The notes beneath the pieces were generated by a model. That model was not told the origin of the DNA and searched no databases. It saw only the letters and a list, made by a program, of their open reading frames with translations. This document shows positions 1-42,119 of a stretch of 42,119 nt of DNA, piece after piece. Position numbers and translations under genes: made by a program. Within the stretch, counting starts at the first letter, position 1. The number at the start of each line of letters is the position of its first letter. Source of the DNA: an uncultured Bacilli bacterium (GTDB lineage Bacteria > Bacillota_I > Bacilli_A > RF39 > UBA660); the NCBI GenBank assembly GCA_947628985.1, contig CANRCA010000002.1:1-42119 (forward strand), written 5' to 3'.

Positions 1-522
1 TGTTCCTAGTACTGGATCTGCTCCATGTAATTCACTATCTACATATTTTGTTTTTACTTCTTCTCCTTCTTCTATTGATGTTCCATCACATGCTGTTAAT
101 CCTACTCCTTCTTGTCTTGTTTCACTTTTTATTTTCTTATTACTTTTACTATTTCCTATATCATCTCTTTTTATATCACTTGCATTTGTTTTTATAATTT
201 GGTAATTATTATCCATTACTTGTATACTTGTAATTTTTCCATCTTGAGATAATTGTACCTTATATTTTAGATTACTTTTAGCGTCTATATCTAATGGATT
301 AGATACATTATCAAAACATGTTTTATTATTATTTGTTAATGAATTTGTTACATAGGCCTGCTCTGATGCTCTTAATATATTTTGTACTTCATTTACAAAT
401 ACATTTTCTCTTGCATTCCTATATAAATTTAATATATTTGGTATTGCTATTAAAACTAGTATTGCTAAGATTGCAATAACAGCTAATAATTCTACCAATG
501 TAAATCCATTTTTCTTTTTCAT
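1..522 (-). CDS. Modular type IV pilin-like protein, N-terminal 174 codons only (gene runs off the window start); paralog of 20069..22339
   Basis: Absent from the ORF track because no stop lies in the window. Manual translation of the - strand from ATG 522..520: MKKKNGFTLVELLAVIAILAILVLIAIPNILNLYRNARENVF... This is a prepilin class III signal (G/FTLVE) plus a hydrophobic helix. It is collinear without indels with aa 1-155 of 20069..22339, then diverges (EEGEE/VKTKYVDSELHGADPVLGT). RBS gaaggag lies upstream. Confidence 0.8.
   Translation of the reverse strand, partial: MKKKNGFTLVELLAVIAILAILVLIAIPNILNLYRNARENVFVNEVQNILRASEQAYVTNSLTNNNKTCFDNVSNPLDIDAKSNLKYKVQLSQDGKITSIQVMDNNYQIIKTNASDIKRDDIGNSKSNKKIKSETRQEGVGLTACDGTSIEEGEEVKTKYVDSELHGADPVLGT
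61..177. repeat. Near-identical 117-nt block shared with 21878..21994 (linker of the two pilin paralogs)
   Basis: Direct comparison at constant offset 21817 gives 2 mismatches in 117 nt by my reading. The flanking pilin-core DNA is visibly more diverged, and sequence below position 61 is unrelated. Confidence 0.85.
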
Positions 523-557
523 ATATAATACACTCCTTCATCTACGCTACTAAGAAA

Positions 558-584
558 ATTATATATATATATATGAAAAGTCAA
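558..584 (-). promoter_or_regulatory. Putative sigma-A type promoter of the truncated pilin paralog with a (TA)n tract in the spacer
   Basis: The - strand reads TTGACT (584..579), a 15-nt spacer, then TATAAT (563..558). The spacer and -10 are built from the tract tatatatatatatat at 560..574. The leader carries a gaaggag RBS before ATG 522. Confidence 0.4.
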
Positions 585-621
585 GAAAAATCGCTTGTTT
601 TGAAATGAAATTTGACATAAC

Positions 622-646
622 AAAAAAAAGAAAGTTTTCACTTTCT
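622..646 (-). terminator. Hairpin plus T-run, homologous to the terminator downstream of 20069..22339
   Basis: The - strand reads agaaag-tgaaaa-ctttct followed by tttttttt. The sequence and flanks (ttttcactttctat..atattttt) resemble 20032..20068. Confidence 0.45.
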
Positions 647-685
647 ATCTAATATTTTTTATATCACTTTTTTAATAAAAGTCAA

Positions 686-720
686 TTAAAAAGACTGACA
701 GACCGAAGTCTTTGTCAGCT
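686..720 (-). terminator. Rho-independent terminator of the rpsP-KH operon
   Basis: The - strand reads gctgacaaagac-ttcg-gtctgtcagtc followed by ttttt. The stem is G/C-containing with a UUCG loop, about 60 nt after the KH stop. Confidence 0.75.
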
Positions 721-776
721 CTAAACTCAAATGTATTGTATAATATTTATTTACGTTTGTCAATACCCTTTATCAT

Positions 777-1019
777 TTAAAATGAATCTATATTTACTTT
801 TACTTTATTTTTTCCATCATTGTAAGCTTTTGCTTGTATTAATGTTTTAATACTATTAGCTATTTTTCCTTTTTTACCAATAACACGACCCATATCACTT
901 TCTGATACTATTATTTCAATTACGTCTTCATCATCAGTATTAAATTCTTGTACTTTTACTAAATCAGAATCTTTAACTAATTTTTTAACAATTAATTCTG
1001 AAAATTCTACCAAATTCAT
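777..1019 (-). CDS. KH-domain RNA-binding protein (YlqC/UPF0109 type)
   Basis: 80 aa with the KH core motif VIGKKGKIANSIKTLI. It sits in the conserved position immediately after rpsP, and its start overlaps the rpsP stop (TAATG). Confidence 0.85.
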   Translation of the reverse strand: MNLVEFSELIVKKLVKDSDLVKVQEFNTDDEDVIEIIVSESDMGRVIGKKGKIANSIKTLIQAKAYNDGKNKVKVNIDSF

Positions 1020-1288
1020 TATTTATTTTTTTTAGAATTATGGAATTCTTCCATAACACCTACTTCACTTAAAATATTTTTAGCTGTATCTGTAGGTTGA
1101 GCTCCTTCTTTAAGCCATTTTAATGCAGATTCTTTATTAACTTTATATTTATCTGCTTCTAATGGCATATAAGTTCCAATAGATTCAATTACATTTCCAT
1201 CTCTTTTAGATCTAGAATCAGCTACTACTAAACGATAGTAAGGTCTTTTTTTAGCACCCATTCTTTTAAGTCTAATTTTAACTGCCAT
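1019..1288 (-). CDS. rpsP: 30S ribosomal protein S16
   Basis: [31 protein letters not shown] is the canonical bS16 N-terminus. I chose the internal ATG at 1288, preceded by aaaggag, rather than the 118-aa track ORF starting at 1375. Confidence 0.95.
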
Positions 1289-1313
1289 AAAAATATCTCC
1301 TTTCTTTTTTATA

Positions 1314-1342
1314 ATATTACAATAAAAAAAAAGATATGTCAA
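1314..1342 (-). promoter_or_regulatory. Putative promoter of rpsP
   Basis: The - strand reads TTGACA (1342..1337), a 17-nt spacer, then TAATAT (1319..1314), between the tagH stop and the rpsP RBS. Confidence 0.5.
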
Positions 1343-1367
1343 CCTTTTTTTGTTTACACATCTATTT

Positions 1368-2105
1368 TTATGCATTTTCTCTCATAAATTCTTCATATTC
1401 AGCCATTATTTTTTCTGGTTTACCTTCTTTTTTAATAAGGCCATCATGTAACCATATAACTCTATCACATAAATCAACTAAAGTATTTGTACTATGAGAA
1501 ACAATTACAACTGTTCTATTTGAATCACTTATTAACTCTTTCATTTTATTATAACTTTTTTCTTTAAAATGTATATCTCCTACACTTAATACTTCATCTA
1601 TTAACATAATATCTGTTTCTAAAATTGCTGTTATTGAAAATGCTAATTTTGAATACATTCCACTTGAATAGCTTCTAACAGGTCTATTAATAGCGTCCCC
1701 TAATTCAGAAAATTCTATAATATCGTTTATTTTTTCATCTATTTGTTCTTTATTATATCCAAGTAGCATACCTGATAAATAAATATTTTCATAACCTGTT
1801 AATTGTTTTTGAAAACCTACTCCAATTGAAAGTAAAGATATAGAGTTTCCATGTAAATTAATACTTCCTTTATCTGGAGAAAATATTCCAGAAATTGCTC
1901 TTAATAATGTAGATTTACCACTACCATTTTTACCACAAATTCCAAGTATTTCCCCTTTAGGTACTTCAAAAGTTACTCCTTTAACAGCCTTGAAAATCTT
2001 TCCACTACCTTTATTTTTGAATCCTTTTTTTAATGAAAAACGATTCATATCTCTATAATACACATGTAAATCATTTACACTAATTGCAATTTCTTTATTT
2101 TTCAT
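1368..2105 (-). CDS. tagH: Teichoic acid/polysaccharide export ABC transporter, ATP-binding subunit (short TagH type)
   Basis: Walker [12 protein letters not shown], signature YSSGM, Walker [16 protein letters not shown] overlap with the upstream ABC-2 permease. Lies within the tag cluster. Confidence 0.85.
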
Positions 2106-2890
2106 TTCATCACCTTCACATATGTATTTTCATATTTATAAATAGTTTTAATACCAAGAACAGAAATTAATACACCTACTATAAACCATATTAATGTCCA
2201 CATTCCCACTATTCCACTTTTATATATTAATACATTTCTTAAATTATATATAATATTTGCTATTGGATTTAAATCAAGTAATATTGTTCTATAAACAACA
2301 TTATGAATTCTTGTACTTAAATCATAGAAAACTCCAGTTAAATAAAATATCATTCTAAGAGCAATATTTACTAAATTACTTAAATCTTCTGCAAAAACTC
2401 CAAAATGTAAAATGAATGTACAAACTCCAAATGTAAATACAATTAATGTTAATATAATTGGGAAGAACCATAATACATTCCATGTAATTGGTACCTTATA
2501 GAATATCATAAATAAAATTACTAATAAGAATGAAACAAACATTTTAAATAAGTTTACTCCCATTTTTACCAATAATAATACAAACTTAGGTAAATATACT
2601 TTAGTAACAGTATCTCTATTTGTACTTACAAGTTTTACACTTACAACTACCATTTTATTAAAGAAATTCCACGCACTAAGTCCAATAAATACAAATATTG
2701 GATAGTATTCTACATTTGATTTAAATACAACTGCTCCAATAAACATATAAATAAACATAAAAGCAAGAGGTTCTAGTATCATCCATAACCATCCTAAATA
2801 TGAATTTATTACTTCAGTTTTTAACTCTGCTTTTGTTGCATATAAAATATAATTTTTATATTTTTTTAAATCTTTTATAAATCTTTTCAT
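2102..2890 (-). CDS. tagG: Teichoic acid export ABC-2 type permease
   Basis: Six-TM ABC-2 permease-like hydrophobic profile, coupled to tagH. I chose the start at MKRFIKDL (ATG 2890) because GGGAG lies 5 nt upstream. The track start at 2902 lacks an RBS. Confidence 0.8.
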   Translation of the reverse strand: MKRFIKDLKKYKNYILYATKAELKTEVINSYLGWLWMILEPLAFMFIYMFIGAVVFKSNVEYYPIFVFIGLSAWNFFNKMVVVSVKLVSTNRDTVTKVYLPKFVLLLVKMGVNLFKMFVSFLLVILFMIFYKVPITWNVLWFFPIILTLIVFTFGVCTFILHFGVFAEDLSNLVNIALRMIFYLTGVFYDLSTRIHNVVYRTILLDLNPIANIIYNLRNVLIYKSGIVGMWTLIWFIVGVLISVLGIKTIYKYENTYVKVMK

Positions 2891-2947
2891 AAAGACTCCC
2901 ATCTCATAAATTTTATCATATAAATTTTATTTTGTAAAATTTATGTT

Positions 2948-3904
2948 CTATTTTTTTATATAACCTCTTATATATGGGATTATTACCCAATAAGTAATAC
3001 TAAAATGTTTACTTTTAATATGAGTATCAAAATAAAAATTTTCTTTCCATAAGCTATCAAATTTATTTAAAAATTTATATGAATCTTTTATAAATTTATA
3101 TTTTCTAAATAATAATCTAAATTTTACGTTAGTCCTAAATCTTACAAAGGTATGTTTAATAGCCAAAAAAGTTAAATACTTTTGTGGTATATAATTATTG
3201 TAATATTTTTTTAATTCATTCATAACATCAAATAATTGATTATATTTTTTAGAAAATCCTTGTGTTACTGAACTTTCATCATCTCTTAATCTATAATAAT
3301 ATAATGGTTCAAATACTTTAACTATTTTATTTGCATGTTTAAATGCTTTATATGTAAATAATAAATCTTCAAATATAGTATAATTTTCAAAACTTATTTT
3401 ATTTTTATCTATTAATTCTTTTTTAAAAATATGAAGCCAACAATAAGAAGCAGATTCACATAAAATATTTGGTTTTTTTAATATATTTGAATCAAATACA
3501 TCATTATTTTTTACTTTTAATGATTCAATTTTTCCATTATATACTTTATTGTAACCACATTCAACAATATCAGCATTTTCATTAATAGCTTTATTATATA
3601 GTTTTAAGAACATACTATTTGATACATAATCATCACTATCTACAAATCCTATATATTCACCTTGTGCCATACTAAGGCCTATATTTCTAGCATTACTAAC
3701 TCCTTTATTAGGAATAGATTTATATTTTAAAATTTTAGGATGTTTTTTATTAAATTCTTTTATAATATCCAAACTATTATCAGTTGATCCATCATCAATA
3801 ACAATAATTTCATAATCTTTAATAGTTTGTTTTAATAATGAATTTAAACATTCTTTTAAATATTTTGATGTATTATAAACTGGTACTATTATACTTAATT
3901 TCAT
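2948..3904 (-). CDS. Family 2 glycosyltransferase
   Basis: N-terminus LSIIVPVYNTSKYLKECLNSLLKQT...IIVIDDGSTDNS plus a DSDD motif, typical of GT-A/GT2. Confidence 0.8.
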   Translation of the reverse strand: MKLSIIVPVYNTSKYLKECLNSLLKQTIKDYEIIVIDDGSTDNSLDIIKEFNKKHPKILKYKSIPNKGVSNARNIGLSMAQGEYIGFVDSDDYVSNSMFLKLYNKAINENADIVECGYNKVYNGKIESLKVKNNDVFDSNILKKPNILCESASYCWLHIFKKELIDKNKISFENYTIFEDLLFTYKAFKHANKIVKVFEPLYYYRLRDDESSVTQGFSKKYNQLFDVMNELKKYYNNYIPQKYLTFLAIKHTFVRFRTNVKFRLLFRKYKFIKDSYKFLNKFDSLWKENFYFDTHIKSKHFSITYWVIIPYIRGYIKK

Positions 3905-3914
3905 ATTTCCTACC

Positions 3915-6536
3915 TTATTTTAATTTTAATATTTCTTTATATACTCTTTCGCAATTATTATGGTCAGTATATTTAAATGTATTTTCTATTCTTTTAATAT
4001 ATTTTTGAGGATTTTTACAATCATTTTTAATTAAATTAATTATTTCATTTTTTAAAGAATCATAATCATAAACTACTTTTCCAAAACCATCTTTTTCATG
4101 ATTAAAATATCCTTTATTACAAATATGTCCTTTATAAAATTCTTCTTTATCAAAATGATTATAAATTAATGGCTTTTTTAAATATGCAAAATCATAAGAT
4201 ATAGATGAATAATCTGTAACTAATAAATCATTATGATTAAATTCATATTGGTAATTAGGATTTTCTATTATTTCTACATATTCATTTAATTTAAAATCTT
4301 TTAATTGATTTTTTAAACTATAATGTAAGAAAAATTTAATTTTATAATTATATTTTTTCAATATATTTATAAATTCTATATCATTAAATAATTTATTATA
4401 AAATTTATAATAATTTGAATTAATAAAATTTGGATTATATAAACGTTCTTGTTCACCTGGTTTAATTTGAGGTGCAAGGTATGCTCTCCATGTTGGAGCA
4501 ATTAATATTGAATGATACTTTTTATCTTTATTAGTTAAATAATCATATCTAGGAAATCCAGTTAATTTTACTACATTTTTATCATATCCATATTTTGGAT
4601 CATTAATAATTGATTGATATTCTATATTTAAAGTTGTAATAAACATATCAAATGGTAAGTTATGTTTATTTAACCAATCTGACATATCATTTCCTGTAAT
4701 TCCATGTTGTAAAAATATAAATTTAAAATTTAATAAATTTGACATATAATCATTAGATTTTCCAAAACAAGAATAAACAAATTTATCAGCATGAGATGAA
4801 ATAATTTTATCACATAATGTAAACATTACTTTATATTTAAAAGTATCAAAATTTAATACTTTAGCAAATGCAGAAATTCTTTTTTCATCAACAGATCCTT
4901 TATTAATAGCATAATAAAATTTAATATTTTTATTATTTACTTTATTTAAATATTTAAGAAAGGCTTCTGCATTATCACCTGCTTTATCTTTTCTATCACA
5001 TAAAATCCATATTTCTTTTTTACCTTTAAACATTTTAGCAAGTAAACAAGCATTTCTATAAATTAATGATTTTAATTTATTTGTTTTTAATAAATATATC
5101 TGTAATTTTATTTCACTTATAAATTTTCCTTTTCTTGAAATTATAATATTTCCATTATCTAAACATATATTATATTTACCAATTTGTCTATAAGCATTTT
5201 TAAAATTCCCCATTCTAGCCCAATAACTAAATTCTGGTGTTAATTTTATATTTTTATTTTTATATTTTATATAAAAAGATAGGTTATCATTTTTATTTAA
5301 AGGAATTTCACAATTAAATTCTAAATCATTTTCTGAATCATTTATAATAGTTTTATTACTAAAAAATAAACGTTTTGTTAATTTTAATTCTGTTTCTTTT
5401 CCATTTAAATTGTAGTAAGCTTTAATATTTTTATTATAAATTAATGGTATAAATCCATTTATTAATAATTTATTTTCTTTTATCTTTAATGAACTAATAT
5501 TAATTTCTAATAAATAATTTTCATTATCTAAAAAATTTATTATTCTATCAAGTGCTTCTTTTTCTGTATAACCTTTTTTTATTAAGCATATTTCTTTATT
5601 TATCCATTTTAAATTATGTTGCATTAAAATTATATTATCATTCATTTCATTTATTAATTCTAAAGAATTTTTAATATATTGTTCTTTTTCTTCTAAAGTT
5701 AAATTTTGTACTCTATCTAAATTTGTTCCTAATCTAAATTGATAATCATACATAATATAATATAGAACATAATTTTTTAATATTGGAAATTCTTTTTTAC
5801 ATTTTTCTAATATATATTTATATGATAACTCTACAGTTTGAATATACCAATCAGGTTTAAAATCTTTACTTTGAATAGCAGAGTTACCTTCTTTTCTTTT
5901 TCTATATAAATGAAGTGATGATGAAATTAATCCTAATTTTGTATTTTTAAATTTAATAAATAATTCACATAAATATTTGGCATCTTCACTATATTTAATT
6001 CGCTTATCAAATTTTATTGATTTTGAGACATCAGTTTTTATAAATGCACTTGTTACACTTAATTGAACGTAATCAAAATGTTTTGTAATATCATATATTC
6101 CATCTTTATTATTTTCAAATTTATAGTTCATAGAACTAGCATAAGATTTTGAAGCTTCAAAAAATTTTTGTCTAACTCCAATTACTAACAAATCTTTATC
6201 ACTTAAAAATAAATTATATGCTTTCTTAAAAACATCTTTTTCCCATTTATCATCACTATCTAAAAAATTTATATATTTACCAGTTGCTACTTCTAATCCT
6301 TTATTACGAGCTGTTGATACTCCTGAGTTTTTTTGTCTAATATAAATTACATTATCATATTTTTCTTTATATTTTAAACAAATCTCTTCACTATTATCAG
6401 TTGAACCATCATTTACTAATATTAATTCTATATTTTTAAATCCTATAGTTTGATTTATAACACTTATAATAGTTTCATCTAAATATTTAGCACAATTATA
6501 TATAGGAATTACAACTGAAAATAAATATTTCCTCAT
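3915..6536 (-). CDS. Bifunctional GT2 glycosyltransferase / CDP-glycerol glycerophosphotransferase (TagF family)
   Basis: N-terminal GT2 signature (FSVVIPIYNCAKYLDETIISVINQT, LVNDGSTDNS, LDSDD). The C-terminal half carries TagB/F hallmarks (IAPTWR, FLQHG, VTDYSSISYDFAYLKKPLIY). Confidence 0.8.
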   Translation of the reverse strand: MRKYLFSVVIPIYNCAKYLDETIISVINQTIGFKNIELILVNDGSTDNSEEICLKYKEKYDNVIYIRQKNSGVSTARNKGLEVATGKYINFLDSDDKWEKDVFKKAYNLFLSDKDLLVIGVRQKFFEASKSYASSMNYKFENNKDGIYDITKHFDYVQLSVTSAFIKTDVSKSIKFDKRIKYSEDAKYLCELFIKFKNTKLGLISSSLHLYRKRKEGNSAIQSKDFKPDWYIQTVELSYKYILEKCKKEFPILKNYVLYYIMYDYQFRLGTNLDRVQNLTLEEKEQYIKNSLELINEMNDNIILMQHNLKWINKEICLIKKGYTEKEALDRIINFLDNENYLLEINISSLKIKENKLLINGFIPLIYNKNIKAYYNLNGKETELKLTKRLFFSNKTIINDSENDLEFNCEIPLNKNDNLSFYIKYKNKNIKLTPEFSYWARMGNFKNAYRQIGKYNICLDNGNIIISRKGKFISEIKLQIYLLKTNKLKSLIYRNACLLAKMFKGKKEIWILCDRKDKAGDNAEAFLKYLNKVNNKNIKFYYAINKGSVDEKRISAFAKVLNFDTFKYKVMFTLCDKIISSHADKFVYSCFGKSNDYMSNLLNFKFIFLQHGITGNDMSDWLNKHNLPFDMFITTLNIEYQSIINDPKYGYDKNVVKLTGFPRYDYLTNKDKKYHSILIAPTWRAYLAPQIKPGEQERLYNPNFINSNYYKFYNKLFNDIEFINILKKYNYKIKFFLHYSLKNQLKDFKLNEYVEIIENPNYQYEFNHNDLLVTDYSSISYDFAYLKKPLIYNHFDKEEFYKGHICNKGYFNHEKDGFGKVVYDYDSLKNEIINLIKNDCKNPQKYIKRIENTFKYTDHNNCERVYKEILKLK

Positions 6537-6601
6537 AACTCACCTCTTTTTTTGCTTAATAAAAGCATATATTTATATTATGCTTTTATTATTATTTTTT
6601 A

Positions 6602-7060
6602 TTAATTGTTGTTATTTTTTTTTACTAATTTAGGTGTTGGAATTTGATCTACACCATTTAATTGATTTTGTAGTTTTAAATCTTCTTTTATTTTTGTAGT
6701 TGATATTCCTTCTGTTCTTTCTAAGTAAACTAAATCGCAATAATCTCTTAAATATTCAAATTTTTCACTTCCTGCCCAATCACTACCCATAACTACTATA
6801 TCTACTTGATATTTTTCTACATCATTTATTTTTTGTTCCCAGTTTTCTTCAGGTATTACTAAATCGACATATCTTACAGCTTCTAACATTTTTTTTCTTG
6901 TTTCATAATTGTGATAAGTTTTTTTACCTTTAAGTTCATTAAATTCTTCTGTTGATAAAGCAACTATCAAATAATCTCCTAAGGCTTTTGCTCTTTGTAA
7001 TAATCTAATGTGTCCATAATGTAATAAATCAAACGTTCCATATGTAAGTACTCTTATCAT
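6602..7060 (-). CDS. tagD: Glycerol-3-phosphate cytidylyltransferase
   Basis: MIRVLTYGTFDLLHYGHIRLLQRAKALGDYLIVALSTEEFN...RTEGISTTKIKE is collinear with B. subtilis TagD, including the HxGH motif. Confidence 0.93.
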   Translation of the reverse strand: MIRVLTYGTFDLLHYGHIRLLQRAKALGDYLIVALSTEEFNELKGKKTYHNYETRKKMLEAVRYVDLVIPEENWEQKINDVEKYQVDIVVMGSDWAGSEKFEYLRDYCDLVYLERTEGISTTKIKEDLKLQNQLNGVDQIPTPKLVKKNNNN

Positions 7061-7074
7061 AAAAACTTCCTTTC

Positions 7075-8328
7075 TTAATCTTTAATTATAATATCTAATA
7101 CTCTTTTACTAGCATTAGCATCATCTAAATAATTAAATTTTTTATTAAATTTTTCATATTTATTTTTATAATTTTCATAATATTTATCAATATTACTAAT
7201 TTCATTATATAATTTTTCTTCTGTTTTAACAATAGGTCCTGGTAATTCATCTAAATCTATATAAAAATCTCTCATATTATTTTTATAATCATCAAAATCA
7301 TACATATAATATAATATTGGTTTCTTTAAATTAGCATAATCAAAGAAAACACTTGAATAATCTGTAATTAATATATCTCCCAATATATATAAATCATTGA
7401 TATCATCATAATTTGATACATCTATAATAAAACCTTTATATTTAGATAAATCTATTGAAGAAGATACTAAATAATGAGTTCTAAATAATATAACGTAATC
7501 CTTTTCAAATTTTTTTCTAAATTTATCAAAATCAATTCCTAATTTATAAGTATATCCCACACCTACTTTATATTGATCATCTCTCCATGTTGGAGCATAT
7601 AATATAATTTTTTTATCTTTAGGTATATTTAATTTTTTCTTTAAACTATCTACATATTTAGAATCATATTTAAATAAAGCATCATTTCTTGGATATCCTT
7701 GTTCTATAATACATTTTTCTTTTCCAATTTCTTTTAAATTAAATGCACTTATAAATTTTTCAGTACAAAATCTTGAAGGTGATAACATATATTTATATCT
7801 TCTAGCATCATATTCATAAGTATTTTTCCATTCTTTAACACTTTTAGTTGCATTTTTACCTTTAACTTTAATATCAAATCCTAATCTTTTAAGTGGTGTT
7901 CCATGCCAACATTGAGTATATACTTGATTTTCTTTTGGTTTTAAATAATCAGGAAGTCTAGAAGGTGTAAACCAATATTTTGCTTTTGCATATGTTTTTT
8001 TATATTCTACTGAATTATATTTAACTATAGTTGTTCTATCATTTTTTTCTAAATATTTAAAATCTTCTGGATTTCTAAATGCCCATACAAATTTATAATC
8101 TTTATATTTTTTATTATTTAACATTTCTAAATATAATGCTTTTGGACTATCACAATACTTTCTTCCATTAAAAGATTCAAAAACACATAGTTTATCATCA
8201 ACATTATATTTTTTATAATATTTTTTATATTCATGAGATTGTTTTAATAAATTAACTTTATATGCGATTGGTCTTAATATTGGATTTCTTAAAGCAATAC
8301 CTTTAATAACTTTTACTACTTTACTCAT
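7075..8328 (-). CDS. CDP-glycerol glycerophosphotransferase family protein (TagB/TagF)
   Basis: Motifs QCWHGTPLK, YAPTWRDD and ITDYSSVFFDYANLKKPILYYMYD. Confidence 0.8.
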   Translation of the reverse strand: MSKVVKVIKGIALRNPILRPIAYKVNLLKQSHEYKKYYKKYNVDDKLCVFESFNGRKYCDSPKALYLEMLNNKKYKDYKFVWAFRNPEDFKYLEKNDRTTIVKYNSVEYKKTYAKAKYWFTPSRLPDYLKPKENQVYTQCWHGTPLKRLGFDIKVKGKNATKSVKEWKNTYEYDARRYKYMLSPSRFCTEKFISAFNLKEIGKEKCIIEQGYPRNDALFKYDSKYVDSLKKKLNIPKDKKIILYAPTWRDDQYKVGVGYTYKLGIDFDKFRKKFEKDYVILFRTHYLVSSSIDLSKYKGFIIDVSNYDDINDLYILGDILITDYSSVFFDYANLKKPILYYMYDFDDYKNNMRDFYIDLDELPGPIVKTEEKLYNEISNIDKYYENYKNKYEKFNKKFNYLDDANASKRVLDIIIKD

Positions 8329-9442
8329 GATTCACCTCTTTCAAATTATTTATAATTAAACTAACTATTTTCTTTGTAGATGTTCCATCTTGAACATCAA
8401 TATATTTATCTTTATATCTTTTTAATATATTCATATCGTATTTATCTTTAGATAAAAAATCAGATAATTCTGATGCGTTTTCAAACACACAACCTTTCAT
8501 TTCTTTATATAAATCTATATTTAATCCATTTTCTTTCTTATATTTATCATAATCATATACATAATATAAAGTTTTTTTATTTATACTTGCTGCTTCAATA
8601 GCAATTGCTGAATAATCTGTAATAACATAATCACTTACACAAAGTAATTCCAAAGCACTAAATTCATCACAAGTATAAACTTCTTTATTTAATTTTAAAT
8701 CTTGATTAGCATGAGATTTAATTATTAAATTAAATTTATTTTTATCTATACTATTTATAAGATCTAATGTATTATCACTTTCATAATTTCTAAAAGTTGG
8801 AGCATATAATATATTTTTTTTATTTTTAAGTTCTTTATATTGTTTTAAAATTTTATTTTTAATTTCATCTTCATTATTAATTAAATAATCTATTCTTGGT
8901 AATCCATAATTCAAAAAAGATGATTCATCATATCCAAATGCTAAAGCAAAATATTTAGTCATTTCTTTACTTCCTGAAATTATGTAATCATAATTAGCAT
9001 GAATATTTAAAATTTTTGATGTCTTTTTATCTCTTCCTAAATTATATGATAATGATTGACAACCAAATTTTTTAATAGCACCCATTGAATGCCATATTTG
9101 AATAATTTTTAATGATTTTTTATGTTTTACAGAAGATACAGCTATAGTAAAAGAATCTGTTACACATACTTTAGCATTAGCAAGATTAGATAAACACTTT
9201 AAAGTATAAATAACATTACCTAAAATACCATCAGAAAATTTAACTATTCTTCTACATAAAAATACGCATTCAATATTTTTATTTTCTTTTAATAATTCTT
9301 TTTCTAATAATTCAAAATCTAATGTTTTTTTATTACTTAATCTACTTATAAAAACAACTTTATTATAATTAGTTTTTTTTATTTTCATAAAAGTATAAAC
9401 AAAATTACATGTAAATTTAATTATATAATTAATAAAACTCAT
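8321..9442 (-). CDS. CDP-glycerol glycerophosphotransferase family protein (TagB-like primase candidate)
   Basis: Motifs IWHSMGAIKKFG, YAPTFR and ITDYSAIAIEAASINKKTLYYVYD. It has an 8-nt overlap with the downstream tagF-like gene and an aggagg RBS. Confidence 0.75.
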   Translation of the reverse strand: MSFINYIIKFTCNFVYTFMKIKKTNYNKVVFISRLSNKKTLDFELLEKELLKENKNIECVFLCRRIVKFSDGILGNVIYTLKCLSNLANAKVCVTDSFTIAVSSVKHKKSLKIIQIWHSMGAIKKFGCQSLSYNLGRDKKTSKILNIHANYDYIISGSKEMTKYFALAFGYDESSFLNYGLPRIDYLINNEDEIKNKILKQYKELKNKKNILYAPTFRNYESDNTLDLINSIDKNKFNLIIKSHANQDLKLNKEVYTCDEFSALELLCVSDYVITDYSAIAIEAASINKKTLYYVYDYDKYKKENGLNIDLYKEMKGCVFENASELSDFLSKDKYDMNILKRYKDKYIDVQDGTSTKKIVSLIINNLKEVNHE

Positions 9443-9514
9443 TCTACCTCCTGAATTATCTAAATTAATTATATAATATTATACTAATTATATCAAGTTT
9501 TAAAAAAGCCAATG

Positions 9515-10486
9515 TTAATTTTTAGTTATTAAAAATTTATATATATCATTTTTATCTTTTGTTCCATTTATAATATCATGTATTAAATTAATAATAGGTA
9601 TTTTAACTTTCTTTTTTCTTACTAATTTATGAATTGATTCTAAAGTATACATACCTTCTACAGTAGTATTTTTTAAATAGTTGTCTATTTCTTTTTTGCT
9701 AGCACCACTACCAATTAAATATCCAAAACTAAAATTTCTAGATATTTCTGAAGTACAAGTCATTAAAATATCACCAAATCCTGCATAAGATAAAATTGTT
9801 TTTTTTCTTCCTCCTAATGCATATATTAATTCTTTTATATCATTTATACTTTCAGTTAAAAATAATGCTCTTGTAGAATCTGTTACTTTCATACCTTCTA
9901 GCATACCAGATGCGATAGCTATAACATTTTTAATACTAGCACATATTTCTACTCCTACTATATCCCTACTTCTTCTAAATCTTACTTTATCATTTTCAAA
10001 AGCATTTCTTACTGTTTCTTCTACTTTATTACTTTTAGTTGCTAAAGTAAGTCCAATAGGAACATCTTTAATAATATCATAAGCAAAAGTAGGTCCAGAT
10101 ATAATAGCATAACTATTTTTACAAATACTAGTAAATACATCATGTAAAAATCTACATGTACCTCTTTGTATACCTTTTGTTGCAATTACAACAGGTACTT
10201 TTTTATCAATAAATTTATTCATTTTTTTAGTAGTTTCTTCAAATGCAAAAGCTGGTACAGATATTATTACTAAATCTGTATCAGTTAAACTTTCTTTTAA
10301 ATCATTTGTTATTACAATTTCTTTTGGTATTTTATATCCTTTTAATTTAGGACTTTTTCTTTTTGAATTTAATTCTTTAGTTTCATTTATATCAAAAGAC
10401 CATACTACTACACTATTTTTATTTTTATTTAATATACTTGCAAGTGCAAAACCATAAGCACCAGCACCTAATATAGTTACTCTCAT
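9515..10486 (-). CDS. gpsA: NAD(P)H-dependent glycerol-3-phosphate dehydrogenase
   Basis: Rossmann N-terminus MRVTILGAGAYGFALA. Also GPTFAYDI, GVEICASIKNVIAIASGM and GFGDILMTCTSEISRNFSFG, which match GpsA family blocks. Confidence 0.85.
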   Translation of the reverse strand: MRVTILGAGAYGFALASILNKNKNSVVVWSFDINETKELNSKRKSPKLKGYKIPKEIVITNDLKESLTDTDLVIISVPAFAFEETTKKMNKFIDKKVPVVIATKGIQRGTCRFLHDVFTSICKNSYAIISGPTFAYDIIKDVPIGLTLATKSNKVEETVRNAFENDKVRFRRSRDIVGVEICASIKNVIAIASGMLEGMKVTDSTRALFLTESINDIKELIYALGGRKKTILSYAGFGDILMTCTSEISRNFSFGYLIGSGASKKEIDNYLKNTTVEGMYTLESIHKLVRKKKVKIPIINLIHDIINGTKDKNDIYKFLITKN

Positions 10487-10503
10487 ATTTCACATCCTAA
10501 AAT

Positions 10504-11565
10504 TTATTTTTTCTTTTTACTTGTACTTCTATCAAATATAATATCAGTTTTTAATATTAAATATAAAACAATAAATACAAGTAATACATAACATACTATT
10601 AACTCTTTACGATCTCCTAATGTATAAAATATTGTTGTTATAGAAAATAATATATTAATTGCATATATCATTAATAAAGTACTCTTTTTATCAAATTTTT
10701 TTAATAATTGATGATGAATATGTTCCCTATCAGCATGATCTATTTTTTGTCCTTTTAATTTTCTTCTTAATATAGCAAATAATGTATCCATAATTGGAAT
10801 TGCTAATATTAAACAAGGAATAATTAATGATGTTAATGTTGTAGTTTTAAATCCTAATAAAAATATTACTGAAATCATTAATCCTAAAAAAGTACTACCA
10901 GCATCTCCTTGATATATTTTAGCAGGTGGAAAATTATGTACTAAATATCCTAAAGTACTACCAAGCATTATTAAACTTAATATAATATCAAGGCCTCCAA
11001 ATTTATTTAAAATAAATCCAATAATTGCTATAGTTAAAAAATATATTGATGAAATACCTGCACAAAGTCCATCTAACCCATCAATTAAATTAATCGCATT
11101 AATTATACCAACAATTATTATAATTGATAAAAGTGATGAAAATATTCCAAAATTTATATTAATACCAAATATAGATGCTTTTGTTAATTTAAGTCCTCCA
11201 TAAAATACAATTATCATAGCTACTATTATTTGTACTAATAATTTATATTTATTTGGCATTGGTGTTTCATTTTTAGTCATATCATCAAATAAGCCCAGTA
11301 ACATAATTAAGAAAGATGATATTAATATAGATAACATTAAATTATTTTGTGGTGCAAAAAGCATATATCCAAGTAAAAATGAAAGAAATATTCCTATACC
11401 ACCTAATAAAGGAACTGGTTTAGTTTGTATTTTTCTTTCATTAGGTTTATCATAAATATTTAAAAATATAGCTACTTTTTTCATTAAATAAACAAATATT
11501 AATGATGCTAAAAAGCATACACTTACTATTAAAAAAATATTATGTCCATTTACAAAAAAATCCAT
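10504..11565 (-). CDS. tagO: Undecaprenyl-phosphate N-acetylhexosamine-1-phosphate transferase (MraY/WecA family, TagO-like)
   Basis: Polytopic membrane protein with FDDM, NAINLIDGLDGLCAG and GDAGSTFLG blocks of the GT4 (MraY/WecA/TagO) family. It sits at the head of the tag cluster. Confidence 0.8.
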   Translation of the reverse strand: MDFFVNGHNIFLIVSVCFLASLIFVYLMKKVAIFLNIYDKPNERKIQTKPVPLLGGIGIFLSFLLGYMLFAPQNNLMLSILISSFLIMLLGLFDDMTKNETPMPNKYKLLVQIIVAMIIVFYGGLKLTKASIFGININFGIFSSLLSIIIIVGIINAINLIDGLDGLCAGISSIYFLTIAIIGFILNKFGGLDIILSLIMLGSTLGYLVHNFPPAKIYQGDAGSTFLGLMISVIFLLGFKTTTLTSLIIPCLILAIPIMDTLFAILRRKLKGQKIDHADREHIHHQLLKKFDKKSTLLMIYAINILFSITTIFYTLGDRKELIVCYVLLVFIVLYLILKTDIIFDRSTSKKKK

Positions 11566-11665
11566 TTTTTACCACGTCCTAGAAATATTATAAAACAAAT
11601 AATTAATTTTTTCTATAAAACTATGTAAAGTATTAATAATTATAATGAAAAAACATATTATCTTT

Positions 11666-11674
11666 GATATAATT
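11666..11674 (+). promoter_or_regulatory. Extended -10 element (TGaTATAAT) upstream of the autolysin gene
   Basis: tgatataat at 11666..11674 is followed by the RBS aaaggag and ATG 11699. The -35 is weak. Confidence 0.35.
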
Positions 11675-11698
11675 ATTAAAGATAGAAAGGAGTATAGA

Positions 11699-13885
11699 AT
11701 GAGAAAAAATATTTTTCTATATATATTATTTACAACTATTTTATTTTGTATTCCTTTATACATTAAAGCTGATTATGATGCAGTTATTAATGGAAGTGAT
11801 GTAAGAATTAGAAGTGGTGCTACTACTAATAGTAAAATTTTATATTCAGTTAATAGTAATACAGCACTAACTGTCGTAGATAAAACTTTATATGAAGGAG
11901 ATGGATGTTCTTCTAAATGGTATAAAGTAATATATAAAAATAAAACTGGTTATGTATGTAGTAAATATATTAAATTTGTTAATAATTCTTTAGATGGAAT
12001 TAATGTAACTGGATGGACTGCAAGAGTAAATGCAAATAATGTTTCTGTTAGAAAAAGTACTTCTACTTCTTCTACTTCATTAGATACTTTAACACTTGGA
12101 GTAAATGTTACTATTTTATCAACAGAAAGTGCAAGTAATGGTTGCTCTTCTGGTAAATGGCATAAAATTCAATATTATGGAAATAAAACTGGTTATATAT
12201 GTTCTTCTTATGTAACATCAAAAAGTGATATAACTAGTAGTGACGCAAGTTATGAAAGTACACTTAGAAGTGCAGGATTTCCTGATAGTTATATTCCATA
12301 TTTAACATATTTACATAATAAATATCCTAATTGGAATTTTGTAGCAAAAAATTTAAATAAAAGTTTTTCAACAGCAGTTAGTTCTGAAGAAGGAAAATGT
12401 TATATGCAAACTACAAATGATAGTTATAGAACTTCTAATAAGCCTGCTGAATCAACTACTTGGTTTAAAGTAAACTCTGCAGTAATAGCATTTTATATGG
12501 ATCCTAGAAACTGGCTTAATGAAGAGCGAATATTTATGTTTGAAAAATTAGATTATGATAGTAATTTTGAAAGTAGTTATCCTAGTTTAGTAAAATCTAT
12601 ATTTGGTAATGGAAAATTATCAGATGACTTATATACAAATGCTATATTTAATGCAGGTAAAACAAATCATATAAATCCTGTTTATATAGCAAGTAGAATT
12701 AGACAAGAAGTTACAGAAAATGGAAATGATTCTACTAATGGAGTTGAATTTAAATTTGGTGATGAAACTTATAGTGGATATTATAACTTCTTCAATATCG
12801 GAGCATTTGAAGATACAATTAATGGTGTTAAATATAATGCAGTACATAGAGGGCTACTATATGCAGCTAAGTTAGTAGATAAAGATGGTAATAGAAGTCT
12901 TTGGAATGATGTACAAGTTGCTATTACTGAAGGAAGTTCATTTTTAGCAAATGGATATGTAACTAAAGGTCAAGGAACTATATATTATCAAAAATTTAAT
13001 GTTAGTCCTGATGCTTATTATGATAGTTATACTCATCAATATATGACTAATATTCAAGCACCTGCTACTGAAGGAAATAAAACATATAGTTCATATAAAA
13101 GTAAATCATTATTAAATGAATCATTTATATTTGAAATTCCAGTATATAATAATATGCCAGAATACACTTCGCTTCCAAATGTAGGAAATTCAAATAATAA
13201 TCTTAAATCATTAGAAGTTGTAGGATACTCTCTTTCTTCAGAATTTGATAGTGATGTATTAACTTATGAAGTATGGATTCCATCTTCAGTAAACAAAGTT
13301 ACAATAAAAGCAAGTACTGAAAATTCAGCATCTACTTTAGAAGGAACTGGAGATTATGAACTTGTAAATGATGATACAGATATAACAATAACAGTAACTG
13401 CTGAAAATGGAACAGTTAAAAAATATATAGTTTCAATTAGAAGAGTAAATGATTCAACAACAGTAGATAATGTAGTAAAAGCAGCTAACTTAAATGTAAA
13501 TGGAAATTATGTATTAAAAATAAAAAATAAAACAACAGTTTCAAGTTTCAAAAGTAGTTTAATATCATCTGGTGCTAAAGAAATAACAATTAAAAATTCA
13601 AAAGGAACTGTACTTAGTGATAAAGATTATGTAGCAACTTCTTCTACTTTAACAATTAGTACTCTTCTTGAAAATAAAACATACACTTTAGTAGTAAATG
13701 GGGACACATCTGGTGATGGTCAAATTACTATTTTAGATTTATTACAAATTCAAAAATATATAAAAGGTTCTGGTAATTTATCAGCCCCTTCTCTTCTAGC
13801 AGGAGATACTTCTAAAGATAATAAAGTTACTATTCTTGATTTACTTCAAGTTCAAAAACATATTAAAGGTGTAAAATCATTATAA
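11699..13885 (+). CDS. Secreted peptidoglycan hydrolase: 2x SH3b, GH73-like N-acetylglucosaminidase, cadherin-like beta-sandwich, dockerin
   Basis: - Start chosen at MRKNIFLYILF (RBS aaaggag).
- Two SH3b-like repeats (...SSKWYKVIYKNKTGYVCSKYI / ...SGKWHKIQYYGNKTGYICSSYV).
- Glucosaminidase blocks INPVYIASRIRQEV, YYNFFNIGA and GQGTIYYQKFNV.
- Cadherin-like segment NNLKSLEVVGYSLSSEFDSDVLTYEV.
- Two C-terminal dockerin EF-hand-like repeats: GDTSGDGQITILDLLQIQKYIKG and GDTSKDNKVTILDLLQVQKHIKG. Confidence 0.8.
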   Translation: MRKNIFLYILFTTILFCIPLYIKADYDAVINGSDVRIRSGATTNSKILYSVNSNTALTVVDKTLYEGDGCSSKWYKVIYKNKTGYVCSKYIKFVNNSLDGINVTGWTARVNANNVSVRKSTSTSSTSLDTLTLGVNVTILSTESASNGCSSGKWHKIQYYGNKTGYICSSYVTSKSDITSSDASYESTLRSAGFPDSYIPYLTYLHNKYPNWNFVAKNLNKSFSTAVSSEEGKCYMQTTNDSYRTSNKPAESTTWFKVNSAVIAFYMDPRNWLNEERIFMFEKLDYDSNFESSYPSLVKSIFGNGKLSDDLYTNAIFNAGKTNHINPVYIASRIRQEVTENGNDSTNGVEFKFGDETYSGYYNFFNIGAFEDTINGVKYNAVHRGLLYAAKLVDKDGNRSLWNDVQVAITEGSSFLANGYVTKGQGTIYYQKFNVSPDAYYDSYTHQYMTNIQAPATEGNKTYSSYKSKSLLNESFIFEIPVYNNMPEYTSLPNVGNSNNNLKSLEVVGYSLSSEFDSDVLTYEVWIPSSVNKVTIKASTENSASTLEGTGDYELVNDDTDITITVTAENGTVKKYIVSIRRVNDSTTVDNVVKAANLNVNGNYVLKIKNKTTVSSFKSSLISSGAKEITIKNSKGTVLSDKDYVATSSTLTISTLLENKTYTLVVNGDTSGDGQITILDLLQIQKYIKGSGNLSAPSLLAGDTSKDNKVTILDLLQVQKHIKGVKSL

Positions 13886-13900
13886 TAAAAGGAGAATGAT

Positions 13901-15370
13901 ATGAAAAAATTATTTAAAAAATTTAACATTTTATTAACTACTCTATTATTTATGTTTATAAGTATTGGTGCTCTTAATGCAGCAAGTGCTTCAATTAGTA
14001 TATCCTCTTCAACAAGTAAGGTTGTAATTGGAAATACATTTACTGTAACAATTAAAATTTCATCATCTGCTGCGCTTGGATCTTGGGAATTTACACCAAG
14101 TTATGATACTAGTAAATTTAAATTAGTATCTGGTGAAACTCCAGTAGTTGATTACTCTAGTAATTCAAGTACTAAATCTAAATCTTATACTTATAAATTT
14201 AAAGCAATAGCTACTGGTAGTGGTAAAATAACAGTTAAAAGTTATGGAGCATATGGATGGGATGAATCAAAATTATCTATGTCTGTTGGTTCTAAACAAA
14301 TAAGTATTATTACACAAGCAGAATTAGAAGCATCTTATTCAAAAAATAATAATTTAAAAAGTTTATCAGTTGATGGACTTAAATTAAATGAAACATTTAA
14401 AAGTGATACTTTAAATTATACAGTTGATGCAGATTCTAATACAACAAATATTAATATAAAAGCAAGTGTAGAAGATTCAAAATCAACTGTTAGTGGTACT
14501 GGTACTCAAAGTGTATATGAAGGTGAAAATAAATTTTTAATAACAGTTACTGCTCAAAATGGTAGTACTAAAACTTATACATTAATTGTTAATGTAGTTG
14601 ACCCTAACCCTATTGAAGTAACAATAGATGATAATAAATATACAGTTGTAAAAAGAGAAAGTATTTTAGAAACACCAGAAAATTTTGAAAAAACAACACT
14701 TACTATTAATGAACAAAATGTACCAGCATTCTATAATGAATTAAATGATTTTATGGTAGTTGGATTAAAAGATAATGAAGGTGAAATAAGTTTTTACTTA
14801 TATAATCAAAATAATAATACATATACTAAATATAATGAAATAAAATTAGATCAATTAAATATATATCCATTAAGTATAGATAAAACATTTGATGAATCAT
14901 ATATTAAATCTACTACAATTATAAATGATGTAACATTTGAATCATTAAAAATGAAAAATAGTGATTACTCAATAATACATGCACAAGATTTATCTACAGG
15001 AAAAGATAACTATTATAAATATGATAGTGAAACAAATACAATGATTAGATTTACTGAAGAAGACACTGAACCTTATAAAAAAGATATAAAAGATTATAAA
15101 GAAATGATTATATTCTTAGGAATAGAAAGTATATTAATAACACTTATATTAATATGTATATTATTCTCAAATTTGAAGAAAAATAAAAAAAGAGATACTA
15201 AAGATGATATAAAAAATGATAAAATAGATTTAACAAACGAAAAAGAAGAAAAAAAGAAAGAAGAAAAAGAAATAGAAGAAGAAAAAACAAATAAAAAAGA
15301 TAAAAAACAAAAAGATAAGAAGAAAGATAGAAAGAAAGTGTCAGTAGATGAAGAAGAAAAAGATAATTAA
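13901..15370 (+). CDS. Membrane-anchored cohesin-like / cadherin-like domain protein with a K/E-rich cytoplasmic tail
   Basis: - Signal peptide.
- Cohesin-like segment VVIGNTFTVTIKISSSAALGSWEFTPSYDTSKFKLVSGE.
- Cadherin-like segment NNLKSLSVDGLKLNETFKSDTLNYTV...YTLIVN.
- C-terminal TM (IIFLGIESILITLILICILF), then a highly charged tail. Confidence 0.6.
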   Translation: MKKLFKKFNILLTTLLFMFISIGALNAASASISISSSTSKVVIGNTFTVTIKISSSAALGSWEFTPSYDTSKFKLVSGETPVVDYSSNSSTKSKSYTYKFKAIATGSGKITVKSYGAYGWDESKLSMSVGSKQISIITQAELEASYSKNNNLKSLSVDGLKLNETFKSDTLNYTVDADSNTTNINIKASVEDSKSTVSGTGTQSVYEGENKFLITVTAQNGSTKTYTLIVNVVDPNPIEVTIDDNKYTVVKRESILETPENFEKTTLTINEQNVPAFYNELNDFMVVGLKDNEGEISFYLYNQNNNTYTKYNEIKLDQLNIYPLSIDKTFDESYIKSTTIINDVTFESLKMKNSDYSIIHAQDLSTGKDNYYKYDSETNTMIRFTEEDTEPYKKDIKDYKEMIIFLGIESILITLILICILFSNLKKNKKRDTKDDIKNDKIDLTNEKEEKKKEEKEIEEEKTNKKDKKQKDKKKDRKKVSVDEEEKDN

Positions 15371-17240
15371 ATTATTACTTAGCCTATTTTTAATAATAAT
15401 TAATTTACTTTCAATAGCTATTTTTAGTTATGTATTAATATTATATAAAGGTGTTGAAACATTTTATAGATTATATGGAATAGTTATATTAGTATATCTA
15501 TTCTTATTTCTTTCTTATTTATTACTTAGAAGTATTAAAAAGAAAAAATTTATTAGTTTTATATTACCAGCATTTATTACAATAATATTAATATTAGTTG
15601 AAGTAACTGGTTCTTATTATTTAAATAAAGTATATAAAACAATTAATAATTATAGTAATACTAATAATACTTACTACTCTTCTCTAGTTACATTTAATAA
15701 AAAATTTAAATCAGAAAAAGATTTAAAAGATAATACTATTGGTATTGTAAATGATACAAATGATATTGAAGGAAATATCTTACCATTAGAAATAATTGAT
15801 GATTTAAAATTAGAAGATAATAATAAAATTGTTAAATATGATTCTACTATGGAATTATTACATGCGCTTAAGAATAATGAAGTTGATGCTGCTTTCTTTA
15901 GTTCAAACTATATTGATATGTTTTATTCAGTAGAAGGTTTTGAAAATATTGAAGAAGAAAGTGTTGAATTATATAAAACATCTAAAAAATATGAATCTAA
16001 AGAAGAAATAGCAAGTACTACAAGTTCATTAAATGAACCATTTACAATGCTTTTTATAGGTGTTGATTCATCAAATGATGGTGTTACTTCTGGTTATAAT
16101 GCAGATGTATTATTACTAGCAACATTTAATCCTAAAACCCTAAGAGCTACTCTTACATCAGTACCAAGAGATATGTATTTAAAAACTGCTTGTTCTAATG
16201 GAAGTTATAGAAGAATAAATACTACTACTTGGGGAAGTTCATCATCATGTGCTGTTGAAACAATTGAAAATTTATTTGATGTTAAAATTGATTATTATGC
16301 AAAAATTAATTTTAAAGGAGTTGTAAAATTAGTTGATTCTGTTGGTGGAATTGATGCTAATGTTCCATATTCATTCTGTGAACAAAATAGTTCTAGAAAA
16401 TGGGGTAAAAATACAGTATATGTAGAAAAAGGATTACAACATTTAAATGGTGAACAAGCCTTAGCCCTAGCAAGAAATAGACATAAACCTAATGATGGAA
16501 GTAAAACTGGTAAAAATATGGCTAAATATTGCCCTACTTGGACTGATGGTAATAGAAATGATTATACAAGAGGAAAAAATCAAATGAAAGTTATTTTAGG
16601 AACAATTAAATCAGCTACTAAATTAACAGATCCTAATAAAGCAATAGATATATTAGAAACTATAAGTTCTAACTTCCAAACTAATGTTAAAACTAAAGAT
16701 GTATTACCACTTTATAACTTACTTAAATCAATAGTTATTTCTGATAGTACTAATTTAATAAATGTACAAAGACTTCAATTAAATGGTTATGATGTTTGGG
16801 GAAAAGTATATGAACCATCATCTAAAAGTTATCCTGCTGTTACAATTCCTTATAAAGGAAGTATTAATGATATAAAAGAAGAAATAAATATTAACTTAGG
16901 AAATAAGAAAATAGAACCAATTAAAACAATATCTTTTGATTTAAATAAACCATATGAAGATACAGTAATTGGACAATCTAAATATAATGAATCTAGAATA
17001 GCTACATTAAAAGATGTATCATCATATAGTGTATCAAATATAAAATCATATGCTTCATCTAATGGATTAAATTTAAAATTTATAGATGTAGATACTAATC
17101 AAGAAGTATCAATTAATGATTACACAGACTATTCATTCTATAGTCAAAAAGAACATAAAGATATTATATTAGATCAATTAAGTTCACTTACAATTTATGT
17201 TAAAAAGAAAACTATTACAACTGAAGAACCAACATTATAA
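15348..17240 (+). CDS. LytR-CpsA-Psr (LCP) family cell wall polymer ligase
   Basis: N-terminal TM segments. LCP core FTMLFIGVDSS...YNADVLLLATFNPKTLRATLTSVPRDMYL...INFKGVVKLVDSVGGIDANV...LNGEQALALARNRH. It overlaps the upstream gene by 23 nt. Confidence 0.85.
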   Translation: MKKKKIIKLLLSLFLIIINLLSIAIFSYVLILYKGVETFYRLYGIVILVYLFLFLSYLLLRSIKKKKFISFILPAFITIILILVEVTGSYYLNKVYKTINNYSNTNNTYYSSLVTFNKKFKSEKDLKDNTIGIVNDTNDIEGNILPLEIIDDLKLEDNNKIVKYDSTMELLHALKNNEVDAAFFSSNYIDMFYSVEGFENIEEESVELYKTSKKYESKEEIASTTSSLNEPFTMLFIGVDSSNDGVTSGYNADVLLLATFNPKTLRATLTSVPRDMYLKTACSNGSYRRINTTTWGSSSSCAVETIENLFDVKIDYYAKINFKGVVKLVDSVGGIDANVPYSFCEQNSSRKWGKNTVYVEKGLQHLNGEQALALARNRHKPNDGSKTGKNMAKYCPTWTDGNRNDYTRGKNQMKVILGTIKSATKLTDPNKAIDILETISSNFQTNVKTKDVLPLYNLLKSIVISDSTNLINVQRLQLNGYDVWGKVYEPSSKSYPAVTIPYKGSINDIKEEININLGNKKIEPIKTISFDLNKPYEDTVIGQSKYNESRIATLKDVSSYSVSNIKSYASSNGLNLKFIDVDTNQEVSINDYTDYSFYSQKEHKDIILDQLSSLTIYVKKKTITTEEPTL

Positions 17241-17258
17241 CAACATTATTTATATAAT

Positions 17259-17296
17259 AAATCCTTTCTATATTCCCATAGAAAGGATTTATCTTT
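17259..17296. terminator. Bidirectional terminator hairpin between convergent genes
   Basis: aatcctttcta-tattccca-tagaaaggatt gives an 11-bp stem. It is flanked by A/T runs and sits between the LCP stop (17240) and the 204-aa gene stop (17377). Confidence 0.6.
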
Positions 17297-17376
17297 ACAC
17301 AAAGTTTTTTACACTTTCAAAAAATGCACCGTATTTTCAAAATATTGTTCATTTTTAAAATATCAAAAAAGAGCGA

Positions 17377-17991
17377 CTACTCACCCTTCACTATATATAA
17401 GATTTCATTATCATTTATAATAGTTAATTTTATATTATTTTGATAACCCATATCTTTTTCATATTCATAACTTAATGTAACAATATAAGCATCATATTCT
17501 TTTTCATTATAAGTATATTTAGTATCAAGAATATTATCTACATTTACATTACTTACTTTTGGTAATTCTTGATTTCTTTTTCCATCAAGATTACTTTCTA
17601 CATTTTTATATAATGTTGCTCCCATATTTTCACTAAAATTTTCTTTAATATCTTTATGTAAAAATTCAAGACCACCTATATCAGTACTAGCAAGTTTATT
17701 ATCAAGAGTAAATACATCAATTACAAATAGTTTAGAGATTAATTTAGCATATTCTTCATAATTTATAGGTTTCTCATTTAAAACACTCTCTAACTCTTTA
17801 AAATTATCCTTATATAAAGTACTATCATTTTCACTTAAAGTATAACCATATAAATCTAATGACATTAACTTTTTATTCACAGAAGTATTTTTAATAAAAT
17901 CATTATATACTTTATAACCTAAAAATCCAAATAATAATATTCCAATAATAACAAAAACTATAATTATTTTTTTACTTTCCTTTTTTTTCAT
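17377..17991 (-). CDS. Membrane-anchored extracytoplasmic protein of unknown function, translationally coupled to the LtaS-like gene
   Basis: 204 aa with a single N-terminal TM (IIIVFVIIGILLFGFLGY) and an ATGA overlap with the upstream gene. I recognise no motif. Confidence 0.5.
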   Translation of the reverse strand: MKKKESKKIIIVFVIIGILLFGFLGYKVYNDFIKNTSVNKKLMSLDLYGYTLSENDSTLYKDNFKELESVLNEKPINYEEYAKLISKLFVIDVFTLDNKLASTDIGGLEFLHKDIKENFSENMGATLYKNVESNLDGKRNQELPKVSNVNVDNILDTKYTYNEKEYDAYIVTLSYEYEKDMGYQNNIKLTIINDNEILYIVKGE

Positions 17992-19961
17992 TTATTACAC
18001 TCTCCTATTCTAGTTTCATATCTTATTAAATCATGTTTTATTATACCATCAGATACCTCTAATATATTATTTGCATATTCTTTTAAATTATCAATATAAT
18101 CACTACTTATAGGTTCATCATTAAAAGCAATATATTCTTCATTTAAATCACTATAATATACTTTATTAGTAAGTACATTTCCATTTGGAAATACTACTAT
18201 TTTTTCATTATTACTAAATATATCATGTCCTAATGAATATTTTTCTTCAAATCCAAACATATTTGCAATAGTTGGAAGAACATCATACATACCCATTACA
18301 TCATCAACTTCTAAATTAAATTCTTCATCATTTGACCATATAATTAAAGGTGTATTTTTAAGTAAATCATAATCATAATTAGTAATTTCAGTATAATTAT
18401 CATCATTTGAATCTATTTTACCTGTTATATAATCATAATTTATAAGTCTATCAAATTCTTTTTTAGGAAGTCTTGCTTCATGATCACCATAAATAATAAA
18501 TATTGTATTATCTAATAAATTATTACTTTCTAATTCTTCAAAAAATTCACCTAATGCTTCATCAGCATAATGAGCAGATTTAATATAATTACCCATTTCA
18601 CTTCCTTCTAAGTAATCTTCATCTAATATTTCATTTCTTACATCAAAGTCTCCATATTTATCTACTGCTTTAAATGGTGAATGATTAGATAAAGTAATAA
18701 CTGTTCCAAAATATAATTCATGAAGTGATTTAATTTCTTTTAAAATTGGTATAAATTGTTTAAAGAATGACTTATCAGAAAGACCTAAACCAATATAATC
18801 TTTATCATTAAAATCAGTTGGAACATAATAGTAATCTTTAGCATAAAAATCTTTATATCCTAAAGTTTCATGCATAGTTTTTCTATTCCAATAATCAGCA
18901 TCATTTGCATGTGTACTAAATGTATAATAACCAAGATTATTAAAATACTCTGGCATACCCATATATTTTCTATCATAATAATTTACAAATACTGTTCCAC
19001 TTGATGATGGCATTAAACCAGTTGTTAAAGTAAATTCTGTATCAGAAGATGTACCAATACTTATTTGTGGATAAAATTTACTAAAATATATTCCTTCTTT
19101 AGATAATCTATTTAAATTAGGAGTTACTTCTTTATCATTAATTTCAAGATTTATTAAAAAGTTTTGAATACTCTCAGCATGTATAAATATAACATTTTTA
19201 CCTTTAAATTTATTAGTAAATTCATTTTCTTCTTTCTTTTCATTTTTCCATTTACATGCATAAAAATTTCTATATTGTAATGCAGCACTATCATATCCAG
19301 CATAATTATCTATTTTAGGAGTTAAACTTTGTATTAAATCATTAATAGTATAAAAATATAATCCATATTTATTAACAACATATTCTCTATTATAAAGTTT
19401 AGTAAATTTATTTATATCACTTTTAGAAAAACTAAATATTAAATAAATTAAAATAATTAAACAAAATACACCACTATATTTAAATATTCTATATTTATTA
19501 GATATATTTTCATATATTCTTTTTTTATTAAAATATTTATTTAAAAGTATATATATTATAGGAAATATTAAATATATAAATTGTATTATATGAAATTTAG
19601 CAAATAAAGAATCATTTACTTTAGATACCATAGAGGCTGTTGCTAAAAGATTAATTGATATAAATGATTTATAAAATTGATAATAAACAGTATTTGCAAT
19701 ACATAATATACTAAAAAAACAAATCCAAATAAAATAATATTTAAATCTATTTTTAGAATTAACAAAATAACCTAATAAGCCTATTAATATAACTATAAAT
19801 GCATCAGATAATAATGCTTTTATATAAAAATGTCCATTAATAGTAATTAGTCTTAATAATAAACTTATAAATATTGAAATAATTACAAATGAAAAAAATA
19901 ATCTATTATTTTTAATAAATTCAATTAAATTATCTTTATATTTACTAATATTCCCTTTCAT
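17988..19961 (-). CDS. ltaS: LtaS-family lipoteichoic acid synthase / sulfatase-like phosphoglycerol transferase
   Basis: Five N-terminal TM helices plus an extracellular sulfatase-fold domain. It contains FIHAESIQNF, the catalytic-Thr block GTSSDTEFTLTTGL, NHSPF and IIYGDHE. Confidence 0.8.
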   Translation of the reverse strand: MKGNISKYKDNLIEFIKNNRLFFSFVIISIFISLLLRLITINGHFYIKALLSDAFIVILIGLLGYFVNSKNRFKYYFIWICFFSILCIANTVYYQFYKSFISINLLATASMVSKVNDSLFAKFHIIQFIYLIFPIIYILLNKYFNKKRIYENISNKYRIFKYSGVFCLIILIYLIFSFSKSDINKFTKLYNREYVVNKYGLYFYTINDLIQSLTPKIDNYAGYDSAALQYRNFYACKWKNEKKEENEFTNKFKGKNVIFIHAESIQNFLINLEINDKEVTPNLNRLSKEGIYFSKFYPQISIGTSSDTEFTLTTGLMPSSSGTVFVNYYDRKYMGMPEYFNNLGYYTFSTHANDADYWNRKTMHETLGYKDFYAKDYYYVPTDFNDKDYIGLGLSDKSFFKQFIPILKEIKSLHELYFGTVITLSNHSPFKAVDKYGDFDVRNEILDEDYLEGSEMGNYIKSAHYADEALGEFFEELESNNLLDNTIFIIYGDHEARLPKKEFDRLINYDYITGKIDSNDDNYTEITNYDYDLLKNTPLIIWSNDEEFNLEVDDVMGMYDVLPTIANMFGFEEKYSLGHDIFSNNEKIVVFPNGNVLTNKVYYSDLNEEYIAFNDEPISSDYIDNLKEYANNILEVSDGIIKHDLIRYETRIGECNK

Positions 19962-20031
19962 ATATCATCTAGTTAATTATACCATTTATTTATATTTATT
20001 TAAAGTAGGTATAAATGATTTTACATATGAT

Positions 20032-20060
20032 AAAAAATAGAAAGATTTTTCACTTTCTAT
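20032..20060 (-). terminator. Rho-independent terminator of the GLUG modular pilin gene
   Basis: The - strand reads atagaaag-tgaaaaat-ctttctat followed by ttttt, starting 9 nt after the stop at 20069. Confidence 0.6.
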
Positions 20061-20068
20061 TTATATTT

Positions 20069-22339
20069 TTATTTACAATCAAGTTCAGGATAACCTGAAG
20101 TACCTAATTTCCAATCACATAATGTATATCCAGTTAATCTACTATCTAAGTCAGTTAAATTAATACTATTCTTATTTGTGTTTAATGTACTAACAAAAGT
20201 AGCATTCTTCATTTCACTTGATGGTTTTCCTATTACATTTGTTGTATCTGTTGGTTTTGTACCTGTTAATGTATTTAAATAATATACATTTTTATAAGTA
20301 GTTGGTATATTTGAATTATTGTTTGTTATAACATTATTTGTTTTTATACTATTTAATCCACCTATATTATATACATTATTTAATGTTATACTTTTTAAAT
20401 TAATATATAATATACCATTTGCGGTTAATCCACCTGTTGTATTTCCATTCAATGTTATACTTCCTTGATTATAACTATTTAATATTACTGTATTTGTGCT
20501 TGTATCTTCTTGATTAGCTGGATTAGAAGCAATTTGACTTCCTACTATACCACTTCCACTAGCAGGATAATTATTATCTATATTTACTGCAATATTGCCT
20601 TTATTATAACTATTTAATATCACTATATCCTCATGGTTTATACCCCAACCAGATGTAGCACCAAATAAGCCTCCTATATCAATATAAGAATCCCATGTAT
20701 CACTTGAACTCAAATTTGCTAAATTATAACAATTATTCATTATAAATCCTGATTGACAATCTCCTACTAATCCTCCTGTTCTATTTCCTCCACTTATTAT
20801 TCCTTCTTTTTCATTTGATGAATTTGTTATTATACTTGTTTGAGTACTAAAAAAATTTCCTACTAAGCCACCTATACATCTACCAACATTAATACTATTA
20901 TTACTCGTTATTGTATTTTTATTATGACTATTATTTATAGTTGCTTTACCTTCAACTCGACCTATTAATCCTCCTGCATAAAATGCACTATTACTATCAA
21001 TTGCTATTTTTCCTGCATTATTAGAGTTTTGAACATTTAATGTTCCGTATATTCTTCCTACTATTCCACCCATATAGGTAGTAGTACTTTCTTTTGTGCT
21101 GTTTATTTGTCCGTAATTGTTTGAGTCTTTTATATTTGTTTCATTTGTTTCTGCATTATCTCTTCCAAGAATACCACCTATATTCTGACCTAAATCATTT
21201 GTAATATTACCATTATTAGTACTTCTTTCAATAGTTAATTTAGAATTACTATAACCAACTATTCCTCCTGTATTATTACTTCCACTCACTAATGAATTAT
21301 TTGTACTATCAGTTATGCTAGATGTACCATGTGAACCCCCAACAATACCACCAATACTATAGGAACCAACTTTACTTGTAATATTAACATAATTATGACA
21401 ATTTTTTATTGTTGAATTATTTATATCTCCTGCAATACCACCTATATTAGCACTTTCAGTTGTTTCTATATTTCCACTTAATGTTAAATTACTTATTGTA
21501 CTATTTTCTATGTATCCAAATAATCCTATTGAAATTTTTGTTGCATCACTATTTTTTATATATAAATTATCTATTCTATTGTTATTTCCATCAAAATTTC
21601 CTTTAAAGTAATTACTACCTCCTCCTATTGGTTCAAATCCACTTCCTGTTGTTACTATATCTTTATTTGTTTCTGCATCTTTATAATTTTCTTCAATATT
21701 AAAATCTAAACTATTCATTAATTTAAATACTTTATTTTCAAATGTTTCCCCACCATTTACTCTTTCACTTAATTCTATTAAATCTTCTATGTATTGTATT
21801 TTAAATGGATCTTCTTCTGTTCCACTTCCTATAAAATATTCATCTACTGTAGGTTCATCTGGTTTATCTTCTATTTCTTCTCCCTCTTCTATTGATGTTC
21901 CATCACATGCTGTTAAACCTACTCCTTCTTGTCTTGTTTCACTTTTTATTTTCTTATTACTTTTACTATTTCCTATATCATCTCTTTTTATATCTGTCCC
22001 ATTTGTTTTGATTAGTTGATAATTATTATCCATTACTTCTATACTTATTATCTTTCCACTATTAGATAATTCTACTTTATATTTTAAACTTGATTTTGCA
22101 TCTAAATTTAATGAATTAGTTTTTGAATCATAACATAAATTACTTACATTATTCATTGAGTCTTCTATATATTTTTGTTGTGCTGTTCTTATTATATTTT
22201 GTACTTCTTCTACAAACGAATTTTCTCTTGCATTCCTATATAAATTTAATATATTTGGTAGTGCTATTAATACTAGTATTGCTAAGATTGCAATAACTGC
22301 TAATAATTCTACCAATGTAAATCCTTTTTTATTTTTCAT
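20069..22339 (-). CDS. Modular type IV pilin: prepilin N-terminus, pilin-like domain, acidic linker and a GLUG-motif repeat module
   Basis: MKNKKGFTLVELLAVIAILAILVLIALPNI is a class III signal (G/FTLVE). After about 155 aa comes an E/D/P linker. Then come more than 10 degenerate repeats containing GG[IL][IV]G spaced by N/S/T-rich turns (NIGGIAGD, SIGGIVGG, NTGGIVGY, NIGGILGR, YMGGIVGR, YAGGLIGR, CIGGLVGN, RTGGLVGD, DIGGLFGA), which is the GLUG motif pattern. Confidence 0.85.
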   Translation of the reverse strand: MKNKKGFTLVELLAVIAILAILVLIALPNILNLYRNARENSFVEEVQNIIRTAQQKYIEDSMNNVSNLCYDSKTNSLNLDAKSSLKYKVELSNSGKIISIEVMDNNYQLIKTNGTDIKRDDIGNSKSNKKIKSETRQEGVGLTACDGTSIEEGEEIEDKPDEPTVDEYFIGSGTEEDPFKIQYIEDLIELSERVNGGETFENKVFKLMNSLDFNIEENYKDAETNKDIVTTGSGFEPIGGGSNYFKGNFDGNNNRIDNLYIKNSDATKISIGLFGYIENSTISNLTLSGNIETTESANIGGIAGDINNSTIKNCHNYVNITSKVGSYSIGGIVGGSHGTSSITDSTNNSLVSGSNNTGGIVGYSNSKLTIERSTNNGNITNDLGQNIGGILGRDNAETNETNIKDSNNYGQINSTKESTTTYMGGIVGRIYGTLNVQNSNNAGKIAIDSNSAFYAGGLIGRVEGKATINNSHNKNTITSNNSINVGRCIGGLVGNFFSTQTSIITNSSNEKEGIISGGNRTGGLVGDCQSGFIMNNCYNLANLSSSDTWDSYIDIGGLFGATSGWGINHEDIVILNSYNKGNIAVNIDNNYPASGSGIVGSQIASNPANQEDTSTNTVILNSYNQGSITLNGNTTGGLTANGILYINLKSITLNNVYNIGGLNSIKTNNVITNNNSNIPTTYKNVYYLNTLTGTKPTDTTNVIGKPSSEMKNATFVSTLNTNKNSINLTDLDSRLTGYTLCDWKLGTSGYPELDCK
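21878..21994. repeat. Near-identical 117-nt block shared with 61..177
   Basis: Same comparison as for 61..177. The block encodes DIKRDDIGNSKSNKKIKSETRQEGVGLTACDGTSIEEGEE at the junction of pilin domain and linker. Confidence 0.85.
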
Positions 22340-22368
22340 ATATGTCCCTCTTTCTATTTTTCACTCCA

Positions 22369-22395
22369 ATTATATCGTATATATATATATATCAA
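22369..22395 (-). promoter_or_regulatory. Putative promoter of the GLUG pilin gene with a (TA)n tract in the spacer
   Basis: The - strand reads TTGATA (22395..22390), a 15-nt spacer, then TATAAT (22374..22369). The tract tatatatatatatat at 22378..22392 fills the spacer and overlaps the -35. Confidence 0.4.
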
Positions 22396-22442
22396 GAGGA
22401 TTCATGAATTTTTGACATCAATAAATATTATTTCAATCATAA

Positions 22443-22491
22443 CAAAAAAGTGTAATATTAAACTACATTTTTGTAATTAATTATTACACTT
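22443..22491 (-). terminator. Rho-independent terminator ending the Tad-like operon
   Basis: 10-bp arms aagtgtaata / tattacactt (22482..22491 and 22448..22457), followed on the - strand by ttttttg. It lies 28 nt after the 120-aa gene stop. Confidence 0.6.
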
Positions 22492-22518
22492 CTATAATAT
22501 TAAAAGAACTTTGTTCTA

Positions 22519-22881
22519 TTATTCAAATGTATCTAAATTAGAACTACAATTGAATGGATGATTTATACAAGGCATACAATCTTTATAACTATTATTACCT
22601 ATTAAATTCATAATTAATGAAACAATTACTGTTACAAAGAAAACTAATGCTGCAGCAATTGCTCTTTTAACTAATTTCTTTTGAGCTTCTTGTATTTTAT
22701 TATCATCTTTTTCACCAACTGCTTTTGCAAAATCTAACATTCCTACAAATATTAATATTATTGGTACTACAATCATAATTCCTAATCTAACAATACCAAC
22801 TATTCTAAGAATTGGTTCTAATCCATTACATAGATCAGCCATATTATTAATTTGTTCTAATAGATTAACTAAATTTAACAT
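22519..22881 (-). CDS. Small two-TM membrane protein with a Cys-rich C-terminal tail (unknown function)
   Basis: 120 aa with two hydrophobic helices (IVGIVRLGIMIVVPIILIFVGML and AIAAALVFFVTVIVSLIMNLI). These flank a charged loop (EKDDNKIQEAQKKLVKR). The tail reads YKDCMPCINHPFNCSS. It is the last gene before the operon terminator. Confidence 0.5.
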   Translation of the reverse strand: MLNLVNLLEQINNMADLCNGLEPILRIVGIVRLGIMIVVPIILIFVGMLDFAKAVGEKDDNKIQEAQKKLVKRAIAAALVFFVTVIVSLIMNLIGNNSYKDCMPCINHPFNCSSNLDTFE

Positions 22882-22906
22882 TTATATCTCTCCCTTACTA
22901 CTTAAA

Positions 22907-22935
22907 ATTTTATATAAAATATAAGATTTTGTCAA
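22907..22935 (-). promoter_or_regulatory. Putative internal promoter upstream of the 120-aa gene
   Basis: The - strand reads TTGACA (22935..22930), a 17-nt spacer, then TAAAAT (22912..22907), followed by the RBS aagggagag. Confidence 0.4.
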
Positions 22936-22957
22936 TAAAAATACATTAAGTTTACGT

Positions 22958-23944
22958 TTATAAATTAACTTTTTTAATAAAATTAATTATTGGATCTATT
23001 TTACCATCTCTATCATTTAAAGCTGGTATTGAATATAATACTTTTAATTTAGTCTCATATCCAAATGTTGCTATATCTTCATTATTTAACATACATTTAT
23101 TTAAAATTATTTTTTTATCTTTTAATTTTTCTAAAATTCCTGCATCTCTTTTTAACATTTTATTTATCATAAGTGTAGATGGTTCAATCAAATAATATAC
23201 TTCTTCACATATTTCAGTGTCTTCATAATCATTTAAATCAATAAATAATATATCATATGATTGTTTTTTCATAATTTCTTTTAATAAATCAGGAGTTGTA
23301 GTACTAATCATTTCAGGATCTTTAAAATATAAGAAATCTACTTTATTTACTTCTAATGCACCTACTAATCTATTATTTTGTAATGTTTTCTTTAACATAT
23401 AAATTAATGATGTAGCTCCAGCATGATTAGTTACATTTTTAAATCCTATTATTCTTAATTTTCCACTACCTTGATTATTAGTACTATTATTAATTACTTT
23501 TTCTACAATAACAGAATCAGATGTTTTATCGTTATCTGCAATTGCCATTTGAGTATCTATTTCTTGTAAATTATGCATATTTACTACATCTTTATATTGA
23601 TGAGGATGTACAAGTAAATAATTTATTCCACTAGTATTTTTAGTAAAATTATAAATACCTAATGATATTAATTTAGATATATAATCTTTTGTATCTGTTA
23701 CTGGATTATTATCAAGTAATAATATAACGTTTTCCATATTTAAATTCATAGAAAGTTTTTGTAAATTTTCTATATTTTCATAATCTCTAATAGCAGTTAT
23801 ATCTAAAATCATTTTATCAAAATAAAAATTAGTAAAAGTATCAATTATTTCATCAACATTATAAACACCTTCTAAAGTTTTCATAACTTCAATGTTTAAT
23901 CCCTTTAAAAGATCTTTATATTTATTATAAATCATTACATTCAT
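22958..23944 (-). CDS. TadZ/CpaE-like protein: receiver-like N-domain plus ParA/MinD-like domain with a degenerate P-loop
   Basis: The N-terminal roughly 120 aa have a receiver-like alternation (MNVMIYN...DKMILDITAI...VILLLDNNP). The C-terminal half starts LRIIGFKNVTNHAGATSLIYMLKK where MinD/CpaE proteins have KGGxGKT(T/S). Position inside a tad-like operon supports the call, which is made from architecture and context only. Confidence 0.35.
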   Translation of the reverse strand: MNVMIYNKYKDLLKGLNIEVMKTLEGVYNVDEIIDTFTNFYFDKMILDITAIRDYENIENLQKLSMNLNMENVILLLDNNPVTDTKDYISKLISLGIYNFTKNTSGINYLLVHPHQYKDVVNMHNLQEIDTQMAIADNDKTSDSVIVEKVINNSTNNQGSGKLRIIGFKNVTNHAGATSLIYMLKKTLQNNRLVGALEVNKVDFLYFKDPEMISTTTPDLLKEIMKKQSYDILFIDLNDYEDTEICEEVYYLIEPSTLMINKMLKRDAGILEKLKDKKIILNKCMLNNEDIATFGYETKLKVLYSIPALNDRDGKIDPIINFIKKVNL

Positions 23945-23967
23945 CTTAGTTAGTCACTCCTTCTTAT

Positions 23968-24459
23968 TTATTTACTACAATCAAATGCTCCTATATCATA
24001 GTATAAAGTTCTTGTTTCTCCAGTAACTGGTATTTTAAATATAAAATTAAAAATTGGAAATTGAACTGCAACATATGTAGTTACTTTATAATATGTATTT
24101 TCTTTTTTATTATTATTTGTACATACTTTTGTTAAACAATATCCACCTGTCATTGCACTTTGTCCATTCTCACATACTATATTTTCAGTAGTAGAATAAT
24201 TATATCCTGCATTCTTTATTTTTAAAAAAGTTAAAGCTTCTACTGAATTATCTTGTTGTAATTGTTCATCGCTAGCATTTTTTAAATCTAATATTTTACT
24301 TGTTGTAAATCCTTCATGTTGTTCAATTAAATCTATTATTTGATTTTTAATATTAAAAGCTCTAGTATAACTAATTGAATATGTTAAAAATGATGCAAAA
24401 AGCACAATAAAAACTATAACAATTCCAAACAACCAAGTTCCACCCATTGCTTCTCTCAT
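23968..24459 (-). CDS. Pseudopilin/TadE-like candidate (N-terminal MREAMGG plus a hydrophobic helix)
   Basis: 163 aa beginning MREAMGGTWLFGIVIVFIVLFASFLTY, followed by a soluble domain with 4 Cys. It lies immediately downstream of the candidate pilin gene, with an aaggag RBS. Confidence 0.45.
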   Translation of the reverse strand: MREAMGGTWLFGIVIVFIVLFASFLTYSISYTRAFNIKNQIIDLIEQHEGFTTSKILDLKNASDEQLQQDNSVEALTFLKIKNAGYNYSTTENIVCENGQSAMTGGYCLTKVCTNNNKKENTYYKVTTYVAVQFPIFNFIFKIPVTGETRTLYYDIGAFDCSK

Positions 24460-24488
24460 ATTAAAAACTCCTTTTTAAATCAAACTTT

Positions 24489-24525
24489 AAAAAAACTATA
24501 AACTATAATCATATAATTTATAGTC
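24489..24525 (-). terminator. Weak A/T hairpin plus T-run after the candidate pilin gene (possible attenuator)
   Basis: The - strand reads actataaa-(14 nt)-tttatagt followed by tttttt, beginning 19 nt after the stop at 24544. The stem is AT-only, so stability is doubtful. Confidence 0.3.
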
Positions 24526-24543
24526 AATTTATTATATTTTTTA

Positions 24544-24813
24544 TTATTCTGCAGGTTTACAAGTTTGAGCATTATATGTTGTAGTACCTTGTGGACAACA
24601 AGCCCATTTACTAACAGTTGCATTGCTTCCTTGATTAACATCTTCTGCTCCTGTTTTTACTGCTACCCATCCTGTTCCATATACATCACATGTTTGTTGA
24701 ACAACTGCTCTTTGAATCATTGGCCAAATTGCAAAATAGAATAATGCACCAACTGCTGCAACAGCAACTAATGCAACTACTGTCATATTTAATTCACCTG
24801 TTGCTTCTTTCAT
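24544..24813 (-). CDS. Candidate major pilin of the Tad-like system (small, hydrophobic N-terminus, 4 Cys)
   Basis: 89 aa: MKEATGELNMTVVALVAVAAVGALFYFAIWPMI, then a 55-aa Gly/Thr-rich domain with C42, C72, C73 and C85. It has a strong RBS (aaaggagg) and its own promoter. Its position directly after tadC is as in flp-tad loci, but it does not match the canonical Flp G/XXXXEY motif. Confidence 0.5.
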   Translation of the reverse strand: MKEATGELNMTVVALVAVAAVGALFYFAIWPMIQRAVVQQTCDVYGTGWVAVKTGAEDVNQGSNATVSKWACCPQGTTTYNAQTCKPAE

Positions 24814-24845
24814 ATTTGATAATTCCTCCTTTATCTTCTAAATTA

Positions 24846-24874
24846 ATTATATAACATACATATTTTATAATCAA
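24846..24874 (-). promoter_or_regulatory. Near-consensus promoter directly upstream of the candidate pilin gene
   Basis: The - strand reads TTGATT (24874..24869), a 17-nt spacer, then TATAAT (24851..24846), in the 69-nt gap after tadC. Confidence 0.55.
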
Positions 24875-24882
24875 GTGATTTT

Positions 24883-25689
24883 TTACATACTGCCAAATAT
24901 TTGTAAAATAGATAGTAATAAAATAACAAGTACACCTGCTCCGGTTGCTACTAACATTGACATTGTTTTCTTTTCCATCTTTTCTAGTCTTTCTTTATAT
25001 TTTGTATCTCTTGATTTAGCTTGTAGATTTGATATTGTTCTTGAAAAAACTATTAATTGTTCTTGTTTTCTTTCTTGACTACCTAAACTAAGTCTATATA
25101 AAAGTCTCATCATACGCATAGAATCTCTAACTGGATATCTACGAGCAAATGCCATATATGGTTCAATTGTTGAATCTCCTGCATCAATAGCTGCTATTAA
25201 CTCACGAAGTCCTGGTTTAAACATTTCAGGAGCATCATCTAAACTTCTAGTAATGGCAACTGGTACTGTATAGTGTTGAATTAAAATTTCTAAACTTTTT
25301 AAATAATATGGTAACTTTAAATTAATATCATGTAAGTGAACTTTATAATAGTTCTTAAGTTTATTATAATCATCTTTAAAGATTAAATACGTAAGAGCTA
25401 AAACTAAAACTAATTTTATTGCAATATTTATATTTTCTATACTAGTAATTACTATAATCATACCTACAATAAATGTAATAATTGCACTTTTTACTCTTTT
25501 TTGATACTTTTCATTTGGAGTAATTCTATCTCCATATTTACTTATAACAAGAAAATCATAATCATCTTCTTTTAATTTTCCAAAAATTACTTTATTATCA
25601 TCAACAAACTTATTAAAACTAAATATTCCATTATAATTAAATAAGAATATTAAGATAACACCAACAATTAAAATTTCTAATCCATCCAT
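24883..25689 (-). CDS. tadC: Tad platform protein, TadC-like (single T2SS-F domain)
   Basis: 268 aa with TM segments flanking a helical cytoplasmic domain (LPYYLKSLEILIQHYTVPVAITRSLDDAPEMFKPGLRELIAAIDAGDSTIEPYMAFARRYP) and a C-terminal TM. TAATG coupling to the tadB-like gene. Confidence 0.7.
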   Translation of the reverse strand: MDGLEILIVGVILIFLFNYNGIFSFNKFVDDNKVIFGKLKEDDYDFLVISKYGDRITPNEKYQKRVKSAIITFIVGMIIVITSIENINIAIKLVLVLALTYLIFKDDYNKLKNYYKVHLHDINLKLPYYLKSLEILIQHYTVPVAITRSLDDAPEMFKPGLRELIAAIDAGDSTIEPYMAFARRYPVRDSMRMMRLLYRLSLGSQERKQEQLIVFSRTISNLQAKSRDTKYKERLEKMEKKTMSMLVATGAGVLVILLLSILQIFGSM

Positions 25690-26588
25690 TATTCAGCCCC
25701 CACATCCTCATGATAATATTTAATACCTGTTATTAAGAAATAAGTATTTATAAGTATTACAAAATGTAACAGCACTTGAACATACCAAGCATCTAATAAT
25801 TGTAAATAACTATCATTTCCTAATAACAATTGAACTAATAATACTAATAAATATAAAGCACATCCAAATGTAAGAAATTGTTTATAAAAATTAGTTCTAT
25901 CAATTCTATCACGATATACACTTTCTACTAACATATCTATATCTTGAAGCATTCCTTCTAAAGCTTCACCTGAATCTTTAGATCCTTCTTTAGTAATTTG
26001 AATAAATAATTGATGCATATTTTTAACTACATAATAGTCATATTTTTCATTCATAAATGTTATAGCTTCATCAATAGTACCATTATCATATGACATTTGA
26101 ATCATTTCTTTTATATCACTAAGTAATGGATCTTCTAAAACTCCTGAATCTCTAACACCTTCTAAAGCTTTAACAAAAGATTGAGTTGTATTATATTCCA
26201 TAATAACGTTTGTAGTGTAAACTTGTATTTGTTCAAATATAAATTCACTATATGCTTTTTTACATCTCATATATGCTAAATATGGTATAAAAGCAATTGC
26301 TAACGCTGCATAAACTATACTCCAAATAATACTATAAAAATATAAATAAGATACAAAAGCAGCTACAATTCCAAATATAATAACTTGAATTAAATATTGT
26401 CTTGGAGTATATTCTTGACCTAATTCTTTTGCTTTTTCACGTACTACTTTAAATGAATATGGAGCATATTTTTCATAAGTATTTCCTATTGTTTTAACAA
26501 TAAATTTATAAGAGTTATTACCTGTATTTCTTCTATAAATATATACAAATATAAATATAGCTACTACAACAAATATCTCAATATACAT
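25689..26588 (-). CDS. tadB: Tad platform protein, TadB-like (single T2SS-F domain)
   Basis: 299 aa with an N-terminal TM, two central TMs, a helical domain (LEGVRDSGVLEDPLLSDIKEMIQMSYDNGTIDEAITFM) and C-terminal TMs. RBS taggaggtg. A split platform (two single-domain proteins) is the Tad/archaeal arrangement. Confidence 0.7.
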   Translation of the reverse strand: MYIEIFVVVAIFIFVYIYRRNTGNNSYKFIVKTIGNTYEKYAPYSFKVVREKAKELGQEYTPRQYLIQVIIFGIVAAFVSYLYFYSIIWSIVYAALAIAFIPYLAYMRCKKAYSEFIFEQIQVYTTNVIMEYNTTQSFVKALEGVRDSGVLEDPLLSDIKEMIQMSYDNGTIDEAITFMNEKYDYYVVKNMHQLFIQITKEGSKDSGEALEGMLQDIDMLVESVYRDRIDRTNFYKQFLTFGCALYLLVLLVQLLLGNDSYLQLLDAWYVQVLLHFVILINTYFLITGIKYYHEDVGAE

Positions 26589-26599
26589 TTTTACACCTC

Positions 26600-27865
26600 C
26601 TATACATCTAATAATTCAAATCCATTTTGACTTTCAGAATTATTATTTATATTTTGATTTACATTATTATCTACTTTAATTAAACTTGGATTATTTTCTT
26701 GACTTACAGTATTTTCTATAACTTGATTTGTTACTTGATTTTGTACTGGTACTTCTTCTTTATGTTCTTCATTATTCTCACTAGTTGATTCTTGTATAGT
26801 ACTATCTATTGGTATAAATGGATCTTCTCTCATCATAACACCTTGACTAGCTAAATAATCAATTAAATGACTAGTTGGGTTATTATAAGTTTCATTTCCT
26901 GTTAAATCACGTGAATATAAAATATTTACTTTTGCTTCATTTGCTTCATCATCAACATAAAATTCTACAACTTGAGTAATTTCTCTTTGAAATCTATTAT
27001 ATTGTTTAGAATAAAATCCTTTTACATGAATTCCAATTTGTATATATCTATGCATACTTTTAACAAATTGATCTATATCTTGACTAGACTCAAGTAGTGA
27101 ATAAAGACGCATAGGAATACTTGATGCTTTATCAGAGTGAATTGTTGATAAAATGTTATGTCCAGATGAAATAGAGTTTCTAACTGCTGTAACGGCTTCA
27201 GCAGAACGAACTTCTGATAGTAAAATCCATCTTGGGTTTTGACGCATACAAGCAACAAGTACATCTGAATATGATGCAATATTATTTGTTTTCATCGCAA
27301 CTATATCTCTTGTTGGATATATTTTATCTAAGTGAAGTTCTAAAGTATCTTCTATTGTTATAATTTTTTCATCCTCTTTTATTTTACTTGCTAAATATTT
27401 TACTAATTCAGTTTTACCACTACCAGTTTCTCCACTTACAAGTATATTGCAGTGCCCTTGAACACAAGTTATTAAAAAGTCATGTAATTTTACTGAAACA
27501 TAATCTTCACTTACTAATTTTTCTTTATTTAATCTTATTTTAGCTGGTGTTTTTCTTATTAAAACAGCTATTCCATTTGTAGCAATTGATTCATGCACAA
27601 AATTAAGACGTAATTCTGCACTTTCAGCATCTAATAATGGATGAGCCATATTAAATGTTTTACCCATTACATTAGAACATTGAAATGCAAGTTTTTCCAT
27701 AACATCATTATTTAATCCTTCAATGTGTTCTGGATATACGCCTTTTGATAAAGATTTTACCCATAATTGTCCACCATTAGAATATGAAATATCTGTAATA
27801 TCATCATTTTCTAATAATGGCATAAGTAAGCCAAAATCTATTTGTGAAAAAACAATTGTGTCCAT
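26600..27865 (-). CDS. tadA: TadA/CpaF-family secretion ATPase (VirB11-like clade) with an N/Q-rich C-terminal tail
   Basis: Walker A VSGETGSGKTE, Asp box ITIEDTLEL, Walker B/arginine region RQNPRWILLSEVRSAEA, His box HNILSTIHS. It lacks the tetracysteine motif of PilB-type ATPases. The last 70 aa or so are low-complexity N/Q/E. Confidence 0.85.
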   Translation of the reverse strand: MDTIVFSQIDFGLLMPLLENDDITDISYSNGGQLWVKSLSKGVYPEHIEGLNNDVMEKLAFQCSNVMGKTFNMAHPLLDAESAELRLNFVHESIATNGIAVLIRKTPAKIRLNKEKLVSEDYVSVKLHDFLITCVQGHCNILVSGETGSGKTELVKYLASKIKEDEKIITIEDTLELHLDKIYPTRDIVAMKTNNIASYSDVLVACMRQNPRWILLSEVRSAEAVTAVRNSISSGHNILSTIHSDKASSIPMRLYSLLESSQDIDQFVKSMHRYIQIGIHVKGFYSKQYNRFQREITQVVEFYVDDEANEAKVNILYSRDLTGNETYNNPTSHLIDYLASQGVMMREDPFIPIDSTIQESTSENNEEHKEEVPVQNQVTNQVIENTVSQENNPSLIKVDNNVNQNINNNSESQNGFELLDV

Positions 27866-27877
27866 TTTTATTCCTTT

Positions 27878-28636
27878 CTAATCAACCAAATCTGGTTCAA
27901 TTTGTTCAGTTTTACTTTCTATTAATCCTCTTAAATATTCACTTTTAATATTAGTTTCTTTATCGTAATTAGCATTTCTTGGAACTGGTATTAATTCACC
28001 ACCGCTTAAATTCATAGCTTTTCTAAGTAATAAATGATAATCTTCAGAAACTGAGAATATTAATGCTGTTGCATTTTTTTGATCTGCACTTTTCTTAAAT
28101 ATATGATTTCCTGATTCATCTTTAACTGCTAGTATTTCAATACCTTCAATTAATTTACCAAGTGCTAATTTTCCATCTTCATAAGTTTTATAATATAAAT
28201 CAATTTTATCTCCAGGATATATTGCATTTCCATATGTAGATGAGGCACTTACTGGTAATGAAACTATTGTATTATTATTAACTATATTAGACCATGCTGA
28301 ATCTGGCATAACACTCCAATCAACTACAGCTGATGAATAAAACATACTTCCTTCAGGAATAAAAGTATTATAATTCACATATTTTCCTAATAATGAATTT
28401 GGATTTGTTATAACATTATCAGTTATCATAGATGAAGCTACTTTAACTGTTTTATAACAATCTTCTGTAATTTCTGTTCTAGCATCAAGATTTTTAGTTG
28501 CTATTGGAATACTTATTGCATTTATTGCTCTATTAACTCTATAGTTATATCCAACTATTAATATTACTACACAAATTATACTAGCAAGTAATGTAACAAT
28601 ACTTTTATTATGAAAAAACTTACTTATTATTTTCAT
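27878..28636 (-). CDS. cpaB: CpaB/RcpC-like protein (SAF-like domain plus beta domain), copy 2
   Basis: N-terminal TM, then IPIATKNLDARTEITEDCYKTVKV and NTIVSLPVSASSTYGNAIYPGDKIDLYY, which match the CpaB pattern (SAF-like segment, then ...PGD.VD...). Paralogous to the adjacent 294-aa protein. Confidence 0.65.
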   Translation of the reverse strand: MKIISKFFHNKSIVTLLASIICVVILIVGYNYRVNRAINAISIPIATKNLDARTEITEDCYKTVKVASSMITDNVITNPNSLLGKYVNYNTFIPEGSMFYSSAVVDWSVMPDSAWSNIVNNNTIVSLPVSASSTYGNAIYPGDKIDLYYKTYEDGKLALGKLIEGIEILAVKDESGNHIFKKSADQKNATALIFSVSEDYHLLLRKAMNLSGGELIPVPRNANYDKETNIKSEYLRGLIESKTEQIEPDLVD

Positions 28637-29517
28637 TGTATACCTCCATCATTAACACCTGAATTATTATCTTGATTTTCAGTATCATTATTTTCTACAT
28701 TATTGTCATTGTTTCCTACAACAGGAACATTTCCTCCAATTGTTCTATCTTGACTTTCAACATCAATTGCATTATCTAAAATATATCTTTGAATAACAGA
28801 ACTTACTACTCTTGTTTCTTTAGGATTTTTAGAATATTCTGCATTTCTTGGAACCGGGAATATTGTACCATTTGCATAAGATGCTTTTCTTAAAAGTAAA
28901 TGCATATCTTCAGGAACACTAAATACTAAATATGTAGGTGATTTTGGAGCACCAATAGTTTCAAAAACATTATCACCTTCACTATCAGTTACAGAAAGAA
29001 CTTTAATACTTTCTATAAATTTACCTAACATTAATTTTCCATTTTCTAATGTAGTAGAAAAATATAAATCTATATAATTTCCAGGGAAAATAGAATTTCC
29101 ATAAGTACTATCTAAAGTTACAGGTAAAGCTACTAAAGTATTTCCATCTGGTATATTTTCATATAAACTTGATGGTAAATCTTCCCAAGATACTACCATA
29201 CTTGAATAAAATAATCCATTATTTGGTATAACTGCTGTATTACTAACATATTTTCCAATTATATCATTAGTATTTGTAAGAACATTTTTATTAACTACAC
29301 CACCTGGTACTTTTCTAGTTGATACCATTTCTGCAGTAATTAATGTTCTTGGTTCTAAATCTTGAGTTGCATATGGGACGTTAACTGGTTCTGTTTCCTT
29401 TTGTATTTTATAATTATATGCCCAATATAAAATACCCAATGCCAATAATATTGCTAAAATTGTAACAGTATTTTTATTTTTTAAAAATCTTTTAATTCCT
29501 ATTATAATAGTATTCAT
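28633..29517 (-). CDS. cpaB: CpaB/RcpC-like protein, copy 1, with an N/D-rich C-terminal tail
   Basis: N-terminal TM, VPYATQDLEPRTLITAEMVSTRKVP and NTLVALPVTLDSTYGNSIFPGNYIDLYF. It has a 4-nt overlap with copy 2. The tail reads GNNDNNVENNDTENQDNNSGVNDGG. Confidence 0.65.
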   Translation of the reverse strand: MNTIIIGIKRFLKNKNTVTILAILLALGILYWAYNYKIQKETEPVNVPYATQDLEPRTLITAEMVSTRKVPGGVVNKNVLTNTNDIIGKYVSNTAVIPNNGLFYSSMVVSWEDLPSSLYENIPDGNTLVALPVTLDSTYGNSIFPGNYIDLYFSTTLENGKLMLGKFIESIKVLSVTDSEGDNVFETIGAPKSPTYLVFSVPEDMHLLLRKASYANGTIFPVPRNAEYSKNPKETRVVSSVIQRYILDNAIDVESQDRTIGGNVPVVGNNDNNVENNDTENQDNNSGVNDGGIQ

Positions 29518-29622
29518 TCTTTTTCCCTCTCTTTATTACCTATTCTATACTAATCCATTATAGCATAAAAGTTCTCTCATATTCAAGATATAAAAAAATA
29601 TTTGATTAAAAACCAAATATTT

Positions 29623-30042
29623 TTAATTAGAACCATTTGCACTTCCTGTTTCTAATATTCCACTTATATATGTATTAATATTTACATCTAAACTATCTGA
29701 ATTAATTTCTGTTGAACCACTTTTTGTTCTAATTCTAACAGTTGCCTTTGGAGGATATTCATGTATATCATAGAAATCTAATTTATAACTTCTAGCATTA
29801 GATACACTTTCTGAAAATCTACGAATAAAAACTTCAACAAATTTTTCCTTAGACATAACAAGTTCTCCTGAACTCATATATGTTCCATAATCTATTGCAT
29901 CAACCATTGAGGCTTTCATAACTTCTCTACTTAAATAATAATCTTCTTCATTAGTTGTAGTCAACCTTTGTACTAACAATAAGACTGCAATTATAATTAA
30001 TCCTAAAGATAAAATTAAATATCCCCATACAGATTCTTTCAT
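29623..30042 (-). CDS. Small N-terminally anchored protein, pseudopilin-like candidate (MKESVWG plus a hydrophobic helix)
   Basis: 139 aa: MKESVWGYLILSLGLIIIAVLLLV, then a soluble domain. It is the first gene of the tad-like operon and shares the M-[KR]-E-[AS]-x-x-G start with 24544..24813 and 23968..24459. Confidence 0.4.
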   Translation of the reverse strand: MKESVWGYLILSLGLIIIAVLLLVQRLTTTNEEDYYLSREVMKASMVDAIDYGTYMSSGELVMSKEKFVEVFIRRFSESVSNARSYKLDFYDIHEYPPKATVRIRTKSGSTEINSDSLDVNINTYISGILETGSANGSN

Positions 30043-30077
30043 AAATTACCTTCTTTCAACTTATCTATCTTATTTAA

Positions 30078-30106
30078 ATTATAGCAAAATACTAATTAAA
30101 TTTAAA
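30078..30106 (-). promoter_or_regulatory. Putative extended -10 promoter for the tad-like operon
   Basis: The - strand reads TTTAAA (30106..30101), a 17-nt spacer ending in TGc, then TATAAT (30083..30078), in the 82-nt gap after the 1301-aa gene. Confidence 0.35.
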
Positions 30107-30124
30107 GTATTTTTTTATAAGTTT

Positions 30125-33100
30125 CTATTTATTACTTGTATATTCTGATATTCCATCACCTTTAATAACATTTACACCATAAGAACCATTTCTTAAATCA
30201 GTTAAAAATTTACTTGTACAATTTAAGAATTTATTATCTACAACATCACATGAATCTTTTTCTATTGTATCATTCATATAACTTCCACTATTTTTAACAC
30301 TTTGATTATAATCTTTTATTTTTCTAATACTAGATGGTGTTAATTCAAAACTATATTCTAAATACTTTTCTGTGCCTATTAAATCATTAGCAGTATTTTG
30401 TATTTGATTAGTTGCATTTACTCCATTAGATGTTGTCCAGTTAGTTTGTAAATCTTTCCTTGATTCTTTATCAGGGAATAAATTATTTAAATCAACATTT
30501 CTATAAATTGTATTTGTTTTTATTGATGATAAAGAATTAGATGCAGATGTACTATCTGGTAAAACAGTAACACTTGGTTCTTTTACATCAACACTACATG
30601 TAAACTTAGTAAAGTTTTGACTTTTTAATTCATTTGTAAATCCATCAGATGCTCTTTTTCTATAATATGTTGATACATCTGACAAAGTTTGAGTAACATC
30701 ACATCTACTTAATCCATTATCTAATTTTTTACATTCATTATATGCTTGTTTTGATAATGGATAAGAATATTTATCTAAATTAATTACATCTGTTTTACTA
30801 GTATTTTTAGATTTATCAATTATTTTACCACTATATGCTTCAACTTGGAATTCACTATTATTATAAAATCCTACTTGAGTACTTACTTCAAATAATGCAT
30901 AATCATTAGCAGGAACATCTATATTTGTAAATCTTTCTTTGTTATTTAAAATATTTGTACTATTAAATTCGTTATATGAATAATTTTCTTTAGTTGCATT
31001 ATATTCTAAACAAATTCCTTTACAATAAGATACATCTGATAATTTACTTGATGAAATTTTTTGCATATCTATGTCAGATGATCCACTTCCTATAGTATAA
31101 GGTTTATTCTGACTTGATACTTTATTTATAACTTCAGCTCCTCCATTATATGTAACTGAATTTTTCCATTCTGTATTTATTCCATAATTATTACTTTCTC
31201 CATATATTGATTTTATATAATTATTTATATTGCCAGTTGTATTCTCAACAGGTTTCCATACACTACTAGGTATATCAGATTCTTTAGCAAAATTACAATT
31301 ATATAAATCATATATTAATTGATTTAAATTTTCACGTCTTGATCCTTCACTTTGTGATTTAGCATACAATACAGCAAATAAATCTTTCCAATTTGTTATA
31401 GTTTTATCATCACCTGGTAATATACTTAAATCTCTATTTGTTATACCATATATTCTCTCCCAATCAATTGAATCTGGGAAAGGTTTATCAAAATATATTT
31501 CAGATACACACTTTCTCTTCATACTAATACCACTTGATAATTTCTTTGTTTCTGTATTAAATGCTTCGAAAGGTTTTATATCATATGTGAATTCTCTACC
31601 TGAAACTGCTTTTATATTATCTGCTAAACTATATTCAACTTCATCACTACAATATACTCTACAGAAATTTCTATTTACTTTAAAGTAATCACTATAATCA
31701 TAATAATTTTTATATTCAATAGAATCCATATTTACTATACAACTTAATGATGGATCTTTTATATATCCTGTATATACACTATTTTCTTTGTTTTGACATA
31801 CTGGTCTTGATGATCTAACACTATAATCACTACAGTTTCCTTGACAATTAAATGTTATATCATATGATACTTCATCAAATCCACTTTCTGTTGTTGTAGT
31901 TCCACTATTATTTATTTCTTCTTTCTTATAAAATGCAAACATAGTTTGTGCATTATCTGGGTTAGGACAAGCTACGTATTTTCTAACACTATATCCTGAA
32001 GTAGATTTTTTATATTCTATTTCTATTTTATATTTTTTATATGTAGTACTACTGTTTTTATCACAAACAGCAAAATATTCTGATTCTATTATTAATTCAC
32101 CTTTACTAGCATCATATATTTTATCAGAATCATTTATATCTATTTCATATTTTTGTCCATTTATATCAACTGCATATAAATGTTTTACTTCAACAGTACA
32201 ATATTGAGATATATAATTTCTATTATCACTATTTAATTCTGGATAATTAAGCCCAGTTGTTTTACCTTGTTCAATTAATGCAGCATCTTCTTGTATTTTT
32301 TTACAACTATATTGTACTCTTTCTGTATTAGTTATTTTTCTATCAAATGTTAATACTACTTTAGATTCTTCCTCTCCTCCAATTGGTTTTTCTGTCTCTA
32401 CTCTAGCAGAATTTGGTCTTGTATCAACTTCATTACCAAATAAAGAATCTAAATGTTCTTTCATATATTTATTTCCAAATACAGTATTAAAGAATAATGC
32501 AGCTGCTTGTTTCATTGTAGTTCTATTACCACACATACCATCTGGAAATTCACTACAAGATAAAGAGTCAAATTTATCAAAAAAATAATTATCAGGTTTT
32601 GTAGGATCTATATAATCAAATTTTTGTTTTGCTATATTATCCATATATATTCGCCATAATCTTGAATATCCTGATGCATATACATTACCAGAAGCTACAA
32701 ATGCAACTTGTTTTGAACAATTATTACCCATTGCCTGTGATACACCAGGCTTTGAATTGTCATACCCTGCTCCACCTGAGTGTGCACCCCATAGCCTCAT
32801 AGCAAGATCTATTACTTTATCACTAAAGTGATAATAGTTTCCTTCAATCATTATATTTGCATAACCACAATCAATAGTACTATAACTACTACTACAATTA
32901 TTTACATCAAAATCTGCAACTTGATAATTATTAGTTGTATTACTGTCAAAATTTTGATTAGGATTTATACAATAAGCTGGTGAATTATTTACTTGAAATG
33001 ATGGTGTACACGCTTCAAAAGTCTTTGTTTCTGGTATACATTGATATACAGGACAAGTTAAATGATATCGTGGCATACCACAAGATGTACACTCAATACT

Positions 33101-34012
33101 ATCAGCGCCTATTTCATCTTTATATTTTTTACATATATCAAGCATTTTACTTTGATTTGCTGATTCACCTTCAAATCCATAATCACCACCAGTAATCCAA
33201 CTATCGTCTGCTTCTGTAGTAAAAACTTTACTTTTTTCATTATATACACATATACCTGTCGCTCTATTATAAGTATAACCCGCATCACATGATATACATC
33301 CAAATGATACGTGTCCATTAGTAGATAATGGACCTGCTTGAGTACCAGAAGGACATTGAATACATTGACTACCGGTAGGAACTTCAGTATATCCAGAAGG
33401 ACATGCAATTCTTTTACAAGTAGTGTTTTGTGTAGTACATTTTTGATAAGTACATAATTTACCTCTATAAACTCCACCAACTTCAGCACACATATTTGCA
33501 TCATGCATGATCTCTCTAATAACTTCACAATTTGGTTTAGTATTCCATGCTACACAACTCATACTAGCATATTTAACATTTTGGCTTGTTAATTTAGGTG
33601 TTTTTGTAGCAGTAAAATAACAAGTGGTTGTTGCTGTTACTTTTCTTCCCTCATCATTACATCTTTGATAATATTGAACAGATGATACTGTTCCTTTTCC
33701 TGATAATGTTGACTTATTACTAACTCTTACAAGCCAATCACTAAAAGACATTTTAGCATCAAGATAGTTATAACCATCATAAACATTATTAAAAATTTCA
33801 TTCCCATTTTCATCTATTGCTCTTTTAAAATTTTCACAAACAGATGCTTTCATATCAAAACCTGCATTACTAGACTGTGTTGTATAACCTATATGTACAT
33901 TACATTTATTTGTCGTTCCAGCATTTATAAAAGAACACATAAAAGAGAACACCAATATTGTTGATATTTTTATTAAATTATTTTTCTTATTTTTTAATAC
34001 ATTAGTCTTCAT
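30125..34012 (-). CDS. Giant secreted cysteine-rich protein, copy B (about 1295 aa), unknown family
   Basis: Sec-type signal (MKTNVLKNKKNNLIKISTILVFSFMCSFINAG). About four dozen Cys by manual count. No C-terminal TM or LPXTG. Collinear paralog of 37691..41296, with a 21-aa identical run (TYDIKPFEAFNTETKKLSSGI) and other near-identical blocks (CRVYCSDEV-[ED]-Y, ENLN-[QE]-LIYDLYNCNF, RNVDLNNLFP, KGDGIS-[ED]-Y). The start is ambiguous (34030 or 34012) and neither has a good RBS. Confidence 0.75.
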   Translation of the reverse strand: MKTNVLKNKKNNLIKISTILVFSFMCSFINAGTTNKCNVHIGYTTQSSNAGFDMKASVCENFKRAIDENGNEIFNNVYDGYNYLDAKMSFSDWLVRVSNKSTLSGKGTVSSVQYYQRCNDEGRKVTATTTCYFTATKTPKLTSQNVKYASMSCVAWNTKPNCEVIREIMHDANMCAEVGGVYRGKLCTYQKCTTQNTTCKRIACPSGYTEVPTGSQCIQCPSGTQAGPLSTNGHVSFGCISCDAGYTYNRATGICVYNEKSKVFTTEADDSWITGGDYGFEGESANQSKMLDICKKYKDEIGADSIECTSCGMPRYHLTCPVYQCIPETKTFEACTPSFQVNNSPAYCINPNQNFDSNTTNNYQVADFDVNNCSSSYSTIDCGYANIMIEGNYYHFSDKVIDLAMRLWGAHSGGAGYDNSKPGVSQAMGNNCSKQVAFVASGNVYASGYSRLWRIYMDNIAKQKFDYIDPTKPDNYFFDKFDSLSCSEFPDGMCGNRTTMKQAAALFFNTVFGNKYMKEHLDSLFGNEVDTRPNSARVETEKPIGGEEESKVVLTFDRKITNTERVQYSCKKIQEDAALIEQGKTTGLNYPELNSDNRNYISQYCTVEVKHLYAVDINGQKYEIDINDSDKIYDASKGELIIESEYFAVCDKNSSTTYKKYKIEIEYKKSTSGYSVRKYVACPNPDNAQTMFAFYKKEEINNSGTTTTESGFDEVSYDITFNCQGNCSDYSVRSSRPVCQNKENSVYTGYIKDPSLSCIVNMDSIEYKNYYDYSDYFKVNRNFCRVYCSDEVEYSLADNIKAVSGREFTYDIKPFEAFNTETKKLSSGISMKRKCVSEIYFDKPFPDSIDWERIYGITNRDLSILPGDDKTITNWKDLFAVLYAKSQSEGSRRENLNQLIYDLYNCNFAKESDIPSSVWKPVENTTGNINNYIKSIYGESNNYGINTEWKNSVTYNGGAEVINKVSSQNKPYTIGSGSSDIDMQKISSSKLSDVSYCKGICLEYNATKENYSYNEFNSTNILNNKERFTNIDVPANDYALFEVSTQVGFYNNSEFQVEAYSGKIIDKSKNTSKTDVINLDKYSYPLSKQAYNECKKLDNGLSRCDVTQTLSDVSTYYRKRASDGFTNELKSQNFTKFTCSVDVKEPSVTVLPDSTSASNSLSSIKTNTIYRNVDLNNLFPDKESRKDLQTNWTTSNGVNATNQIQNTANDLIGTEKYLEYSFELTPSSIRKIKDYNQSVKNSGSYMNDTIEKDSCDVVDNKFLNCTSKFLTDLRNGSYGVNVIKGDGISEYTSNK

Positions 34013-34094
34013 AATATAAGTGTAACACATTTTTATTTATTTTTAAACAAAAAAATATAATGTTAAATCAAACATCATATTCTTCATTTAATAA

Positions 34095-34757
34095 TTAAAA
34101 TTTTTCTTTTTCTTTTTTAATTTTTCTAGATTTTATAATATAAACTATTGTTATTAAAACAAAAGGTGTAAACATATAAATTCCATAATTTATAATTGTT
34201 TTTAATATTCTATTAAAAGACCATTCTTGACTTTGTATTTGATTATCATATTCTTTTAATTCTTCTTTAAATTCTTCTTCTGTTATATTTTGTGTTTTAT
34301 CAGTATAAGTTTGACATAAATCATGTTCTGGGTATTTTTCACAGTATTCTGTTTTAGTAAAATAATTATAAGGTTCTACTGTATATTTTAATGTTTTTAA
34401 TAATTCATTTGGACAAGCACTATTATCATTTCCATATACTTCAAGTGTATAAGTTTCTTCTTTTAAATCTGTAAAACAACCTACCCCATAAATATTAAGA
34501 CTATCATAATTTTTGGCTTCTGCTTTATTTCCTTTACCATCTATTACTATTAATTTAATATCATCTCTAGGTGAAGAAATTGATAAAAAATAGGCATATA
34601 ATTCTTCGCCTTCTGTTATATCGCTTGATGTTCTTGAATCTTTTGTAAATTCTACTTGTACATTAGTAGCCCATTCACTTAAACTTTCATCATTACATAT
34701 TGCTTTTATATTAAACATAAATAACGATAAAAATAATATTAATATTAATTTTTTCAT
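34095..34757 (-). CDS. Small secreted Cys-containing protein with a C-terminal TM anchor (family member 2)
   Basis: Signal peptide, AICNDESLSEWATNVQVEF, GCFTDL, ACPNELLKTLKYTVEPYN, YCEKYPEHDLCQTYTD, an acidic linker, a C-terminal TM and a KSRKIKKEKEKF tail. Well over half of residues look identical to 41296..41961 by eye. Confidence 0.7.
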   Translation of the reverse strand: MKKLILILFLSLFMFNIKAICNDESLSEWATNVQVEFTKDSRTSSDITEGEELYAYFLSISSPRDDIKLIVIDGKGNKAEAKNYDSLNIYGVGCFTDLKEETYTLEVYGNDNSACPNELLKTLKYTVEPYNYFTKTEYCEKYPEHDLCQTYTDKTQNITEEEFKEELKEYDNQIQSQEWSFNRILKTIINYGIYMFTPFVLITIVYIIKSRKIKKEKEKF

Positions 34758-34775
34758 ATTCTCACCACCATATTC

Positions 34776-35417
34776 TTAAATACCATGTTGTAATTTAATT
34801 AGTTTATTTCTATAAAAAGGTATAAATATTAAACAAGTTATTAAAACTAATGCAATTTTAATACCATAATTAATTCCAAAATCATATAATTTATCAACTA
34901 ATGTTTTTTCTTTTTGTTGATTTTCTTGTTCATTTTCTTTATCTTGCACTATTATATTATCATAATTTTCTTTAGCTGTATTTAATAATTCTAAAGTAAC
35001 TTTACTTGATGTAAATTGAGATGAACACATTTTTATTTTATCTTCATATCCAGCACATTCAACACTATTATAATATGGATTAAAGTATTGTAAATTTATA
35101 AACATTGTTCTAAGTCTTATATCACATCCATCATTACCATATATATAAATAGCCATATATGTTCCTTCTTTTACATCATCAATTACAATTTCGCCATTTG
35201 AATTTCTATTATATTCTTTATCTTCAAACATAGCATATAATCCATCTACTACATTATATAAAGTAATTGTATATGTATTTTTCCCTTCATTAAATGAATA
35301 ATCACTTTGTATATTATTTGAATATTCTGAATATTCTTCATTTTTATCACGATTGCATTCTTCTGCATTAATAATAAATGGTAAAACTAATAATATAGAC
35401 ACTAATATTTTTTTCAT
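34776..35417 (-). CDS. Small secreted Cys-containing protein with a C-terminal TM anchor (divergent family member 3)
   Basis: Same layout as the other members: signal peptide, AEECNRDKNEEYSEYSNNIQSDYSF, GCDIRLRTMFINLQYFNPYYNSVECAGYEDKIKMCSSQF, an acidic/Q-rich linker and a C-terminal TM. ATGA overlap with the sortase gene. Confidence 0.65.
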   Translation of the reverse strand: MKKILVSILLVLPFIINAEECNRDKNEEYSEYSNNIQSDYSFNEGKNTYTITLYNVVDGLYAMFEDKEYNRNSNGEIVIDDVKEGTYMAIYIYGNDGCDIRLRTMFINLQYFNPYYNSVECAGYEDKIKMCSSQFTSSKVTLELLNTAKENYDNIIVQDKENEQENQQKEKTLVDKLYDFGINYGIKIALVLITCLIFIPFYRNKLIKLQHGI

Positions 35418-37045
35418 TCTTCCTCCTCTAATAATACTGCATGTACAACTAATCTTCTATTATTTCCTGTTGCACATGTAGATAGTGTTAATATTTTATC
35501 ATCTTCATCCACATCAACACCTAAATTAAACATACTTCTATTTTTAATTAATTTAATAAAATCTTTTTTTTCAGCTTGTGATTCAAAATTAATTTTTAAA
35601 TAATCTGTTGTATAATCTACTTTATATATTGAAAATATTTTAAATTTATAATTACCATTTTCTGTATCTAATGAAATAATCATATTTTCTTCATTACTTC
35701 TCCATGAAGAATTTAATACTTTTTTCAGTGTTCCAAACATAGTTCCATTTAACATACTATGCCCATAAATAATTGTATTATCATTTAATTCTTTATAATT
35801 ATTTCTATAATCTAAATATATCCATCCTATTGTATTTTTCTTTTTATATATATCATGTGTCAAATAATAATTATTATCACTATGTTGAAGTACTGGATAA
35901 TATATATTTGTATCTTTTACCATTAAATATCCTACTGTTTCATTATTAATTGATTTTAATACTCCAAGTGAATTATCAAATTTATATTTAGATACTATAT
36001 CTTCTTTAGGTTCTTCTGCATCTATATCTACATCTATATCATCTTCTGTTAATTCAAAGTTTCCTTCTATTATATCTTGTTCTGTTCTATTAGTATTTGA
36101 AGCATACGATTGATTAAATAAATCCATATTTAATTTATCTACACTTAATTTTTCAATATAATCATATGATTTAACTATTACTAAACAAACTATACATACA
36201 TATACAGATAATACACTTATTAATTTTAAGTTATTAAATGTTAATTGTTTAAATAAATTATTTTTTAAAAATGAATTAGCATAAATAATTCTAAATTCAC
36301 ATGTATAATCTTTTTTACATTGTTTACTTAATCCTTTAAGCCATTCAAAGTTATTAACAATAAAATTTCCCTTATCATATTCTTGATGTAAAAATACAAT
36401 TACATTTCTAGATTCATCATTTTTAACTAAATTAACTATAGACTTAATTAATTCTTTTGAATATACATATACATGTATAGCTTTTAAATTATAATTAATA
36501 TTTAAAAATTCTCTTAAATCATCTATTAATTCTGGATAATCTTCTTTTATTTTAATTACTTTTTTATAATATAATGTATCATTTTCAAAAGCATCTTGTT
36601 GTGTTGCAAACCTAAATGATATATTTTTTGGTAATGATGTAACAACATTTATATCTTTTAAATTAAATTTTTTTCTAACTCCTATTGGCATATAATAACA
36701 ATATATATTTTTAATTTCAGTATTTAAAAATAATTCATAATCTTGTAAACTTATAGTAGAAGAAAAATCTAAATATAAATCTGTTATTTCTAAAAATCTA
36801 ATTAATGAAAGAACATATTTAAAATTAATTAATCTAAGTATTCTTAAAGTATCAATATTTTCATTTTCTTTTATTAATTTACCTATTATTTCAGTTAAAT
36901 GTCTTTTATAGTATTTAAATGTATAAAAAAGAGAATTTTTGTAAAATTTATTTTTATTAACAAAAACTTTTTCATCATTTTTAACTTGTCTATAGTTAAA
37001 AACCAAAGAATTATTTATAATTGCTAATACTATATATTCTTTCAC
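35414..37045 (-). CDS. srtB: Class B sortase with a roughly 270-aa N-terminal cytoplasmic extension
   Basis: GTG start with a GGAG RBS. Central TM LISVLSVYVCIVCLVIV. The C-terminal domain carries SrtB blocks: VGYLMVKDTNIYYPVLQHSDNNYYLTHD, GWIYLDYRN, TIIYGHSMLNGTMFGTLKK (catalytic His), LTLSTCA (catalytic Cys) and RRLVVHAVL (Arg). Residues 1-270 match nothing I recognise. Confidence 0.8.
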   Translation of the reverse strand: MKEYIVLAIINNSLVFNYRQVKNDEKVFVNKNKFYKNSLFYTFKYYKRHLTEIIGKLIKENENIDTLRILRLINFKYVLSLIRFLEITDLYLDFSSTISLQDYELFLNTEIKNIYCYYMPIGVRKKFNLKDINVVTSLPKNISFRFATQQDAFENDTLYYKKVIKIKEDYPELIDDLREFLNINYNLKAIHVYVYSKELIKSIVNLVKNDESRNVIVFLHQEYDKGNFIVNNFEWLKGLSKQCKKDYTCEFRIIYANSFLKNNLFKQLTFNNLKLISVLSVYVCIVCLVIVKSYDYIEKLSVDKLNMDLFNQSYASNTNRTEQDIIEGNFELTEDDIDVDIDAEEPKEDIVSKYKFDNSLGVLKSINNETVGYLMVKDTNIYYPVLQHSDNNYYLTHDIYKKKNTIGWIYLDYRNNYKELNDNTIIYGHSMLNGTMFGTLKKVLNSSWRSNEENMIISLDTENGNYKFKIFSIYKVDYTTDYLKINFESQAEKKDFIKLIKNRSMFNLGVDVDEDDKILTLSTCATGNNRRLVVHAVLLEEEE

Positions 37046-37101
37046 ATTAATCTCCTATTATATATATAATAACATAAAAATCTTTTTAATAAAAGATAAT
37101 G

Positions 37102-37617
37102 CTATTCGATTTCATATTTTTCTATTAAATTATTAAATGCTTTATAATCAACCATTTTAAGTTCACTACTATAAGCTTCAACTGCTTCTCCATTTTTAAT
37201 ATAAATAAACATTGGAGCAGCAACTATTTGATCACTAATATTTGAAAATTTATTTTTTAAAATATCTAAATATGAATCTTTATATTCTGCTATATTCCAA
37301 TAAGTAATCTTATCCATTAAATTTTTATTTTTTATTTCTTTATATAATTTCTTTTCCATACTATGTACTTTAGATGAACCAGTATAACTTACTATTAATA
37401 TGGCTTCATTAGTTTCAGAAAAACTAAATTTTAAATCATCAGAAGATATTTGATTAATTTTATTATCATAAAAAATAGTATGATTTAATTCATTTACTTG
37501 ATAATTTAAATAAAATGCACGAATATATAAAGTAATTACAATAGTTAATATTGATACTAGTATTACTATAAAATAATTTTTATTAGATGTTTTTAAAATA
37601 TTTTTTAAGCTTTTCAT
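37102..37617 (-). CDS. Membrane-anchored thioredoxin-fold-like protein lacking cysteines (tentative)
   Basis: N-terminal TM. The pattern AILIVSYTGSSKVHSMEKKLYKEI ... APMFIYIKNGEAVE resembles the thioredoxin beta-alpha-beta plus cis-Pro beta-strand layout. However, GSSK occupies the CxxC position and the protein has no Cys. Confidence 0.3.
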   Translation of the reverse strand: MKSLKNILKTSNKNYFIVILVSILTIVITLYIRAFYLNYQVNELNHTIFYDNKINQISSDDLKFSFSETNEAILIVSYTGSSKVHSMEKKLYKEIKNKNLMDKITYWNIAEYKDSYLDILKNKFSNISDQIVAAPMFIYIKNGEAVEAYSSELKMVDYKAFNNLIEKYEIE

Positions 37618-37661
37618 ATTTTTTCTCCTAATTTAATATATCATATTTTTAAATTTATTTA

Positions 37662-37689
37662 AATAAAAATGTGGATTAATTACCACATC
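37662..37689 (-). terminator. Terminator after the 1201-aa gene
   Basis: The - strand reads atgtgg-taattaat-ccacat followed by ttttattt, starting 2 nt after the stop at 37691. Confidence 0.45.
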
Positions 37690-37690
37690 T

Positions 37691-40600
37691 TTATTTATTT
37701 TTATTATAATCTGAAATTCCATCACCTTTATTTACTACAATGCCATAATTTGTTGATCCTCCAGCTCTAATATTATTTAAGAATTCGCTTTGGCAATTAA
37801 AGTATTTTCCATCTTTAATTTCACAATTTCTTAATGAATTATCAGTATAATTTTTATTTTTATTATAATTTTTTATTGTTGTTATTGCTTCAGGTGTTAG
37901 TTCAAAACTATATTCTAAATATTCATCTGATGTAATAATAGAATTAGAAGATGCTTCTATTTCTTCTCTAGCTTGTTGTCCTTCTGGAGTAGACCAATTA
38001 TTTTCTCTATCTAATCCATTTGGAAATAAATTATTTAAATCAACATTTCTAAAAATTGTATTTCCATTTCCAGTATTATTTTCATATATTGTAACATTAG
38101 GTACTTTAACATTAATATAACAACTAAAACTATTTTTTTCTTTTAATTTTTGTACAAAACTATCTGATGTATTATTTCTATAATAAGTTCTTATAGTATT
38201 AGTATCATAGCTTTGAGTTACAGGACATTCACGAATACTATTATTAGATGTTTTATTGCAACTATTATATGCATTTTTAGATAGTGGATAAGTATAATCA
38301 TCTAATTTAATTAAATCACTACTATTTTCTAATGCTTTTCTTACTCTTCCTGTATATGATTCTGTTTCAAATTTACTATTATTATAAAATCCTATATTAC
38401 TAGTTACTTCAAAAGCAGCAAAATCATTTTTTGGTATTTCAGTATTTATAATATTTTTAAAGCTTGTTGAGAATGATTTACCACTAACACTAGCAACATC
38501 ATTTTTACCAATAGAATTATTATTGTCAAAACTACTTAAATTGTAATCTTCTTTAGTACTTGAATAATTTAAACAATCATTTACATCACCAGTACAATAT
38601 TTTATATTTAAATTTTCTACATCACTATTAATAGTTTTATCTACTTCTATATCAGATTTATTTGTTCCTACATAATTATTGTTATCAATATATTGAGCTC
38701 CACCTTTATATTCTATATTACTACTCCAAATATCATCATTTTTTGATGAAACTGCAAAACCATAATTATTATTTTCAGAATATAAATTTTGTATATTTTT
38801 AAATACATTTCCTACTTTATTATCTTTTGGTTTATTAATATTACTTGGCATATCTTTAATAAAGTTACAATTGTATAAATCATATATTAATTCATTTAAG
38901 TTTTCTGTTCTTTGTCCTTCTTTATAATTTTTTAAAGCAAGAACAGCAAATAATGATTTCCAATTATCTATTTCATCAAATGTACTATATCCAGCATTTT
39001 TTAAATCATTTTCTGTTATACCATATTTATCTTTCCAACTATTGTCTTTCTTAAATGAATTGTTATCATAGAATATTTGTGATACACATGTTCTTTTTAC
39101 TTTAATACCACTAGATAATTTTTTAGTTTCTGTATTAAATGCTTCAAATGGTTTTATATCATATGTAAATGTTTCACCAGATGCAGAATTTATTCTATCT
39201 GCTAAATAATAATCAACTTCATCACTACAATATACTCTACATAAATCAGTATTTACTCCAAAATATGAACTATAATCATAATAATTTTTTCTTTCATTTG
39301 AACCCATATTAGCAATACAACTAAGTGATGGATCTTTTACATATCCACTATAGTAACCATTTGTAGTAGCGTTGCTATTACATTTACCATATGATTCTCT
39401 TAAATTATAATTATCACATCCGCCACTACAAGTTACTTTTATTTCATAATCTTTTGGACTATTCCAACTTTGTTCTGTTTCATTATAGTCAGAACTATTA
39501 TCAGTATTTTTATTTGTTCCAAATGAGAATAATATTTGATTATCTTTATTTGAACATGATACATATTTATCAACTGTATTTTTAGTTCTAGATACTGGTG
39601 TTCTAATAATTACATGATATGTATTATATAATTCTTTAATTTCTTCATCACAAACTGCAAATGGAATTATTTCATGTTCTACTGTTCCTTTAGAACCATC
39701 AAAATATGCGTTTTCATCATTAATAATTCCATCACATTCTTCTGCTACTTTATTATCTTTATCAGGTCTACAATAAACATAATTTTTATTACCTTGACTA
39801 TCAACTGTATACCATTTATCAATTATTACATTACAATATTGTTTAATATATGCTTTTTCAGTATCCGTTAAATCTGTATATGTATCAATTTTATTACAAT
39901 TATATTTTAATTTCTTTTCAGTTACTATTTTATGTGGGAATGATAATTCTAATCTTGATTCTTCACCATCTGTTACTATTTCAACATCAGTTGGTTCAGC
40001 ATTTGTATCAATTCCTACTAATTCAGATAAATGTTCTTCCATTTTATCATTTCCAAAATAAGAACTAAAGAATAATGAGAAAGCATTTCTATAAGTTCCT
40101 TCTCCACATACTAAACCTAATGGAGCGCTTGAACATGTTATTTTATTAAAATATGTATTACTTTTACTTGCATCAATATAATTATTTTGTTCTGATTTTA
40201 TACTATTAAATAAGTAATTCATTATATAATCATGTGTGATTTTATATACATTAATTATACCATTTTTTGCATTATCAGATATATATGTTACTCTTCTATT
40301 ACAAACACCATTTTGAGATACTACATTTGCAACTCCAGTTCTAAGATCATAATAACCAGCTTGACCTGAATGGACTCCCCATAATCTTAACGCAAGTTGA
40401 GTATCTTGCTCTGAAATTGGGTAATTATTTTTTTGAGTTTGCCATGCTGATTCAATTAATATATTAGCAAAGCCACAATCTACAGTTCCTCTACTACTAG
40501 AACATTTTGAAACATCAAAATTTGTATCTACTCTATATCCTGCAGCACTATCAAAACCTTGATTTGGATTTACACAATATGCAGGGTCTCCATTAGCAGT

Positions 40601-41296
40601 TGTAAATGTTGGGGTACATACATTTAATTCTTCATCTTTAGGAGTACATTTATAAACAGGACATGTAAGCGTAAATTCTACACTACATGTACAATTACTA
40701 CTTCCTACTGCCTGATTACATGCATTTGTAAAATAATTTGTACTAGGTTCATCATTACCTGTAAATGTAAATTCATTATTCCAAGATTTTGTTGAAGAAC
40801 TTGAACTACTACATATACACATAGCTTCTCCATGAGGCCCTGTATTTCCATTTGGACGACAACCTGTTCCTCCAGAAGAACAAGGAACAACTCGTGAACT
40901 TGAACTAGTTACGGTATATGTACATGATGCTTTAGCAGTTATTTTAACATTTGGATCATCTTTATTACATCTTGTAAATGTTGTTTGTTCTGAACTTTTT
41001 GCATCTGCAGATTCCATTGAGCCAGATAACTGTTGATCTCTAATTGAAGTAATTCCATCAAAAGAATTTACACCACTTCCCCCAAATGTAGAAAAACCTA
41101 TCAATGTTGGATTATCATTATCACATATTTTTAATCTTGCATTCCAATCAGTTTGCCACTGACTTTGAGGATTTTCAGTTATTTTTTCACAAATAAGATC
41201 TTTTTCTGGATTACCATCTCCTATAGCAAAAATAATTGAAGAAAAAGCAAAAAATGAAAAAATTATAAATAGAAACTTTTTATTATTATTTTTCAT
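37691..41296 (-). CDS. Giant secreted cysteine-rich protein, copy A (1201 aa), unknown family
   Basis: Signal peptide MKNNNKKFLFIIFSFFAFSSIIFAIG. Cys-rich throughout. Collinear paralog of 30125..34012. The start is coupled (TAATG) to the preceding 221-aa gene. Confidence 0.8.
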   Translation of the reverse strand: MKNNNKKFLFIIFSFFAFSSIIFAIGDGNPEKDLICEKITENPQSQWQTDWNARLKICDNDNPTLIGFSTFGGSGVNSFDGITSIRDQQLSGSMESADAKSSEQTTFTRCNKDDPNVKITAKASCTYTVTSSSSRVVPCSSGGTGCRPNGNTGPHGEAMCICSSSSSSTKSWNNEFTFTGNDEPSTNYFTNACNQAVGSSNCTCSVEFTLTCPVYKCTPKDEELNVCTPTFTTANGDPAYCVNPNQGFDSAAGYRVDTNFDVSKCSSSRGTVDCGFANILIESAWQTQKNNYPISEQDTQLALRLWGVHSGQAGYYDLRTGVANVVSQNGVCNRRVTYISDNAKNGIINVYKITHDYIMNYLFNSIKSEQNNYIDASKSNTYFNKITCSSAPLGLVCGEGTYRNAFSLFFSSYFGNDKMEEHLSELVGIDTNAEPTDVEIVTDGEESRLELSFPHKIVTEKKLKYNCNKIDTYTDLTDTEKAYIKQYCNVIIDKWYTVDSQGNKNYVYCRPDKDNKVAEECDGIINDENAYFDGSKGTVEHEIIPFAVCDEEIKELYNTYHVIIRTPVSRTKNTVDKYVSCSNKDNQILFSFGTNKNTDNSSDYNETEQSWNSPKDYEIKVTCSGGCDNYNLRESYGKCNSNATTNGYYSGYVKDPSLSCIANMGSNERKNYYDYSSYFGVNTDLCRVYCSDEVDYYLADRINSASGETFTYDIKPFEAFNTETKKLSSGIKVKRTCVSQIFYDNNSFKKDNSWKDKYGITENDLKNAGYSTFDEIDNWKSLFAVLALKNYKEGQRTENLNELIYDLYNCNFIKDMPSNINKPKDNKVGNVFKNIQNLYSENNNYGFAVSSKNDDIWSSNIEYKGGAQYIDNNNYVGTNKSDIEVDKTINSDVENLNIKYCTGDVNDCLNYSSTKEDYNLSSFDNNNSIGKNDVASVSGKSFSTSFKNIINTEIPKNDFAAFEVTSNIGFYNNSKFETESYTGRVRKALENSSDLIKLDDYTYPLSKNAYNSCNKTSNNSIRECPVTQSYDTNTIRTYYRNNTSDSFVQKLKEKNSFSCYINVKVPNVTIYENNTGNGNTIFRNVDLNNLFPNGLDRENNWSTPEGQQAREEIEASSNSIITSDEYLEYSFELTPEAITTIKNYNKNKNYTDNSLRNCEIKDGKYFNCQSEFLNNIRAGGSTNYGIVVNKGDGISDYNKNK

Positions 41297-41961
41297 TATT
41301 TATTTCCTTCTTTCTTTTTTATTGATTTTACTTTAACAAAATAAATTATAGTAATAATTATTAAAGGTATTAAAATATAAATACTATATTCTAAAATTTT
41401 TAATAAAACTTCTGATAAAGTTAATTTATCTCCGTTTATATCTTGAGCATATTCTTTTAAAATATCATTAAATTCTTCTCTATCTATATTTTTAGTAGCA
41501 TCAGTAAATGTTTGACATAATTCATGTTCTGGATATTTTTCACAATAATCTGTTTTTATATAATCATTATATGGTGGAACTGTATATTTCAAAGTCTTTA
41601 AAAGTTCATTATTACAACTACTTTTTTCATTTCCATATATTTCAATTATATATGTTTCTGCATCTATATTTGTATAACATCCAAGTCCATATATACCAGC
41701 ACTTTCATAATTTTTACCATCTGTTTTATATCCTGTACCATCTGTTACTTGTATTTTTATATCATCTCTCATTGGAGTAATAGAAAGAAAATATGCAAAT
41801 TTATTATCATCAGAAATATCATTATCTTCTTTAAATAATACTTTTACATTTGTAGCCCATTCATTTAATTCTTCATCATTACATATTGCTTTTACATTTT
41901 CAAAATGAAATATAAAACACATAAATATTAAAATATAAAATAGTTTTTTTATTTTAATCAC
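41296..41961 (-). CDS. Small secreted Cys-containing protein with a C-terminal TM anchor (family member 1)
   Basis: GTG start per the track. AICNDEELNEWATNVKVLF, GCYTNI, SCNNELLKTLKYTVPPYN, YCEKYPEHELCQTFTD, then a C-terminal TM and a KVKSIKKKEGNK tail. Confidence 0.7.
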   Translation of the reverse strand: MIKIKKLFYILIFMCFIFHFENVKAICNDEELNEWATNVKVLFKEDNDISDDNKFAYFLSITPMRDDIKIQVTDGTGYKTDGKNYESAGIYGLGCYTNIDAETYIIEIYGNEKSSCNNELLKTLKYTVPPYNDYIKTDYCEKYPEHELCQTFTDATKNIDREEFNDILKEYAQDINGDKLTLSEVLLKILEYSIYILIPLIIITIIYFVKVKSIKKKEGNK

Positions 41962-42119
41962 CTACTCTTTAAATAATTATAACATTTATTATTTACTTTT
42001 TCTACTAGTTTTTGTTAGACTGTTATGAAAAATTATTATAATTTTTATCTCTTATGAACAAAAGTGCTGATGGATATTTTCAAATATAACCAAGTGTGAT
42101 ATAATTAACTCGTTAGATA

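Follow-up and report, generated by a model that had tools for sequence, protein, structure and literature searches.

The cluster described here is a conserved chromosomal gene set that may, at a little under even confidence, build a Tad-type (type IVc-like) filament carrying giant surface proteins. It lies in a stretch of 42,119 nucleotides (the window) from an uncultured, wall-bearing gut Bacilli lineage with very AT-rich DNA (about 22% GC). Seventeen consecutive minus-strand ORFs occupy positions 22519-41961, with the coordinates and order given in the first-pass annotation and with spacing that ranges from overlaps of 1-4 nt to a maximal gap of 105 nt. In the direction of transcription, the genes and two terminator-like hairpins are:

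41296..41961, minus strand: G01, small bitopic partner, 221 aa (ORF and TM prediction; no Pfam or NCBIfam family)
37691..41296, minus strand: G02, giant Cys-rich exoprotein 1, 1201 aa, 41 Cys (Sec-type signal peptide, no C-terminal anchor)
37669..37688, minus strand: predicted terminator-like hairpin after G02, ATGTGG-N8-CCACAT followed by TTTTATTT (weak, AT-rich, 6-bp stem)
37102..37617, minus strand: G03, PedC-like/DUF6568 thioredoxin-fold protein, 171 aa (PF20207, E=1e-19)
35414..37045, minus strand: G04, class B sortase, 543 aa (TIGR03064, PF04203)
34776..35417, minus strand: G05, third small bitopic paralogue, 213 aa (ATGA overlap with the sortase gene)
34095..34757, minus strand: G06, small bitopic partner 2, 220 aa (ORF, TM prediction, related loci)
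30125..34030, minus strand: G07, giant Cys-rich exoprotein 2, 1301 aa, 49 Cys (ORF, Cys count)
29623..30042, minus strand: G08, DUF5411 prepilin-like protein, 139 aa (PF17424, E=1e-49)
28633..29517, minus strand: G09, CpaB/RcpC-like bitopic protein 1, 294 aa (TIGR03177, PF16976, SAF domain)
27878..28636, minus strand: G10, CpaB/RcpC-like bitopic protein 2, 252 aa (profile matches, annotated CpaB, paralogue of G09)
26600..27865, minus strand: G11, TadA/CpaF-family secretion ATPase, 421 aa (PF00437, E=5e-29)
25689..26588, minus strand: G12, TadB-like polytopic platform protein, 299 aa (hhalign to a T2SSF-annotated protein)
24883..25689, minus strand: G13, TadC-like polytopic platform protein, 268 aa (hhalign, TM layout)
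24544..24813, minus strand: G14, candidate major pilin, 89 aa, 4 Cys (N-terminus MKEATG/ELNMTVVALVAV kept in relatives)
23968..24459, minus strand: G15, prepilin-like protein, 163 aa, 4 Cys (N-terminus)
22958..23944, minus strand: G16, conserved cytoplasmic protein, 328 aa (no TM; same position in 15 of 15 loci tabulated)
22519..22881, minus strand: G17, two-TM hairpin protein, 120 aa, 4 Cys (TM at 27-45 and 75-93; last cluster gene)
about 22444..22489, minus strand: predicted terminator-like hairpin after G17, GTGTAATA...TATTACAC followed by TTTTTTGTT (found by eye)

Adjacent genes overlap at G01/G02 (TAATG), G04/G05 (ATGA), G09/G10 and G12/G13. Terminators had been placed after the 1201-aa gene and after the last gene; hairpins with T-runs do occur at both sites, but both are weak and AT-rich, the second with a long loop. 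Because the co-directional run continues past gene 17 with three more minus-strand genes (a 756-aa pilin-like protein, ltaS and a 204-aa protein), strand alone cannot delimit the unit. That the cluster goes beyond chance follows from the conservation of its gene set in related loci, despite internal rearrangements. It is found again in about 25 related loci whose length allows a judgement, from MAGs and metagenomes of uncultured gut Bacilli, and wherever the flank of a related locus suffices it is complete (metagenomes from rabbit, rumen and other sources). Sub-module order varies while membership is kept: the sortase trio (G03, G04, G05) lies between the giant cassettes in the window, after both in L001, L003 and L006, and before them in L015, L017-L020 and L059. 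The chromosomal site is fixed in relatives, with ltaS adjoining downstream and UvrD upstream, and searches of plasmid and phage collections with the giants gave no match; the locus, first termed a co-directional island, is not a mobile one. Part of the synteny may reflect inheritance, not selection, since the loci all belong to a single clade and have flanking genes in common.

The downstream half is, by its family assignments, a monoderm Tad-type filament machine, and the Tad-like core recognised earlier is confirmed. The best PDB matches of the ATPase are CpaF (1e-19) and FlaI (2e-18), followed by VirB11 (4e-14). The two CpaB-like proteins are paralogous (hhalign 100%); G09 matches annotated CpaB (E=4e-26) and scores on TIGR03177 (E=8e-13, under the cutoff of that model) and on PF16976 (2e-5). 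G12, which has no Pfam match, aligns with a T2SSF-annotated protein from a Tad-like operon on a Parageobacillus plasmid (hhalign 95.3%, E=2e-8), and G13 with the product of the gene directly after T2SSF in that plasmid operon (78%, E=2e-5). Both share one TM layout and keep the gene order of their homologues, T2SSF and the gene after it, within this operon, annotated as CpaB-ATPase-T2SSF. G16 matches nothing in Pfam, NCBIfam or PDB, even with a 17-sequence profile, and its former designation as TadZ-like is unsupported (hhalign 0.7% to a TadZ-like AAA protein). G17 directly follows G16 in all 15 loci inspected and shows sub-threshold similarity to the T4SS_pilin and Mbov_0395 pilin-like families (E about 3e-3).

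In three proteins (G08, G14 and G15) an M[KR]E[AS]xxG leader precedes a hydrophobic helix, and the N-termini of G08 (MKESVWGY) and G15 (MREAMGG) are kept across relatives. G15 had been called TadE-like; only its prepilin-like N-terminus speaks for that label, and it has no family match in Pfam or NCBIfam. G14 has neither the Flp G/XXXXEY motif nor a Flp Pfam match. DUF5411 homologues may end in Dockerin_1 (five distinct loci), Flg_new or, in one relative, Peptidase_C39_2 modules, which suggests that the filament is exposed and modular. As reported in the first-pass annotation, the window contains no detectable prepilin peptidase: the 17 genes, the 756-aa gene and eight flanking ORFs, among them the two candidates with a polytopic membrane topology, were scanned and the other ORFs were read by eye.

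The upstream half is largely without annotation. Neither Pfam nor NCBIfam has a family for the giants and the small proteins, in agreement with the first-pass annotation. G02 has no PDB match either. A profile search of the unannotated giant family gave 357 representatives. The two giants are 45% identical over their cores and 41% over their full lengths; in G07, a core of ~980 aa with about 22 conserved Cys follows a variable N-terminal region of ~320 aa. The AF2 model of this core (pLDDT 44) is unusable. The giants are the fastest-evolving members of the cluster, with a median identity among relatives of 33-34%, compared with 39-44% for the small proteins, 59% for ltaS next to the cluster, 84% and 78% for the platform pair and 87% for the ATPase. 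Surface exposure of the giants is supported by their predicted Sec signal peptides and lack of an anchor, the conserved Cys, this fast evolution and the Flg_new repeats present in two family members.

Each giant appears tied to a small partner. G01 has a signal peptide and an ectodomain that contains Cys, and its C-terminal TM helix is followed by a K/R tail; its homologues sit directly before giants in related loci, and the partner genes are predicted to be translationally coupled to the giants. Small protein and giant are fused in 4 of 156 giant representatives (P0163, P0168, P0180, P0185), and G06 aligns with the N-terminus of P0180 (E=1e-37). In L015 and L059 the small-giant-DUF5411 triad has been duplicated as a whole, and the giant and DUF5411 genes overlap in L059. 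Gene overlaps, triad duplication and fusions thus probably link all three proteins. The check that the first-pass annotation set for the association of giants with tad genes did not refute it: 11 of 13 informative loci found through giants carry the sortase module or tad genes. Some giants are orphans adjoining gatCAB, away from tad genes and with no small or DUF5411 gene nearby.

G04 is a bona fide class B sortase, and the extended SrtB described at first was confirmed. It exceeds the TIGR03064 cutoff (162.6 against 153.75 bits), and its AF2 model (pLDDT 82) retrieves SrtB structures as top Foldseek matches (E=1e-20). Its catalytic H429, C524 and R531 are invariant across 90 homologues. The protein comprises a 270-aa N-terminal cytoplasmic domain of beta/alpha repeats, one TM helix and the extracellular SrtB domain. 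The N-terminal domain has no Pfam or PDB match, is absent from the solved SrtB structures matched, and has 282 homologous clusters; among the 120 matches listed, all are sortase-domain proteins of ~540 aa except a few truncated fragments. This cytoplasmic domain suggests coupling with a cytoplasmic partner. G05 belongs with the G01 family (hhalign 97.3%, E=2.5e-11), has a near-invariant KHGI at the C-terminus of its own family, and is predicted to be translationally coupled to the sortase; a homologue lies 3' of the sortase in every related locus inspected that includes one. The invariant triad, the occurrence of the N-terminal domain on sortases among the matches listed and the constant adjacency of G05 indicate a sortase probably dedicated to the cluster. 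No cluster protein bears an NPQTN-, PXTG- or LPXTG-type sorting signal, and no pilin with a sorting signal was found. G03 scores 71.5 bits on PF20207 (cutoff 27.1) and is extracytoplasmic, with an N-terminal membrane anchor (TM at 16-34). Its earlier description as Trx-like stands for the fold but not for a redox role: it has zero Cys and its relatives 0-1, and CxxC is absent in 15 of 15 sequences, so that a disulfide-forming or oxidoreductase function is unsupported.

The most likely reading, at a little under even confidence, is that the giants are filament-associated tip or surface proteins, by analogy with PilY1 or the Kil tips. The ATPase, the platform pair G12/G13 and the CpaB-like G09/G10 would form the membrane machine, with G14 as major subunit and G08 and G15 as minor prepilin-like subunits. 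Sec would export both giants, which the coupled partners G01 and G06 would hold at the membrane. Giant and DUF5411 subunit would then be loaded together onto the growing filament, which would push the giant through the wall and display it, much as PilY1/PilC ride minor-pilin tips in type IVa systems and Kil "tips" customise Tad pili. The ~980-aa core may serve as docking or structural part and the hypervariable Cys-rich N-terminus as binding part. The sortase trio would act as a dedicated processing unit, docked to the machine by the cytoplasmic domain, whose transpeptidase cleaves or wall-anchors a component. This sortase step is a guess, because no cluster protein has a canonical sorting signal; the small anchors are the best candidate substrates because they alone have sorting-signal-like C-termini. 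Several observations speak against the tip reading: the orphan giants lack small and DUF5411 genes, the giants are non-pilin-like in contrast to KilN and TadG, the window lacks a prepilin peptidase and G14 the Flp hallmarks, and G03 appears unable to form disulfides, yet the cargo is Cys-rich.

The filament might instead not be the end product but a short pseudopilus, a T2SS-like piston pushing folded, disulfide-rich giants of 130-150 kDa through the thick wall, which is unlikely overall. The giants would be released from small membrane chaperones and reach the medium or the surface. Giants with neither anchor nor sorting signal, a dedicated membrane-bound partner for each as a possible holding chaperone, a conduit that two CpaB-like proteins could form, and G11 as sole ATPase of the cluster, with no retraction ATPase, are all consistent with a piston, and DUF5411 operons in Clostridia were labelled "secretion-related" by an earlier in-silico study (PMC9523054). 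However, a monoderm has no outer membrane to cross, and the orphan giants lack partners. G14 looks abundantly made, with a strong Shine-Dalgarno (AAAGGAGG), its own promoter-like site upstream and a hairpin with T-run downstream. Dockerin, Flg_new and peptidase modules on DUF5411 fit an exposed filament rather than a buried piston; together with the duplicated small-giant-DUF5411 triad, these modular pilins favour the adhesin or tip reading.

It is distinctly unlikely that the locus joins two independent neighbours, an adhesive monoderm Tad pilus and a surface-protein module, co-inherited vertically in a narrow clade. The second module, comprising giants, small anchors, SrtB and the PedC-like protein, would be sortase-dependent or membrane-anchored. 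The restriction of the loci to related uncultured Bacilli with shared housekeeping flanks (ltaS, UvrD), the solitary giants elsewhere in the genome, the DUF5411/CpaF operons reported in Clostridia without sortase or giants, and the weak hairpins, which could divide the run into separate transcription units, are compatible with such an origin. Yet the DUF5411 gene lies within the giant module, overlapping and duplicating with the giant as noted above, and the sortase trio changes its place with respect to the giant cassettes and DUF5411, yet always stays in the cluster. Identity between the housekeeping neighbours is down to 59%, leaving ample time for unlinked genes to scatter, and the cytoplasmic domain of the sortase suggests a partner inside the cell.

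The same hardware might also act against or upon other cells, with tips serving a bacterium of reduced genome as contact-dependent effectors or as devices for attachment to host or prey, in Kil fashion, and not as plain adhesins; this is very unlikely. The Kil precedent of a Tad-like apparatus with interchangeable disulfide-rich tips, the rapid divergence of the giants and their several paralogues per genome, the peptidase module on the DUF5411 protein of one relative and the location of a relative's sortase (P0127) on a contig of about 1.29 Mb, perhaps a sign of a small genome, agree with this proposal, but neither the giants nor their neighbours showed a toxin, lytic or immunity domain and a T3SS*-like partner is not present. 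That the cluster is an apparatus for conjugation or DNA transfer, built on a VirB11-like ATPase and a VirB2-like two-TM pilin, is scarcely credible: the ATPase scores on VirB11 and TrbB models, G17 scores weakly on T4SS_pilin and Mbov_0395, and the related Parageobacillus plasmid operon adjoins TrbL and other transfer genes, but all T4SS matches are far below cutoffs, the ATPase is nearer CpaF and FlaI, VirB4, VirD4, VirB6 and relaxase were not found among the cluster genes, and the fixed chromosomal site and the giants unmatched in plasmid and phage collections do not fit.

In the literature searched, the combination of Tad machine, unusual sortase and giant Cys-rich proteins is not described. 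Tad/Flp (type IVc) pili are exemplified by Caulobacter Cpa, Aggregatibacter Tad and Bifidobacterium breve Tad (PMC13170226). In common with them the present cluster has an ATPase of the CpaF/TadA family, a pair of single-domain platform proteins, proteins similar to CpaB/RcpC, and small prepilin-like subunits whose short leaders end in Gly. In B. breve, too, the locus does not encode the prepilin peptidase. Unlike Tad/Flp loci, the cluster lacks a Flp motif, Flp, TadE and T2SSF Pfam matches and a recognisable TadZ; it has a duplicated CpaB, a DUF5411 minor subunit and seven additional genes, for the two giants, the three small bitopic proteins, the sortase and the PedC-like protein.

PilY1/PilC are the tip adhesins of type IVa pili, large proteins of ~1000-1200 aa that are exported by Sec and are not pilins; they are encoded beside minor pilins and displayed on the filament, with a conserved docking and a variable binding part. 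The giants resemble them in size, Sec export and minor-pilin neighbours, while a relationship in sequence or fold is without support; PilY1 also works with another machine type and lacks both a membrane partner of its own and a sortase. Class B sortases include the pilus-polymerising Spy0129 of S. pyogenes and the type II pilus sortase B of S. pneumoniae. The C-terminal domain of G04 superposes on SrtB structures, including 3psq and 4y4q, and keeps the His-Cys-Arg triad, but the 270-aa cytoplasmic domain before the anchor and the lack of a sorting-signal substrate in the locus set it apart. G03 resembles PedC-type bacteriocin accessory oxidoreductases (PF20207) in its full-length Pfam match, N-terminal anchor and extracytoplasmic location, and differs in lacking, like its relatives (15 sequences), the CxxC active site.

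Another related system is the DUF5411 CpaF/PilC operon of Roseburia, Ruminococcus and Eubacterium, predicted from genome context only to be secretion-related (Miller et al., 2022, PMC9523054). DUF5411, a platform protein, an ATPase of the CpaF type and an InlB-repeat (Flg_new-like) protein are common to both; the published operon has 8-9 genes, and the present cluster, in Bacilli, adds the seven-gene upstream module. The word "sortase" is absent from the main text of that paper, and giant Cys-rich and PedC-like proteins do not figure in its operon description. Functionalisation of Tad pili by variable disulfide-rich tip complexes has a published precedent (PMC12075869) in Myxococcus Kil, where the variable proteins are predicted to lie at the filament tip (PMC12075869, PMC8460266). 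Kil lacks a sortase and works with T3SS* in a diderm, whereas the present cluster has a sortase and belongs to a monoderm; Kil tips are trimers built from pilin-like proteins (KilL/M/N), and the giants, at 1200-1300 aa, are exported by Sec, are not pilins and have a small membrane protein as a separate partner. In both, variable disulfide-rich proteins from paralogous cassettes would determine what a Tad-type machine does (PMC12075869, PMC8460266).

Seventeen minus-strand open reading frames (G01 to G17 in the order of transcription) run back to back from position 41961 to 22519, with gaps of at most 105 nt and overlaps of at most 4 nt, which bears out the co-directional run described in the first-pass annotation. 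The gene calls of that annotation were mostly right; three of its labels are not borne out (Trx in the sense of redox-active, TadZ and 'island'). Stop and start codons overlap in four gene pairs, for instance TAATG between a small gene and a giant gene and ATGA between the sortase and a small gene, and weak terminator-like hairpins lie 3' of the 1201-aa gene and 3' of G17. Judged from sequence, the cluster would comprise a Tad-type filament system to which a novel module of seven conserved accessory genes is added, along with a giant family that lacks annotation and a new sortase architecture.

The minus-strand run continues beyond G17 for three genes, which encode a pilin-like product of 756 aa, LtaS and a protein of 204 aa; the cluster is therefore delimited by conservation rather than by strand. 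Since G17 is followed directly by ltaS in 15 of the 15 metagenome loci inspected, the intervening 756-aa gene represents a window- or lineage-specific insertion. It encodes the sole N_methyl protein and lies outside the conserved cluster. Comparable N_methyl 'modular pilins' occur inside the cluster in the related locus L019 (8734-9813, DUF6273) and upstream of a stand-alone giant gene in locus L011. The surroundings of the cluster in the window are as follows.

1368-11565, minus strand: wall teichoic-acid block, with a tagGH-like ABC transporter, glycosyltransferases, CDP-glycerol glycerophosphotransferase-like (tagF-like) genes, a tagD-like cytidylyltransferase, a gpsA-like gene and a tagO-like GT4
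11645-13885, plus strand: surface protein with two SH3_3 domains, a cadherin-like domain and Dockerin_1
13901-15370, plus strand: surface protein with a cadherin-like domain and a BatD-like domain
15.3-17.2 kb: LCP protein
17988-19961, minus strand: LtaS-type enzyme
20069-22339, minus strand: protein of 756 aa that begins like a classical type IV prepilin (KGFTLVE; PF07963, N_methyl) and contains GLUG repeats, between G17 and ltaS

The teichoic-acid, LCP and LtaS genes were called by eye and confirmed with Pfam, as was rpsP, which also lies within the region of ~1-11.6 kb; the teichoic-acid, LCP and LtaS genes indicate that the host has a Gram-positive wall. The DNA looks chromosomal. GC content is ~22% over the window and drops to 18-20% inside the wall teichoic-acid block. 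The Dockerin_1 domain of the protein at 11645-13885 indicates that the organism employs dockerins; no cohesin was seen within the window.

The predicted filament machine is encoded in the ten downstream genes, G08 to G17. G11, a secretion ATPase by its PF00437 match (E=5e-29), has CpaF (1e-19) and then FlaI as its nearest solved structures, both before VirB11; it scores under the cutoff for every NCBIfam equivalog. G09 and G10 are N-terminally anchored, CpaB/RcpC-like and paralogous to each other (hhalign 100%). Their matches to TIGR03177 (E=8e-13 and 2e-5) and PF16976 (2e-5 and 9e-5) are all sub-threshold, and BLAST against an annotated CpaB gives E=4e-26 and 2e-21. The Tad-like core proposed at first reading thus stands for the ATPase and the CpaB-like proteins. 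The two candidate platform proteins, G12 and G13, belong to no Pfam family, do not match PF00482 even at E<=10 and have no detectable relationship to each other. They have a common TM layout, compatible with TadB/TadC, and are collinear with T2SSF and the next gene of a Parageobacillus plasmid operon (CpaB-AAA-ATPase-T2SSF): by hhalign, G12 corresponds to the annotated T2SSF protein (95%) and G13 to the gene downstream of it (78%).

NZ_CP063416.1, 23139-41519: Tad-like operon (L021) on a Parageobacillus thermoglucosidasius plasmid, with CpaB, AAA ATPase, secretion ATPase, T2SSF, an unnamed gene, an 81-aa pilin-like gene (G/ENGT site) and DUF4320

The plasmid operon, which directly adjoins TrbL-family and other transfer genes, is followed by a gene for a 173-aa polytopic protein, possibly a TadV-like peptidase.

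Three proteins of the cluster, G08 (PF17424/DUF5411, E=1e-49), G14 (89 aa) and G15 (163 aa), begin with a common short leader, M[KR]E[AS]xxG, followed by a hydrophobic helix, and these N-termini are strongly conserved in relatives. The leaders are N-terminal and class-III-like. In G14 (N-terminus MKEATG/ELNMTV) the short leader and hydrophobic helix precede a small Cys-containing head, a pilin-like architecture, and neither the EY of the Flp processing motif G/XXXXEY nor a match to the Flp Pfam family was found. A promoter-like site and a strong Shine-Dalgarno sequence precede the gene and a hairpin follows it, features that fit with a major subunit. G16 (328 aa, cytoplasmic) had been labelled TadZ-like. 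This label is unsupported beyond a resemblance seen by eye: no Pfam, NCBIfam or PDB match was obtained (the last with a 17-sequence profile), and hhalign against a TadZ-like AAA protein gives 0.7%. G17 (120 aa, two TM helices) has no significant family match, T4SS_pilin being sub-threshold (E=3.5e-3). Pfam scans and open reading frames read by eye agree with the earlier remark that no prepilin peptidase (TadV/CpaA, A24) is encoded in the 42-kb window; the ~10-kb flanks of those relatives that have precomputed Pfam annotation show none either.

The seven upstream accessory genes, G01 to G07, include a trio formed by a PedC-like protein (G03), a sortase (G04) and a small membrane protein (G05). 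G04 is a true class B sortase (TIGR03064, 162.6 bits against a cutoff of 153.75). The top Foldseek matches of its AF2 model (pLDDT 82) are the SrtB structures 1rz2, 4lfd and 5b23 (E=1e-20, target-normalised TM-scores <=0.90), and the His-Cys-Arg triad (H429, C524, R531) is invariant across 90 homologues. The single TM helix (residues 273-291) is preceded by a 270-aa domain, which must be cytoplasmic given sortase topology. This domain matches no Pfam family and no PDB sequence, and the Foldseek list for the whole model is occupied by sortase-domain matches. It displays a regular beta/alpha pattern with a period of ~24 residues, LRR-like by eye only. Homologues fall into 282 clusters; among the 120 matches listed, all are ~540-aa sortase-domain proteins except a few truncated fragments. 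A pattern scan for C-terminal sorting signals (NPxTx/PxTG motif, hydrophobic stretch and basic tail), which covered every open reading frame of 80 aa or more from the window and ~55 related loci, returned none. The TM helices of the small proteins open with a loosely conserved (N/E)(Y/W)G, which was rejected as too variable for a motif. G03 matches PF20207 over profile positions 1-164 of 164 (71.5 bits, cutoff 27.1). The earlier label Trx-like, read as redox-active, is not borne out: the window protein has no Cys, its 14 homologues have 0-1 each, and CxxC occurs in none, so a redox role for the PedC-like protein is rejected.

The two giants, G02 (1201 aa) and G07 (1301 aa), contain 41 and 49 Cys, have Sec signal peptides and no anchor, and are 45% identical in their cores. 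G01, G05 and G06 form a paralogous set of small bitopic proteins. Each starts with a signal peptide and has a TM helix followed by a basic tail at its C-terminus, and hhalign gives 97.3% between their two sub-families. A search of 1.84 billion cluster representatives with a profile of the giant core (~980 aa) recovers 357 at E<=1e-3, of which 134 reach E<=1e-30. Pfam and NCBIfam scans of the window giants were empty, and giant profiles built from 9 and 62 sequences found no match in the PDB; when 34 diverse relatives were scanned with Pfam, Flg_new in two of them was the sole notable match. Modeling of the 979-aa core by AF2 with 8 sequences reached a pLDDT of only 44, and Foldseek of that discarded model gave nothing below E=0.9. 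In four of 156 giant representatives (P0163, P0168, P0180 and P0185, each from a separate 50%-identity cluster) the small partner and the giant are fused, an arrangement that frameshifted gene calls could mimic: a complete small-partner domain with TM helix and basic tail is followed by a second signal-peptide-like segment and then the giant core.

Scanning 185,579 species genomes for the giants yielded 14 loci, every one in a metagenome-assembled genome. The samples are rabbit, rumen and others, and the taxon labels are uncultured Bacilli, 'Tenericutes' or Erysipelotrichaceae. These uncultured carriers are Bacilli of low GC content; RUG12046 (CACYLI01), GCA_016648615.1 and a contig listed at ~1.29 Mb that encodes P0127, the sortase of a relative, are examples. 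All 17 window proteins were compared by tblastn with the 14 genome loci and with 15 metagenome loci. The entire set is present wherever the flank suffices, and gene tables agree. The order of sub-modules varies and membership is constant: the sortase trio may separate, follow or precede the giant cassettes, and the PedC-like gene is sometimes further upstream. The idea of an 'island', in the sense of a mobile unit, is rejected, since the cluster occupies a fixed chromosomal site beside ltaS (15 metagenome loci) with conserved flanks, and the giant core is absent from plasmid and phage collections. Upstream, relatives have a trio consisting of an 862-864-aa protein without Pfam match, a 54-61-aa protein and a divergent HD-domain gene, usually preceded by UvrD. 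The window stops 158 nt upstream of G01, and the HD gene is not visible in those last 158 nt. Features of the related loci are as follows.

L001, 1413-4765: upstream trio
L017, 5899-9274: upstream trio
L019, 3422-7172: upstream trio
L019, 18552-21089, minus strand: YfhO-family membrane protein, inserted on the opposite strand between the DUF5411 and CpaB genes
L020, 18597-21134, minus strand: YfhO-family membrane protein, inserted likewise

Conservation differs widely between the parts of the cluster.

Median identity of relatives to the window protein
ATPase G11: 87%
G12: 84%
G13: 78%
DUF5411 and G16: 64%
Sortase and ltaS: 59%
CpaB pair: 58%
PedC-like protein: 50%
Small proteins: 39-44%
Giants: 33-34%

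By these identities the motor is more tightly constrained than its housekeeping neighbour ltaS. That the Tad core is better conserved than neighbouring housekeeping genes suggests a device that is probably central to the carriers' lifestyle, and the giants and their partners evolve fastest, matching the expectation for exposed binding proteins.

Several features tie the two halves together, among them the small-giant fusions and the identity tiers given above. DUF5411 is encoded immediately after a giant, on that side of the cluster, and the two genes overlap in locus L059; in both L015 and L059 the small-giant-DUF5411 triad is duplicated as one unit. The window copy of DUF5411 (139 aa) is bare, and homologues carry C-terminal modules: Dockerin_1 (five distinct loci), Flg_new repeats (L017/L018) or Peptidase_C39_2 (L019/L020).

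Modular DUF5411 copies in related loci
L001, 16709-17722
L008, 16792-17793
L009, 20605-21417
L010, 16652-17470
L013, 16094-17083
L017, 17148-18554
L019, 17392-18525

Such carriage of modules is, as far as domain content can tell, the behaviour of 'modular pilins' that would be exposed on a filament, and those pilin-like subunits that bear dockerins are a hint that display on the filament might work by cohesin-dockerin pairing.

The functional reading favoured over the others is that of a tip or adhesin: a monoderm Tad-type machine may build a filament displaying Sec-exported giants at its tip, a tentative proposal to which we give a little less than an even chance. It draws on gene content, homology, synteny, fusion, duplication and rates, and every interaction in it is putative. 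The filament would consist of G14, assembled by the Tad-type machine and primed by DUF5411/G15. The giants, exported by Sec and held by the small partners, would be loaded with DUF5411 at the tip and displayed through the wall by the filament. The sortase trio would form a machine-associated processing unit whose transpeptidase acts on a non-canonical signal. As functional analogues of giant display we propose PilY1 on type IVa pili and the exchangeable, disulfide-rich tips of the Kil system (PMC12075869).

The machine could instead work as a piston of the T2SS kind that exports the giants, which is unlikely. GspD secretin, GspC/L/M and N_methyl pseudopilins, sought as marks of type II secretion, were not detected in the 17 genes. 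Two independent systems that are merely neighbours are a distinctly unlikely explanation of a locus in which a giant triad including DUF5411 is duplicated as a unit. The carriers all come from a single lineage, and their shared ancestry inflates the synteny signal. Giants also occur alone at a second conserved site immediately 3' of gatC-gatA-gatB, a neighbourhood that lacks small-partner, DUF5411 and tad genes.

L058, 10001-15040: orphan giant downstream of gatCAB
L011, ~9500-13165: orphan giant downstream of gatCAB

The gene after the orphan giant of L058 encodes a Pro/Ala/Val-rich repeat protein of 253 aa. The same hardware might also serve an antagonistic or attachment use like that of the Kil system; such a use is improbable. 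A conjugation apparatus, for which VirB4, a coupling protein and a relaxase were sought in the cluster and not found, is rejected as very improbable indeed.

A hybrid organelle, in which the Tad-type machine and a dedicated sortase form a single device, is a further, unlikely proposal: the 270-aa domain would tether the sortase to the cytoplasmic side of the machine, the non-canonical signal might be the TM-plus-basic-tail C-termini of the small partners, and either giant exchangeable tips or the filament base would be fixed covalently to the wall.

Among described systems, the closest relative is a DUF5411/CpaF operon predicted in silico in Clostridia (PMC9523054); the main text of that report makes no mention of a sortase, and its description of the operon contains no giants. 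Full-text searches, mostly of non-subscription journals, found no published link between a Tad system and a sortase, a PedC-like protein or such giants, no literature on DUF6568, PF17424, PF20207, DUF4320 or 'PedC-like', nothing on sortase with 'Flp pilus' and CpaF in Firmicutes, and nothing relevant on RF39 pili. The locus defines an unannotated family of ~360 representative giant Cys-rich exoproteins and a sortase-specific cytoplasmic domain. Compared with the Tad/Flp pilus, the cluster has the ATPase and the CpaB-like proteins, whereas the Flp motif, TadV and TadZ are missing or left open. Gram-positive pili are of two unrelated kinds, sortase-linked covalent fibres and type IV-like non-covalent filaments. 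Sortase-assembled pili are built from pilins with a sorting signal and a pilin-motif lysine, whereas no protein of this cluster has a sorting signal. In this locus a predicted-active sortase that is connected through the membrane to the cytoplasm lies within a Tad-type operon, an arrangement kept across the whole lineage. If sortase and Tad machine cooperate, they would embody a new assembly principle, and the hybrid organelle, if true, would be a third route to monoderm pili that joins the non-covalent and the sortase-dependent paradigms.

Follow-up and report, generated by a model that had tools for sequence, protein, structure and literature searches.

Miller et al. (2022; PMC9523054) predicted an uncharacterised 'secretion-related' operon with CpaF, PilC/GspF and DUF5411 in Roseburia, Ruminococcus and Eubacterium. 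The TANB77 pilus gene cluster, a divergent Tad-like system for which no prepilin peptidase has been described, is known from uncultured gut Clostridia (PMC11680825). The class III signal peptide (SPIII) is defined by a leader that ends in Gly or Ala and is followed by 20–25 hydrophobic residues, with Glu5 optional, and removal of the leader has been needed in every type IV filament studied (PMC10191384). Sharing of the peptidase between systems has a precedent in MSH loci that lack one of their own (PMC6668835).

Here we describe three small proteins with a common N-terminal tag, encoded in a 42,119-nucleotide stretch of DNA (the window) from an uncultured Bacilli bacterium. Our preferred reading, to which we give a probability of about 0.5, is that the three would be subunits of a filament built by a divergent type IV machine related to Tad/Epd, with the putative pilin and a 163-aa protein cleaved after Gly. 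The machine is conserved among uncultured Bacilli of low GC content from gut and rumen, and its tag is unlike any known pilin signal.

A conserved gene cluster with a CpaF/FlaI-like ATPase

The three genes belong to a chromosomal cluster that is conserved at ~160 loci of uncultured low-GC gut and rumen Bacilli; the host genome has a G+C content of 23%. Besides the three genes, it holds those for a pair of CpaB-like proteins, an ATPase resembling CpaF/FlaI, two polytopic membrane proteins that are paralogues of each other, giant secreted proteins rich in Cys, and a fusion with a class B sortase:

37691..41961, minus strand: second cassette, with a tail-anchored 221-aa protein and a 1201-aa Cys-rich protein
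34095..37617, minus strand: cluster head, with DUF6568, a 543-aa class B sortase fusion and two C-terminally anchored ~215-aa proteins
30125..34030, minus strand: 1301-aa Cys-rich secreted protein with a Sec-type N-terminus, paired with DUF5411
28633..29517, minus strand: CpaB/RcpC-like protein 1 (TIGR03177 E=8e-13, below cut-off; RcpC and SAF weak)
27878..28636, minus strand: CpaB/RcpC-like protein 2 (TIGR03177 E=1.6e-5; RcpC E=8.5e-5)
26600..27865, minus strand: secretion ATPase of the TadA/CpaF-FlaI-VirB11 clade (T2SSE E=5e-29)
25689..26588, minus strand: 299-aa polytopic membrane protein, presumed TadB-like platform, adjoining the ATPase gene
24883..25689, minus strand: 268-aa polytopic membrane protein, presumed TadC-like platform, paralogue of the 299-aa protein
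22958..23944, minus strand: 328-aa conserved protein at the TadZ/CpaE position (conserved synteny)
22519..22881, minus strand: 120-aa two-TM protein, weakly like Gram-positive T4SS pilin-like proteins (PF18895 E=0.0035 and NF045849 E=0.0027, both below cut-off)
20069..22339, minus strand: 756-aa protein with a canonical prepilin N-terminus, MKNKKG/FTLVELL, and GLUG repeats (N_methyl E=9e-9; TIGR02532 above cut-off)

The closest solved relatives of the ATPase are CpaF (1e-19), FlaI (1.6e-18) and VirB11 (4e-14). The 299-aa and 268-aa membrane proteins are paralogous by hhalign (E=8.6e-5), and a profile search gave no T2SSF match for either. The 328-aa protein has no Pfam or PDB match and no tie to TadZ/CpaE. 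We count both the lack of a T2SSF match and the lack of a TadZ/CpaE tie against the preferred reading. CpaB/RcpC-like protein 2 is missing from some clades, and the gene for the 120-aa protein is conserved in synteny. The cassette of DUF5411 and a giant Cys-rich protein is conserved and often duplicated, and the giant protein's gene always precedes that of DUF5411. The 756-aa gene is an insertion in the cluster, missing at the same place in most relatives; canonical MNKKG/FTLVE pilin genes lie inside the cluster both here and in several relatives.

Three otherwise unrelated proteins share an N-terminal tag

All three minus-strand open reading frames were confirmed:

29623..30042, minus strand: DUF5411 protein (139 aa), starting MKESVWG-YLIL (Pfam PF17424 E=1e-49)
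30022..30042, minus strand: shared-tag codons 1–7 of the DUF5411 protein (MKESVWG)
24544..24813, minus strand: 89-aa candidate major pilin (open reading frame, ribosome-binding site, 379 homologues)
24793..24813, minus strand: shared-tag codons 1–7 of the 89-aa protein (MKEATGE)
23968..24459, minus strand: 163-aa minor-pilin-like protein, starting MREAMGG-TWLF (88 homologues and AF2 model)
24439..24459, minus strand: shared-tag codons 1–7 of the 163-aa protein (MREAMGG)

Their N-termini read MKESVWG-YLILSLGLIIIAVLLLV (DUF5411), MKEATG-ELNMTVVALVAVAAVGALFYF (89 aa) and MREAMGG-TWLFGIVIVFIVLFASFL (163 aa). Each gene uses the earliest possible start codon of its reading frame, with a GGAGG/GAAGG-type ribosome-binding site 6–9 nt upstream, and longer leaders are thus excluded in the window. 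The initial annotation had described three like starts of the form M-[KR]-E-[AS]-x-x-G. The M-[KR]-E-[AS] start and the hydrophobic helix after it hold, whereas the literal motif fails in the 89-aa protein (MKEATGE), which has Gly6 and Glu7. Common to all three are M-[KR]-E-[AS], one or two further residues, Gly at position 6 and/or 7, and a hydrophobic helix of ~20 residues. Outside the N-terminus, hhalign finds no mutual similarity among the three families, as expected for pilins of one system.

Three of the 33 open reading frames in the window begin with M[KR]E[AS], where ~6e-4 per protein would be expected from the rate in the other 30. At 84 related loci, 150 of the 180 proteins in the three families begin in this way (DUF5411 69/89, pilin 44/46, 163-aa 37/45), vs one of ~660 proteins from 17 other families. 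Divergent genomes with two pilin and two 163-aa paralogues carry the tag on every one of them. Conservation in orthologues, a check proposed with the initial annotation, is seen in all three families, with exceptions in DUF5411. Synonymous change is abundant in codons 2–8 (Ala4 is GCT, GCA, GCG or GCC; Gly6 is GGA, GGT, GGC or GGG). Residues that stay fixed while synonymous codons vary point to selection on the protein and not on the start region of the mRNA, and by this codon evidence it is protein-level selection that maintains the tag.

The resemblance might instead have arisen by chance or, at 23% G+C, as a side effect of A-rich codons favourable to translation initiation, given that MK starts are common in the window and that K or R occupies position 2 in 58% of its open reading frames. 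The near-confinement of the four-residue start to the three families and the free variation of codons under fixed residues leave this account a negligible probability, and we reject it.

Class III (prepilin-type) grammar, as had been proposed, fits these N-termini: a short hydrophilic stretch ends in a small residue and is followed by ~20 hydrophobic residues, and the arrangement recurs in three small proteins that are otherwise unrelated, in a cluster that also encodes CpaB-like proteins and a CpaF-like ATPase. The further claim that the signal is of neither the GFxxxE nor the Flp type also stands, as searches of the three proteins against Pfam and NCBIfam gave no match to N_methyl, Flp_Fap, Flp1_like, TadE or the archaeal class III signal. 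An acidic residue adjoins the Gly only in the 89-aa protein (E7); the 163-aa and DUF5411 proteins are without one, comparable to tip pseudopilins such as GspK, which lack Glu5. The leader has a net charge of ~0 (K, E), a feature that we count against the preferred reading. Usual prepilin leaders are positively charged.

A candidate major pilin and two helix-plus-head proteins

The 89-aa protein consists of MKEATG-ELNMT, a TM helix, a WP motif, four invariant Cys (C42, C72, C73, C85) and a variable C-terminal half. Among 120 of the 379 matches, the first 11 residues are invariant and the start MKEA[TS]GE(LN|VS)MTV holds almost without exception, as it also does in a second clade. A search with 40 family members gave no Pfam pilin family at E<=5. 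With its invariant N-terminal half and variable, apparently Cys-bonded tail, the protein looks like a major pilin.

The gene for the 163-aa protein always lies directly 3' of the pilin gene, and duplications of the two occur in the same genomes. All 88 homologues match M[RK][ED][AS]xG[GS]; across the family, M[RK][ED][AS]x is followed by Gly6 in 33/36 and/or Gly7 in 30/36. The AF2 model (pLDDT 91) has a helix at 5–47, three short helices and three β-strands. The DUF5411 model (pLDDT 79) has a helix at 2–48 and a head of two short helices and three β-strands. Both minor proteins are thus modelled as an N-terminal helix of ~45 residues with a three-stranded β-sheet head. The 163-aa protein has no Pfam, PDB or Foldseek match, and Foldseek found no solved pilin or pseudopilin that resembles either model (best E 0.085 and 0.14); the latter we also count against the preferred reading. 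Some DUF5411 proteins carry a C-terminal dockerin, which places the DUF5411 C-terminus outside the cell, and large C-terminal modules are frequent.

DUF5411 is probably a minor-pilin-like or adaptor subunit. Its N-terminus does not co-vary with those of the pilin and 163-aa proteins. In a sister clade, DUF5411 starts MKWS[FT]x[ST][VL]G while the pilin and 163-aa proteins retain the tag, and we count this change without a match in the other two against the preferred reading. Such independent drift would suit an arrangement in which the 89-aa protein is the sole filament subunit, and the 163-aa protein, DUF5411 or both are ordinary type II membrane proteins with an N-terminal anchor. These would assist assembly or alignment, or tether the giant Cys-rich proteins, and the like starts would reflect a shared insertion or expression constraint and not a processing signal. 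The constant pairing of DUF5411 with a giant protein, its large C-terminal modules and the Foldseek result point the same way, whereas the helix-plus-head architecture of both proteins, the strict limitation of the tag to three families and the fixed position and joint duplication of the 163-aa and pilin genes make this arrangement distinctly unlikely.

Possible processing of the tagged N-termini

The conserved Gly is invariant in the pilin family (in the 120 matches covered, of 379) and near-invariant in the 163-aa family, where one is always present at residue 6 or 7. DUF5411 departs from this pattern, and so fails the check on an invariant Gly proposed with the initial annotation: among 149 representatives, position 7 is Gly in 110, with A16, S8, I5, T4 and L3 among the others, and conservation is higher at Trp6 and Tyr8. 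In whole clades this position holds Thr, Ala, Phe or Ile, although the pilin and 163-aa proteins of the same operons keep their Gly. About one in four DUF5411 representatives has Thr, Ala, Ser, Ile, Phe or Leu in place of Gly7, and we count this against the preferred reading. Cleavage is plausible for two of the three proteins.

A profile and signature search agreed with the initial annotation that no A24 peptidase is encoded in the window, and the A24 signature was likewise absent from ~2.4 Mb around the related clusters (~160 loci, within ~10 kb of the cluster). A dedicated peptidase, which had also been suggested, is not indicated: the canonical MNKKG/FTLVE pilin genes in the cluster imply that these genomes should already have a general PilD/ComC-type peptidase, possibly shared.

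The missing signature would also be expected if the three were pilin-like subunits of the same machine that are never cleaved, retaining the M-[KR]-E-[AS] end in a peptidase-independent type IV filament. The retained N-terminus would then form a charge-balanced end (N-terminal amine/Lys2 vs Glu3/Glu7) and a cytoplasmic recognition tag for the platform or ATPase. Position 1 of the PF17424 profile aligns with residue 1 of the 139-aa protein in a Pfam search, and in the DUF5411 family (618 clusters) the domain begins at residue 1 in nearly all of the 150 matches listed, with no longer leader among those listed. Gly7 is dispensable in DUF5411, the tag is net-neutral, the residues preceding Gly are as invariant as those following, and the AF2 helix runs unbroken through Gly from residue 2 (DUF5411) or 5 (163 aa). 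Against this stand the Gly of the pilin and 163-aa families, which behaves as expected of a −1 residue, the general peptidase implied by the canonical pilins, and the leader removal required in every studied type IV filament (PMC10191384); we consider retention unlikely.

Cleavage might alternatively fall after residue 4, with M-[KR]-E-[AS] as a four-residue archaeal-style leader (charged −2, small −1) and a mature start at a hydrophobic or Thr residue 5. This would account for positions 1–4 as the sole common part and for the varying Gly7 of DUF5411. Position 4 is small in all three families (Ala, Ser, rarely Thr; S114, A21 and T12 of 149 in DUF5411), position 5 of DUF5411 representatives (F, Y, L, M, I or V) resembles the +1 residue of type IV pilins, and Tad systems probably derive from archaeal Epd-like pili (PMC6668835). 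The invariant pilin Gly6 would be left unexplained, however, and Trp replaces Glu3 in the MKWS clade. To our knowledge, there is no four-residue bacterial leader. Leaders end in Gly or Ala, and a −1 Ser or Thr is not recognised as a site for prepilin peptidases (PMC10191384); a cut at this position seems highly improbable.

In the preferred reading of a Tad/Epd-related machine, the shared N-terminus would be a 6–7-residue, nearly charge-neutral leader directly before the hydrophobic alpha1N helix, a non-canonical class III-type signal. The subunits would insert N-in/C-out, and the CpaF-like ATPase and two platform-like membrane proteins would extract them from the membrane and polymerise them. 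The 89-aa protein would be the major pilin and the 163-aa and DUF5411 proteins minor pilin-like subunits, probably tip or initiating, with DUF5411 probably linking the giant Cys-rich proteins, encoded just upstream, to the filament. An A24 prepilin peptidase whose gene lies in another part of the genome would probably cut the pilin and 163-aa protein behind their conserved Gly; the simplest candidate is the enzyme on which the cluster's embedded canonical GFTLVE pilins must depend. Cleavage at the Gly7 position of DUF5411 would not be required.

Comparison with known systems

In the operon of Miller et al. (PMC9523054), as here, the neighbours of DUF5411 are an ATPase like CpaF, a platform-like membrane protein and one large protein of adhesin or invasin type; the other genes of that operon are unannotated. 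That paper identifies neither the pilins nor the N-terminal tag and does not raise the question of the peptidase, and its hosts are Clostridia, whereas the window comes from a low-GC Bacilli-type MAG lineage. The TANB77 cluster, also from uncultured gut Firmicutes, shares CpaB, a TadA-like ATPase, TadB/C-like proteins and several small pilin-like proteins with a single TM helix and a short N-terminus in the cytoplasm. Its TadC and TadB, however, are fused (TadC-TadB, 693 aa), its ATPase has 640 aa and its pilin-like proteins number seven (143–621 aa), with neither DUF5411 reported nor a tag described (PMC11680825).

Tad/Flp systems (type IVc), in which TadV processes Flp and TadE/TadF, likewise have one small major pilin and two larger pilin-like proteins that share an N-terminal signal. 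Further likenesses are the CpaB-like proteins, an ATPase closest to CpaF, two paralogous membrane proteins in place of TadB/TadC and, as in monoderm Tad systems, the lack of a secretin. The differences lie in the platform proteins, not recognisable as T2SSF, in the absence of the G/XXXXEY motif and of Flp_Fap, Flp1_like or TadE matches, in the net-neutral leader of 6–7 residues and in the Cys-bonded C-terminal part of the pilin. The cluster has no tadV, unlike the classical Erysipelotrichales tad operon, which begins with it; classical Gram-positive tad operons have their own (PMC12786226), and we count this difference against the preferred reading.

Type IVa/Com pilins (GFxxxE, cut and methylated by PilD/ComC) resemble the tagged proteins in the six-residue leader (MKEATG vs MKNKKG in the neighbouring 756-aa protein), in Gly at −1 followed by a hydrophobic helix, and in the helix plus β-sheet head modelled for the minor subunits. 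The leader here is not basic, however, Gly is followed by ELNMT, TWLF or YLIL without Glu5, no tagged protein matches N_methyl/TIGR02532, and the ATPase groups with the CpaF/FlaI clade and not with that of PilB/ComGA.

Archaeal type IV pilins (Epd and related; cut by EppA/PibD/FlaK) differ from the tagged proteins, which lack [KR]-G at −2/−1, a match to the archaeal class III signal family and the QxSxE motif of archaeal type IV pilins. The two nevertheless have in common short leaders for which Glu5 is not needed, and the ATPase of this cluster is nearly as close to FlaI as to CpaF.

A conserved gene cluster with a divergent TadA/CpaF-type ATPase

The three small proteins considered here, an 89-aa candidate major pilin, a 163-aa protein and a 139-aa DUF5411 protein, are encoded in a long minus-strand cluster whose gene order is conserved in ~160 fetched loci from related genomes. 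The cluster opens with DUF6568, a 543-aa protein with a class B sortase, and ~213-aa and ~220-aa C-terminally anchored proteins. It continues with a 1000-1500-aa Cys-rich secreted protein, DUF5411, one or two CpaB-like proteins and an ATPase, and ends with 299-aa and 268-aa polytopic proteins, the 89-aa, 163-aa, 328-aa and 120-aa two-TM proteins and then LtaS.

Features in and around the cluster (positions in the window, strand, description)
11645-15370, plus: two surface proteins (domains SH3_3, cadherin-like and Dockerin_1), beside a LytR-CpsA-Psr gene and syntenic in relatives
20069-22339, minus: 756-aa protein with a canonical prepilin N-terminus, MKNKKG/FTLVELLAVIAIL, and a long GLUG-repeat region; N_methyl, ComGC/D/E-like
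22519-22881, minus: conserved 120-aa two-TM protein; weak matches to Gram-positive T4SS pilin-like families (PF18895; the Mbov_0395 family of mycoplasma ICEs)
34095-34757 and 41296-41961, minus: ~220-aa families, tail-anchored with Lys-rich ends; no known family
34776-35417, minus: ~213-aa family with a TM helix followed by the invariant C-terminus ..[YF]RK[LIV]KHGI; no known family
35414-37045, minus: 543-aa protein in which an unknown N-terminal domain (~350 aa) is fused to a TM segment and a class B sortase domain (163 bits to TIGR03064, over the cut-off)
37102-37617, minus: DUF6568, 171 aa, N-terminal TM helix; always the first cluster gene
37691-41961 and 29623-34757, minus: cassette of tail-anchored ~220-aa, giant Cys-rich secreted and DUF5411 proteins; the first window copy lacks DUF5411

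The ATPase (26600-27865) carries a T2SSE domain (E=5e-29), and its best solved relative is CpaF (1e-19), followed by archaeal FlaI and GspE2 and then by VirB11. Its TIGR03819 and VirB11 scores lie below the equivalog cut-offs, which makes it a divergent member of the TadA/CpaF clade. The two CpaB-like proteins match TIGR03177 (E=8e-13 and 1.6e-5) and RcpC (E=2e-5 and 8.5e-5), in all cases below curated cut-offs. The 299-aa and 268-aa membrane proteins, which are platform candidates, are paralogous to each other (hhalign E=8.6e-5, probability 60 %). No match to T2SSF was found among 16 of their sequences (Pfam, E<=5), and PDB searches with these two families and with the 328-aa family returned nothing.

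The cluster occurs in MAGs from gut and rumen that bear the labels Bacilli, Tenericutes/Mycoplasmatota, Erysipelotrichaceae, "Clostridium sp. CAG:1000/524" and "Mycoplasma sp. CAG:472". Teichoic-acid, LytR-CpsA-Psr and ribosomal protein S16 genes flank it in the window, indicating that it is chromosomal and that the host has a cell wall. A VirB11-like score of the ATPase and the weak T4SS_pilin match of the 120-aa protein raised the possibility of a conjugative T4SS, which we reject because the cluster is chromosomal, is syntenic across species beside LtaS and teichoic-acid genes, and combines a CpaF-like ATPase with CpaB. The 120-aa protein has 2-3 paralogues in divergent loci, some of them much longer.

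Several surface components recur with the cluster. The 543-aa sortase fusion is conserved at the cluster head beside DUF6568, a term with no mention in the literature searched, and no NPxTN- or LPxTG-like sortase substrate was found among the cluster proteins. The cassette is duplicated in five related loci (L004, L016, L021, L033 and L050), and the pair of giant protein and DUF5411 is repeated in two others (L034 and L075). Neither of the giant Cys-rich proteins of the window (1201 and 1301 aa) matches a Pfam or NCBIfam model.

Three cluster proteins share an N-terminal tag

The three ORFs reported in the initial annotation are present on the minus strand at 29623-30042 (139 aa, DUF5411), 24544-24813 (89 aa) and 23968-24459 (163 aa). 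In each ORF, the start used is the earliest start codon downstream of the preceding stop, with a GGAGG- or GAAGG-type ribosome-binding site a few bases upstream, and the short N-termini are thus not artefacts of start choice. The three proteins begin MKESVWGYLILS, MKEATGELNMTVV and MREAMGGTWLFG. These starts had been summarized as M-[KR]-E-[AS]-x-x-G, a formula that captures the common beginning but from which the 89-aa protein departs, having Gly at position 6 and Glu at position 7. The common denominator is M-[KR]-E-[AS] (hereafter the tag), followed by 1-2 residues, Gly at position 6 and/or 7 and ~20 hydrophobic residues.

The tag is specific to these families. Three of the 33 window ORFs carry it, against a background of ~6e-4 per protein; MK starts are trivial in a window of 23 % G+C, but the four-residue start is not. 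Across 84 related loci, the tag is found in 69 of 89 DUF5411, 44 of 46 89-aa pilin and 37 of 45 163-aa homologues, and in only one of ~660 proteins from 17 other gene families. More divergent genomes encode two pilin and two 163-aa paralogues, all of them tagged. Codons 2-8 of the tagged genes vary synonymously while the amino acids stay constant, which places the constraint at the level of the protein rather than the mRNA. Profile-profile comparison (hhalign) aligned only the first 11-22 residues of the three families, with low probability, and we reject homology in favor of a common signal without a common fold. The strings MKEATGE, MKESMWGY and MREAIGG gave no match in the literature searched.

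Conservation and predicted structure of the tagged families

The 89-aa protein has 379 homologue clusters. Across the 120 of these homologues that were compared, the start MKEA[TS]GELNMT is invariant, and the helix, a WP motif and four Cys are equally constant; variation is found in the C-terminal half. At the sequence level, such conservation is typical of a major pilin. Gly6 is invariant in two clades of the family, the second of which (80 metagenome loci) has the start MKE[AT][TS]GEVSMTV. A Pfam search with 40 family members at E<=5 recovered no pilin family, with no match to Flp_Fap, Flp1_like, N_methyl or the archaeal class III signal, and the Flp motif G/XXXXEY is absent.

All 88 homologues of the 163-aa protein start M[RK][ED][AS]xG[GS].W., and Gly occupies position 6 and/or 7 in every sequence; the start in the second clade is MR[ED][AS]xGG. 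This protein belongs to no known family in Pfam or NCBIfam, 42 family members gave no TadE match at E<=1, and sequence and profile searches of the PDB returned nothing. An AlphaFold2 model built from the family alignment (pLDDT 91) has a helix at residues 5-47, three short helices and three β-strands.

The 139-aa protein is a DUF5411 member of full length, scoring 168.4 bits against PF17424 (cut-off 30), with residues 1-132 aligned to profile positions 1-132 of 134 and profile position 1 falling on residue 1. A sequence search identified 199 close homologue clusters, and a profile search of 1.8 billion representatives identified 618 clusters. In nearly all of the 150 listed out of these 618 clusters the domain begins at residue 1, and no longer leader is present among the matches listed. 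The divergent representatives looked up come from source contigs of only 0.9-3.8 kb. The TadE model did not match the window protein at E<=0.1, and PDB sequence and profile searches returned nothing. The AlphaFold2 model from the family alignment (pLDDT 79) comprises a helix at residues 2-48, two short helices and three β-strands.

DUF5411 differs from the other two families in its treatment of the Gly. The initial annotation had looked to homologues for an invariant Gly, an expectation that fails here: position 7, Gly in the window copy, is G in 110 of 149 representatives and otherwise mainly A (16), S (8), I (5), T (4) or L (3), and Trp6 and Tyr8 are better conserved than position 7 itself. 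In four loci (L055, L061, L062 and L078) the sole DUF5411 of the fetched stretch starts MKESFWTY, while the pilin and 163-aa protein of the same operon keep their Gly. The second clade has DUF5411 starts of the form MKWS[FT]x[ST][VL]G alongside unchanged pilin and 163-aa starts. We looked for covariation of the DUF5411 N-terminus with the other two across clades and saw none. Retention of Gly in the pilin and 163-aa protein despite the change in DUF5411 thus indicates that the three N-termini do not co-evolve.

The other end of DUF5411 is variable in a different way. C-terminal extensions are frequent among its homologues (many of the sequences P0329-P0477), the extended proteins reaching total lengths of up to ~700 aa, and two extended homologues (P0260 and P0309) carry a Dockerin_1 domain, which places the C-terminus outside the cell. 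This suggests that DUF5411 is a modular, adaptor-type minor subunit. Together with the dockerin proteins of the window, the dockerin-tagged homologues hint at cohesin-dockerin surface assemblies.

A candidate class III-like signal outside the curated models

In class III signals (SPIII), the leader is hydrophilic, its last residue is without exception Gly or Ala, and 20-25 hydrophobic residues follow it; Glu5 of the mature type 4 pilin is frequent but optional (PMC10191384). In the three window proteins, ~20 mainly hydrophobic residues directly follow the leader, and in the AlphaFold2 models of DUF5411 and the 163-aa protein these form part of continuous N-terminal helices. Judged by sequence, the pilin and the 163-aa family fit the rule for the leader ending, with Gly, and DUF5411 does not do so cleanly. 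The residues after Gly are ELNMT in the 89-aa protein, (G)TWLF in the 163-aa protein and YLILS in DUF5411; none has Glu5, and an acidic residue follows Gly solely in the 89-aa protein, at +1.

None of the three tagged proteins matches N_methyl (Pfam PF07963) or TIGR02532 (NCBIfam), both of which the neighboring 756-aa protein does match. Flp_Fap and Flp1_like are likewise without a match, in line with the earlier description of the signal as of neither GFxxxE nor Flp type. A Sec type I signal peptide can be rejected on three counts: an N-region without basic character, a hydrophobic stretch of ~20 residues and the lack of a following AxA site. The general shape of the 163-aa and DUF5411 models, to judge from topology, resembles that of type IV pilins and pseudopilins; the lollipop fold of type 4 pilins combines a long N-terminal helix with a globular head based on an antiparallel β-sheet. 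Foldseek comparison of both models with the PDB returned no pilin (best E 0.14 and 0.085), and with no match below E 0.08 it is the topology that speaks for a pilin fold.

Possible processing of the tagged proteins

No A24 peptidase is encoded in the window, consistent with the initial proposal of a processing enzyme located elsewhere. None was found among precomputed Pfam matches of genes neighboring related clusters. A Pfam search of ten recurrent unknown neighbor families recovered HD, metallophosphatase, QueG, GH3 and a CPBP/Rce1-like protease but no A24, and a crude regex for the A24 signature (GxGD[V]K) found nothing over 1.35 + 1.08 Mb of related loci. TadV/CpaA is thus absent from the window, and no A24 signature was found within ~10 kb in ~160 related loci. 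A tadV gene forms part of classical Gram-positive tad operons, one of them from Erysipelotrichales, and its absence here is a real difference.

The proposed enzyme had also been described as dedicated, which the data do not require. The 756-aa gene, with its canonical prepilin N-terminus, occupies a site between the 120-aa gene and LtaS at which most relatives have no gene. Canonical prepilin genes (MNKKG/FTLVE..) also occur inside the cluster, at other places, in L038-40, L064 and L071, and a further one lies beside cluster genes in L048. A general PilD/ComC-type enzyme is therefore expected in these genomes. Since sharing of a peptidase between systems has precedent in MSH loci without a peptidase of their own (PMC6668835), such an enzyme could suffice. 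It is likely that a peptidase encoded elsewhere cleaves the pilin and the 163-aa protein after Gly; for DUF5411 such cleavage is doubtful.

The inconstant Gly of DUF5411 bears on a second register, in which cleavage would follow residue 4 of the tag. This register fits all three families, residue 4 being always small and residue 5 hydrophobic, but it needs Ser or Thr at -1. The cluster's own sortase can be rejected as the processing enzyme, because its catalytic domain is extracellular while the tag is on the cytoplasmic side; the absence from the other two proteins of the T-G of MKEATG also counts against it.

Seven divergent loci contain a gene for a CPBP/Rce1-like intramembrane protease (PF02517, E=7e-14), on the opposite strand upstream of the cluster.

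CPBP/Rce1-like genes (PF02517) near the cluster in related loci (positions within each locus, strand)
L063:5061-5804, minus
L067:4538-5266, minus
L069:3340-4011, minus
L071:4599-5315, minus
L080:3774-4448, minus
L081:3675-4343, minus
L084:5019-5756, minus

The gene adjoins the first cluster gene found in L063, L071, L080 and L081, lies 0.6-1.2 kb from the cluster in L084 and L069 and ~4.7 kb from it in L067, and its position may reflect local synteny only. It seems rather unlikely that the subunits do without A24 prepilin peptidase processing, either by retaining an intact, charge-balanced M-K-E-[AS] end or through trimming at a residue other than Gly by a non-A24 enzyme. Candidates for the latter would be the CPBP-type protease that one clade has beside the cluster, or an unrecognised activity among the membrane proteins that the cluster itself encodes. 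Were this the case, it would break the universality of leader removal after Gly/Ala by an aspartic A24 peptidase.

A candidate filament machine of gut Bacilli

From these observations we infer the topology, assembly and processing of the three proteins. In monoderm gut Bacilli, the cluster would encode a divergent type IV filament machine related to Tad/Epd, with the 89-aa protein as the polymerised subunit. The 163-aa and DUF5411 proteins, which lack the acidic residue kept beside Gly in the pilin, would probably be initiating or tip subunits, and DUF5411 would probably serve as the link between the filament and either the giant Cys-rich proteins or modules at its own C-terminus. The common N-terminus would represent a short, net-neutral class III-type leader plus the beginning of alpha1N.

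Type IV filaments are found through a pilin signal and an A24 peptidase. The subunits described here evade the Flp, TadE and GFxxxE models, and since they escape every curated model, a pilus-like apparatus would be missed by current annotation. Its conservation extends across many uncultured Bacilli of gut and rumen, which are labelled as "Clostridium sp. CAG", "Mycoplasma sp. CAG", Tenericutes or Bacilli MAGs. DUF5411 gains a concrete candidate role, that of a modular minor pilin carrying giant Cys-rich surface proteins or dockerin modules. The net-neutral tag, with one of three subunits tolerating a residue other than Gly, also provides a natural test of how strict the leader-cleavage rule is.

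Comparison with known systems

The only paper that mentions DUF5411, a study of gene-context embedding, places it beside CpaF and PilC/GspF in an operon of Roseburia, Ruminococcus and Eubacterium that is uncharacterised, and identified neither pilins nor a signal (PMC9523054). A second point of comparison is the TANB77 pilus cluster of uncultured gut Clostridia, a divergent Tad-like system for which no peptidase is described and whose pilin-like proteins are unrecognisable (PMC11680825). This system is analogous to the window cluster but has a different gene set. The TANB77 pilin ties surface filaments of uncultured gut Firmicutes to host immune effects (PMC11680825), which makes the subunits of a second such system of practical interest.

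Compared with the Tad/Flp (type IVc) system, the TadA/CpaF-type ATPase is matched here, whereas the Flp-type pilin and the TadE/TadF-type pseudopilins are not. TadB and TadC are likewise paralogous, as the 299-aa and 268-aa proteins weakly are, though the latter are without a T2SSF match. The distinct class of pilins or pseudopilins proposed in the initial annotation is borne out insofar as the families and their signal lie outside curated models, but a single, common Gly-ended leader does not extend to DUF5411. The cluster would represent a type IV filament system in which both the signal and the subunit families fall outside all curated models, rather than a categorically new machine.

Follow-up and report, generated by a model that had tools for sequence, protein, structure and literature searches.

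A previously unannotated family of large cysteine-rich extracellular proteins encoded nearly always beside Tad-type pilus genes in wall-bearing gut bacteria

Among the machines that place large proteins outside the bacterial cell, type IVa pili have a big, Sec-exported adhesin that is not itself a pilin, PilY1/PilC, which is encoded in the pilus gene cluster, and the substrates of type II secretion systems (T2SS) are characteristically large proteins that carry a Sec signal and fold outside the membrane. In Firmicutes, exported proteins reportedly exclude cysteine. Two further systems come from Gram-positive bacteria: operons containing DUF5411 and CpaF genes, which have been predicted in Roseburia, Ruminococcus and Eubacterium (PMC9523054, PMC6668835), and the covalent thioester-domain (TED) adhesins, whose bond-forming cysteine lies in a [YFL]C-hydrophobic-hydrophilic motif (PMC6194298).

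The window analyzed here, a 42,119-nucleotide stretch of DNA from an uncultured Bacilli bacterium, encodes two large cysteine-rich proteins, here termed A and B (Table 1), that had been picked out in an earlier, sequence-only reading as a pair of secreted paralogues. Both open reading frames are present as proposed, on the minus strand, although A probably begins at its second ATG (position 34012), yielding a protein of 1295 residues that matches the database gene call P0001. In its 1301-residue reading A has 49 cysteines, and the 47 that are left once the predicted cleavage FINA/G is applied equal exactly the number previously counted by hand; every one of the 41 cysteines of B lies within its mature part. 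Cysteine makes up 3.8% of A and 3.4% of B, as against 0.2-0.8% of the other exported proteins of the window, bearing out the view that both are exceptionally cysteine-rich for a wall-bearing low-GC Gram-positive (the ORFs outside the A/B locus range from 0 to 2.4%). That the host is a monoderm is corroborated by three TagF-like genes and a TagD-like gene in the window, together with GT4, LCP, LtaS and sortase genes. Each protein has a classical Sec signal peptide of the A-x-A type at its N-terminus as its sole hydrophobic segment, and each ends in a soluble tail (...KGDGIS[ED]Y..NK); hydrophobicity and motif scans agree with the earlier statement that A and B lack a transmembrane anchor and a wall-sorting signal, and no ORF in the window has an LPXTG-like motif ahead of a transmembrane segment with a basic tail. 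A prepilin (class III) signal of the G/FTLxE type is absent from A and B, and the N_methyl motif occurs in the window only in the 756-aa pilin.

Table 1. Coordinates and properties of the genes of the A/B locus within the window.
Feature	Coordinates	Strand	Properties
Big Cys-rich protein A	30125..34030	minus	1301 aa from first ATG; 47 Cys in mature protein
Big Cys-rich protein B	37691..41296	minus	1201 aa; signal peptide cleaved after IIFA; 41 Cys in mature protein
Small partner, 221 aa	41296..41961	minus	Signal peptide, Cys-containing ectodomain, C-terminal transmembrane segment, basic tail
Small partner, 220 aa	34095..34757	minus	Paralogous to the 221-aa partner; gene immediately upstream of A
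Third small paralogue, 213 aa	34776..35417	minus	Always after sortase; conserved K[LV]KHGI end
Class B sortase fusion	35414..37045	minus	N-terminal domain of ~270 aa without signal peptide, then one transmembrane segment
PedC-like protein, 171 aa	37102..37617	minus	Membrane-anchored, thioredoxin-fold; PF20207 71.5 bits
DUF5411 protein, 139 aa	29623..30042	minus	N-terminal hydrophobic helix
Two CpaB/RcpC-like proteins	27878..29517	minus	Weak Pfam matches, 24.9 and 22.9 vs gathering score 28.8
CpaF/TadA-type secretion ATPase	26600..27865	minus	T2SSE 101.7 bits
Two polytopic membrane proteins in TadB/TadC position	24883..26588	minus	No Pfam match; assignment from position and topology only
Candidate Flp-like major pilin, 89 aa	24544..24813	minus	4 conserved Cys
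Conserved accessory genes, 163, 328 and 120 aa	22519..24459	minus	120-aa protein: weak T4SS_pilin match
Modular type IV prepilin, 756 aa	20069..22339	minus	GLUG-motif C-terminal domain

An exhaustive HMM search of 1.84 billion representatives recovered an A/B family of 313 clusters at 50% identity, which a word-index homologue search, with 8 matches only, had strongly underestimated. This family, to which A and B belong, consists of large extracellular proteins of 1000-1700 aa and had no earlier annotation; all members inspected have signal peptides. Neither protein matched Pfam at E <= 0.1 or any NCBIfam model; at E <= 5, Pfam yielded no recurrent family across 16 members and only chance matches in 8 distant ones, and a sequence profile search of the PDB at E <= 10 was equally empty. 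Flg_new occurs in the N-terminal extensions of a few family members. The AlphaFold model of B residues 196-1201, built from 71 sequences, is confident and compact (pLDDT 82.5, pTM 0.78); a first run with 9 sequences had been poor (pLDDT 56.8), and its Foldseek matches were meaningless. When the confident model was compared with PDB and BFVD by Foldseek, no neighbour was found, at a query length of 1006 residues with which small domain-level similarity could be missed, and the best PDB match was to antibody Ig domains (E 0.16). Profile and structure searches, suggested earlier as a check, assign the core to no known adhesin or enzyme family, and neither of the outcomes that the earlier reading had named as refuting it has arisen. 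A tblastn search of plasmids and phages with the conserved core returned no match, so the locus is not obviously mobile or conjugative. Homology between the big core and the modular, Cys-rich pilins that sibling loci encode was also considered, and dropped when hmmsearch gave nothing significant.

The two proteins are paralogues, as had been claimed: BLASTP aligns A321-1301 with B207-1201 at 41% identity over 1050 columns (E = 0), and the N-termini have diverged so far that there is essentially no alignment across the first 200-320 residues. The mosaic of conserved blocks and diverged stretches described previously is likewise real, and the blocks then listed were all found (PAYC.NP, DCG.ANI..E, LA[LM]RLW, KDPSL.CI, YDYS, CRVYCSDEV, TYDIKPFEAFNTETKKLSSGI, ENLN.LIYDLYNCNF and RNVDLNNLFP), most of them remaining conserved throughout the whole family. 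Within its variable N-terminus A has one ephrin-receptor-like Cys repeat, at about residues 209-262, and this region aligns with the Flg_new/Ephrin_rec_like repeats of a sibling-locus pilin (pairwise E = 0.002-0.003). Identical DNA runs between the A and B genes do exist, as reported, but are short (at most 29 nt), and an identical codon is used at 73% of the identical residues, uniformly along the genes. With the longest identical run at 29 nt and codon identity uniformly high, gene conversion was dropped as an explanation, and the short runs are attributed to AT-rich codon bias.

The suggestion that the cysteine load implies an oxidative folding route is strengthened by the parity of cysteine counts and the pattern of cysteine loss across the family. 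The number of cysteines in the mature protein is odd in 91 of 107 full-length members (binomial p = 3e-14) and in 19 of the 20 derived from loci, and conserved cysteines vanish in pairs (388/397, 690/737, 901/908 and 1158/1168). Odd parity and pairwise loss together argue for many disulfides plus one conserved unpaired cysteine, and the counts point to about 18-28 disulfides in each member. Co-loss patterns alone do not single out the unpaired residue; one member, P0032, is without Cys 241, 639 and 1059 jointly. The cysteine of the PAYC block (C241 in B numbering) is near-invariant, being present in 70 of 71 members, with Y240 before it in 69/71, V, I or L at position 242, and N or Q at 243 in 66/71. 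It had been proposed to form a catalytic pair with the histidine of RLWG-x-HSG, an idea that fails because this residue (His309) occurs in only 45/71 members and is replaced elsewhere by Y, A, E or K. His422 is present in 53/71, and among the 71 members there is no invariant His or Asp and no conserved Cys/His/Asp constellation. Invariant polar residues are R304, Q587 (71/71), W1101 and Y1150, and the conserved positions are mainly Cys, Gly, Pro, aromatics and Asn, a make-up that suits a scaffold or binding protein more than it does an enzyme.

The genomic context of the big genes, overlooked by the sequence-only reading, is their most informative feature. About 25 of the 27 loci with enough flank hold the same module around the big gene (PedC-like protein, SrtB fusion, the 213-aa small protein, small-big(-DUF5411) units, two CpaB proteins, T2SSE ATPase and two membrane proteins), and this context holds even for members only 24-30% identical to B; the family is thus nearly always found beside Tad-type pilus genes in wall-bearing gut bacteria. 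Each big gene is paired with the gene of a small membrane-anchored partner. The stop codon of the 221-aa partner overlaps the ATG of B (TAATG), and in several lineages small and big proteins are fused in frame, with the big part retaining its own signal-peptidase site. In other loci a DUF5411 gene directly follows each big gene, and some of these loci have DUF5411 proteins that carry Flg_new repeats or dockerin; the sibling locus L023 encodes a 1252-aa type IV pilin composed of Flg_new and Ephrin_rec_like Cys repeats. Conserved cysteines also recur in the operon's candidate pilin and accessory proteins, which suggests an apparatus built for an oxidizing extracytoplasmic space. The window has no prepilin peptidase. 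Literature searches returned no description of a module of big protein, small partner, sortase fusion and PedC-like protein.

Two components of this module are unusual. The sortase fusion (Pfam Sortase, 55.7 bits; TIGR03064, 162.6 bits against a cut-off of 153.75; transmembrane segment at residues 273-291) has no identifiable substrate in the window, and the big and small proteins were dropped as candidates when no sorting motif was found in them. The PedC-like protein of the window has 0 Cys and no CxxC, and Cys is likewise missing from the active-site region in ten orthologues; its candidacy as the disulfide oxidase was abandoned given the absence of CxxC, and this redox-dead protein may possibly be a chaperone.

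Between genomes, identity falls from 76-92% for TadA/B/C (82-92% for the ATPase) through 57-80% for DUF5411 and 56-67% for the sortase to 30-59% for the small partners and 27-59% for the big proteins, the fastest-evolving in the locus, a gradient typical of exposed surface proteins. Big genes number from 1 to 3 or more copies per genome, in lineage-specific paralogue pairs and orphan extras, and at least two of the orphan contexts adjoin housekeeping genes. We tentatively favor, at somewhat less than even confidence, the reading that A and B are pilus-associated, disulfide-stabilized surface adhesins with a role like that of PilY1, a function assigned by analogy. Exported through Sec and folding outside the membrane, they would there meet the co-translated, membrane-anchored small partner and the neighboring DUF5411 protein, after which the adjacent Tad-like type IV filament machine would display them at the surface of the cell; the conserved C-terminal 1000 residues would form a structural or docking body, and the hypervariable, Cys-rich N-terminal 200-320 residues a binding head. 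That the neighbors of the big genes are surface-display devices (DUF5411 proteins with Flg_new or dockerin, pilins with Cys repeats) supports an adhesin. Several observations weigh against it: the signals of A and B are ordinary Sec signals and not those of prepilins, the model is compact, whereas classical Gram-positive adhesins have bead-on-a-string stalks, and the conserved core has no known binding domain; B is without a DUF5411 gene of its own, orphan copies sit beside housekeeping genes, the sortase is without an identifiable substrate in the window, and for several machine genes the HMM matches behind the Tad assignment are weak or absent.

The same evidence bears on other roles for A and B. 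They could be cargo, with the Tad-like filament acting as a T2SS-like piston that pushes folded, disulfide-locked proteins through the wall into the medium: A and B resemble T2SS substrates in their Sec signal, their size of ~130 kDa and their folding outside the membrane, the proteins have no anchor, the big part of the small-big fusions could still be released at its own signal-peptidase site, and a language-model study flagged the DUF5411 and CpaF operons of Clostridia as secretion-related (PMC9523054). We nevertheless regard this as unlikely, as the tight pairing with a membrane-anchored partner and DUF5411 suggests retention in a complex, orphan copies lie away from the machine, a T2SS-like cargo system is not established for monoderms, and fast divergence with a variable head fits receptor binding at least equally well. 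Slightly less probable again is that A and B belong to the structure of the machine, for instance as a wall-spanning conduit or alignment complex replacing the secretin/RcpABC of diderm Tad systems, whose outer-membrane components are necessarily missing from a monoderm. Their near-constant presence in the locus, the fixed gene order, the stoichiometric-looking small-big-DUF5411 units and the compact, confidently packed architecture predicted for them would all suit such a part; core machine components, however, normally show the opposite of what is seen here, namely the fastest evolution in the locus (27-59% identity vs 82-92% for the ATPase), a copy number that varies from 1 to 3 or more among genomes, the occurrence of orphan copies, and a hypervariable N-terminus.

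Two further readings center on the unpaired cysteine that the parity result implies. The less probable of them, and the one to which we give least credence overall, makes the conserved core an enzyme (a peptidase, transglutaminase or amidase) with an unpaired Cys nucleophile, acting on host, prey or cell-wall substrates. The near-invariant Y-C-[VIL]-[NQ]-P motif is compatible with this, as is the invariant Cys of DCG[YF]AN (model position 79), which is located close to where a predicted helix (model residues 77-93) has its N-terminus, a placement that loosely recalls papain-like enzymes; yet that Cys is most simply paired with an invariant Cys nine residues upstream, there is no conserved His or Asp partner (His309 in 45/71, His422 in 53/71), no peptidase, NlpC/P60 or transglutaminase HMM matches even at E <= 5, and the model has no structural match. 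Alternatively, and in our estimation quite improbably, the unpaired cysteine would be that of Y-C-[VIL]-[NQ]-P and a reactive center, forming for example an internal thioester-like bond to the invariant Gln587. The family would then comprise covalent adhesins of a structurally new class, which a Tad-like filament would deliver in monoderm gut bacteria, with the unusual sortase fusion and the redox-dead PedC-like protein aiding maturation of the disulfide-locked body.

The module could account for the attachment of uncultured rumen and rabbit-gut Bacilli to hosts, fiber or other cells. A whole surface apparatus based on disulfides, apparently ~20 or more per protein, in an anaerobic, wall-bearing gut lineage of very low GC raises the question of the source of the extracytoplasmic oxidant in these Bacilli. 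The parity rule provides a test of the disulfide claim that needs sequences only, and points to one free thiol of reactive or structural function. The fixed coupling of a Tad-like machine with a sortase fusion lacking a signal peptide, a thioredoxin-fold protein lacking its active site, and small membrane partners defines a new accessory module for monoderm type IV filaments, and the family, being sizeable and wholly unannotated with a confidently predicted, neighbourless fold, offers a clean target for structural and functional work.

Of the described systems, PilY1/PilC shares with A and B a length of ~1000-1200 aa, an ordinary Sec signal, a gene inside a pilus/minor-pilin cluster, a variable N-terminus followed by a conserved C-terminal body, and the frequent presence of several paralogues per genome. 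It differs in belonging to diderm type IVa pili, in not being disulfide-rich, and in its partners, which are the PilVWX/FimU minor pilins rather than a small membrane-anchored protein and DUF5411; no Pfam, NCBIfam or Foldseek match indicates homology to the C-terminal beta-propeller of PilY1, and the analogy is functional only. The TED/TIE adhesins (PMC6194298, PMC4450167) are also extracellular and Gram-positive, and Y-C-[VIL]-[NQ] matches their Cys motif on a predicted strand; in the A/B family a nearby helix with A-[LM]-R-[LM]-W has the x-x-hydrophobic-W pattern, the invariant Q587 often lies in a hydrophobic-Q-polar-hydrophobic-hydrophobic context, and parity leaves one Cys unpaired. However, in 70/71 members Ala stands four residues before the Trp, the place expected for the Gln of TQxxΦW, C241 and Q587 are ~346 residues apart, and TIE proteins are otherwise Cys-poor and LPXTG-anchored, whereas A and B are Cys-rich and unanchored. 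The TED HMM (PF08341) matched neither A nor B at E <= 0.1 nor any of 16 members at E <= 5, and the TED fold (a beta-barrel with a three-helix bundle) was not among the 50 Foldseek PDB matches listed.

Closer to the locus itself, the modular type IV pilins (the 756-aa GLUG protein and the 1252-aa protein of L023) are encoded in the same loci, are presumably displayed on the surface and have in common with the N-terminus of A the ephrin-receptor-like Cys repeats, but A and B are without a prepilin N-terminus and their 1000-aa core is unrelated by hmmsearch. The monoderm Tad (type IVc) and DUF5411-CpaF operons (PMC9523054, PMC6668835) share with the machine a CpaF-type ATPase, two polytopic membrane proteins, CpaB-like proteins, DUF5411 and a short Flp-like pilin candidate; what is added here is an extra module of big Cys-rich proteins with their small partners, an SrtB fusion and a PedC-like protein without CxxC.

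The window (GC ~22%) carries every gene from ~17.4 kb to its right end on the minus strand, among them two long open reading frames, A and B, that a sequence-only reading had singled out as cysteine-rich secreted paralogues (see the table below). Both are present where that reading had placed them, and the conserved blocks that it named occur in each; the database gene call for A (P0001) starts six codons downstream of the first ATG and yields 1295 aa. BLASTP aligned the two proteins at 41% identity over 1050 columns (A321-1301 with B207-1201) and gave no alignment for their N-terminal 200-320 residues. The identical DNA runs reported between the genes are real but short (at most 29 nt), and are accounted for by codon bias, since the same codon is used at 73% of identical residues along the whole gene. 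Protein A contains 49 cysteines, 47 of them in the mature protein predicted from cleavage between FINA and G, exactly the earlier hand count, and B contains 41; this amounts to 3.4-3.8% of residues, versus 0.2-0.8% in the remaining exported proteins encoded there. The signal peptide is the sole hydrophobic segment of either protein in a Kyte-Doolittle scan, and no ORF of the window bears a cell-wall sorting signal, so that the proposed lack of both kinds of anchor in A and B stands. The monoderm host assumed in that reading likewise agrees with the wall-related genes of the window (three TagF-type glycerophosphotransferases, a TagD-like cytidylyltransferase, a GT4 enzyme, an LCP protein, LtaS and a sortase), and from its gene content the source organism is a wall-bearing Gram-positive.

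Genes of the window (minus-strand genes in operon order) and of related loci in other genomes (L numbers)
Locus	Feature	Coordinates	Strand	Remarks
Window	Small 221-aa protein		-	First in operon order; stop overlaps B start as TAATG
Window	B	37691..41296	-	1201 aa
Window	PedC-like protein (PF20207)	37102..37617	-	After B
Window	Class B sortase fusion	35414..37045	-	N-terminal domain of ~270 aa plus one TM segment (residues 273-291)
Window	Small 213-aa protein	34776..35417	-	After sortase
Window	Small 220-aa protein		-	Between 213-aa gene and A
Window	A	30125..34030	-	1301 aa from first ATG
Window	DUF5411 gene		-	After A
Window	Two CpaB/RcpC-like proteins		-	After DUF5411; weak matches
Window	T2SSE ATPase		-	After CpaB/RcpC-like pair
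Window	Two polytopic membrane proteins		-	After T2SSE ATPase
Window	89-aa ORF	24544..24813	-	Pilin-like, MKEATGELNMTVVALVAVAAVGALF...; between TadC-like and 163-aa genes
Window	163-aa and 328-aa genes		-	In turn after 89-aa ORF
Window	120-aa gene	22519..22881	-	After 328-aa gene
Window	756-aa type IV prepilin	20069..22339	-	N_methyl motif, GLUG-repeat C-terminal domain; distal operon end
Window	LtaS gene		-	After 756-aa prepilin
Window	746-aa protein	11645..13885	+	Dockerin type I, SH3_3 and cadherin-like domains
L012	Small-big fusions	8759..12979, 13049..17854		
L022, L023, L024, L026, L028, L033	Small-big fusions			
L023	1252-aa type IV prepilin	11231..14989		50 Cys; between two big genes
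L001	DUF5411 protein with dockerin type I	16709..17722		Rumen MAG
L001	Upstream trio	1413..4765		
L017	Upstream trio	2061..5330		

Neither Pfam nor NCBIfam matched A or B, no Pfam family recurred at E <= 5 among 16 relatives scanned singly, and a PDB sequence profile search returned nothing at E <= 10. Only 8 proteins came from a word-indexed homologue search; an exhaustive HMM search, run with a 1000-position profile of the conserved part, recovered 313 cluster representatives at E <= 1e-3, of which 131 reached E <= 1e-30 and almost all are 1000-1700 aa long. No family member at NCBI carries a name, genome matches came exclusively from MAGs of uncultured Bacilli, 'Tenericutes' or Erysipelotrichaceae (rabbit gut and rumen), and plasmid and phage collections gave no match. 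A first AlphaFold run on 9 sequences was poor (pLDDT 56.8); with a 71-sequence alignment, B196-1201 was modeled confidently (mean pLDDT 82.5, pTM 0.78, 412 residues >= 90). The predicted structure is compact, with beta-rich and helical regions in alternation and no stalk of repeats. Foldseek found it no neighbor in the PDB (best E 0.16, antibody Ig domains) or in BFVD (best E 0.3). Profile and structure searches of the kind that the sequence-only reading had suggested thus assign the core to no known family or fold: the fold of the big family is not recognizable, and we found neither the family nor its module described in the literature.

The cysteines of the big family follow a consistent pattern. 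Among 20 proteins from related loci, 19 have an odd mature count (range 37-55; the exception has 50), as do 91 of 107 full-length members (29-81), whose signal peptides were removed with a crude cleavage predictor; the corresponding binomial p values, 2e-5 and 3e-14, refer to sequences that are not phylogenetically independent. Parity is maintained although the counts differ widely among members. In the 71-sequence alignment, cysteines 388/397 are jointly absent from four sequences, the conserved pairs 690/737, 901/908 and 1158/1168 are also co-lost, and co-variation with phi 0.8-0.9 links 534 to 539 and c2678 to 855, both variable pairs. P0032, a member with an even count, is missing C241, C639 and C1059 at once. 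Odd parity and paired loss are what one would expect of disulfide pairs plus one conserved unpaired cysteine, and by this signature the family is rich in disulfides. Amid these products, the PedC-like protein appears to be redox-dead: that of the window has a thioredoxin-fold family assignment and is free of cysteine, the active-site position reads S-Y-T-G-x-x-x-I in ten orthologues, and PedC-like proteins lack CxxC and usually have zero cysteines. The locus therefore encodes no oxidase of its own.

Cysteines also mark some of the predicted filament subunits. The 89-aa ORF, with a pilin-like N-terminal helix and four cysteines (L017 has an 88-aa counterpart at the same position), is probably a Flp-type major pilin, itself disulfide-bonded. 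The 1252-aa pilin of sibling loci combines Flg_new (Listeria-Bacteroides) repeats with eukaryote-like Ephrin_rec_like and TNFR-like cysteine repeats; residues ~209-262 in the variable N-terminus of A align to these repeats with a matching cysteine framework (pairwise E = 0.002-0.003), but no relationship links this pilin to the family's conserved core. The 120-aa protein, conserved in related loci, has two TM segments and four C-terminal cysteines and matches T4SS_pilin (PF18895) weakly, below cut-off (E = 0.0035). The 756-aa GLUG prepilin is missing from the equivalent position in L017. Dockerin type I domains occur in this Bacilli lineage, on the 746-aa protein of the window and on a DUF5411 protein in rumen MAGs; no cohesin was detected within the window.

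The same module surrounds the big genes in ~25 of 27 related loci with enough flank, even where the big member is only 24-30% identical to B. Its repeating unit is a small and a big gene, often with DUF5411, and the triplet is duplicated in some genomes. In several lineages small and big proteins form a single in-frame fusion product of 1405-1755 aa (P0045, P0052, P0065 and P0069 are examples), which retains the TM segment of the small partner, a basic loop and a signal-peptide-like segment belonging to the big protein itself; such products have the look of Rosetta-stone fusions that arose at the gene overlap. As read from these genomes, the big family is real and exported, is linked genetically, and at times by physical fusion, to a small membrane-anchored partner, and lies almost always within a module of Tad-like type IV filament, sortase and PedC-like protein. 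Orphan copies of the big gene occur in two distinct contexts beside housekeeping genes (HisRS/AspRS/GatAB or IleRS/NrdDG; L011 and L034, L016 and L035), in a genome that also has the full locus. All small proteins share [YW]-G-[IL]-[KYF] at the start of the TM segment; the third paralogue (213 aa in the window) comes after the sortase in all cases and has a conserved C-terminal tail, K[LV]KHGI, for which a location on the cytoplasmic face of the TM segment is predicted. The ~270-aa N-terminal domain of the sortase has no signal peptide and no Pfam match. Upstream of the module in most loci, at a position beyond the window's right end, lies a conserved trio that may be part of the system: a ~862-aa protein without Pfam match, a 54-aa ORF and, in divergent orientation, a 189-aa protein that weakly matches HD, often preceded by a UvrD helicase gene.

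Between genomes, identity is 76-92% for TadA/B/C-like proteins, 57-80% for DUF5411, 56-67% for the sortase fusion, 43-56% for PedC-like proteins, 30-59% for small partners and 27-59% for big proteins, and in distant genomes the two big paralogues of one genome resemble one another more than they resemble any protein of another genome. These comparisons show the big family evolving, by sequence divergence, faster than all its surroundings. Such fast evolution, together with variable copy number, argues against the big proteins forming a structural conduit of the machine, which we consider improbable. A role as cargo, carried across the wall by a T2SS-like machine, is unlikely, even though DUF5411/CpaF operons have been flagged as secretion-related (PMC9523054).

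The cysteine of PAYC is near-invariant (Y240 in 69, C241 in 70 and P244 in 68 of 71 sequences), but the histidine of RLWG-x-HSG, proposed earlier as the catalytic partner of this cysteine, occurs in only 45 and is elsewhere Y, A, E or K, so that the pair does not hold. R304, Q587, W1101 and Y1150 (B numbering) are the invariant polar residues, other conserved positions are mostly Cys, Gly, Pro, aromatic or Asn, and the profile looks structural rather than enzymatic. With conserved catalytic partners absent, a thiol enzyme is very improbable. A thioester-type adhesin is a more exotic and quite improbable reading: Y-C-[VIL]-[NQ] on a strand and A-[LM]-R-[LM]-W on the next helix, with one unpaired cysteine and an invariant Gln, recall the motifs of the thioester domains of Gram-positive adhesins (PMC6194298), whereas the domain HMM gave no match, the fold comparison listed none, and the glutamine position of the TQ motif is Ala in the big family.

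The Tad locus of Bulleidia (PMC12786226) is arranged differently from the locus of the window, and its description never mentions a sortase and does not mention cysteine-rich proteins. We interpret the window's locus as a type IV filament locus plus a new accessory module centered on a new protein family. Tentatively, as the leading reading though at somewhat less than even chances, we propose that the big proteins are surface-exposed, pilus-associated adhesins, in which docking to the small partner, DUF5411 or the filament would fall to the conserved C-terminal body, and target binding to the variable, cysteine-rich N-terminal head. In such a role they would be functional analogues of PilY1/PilC of type IVa pili.
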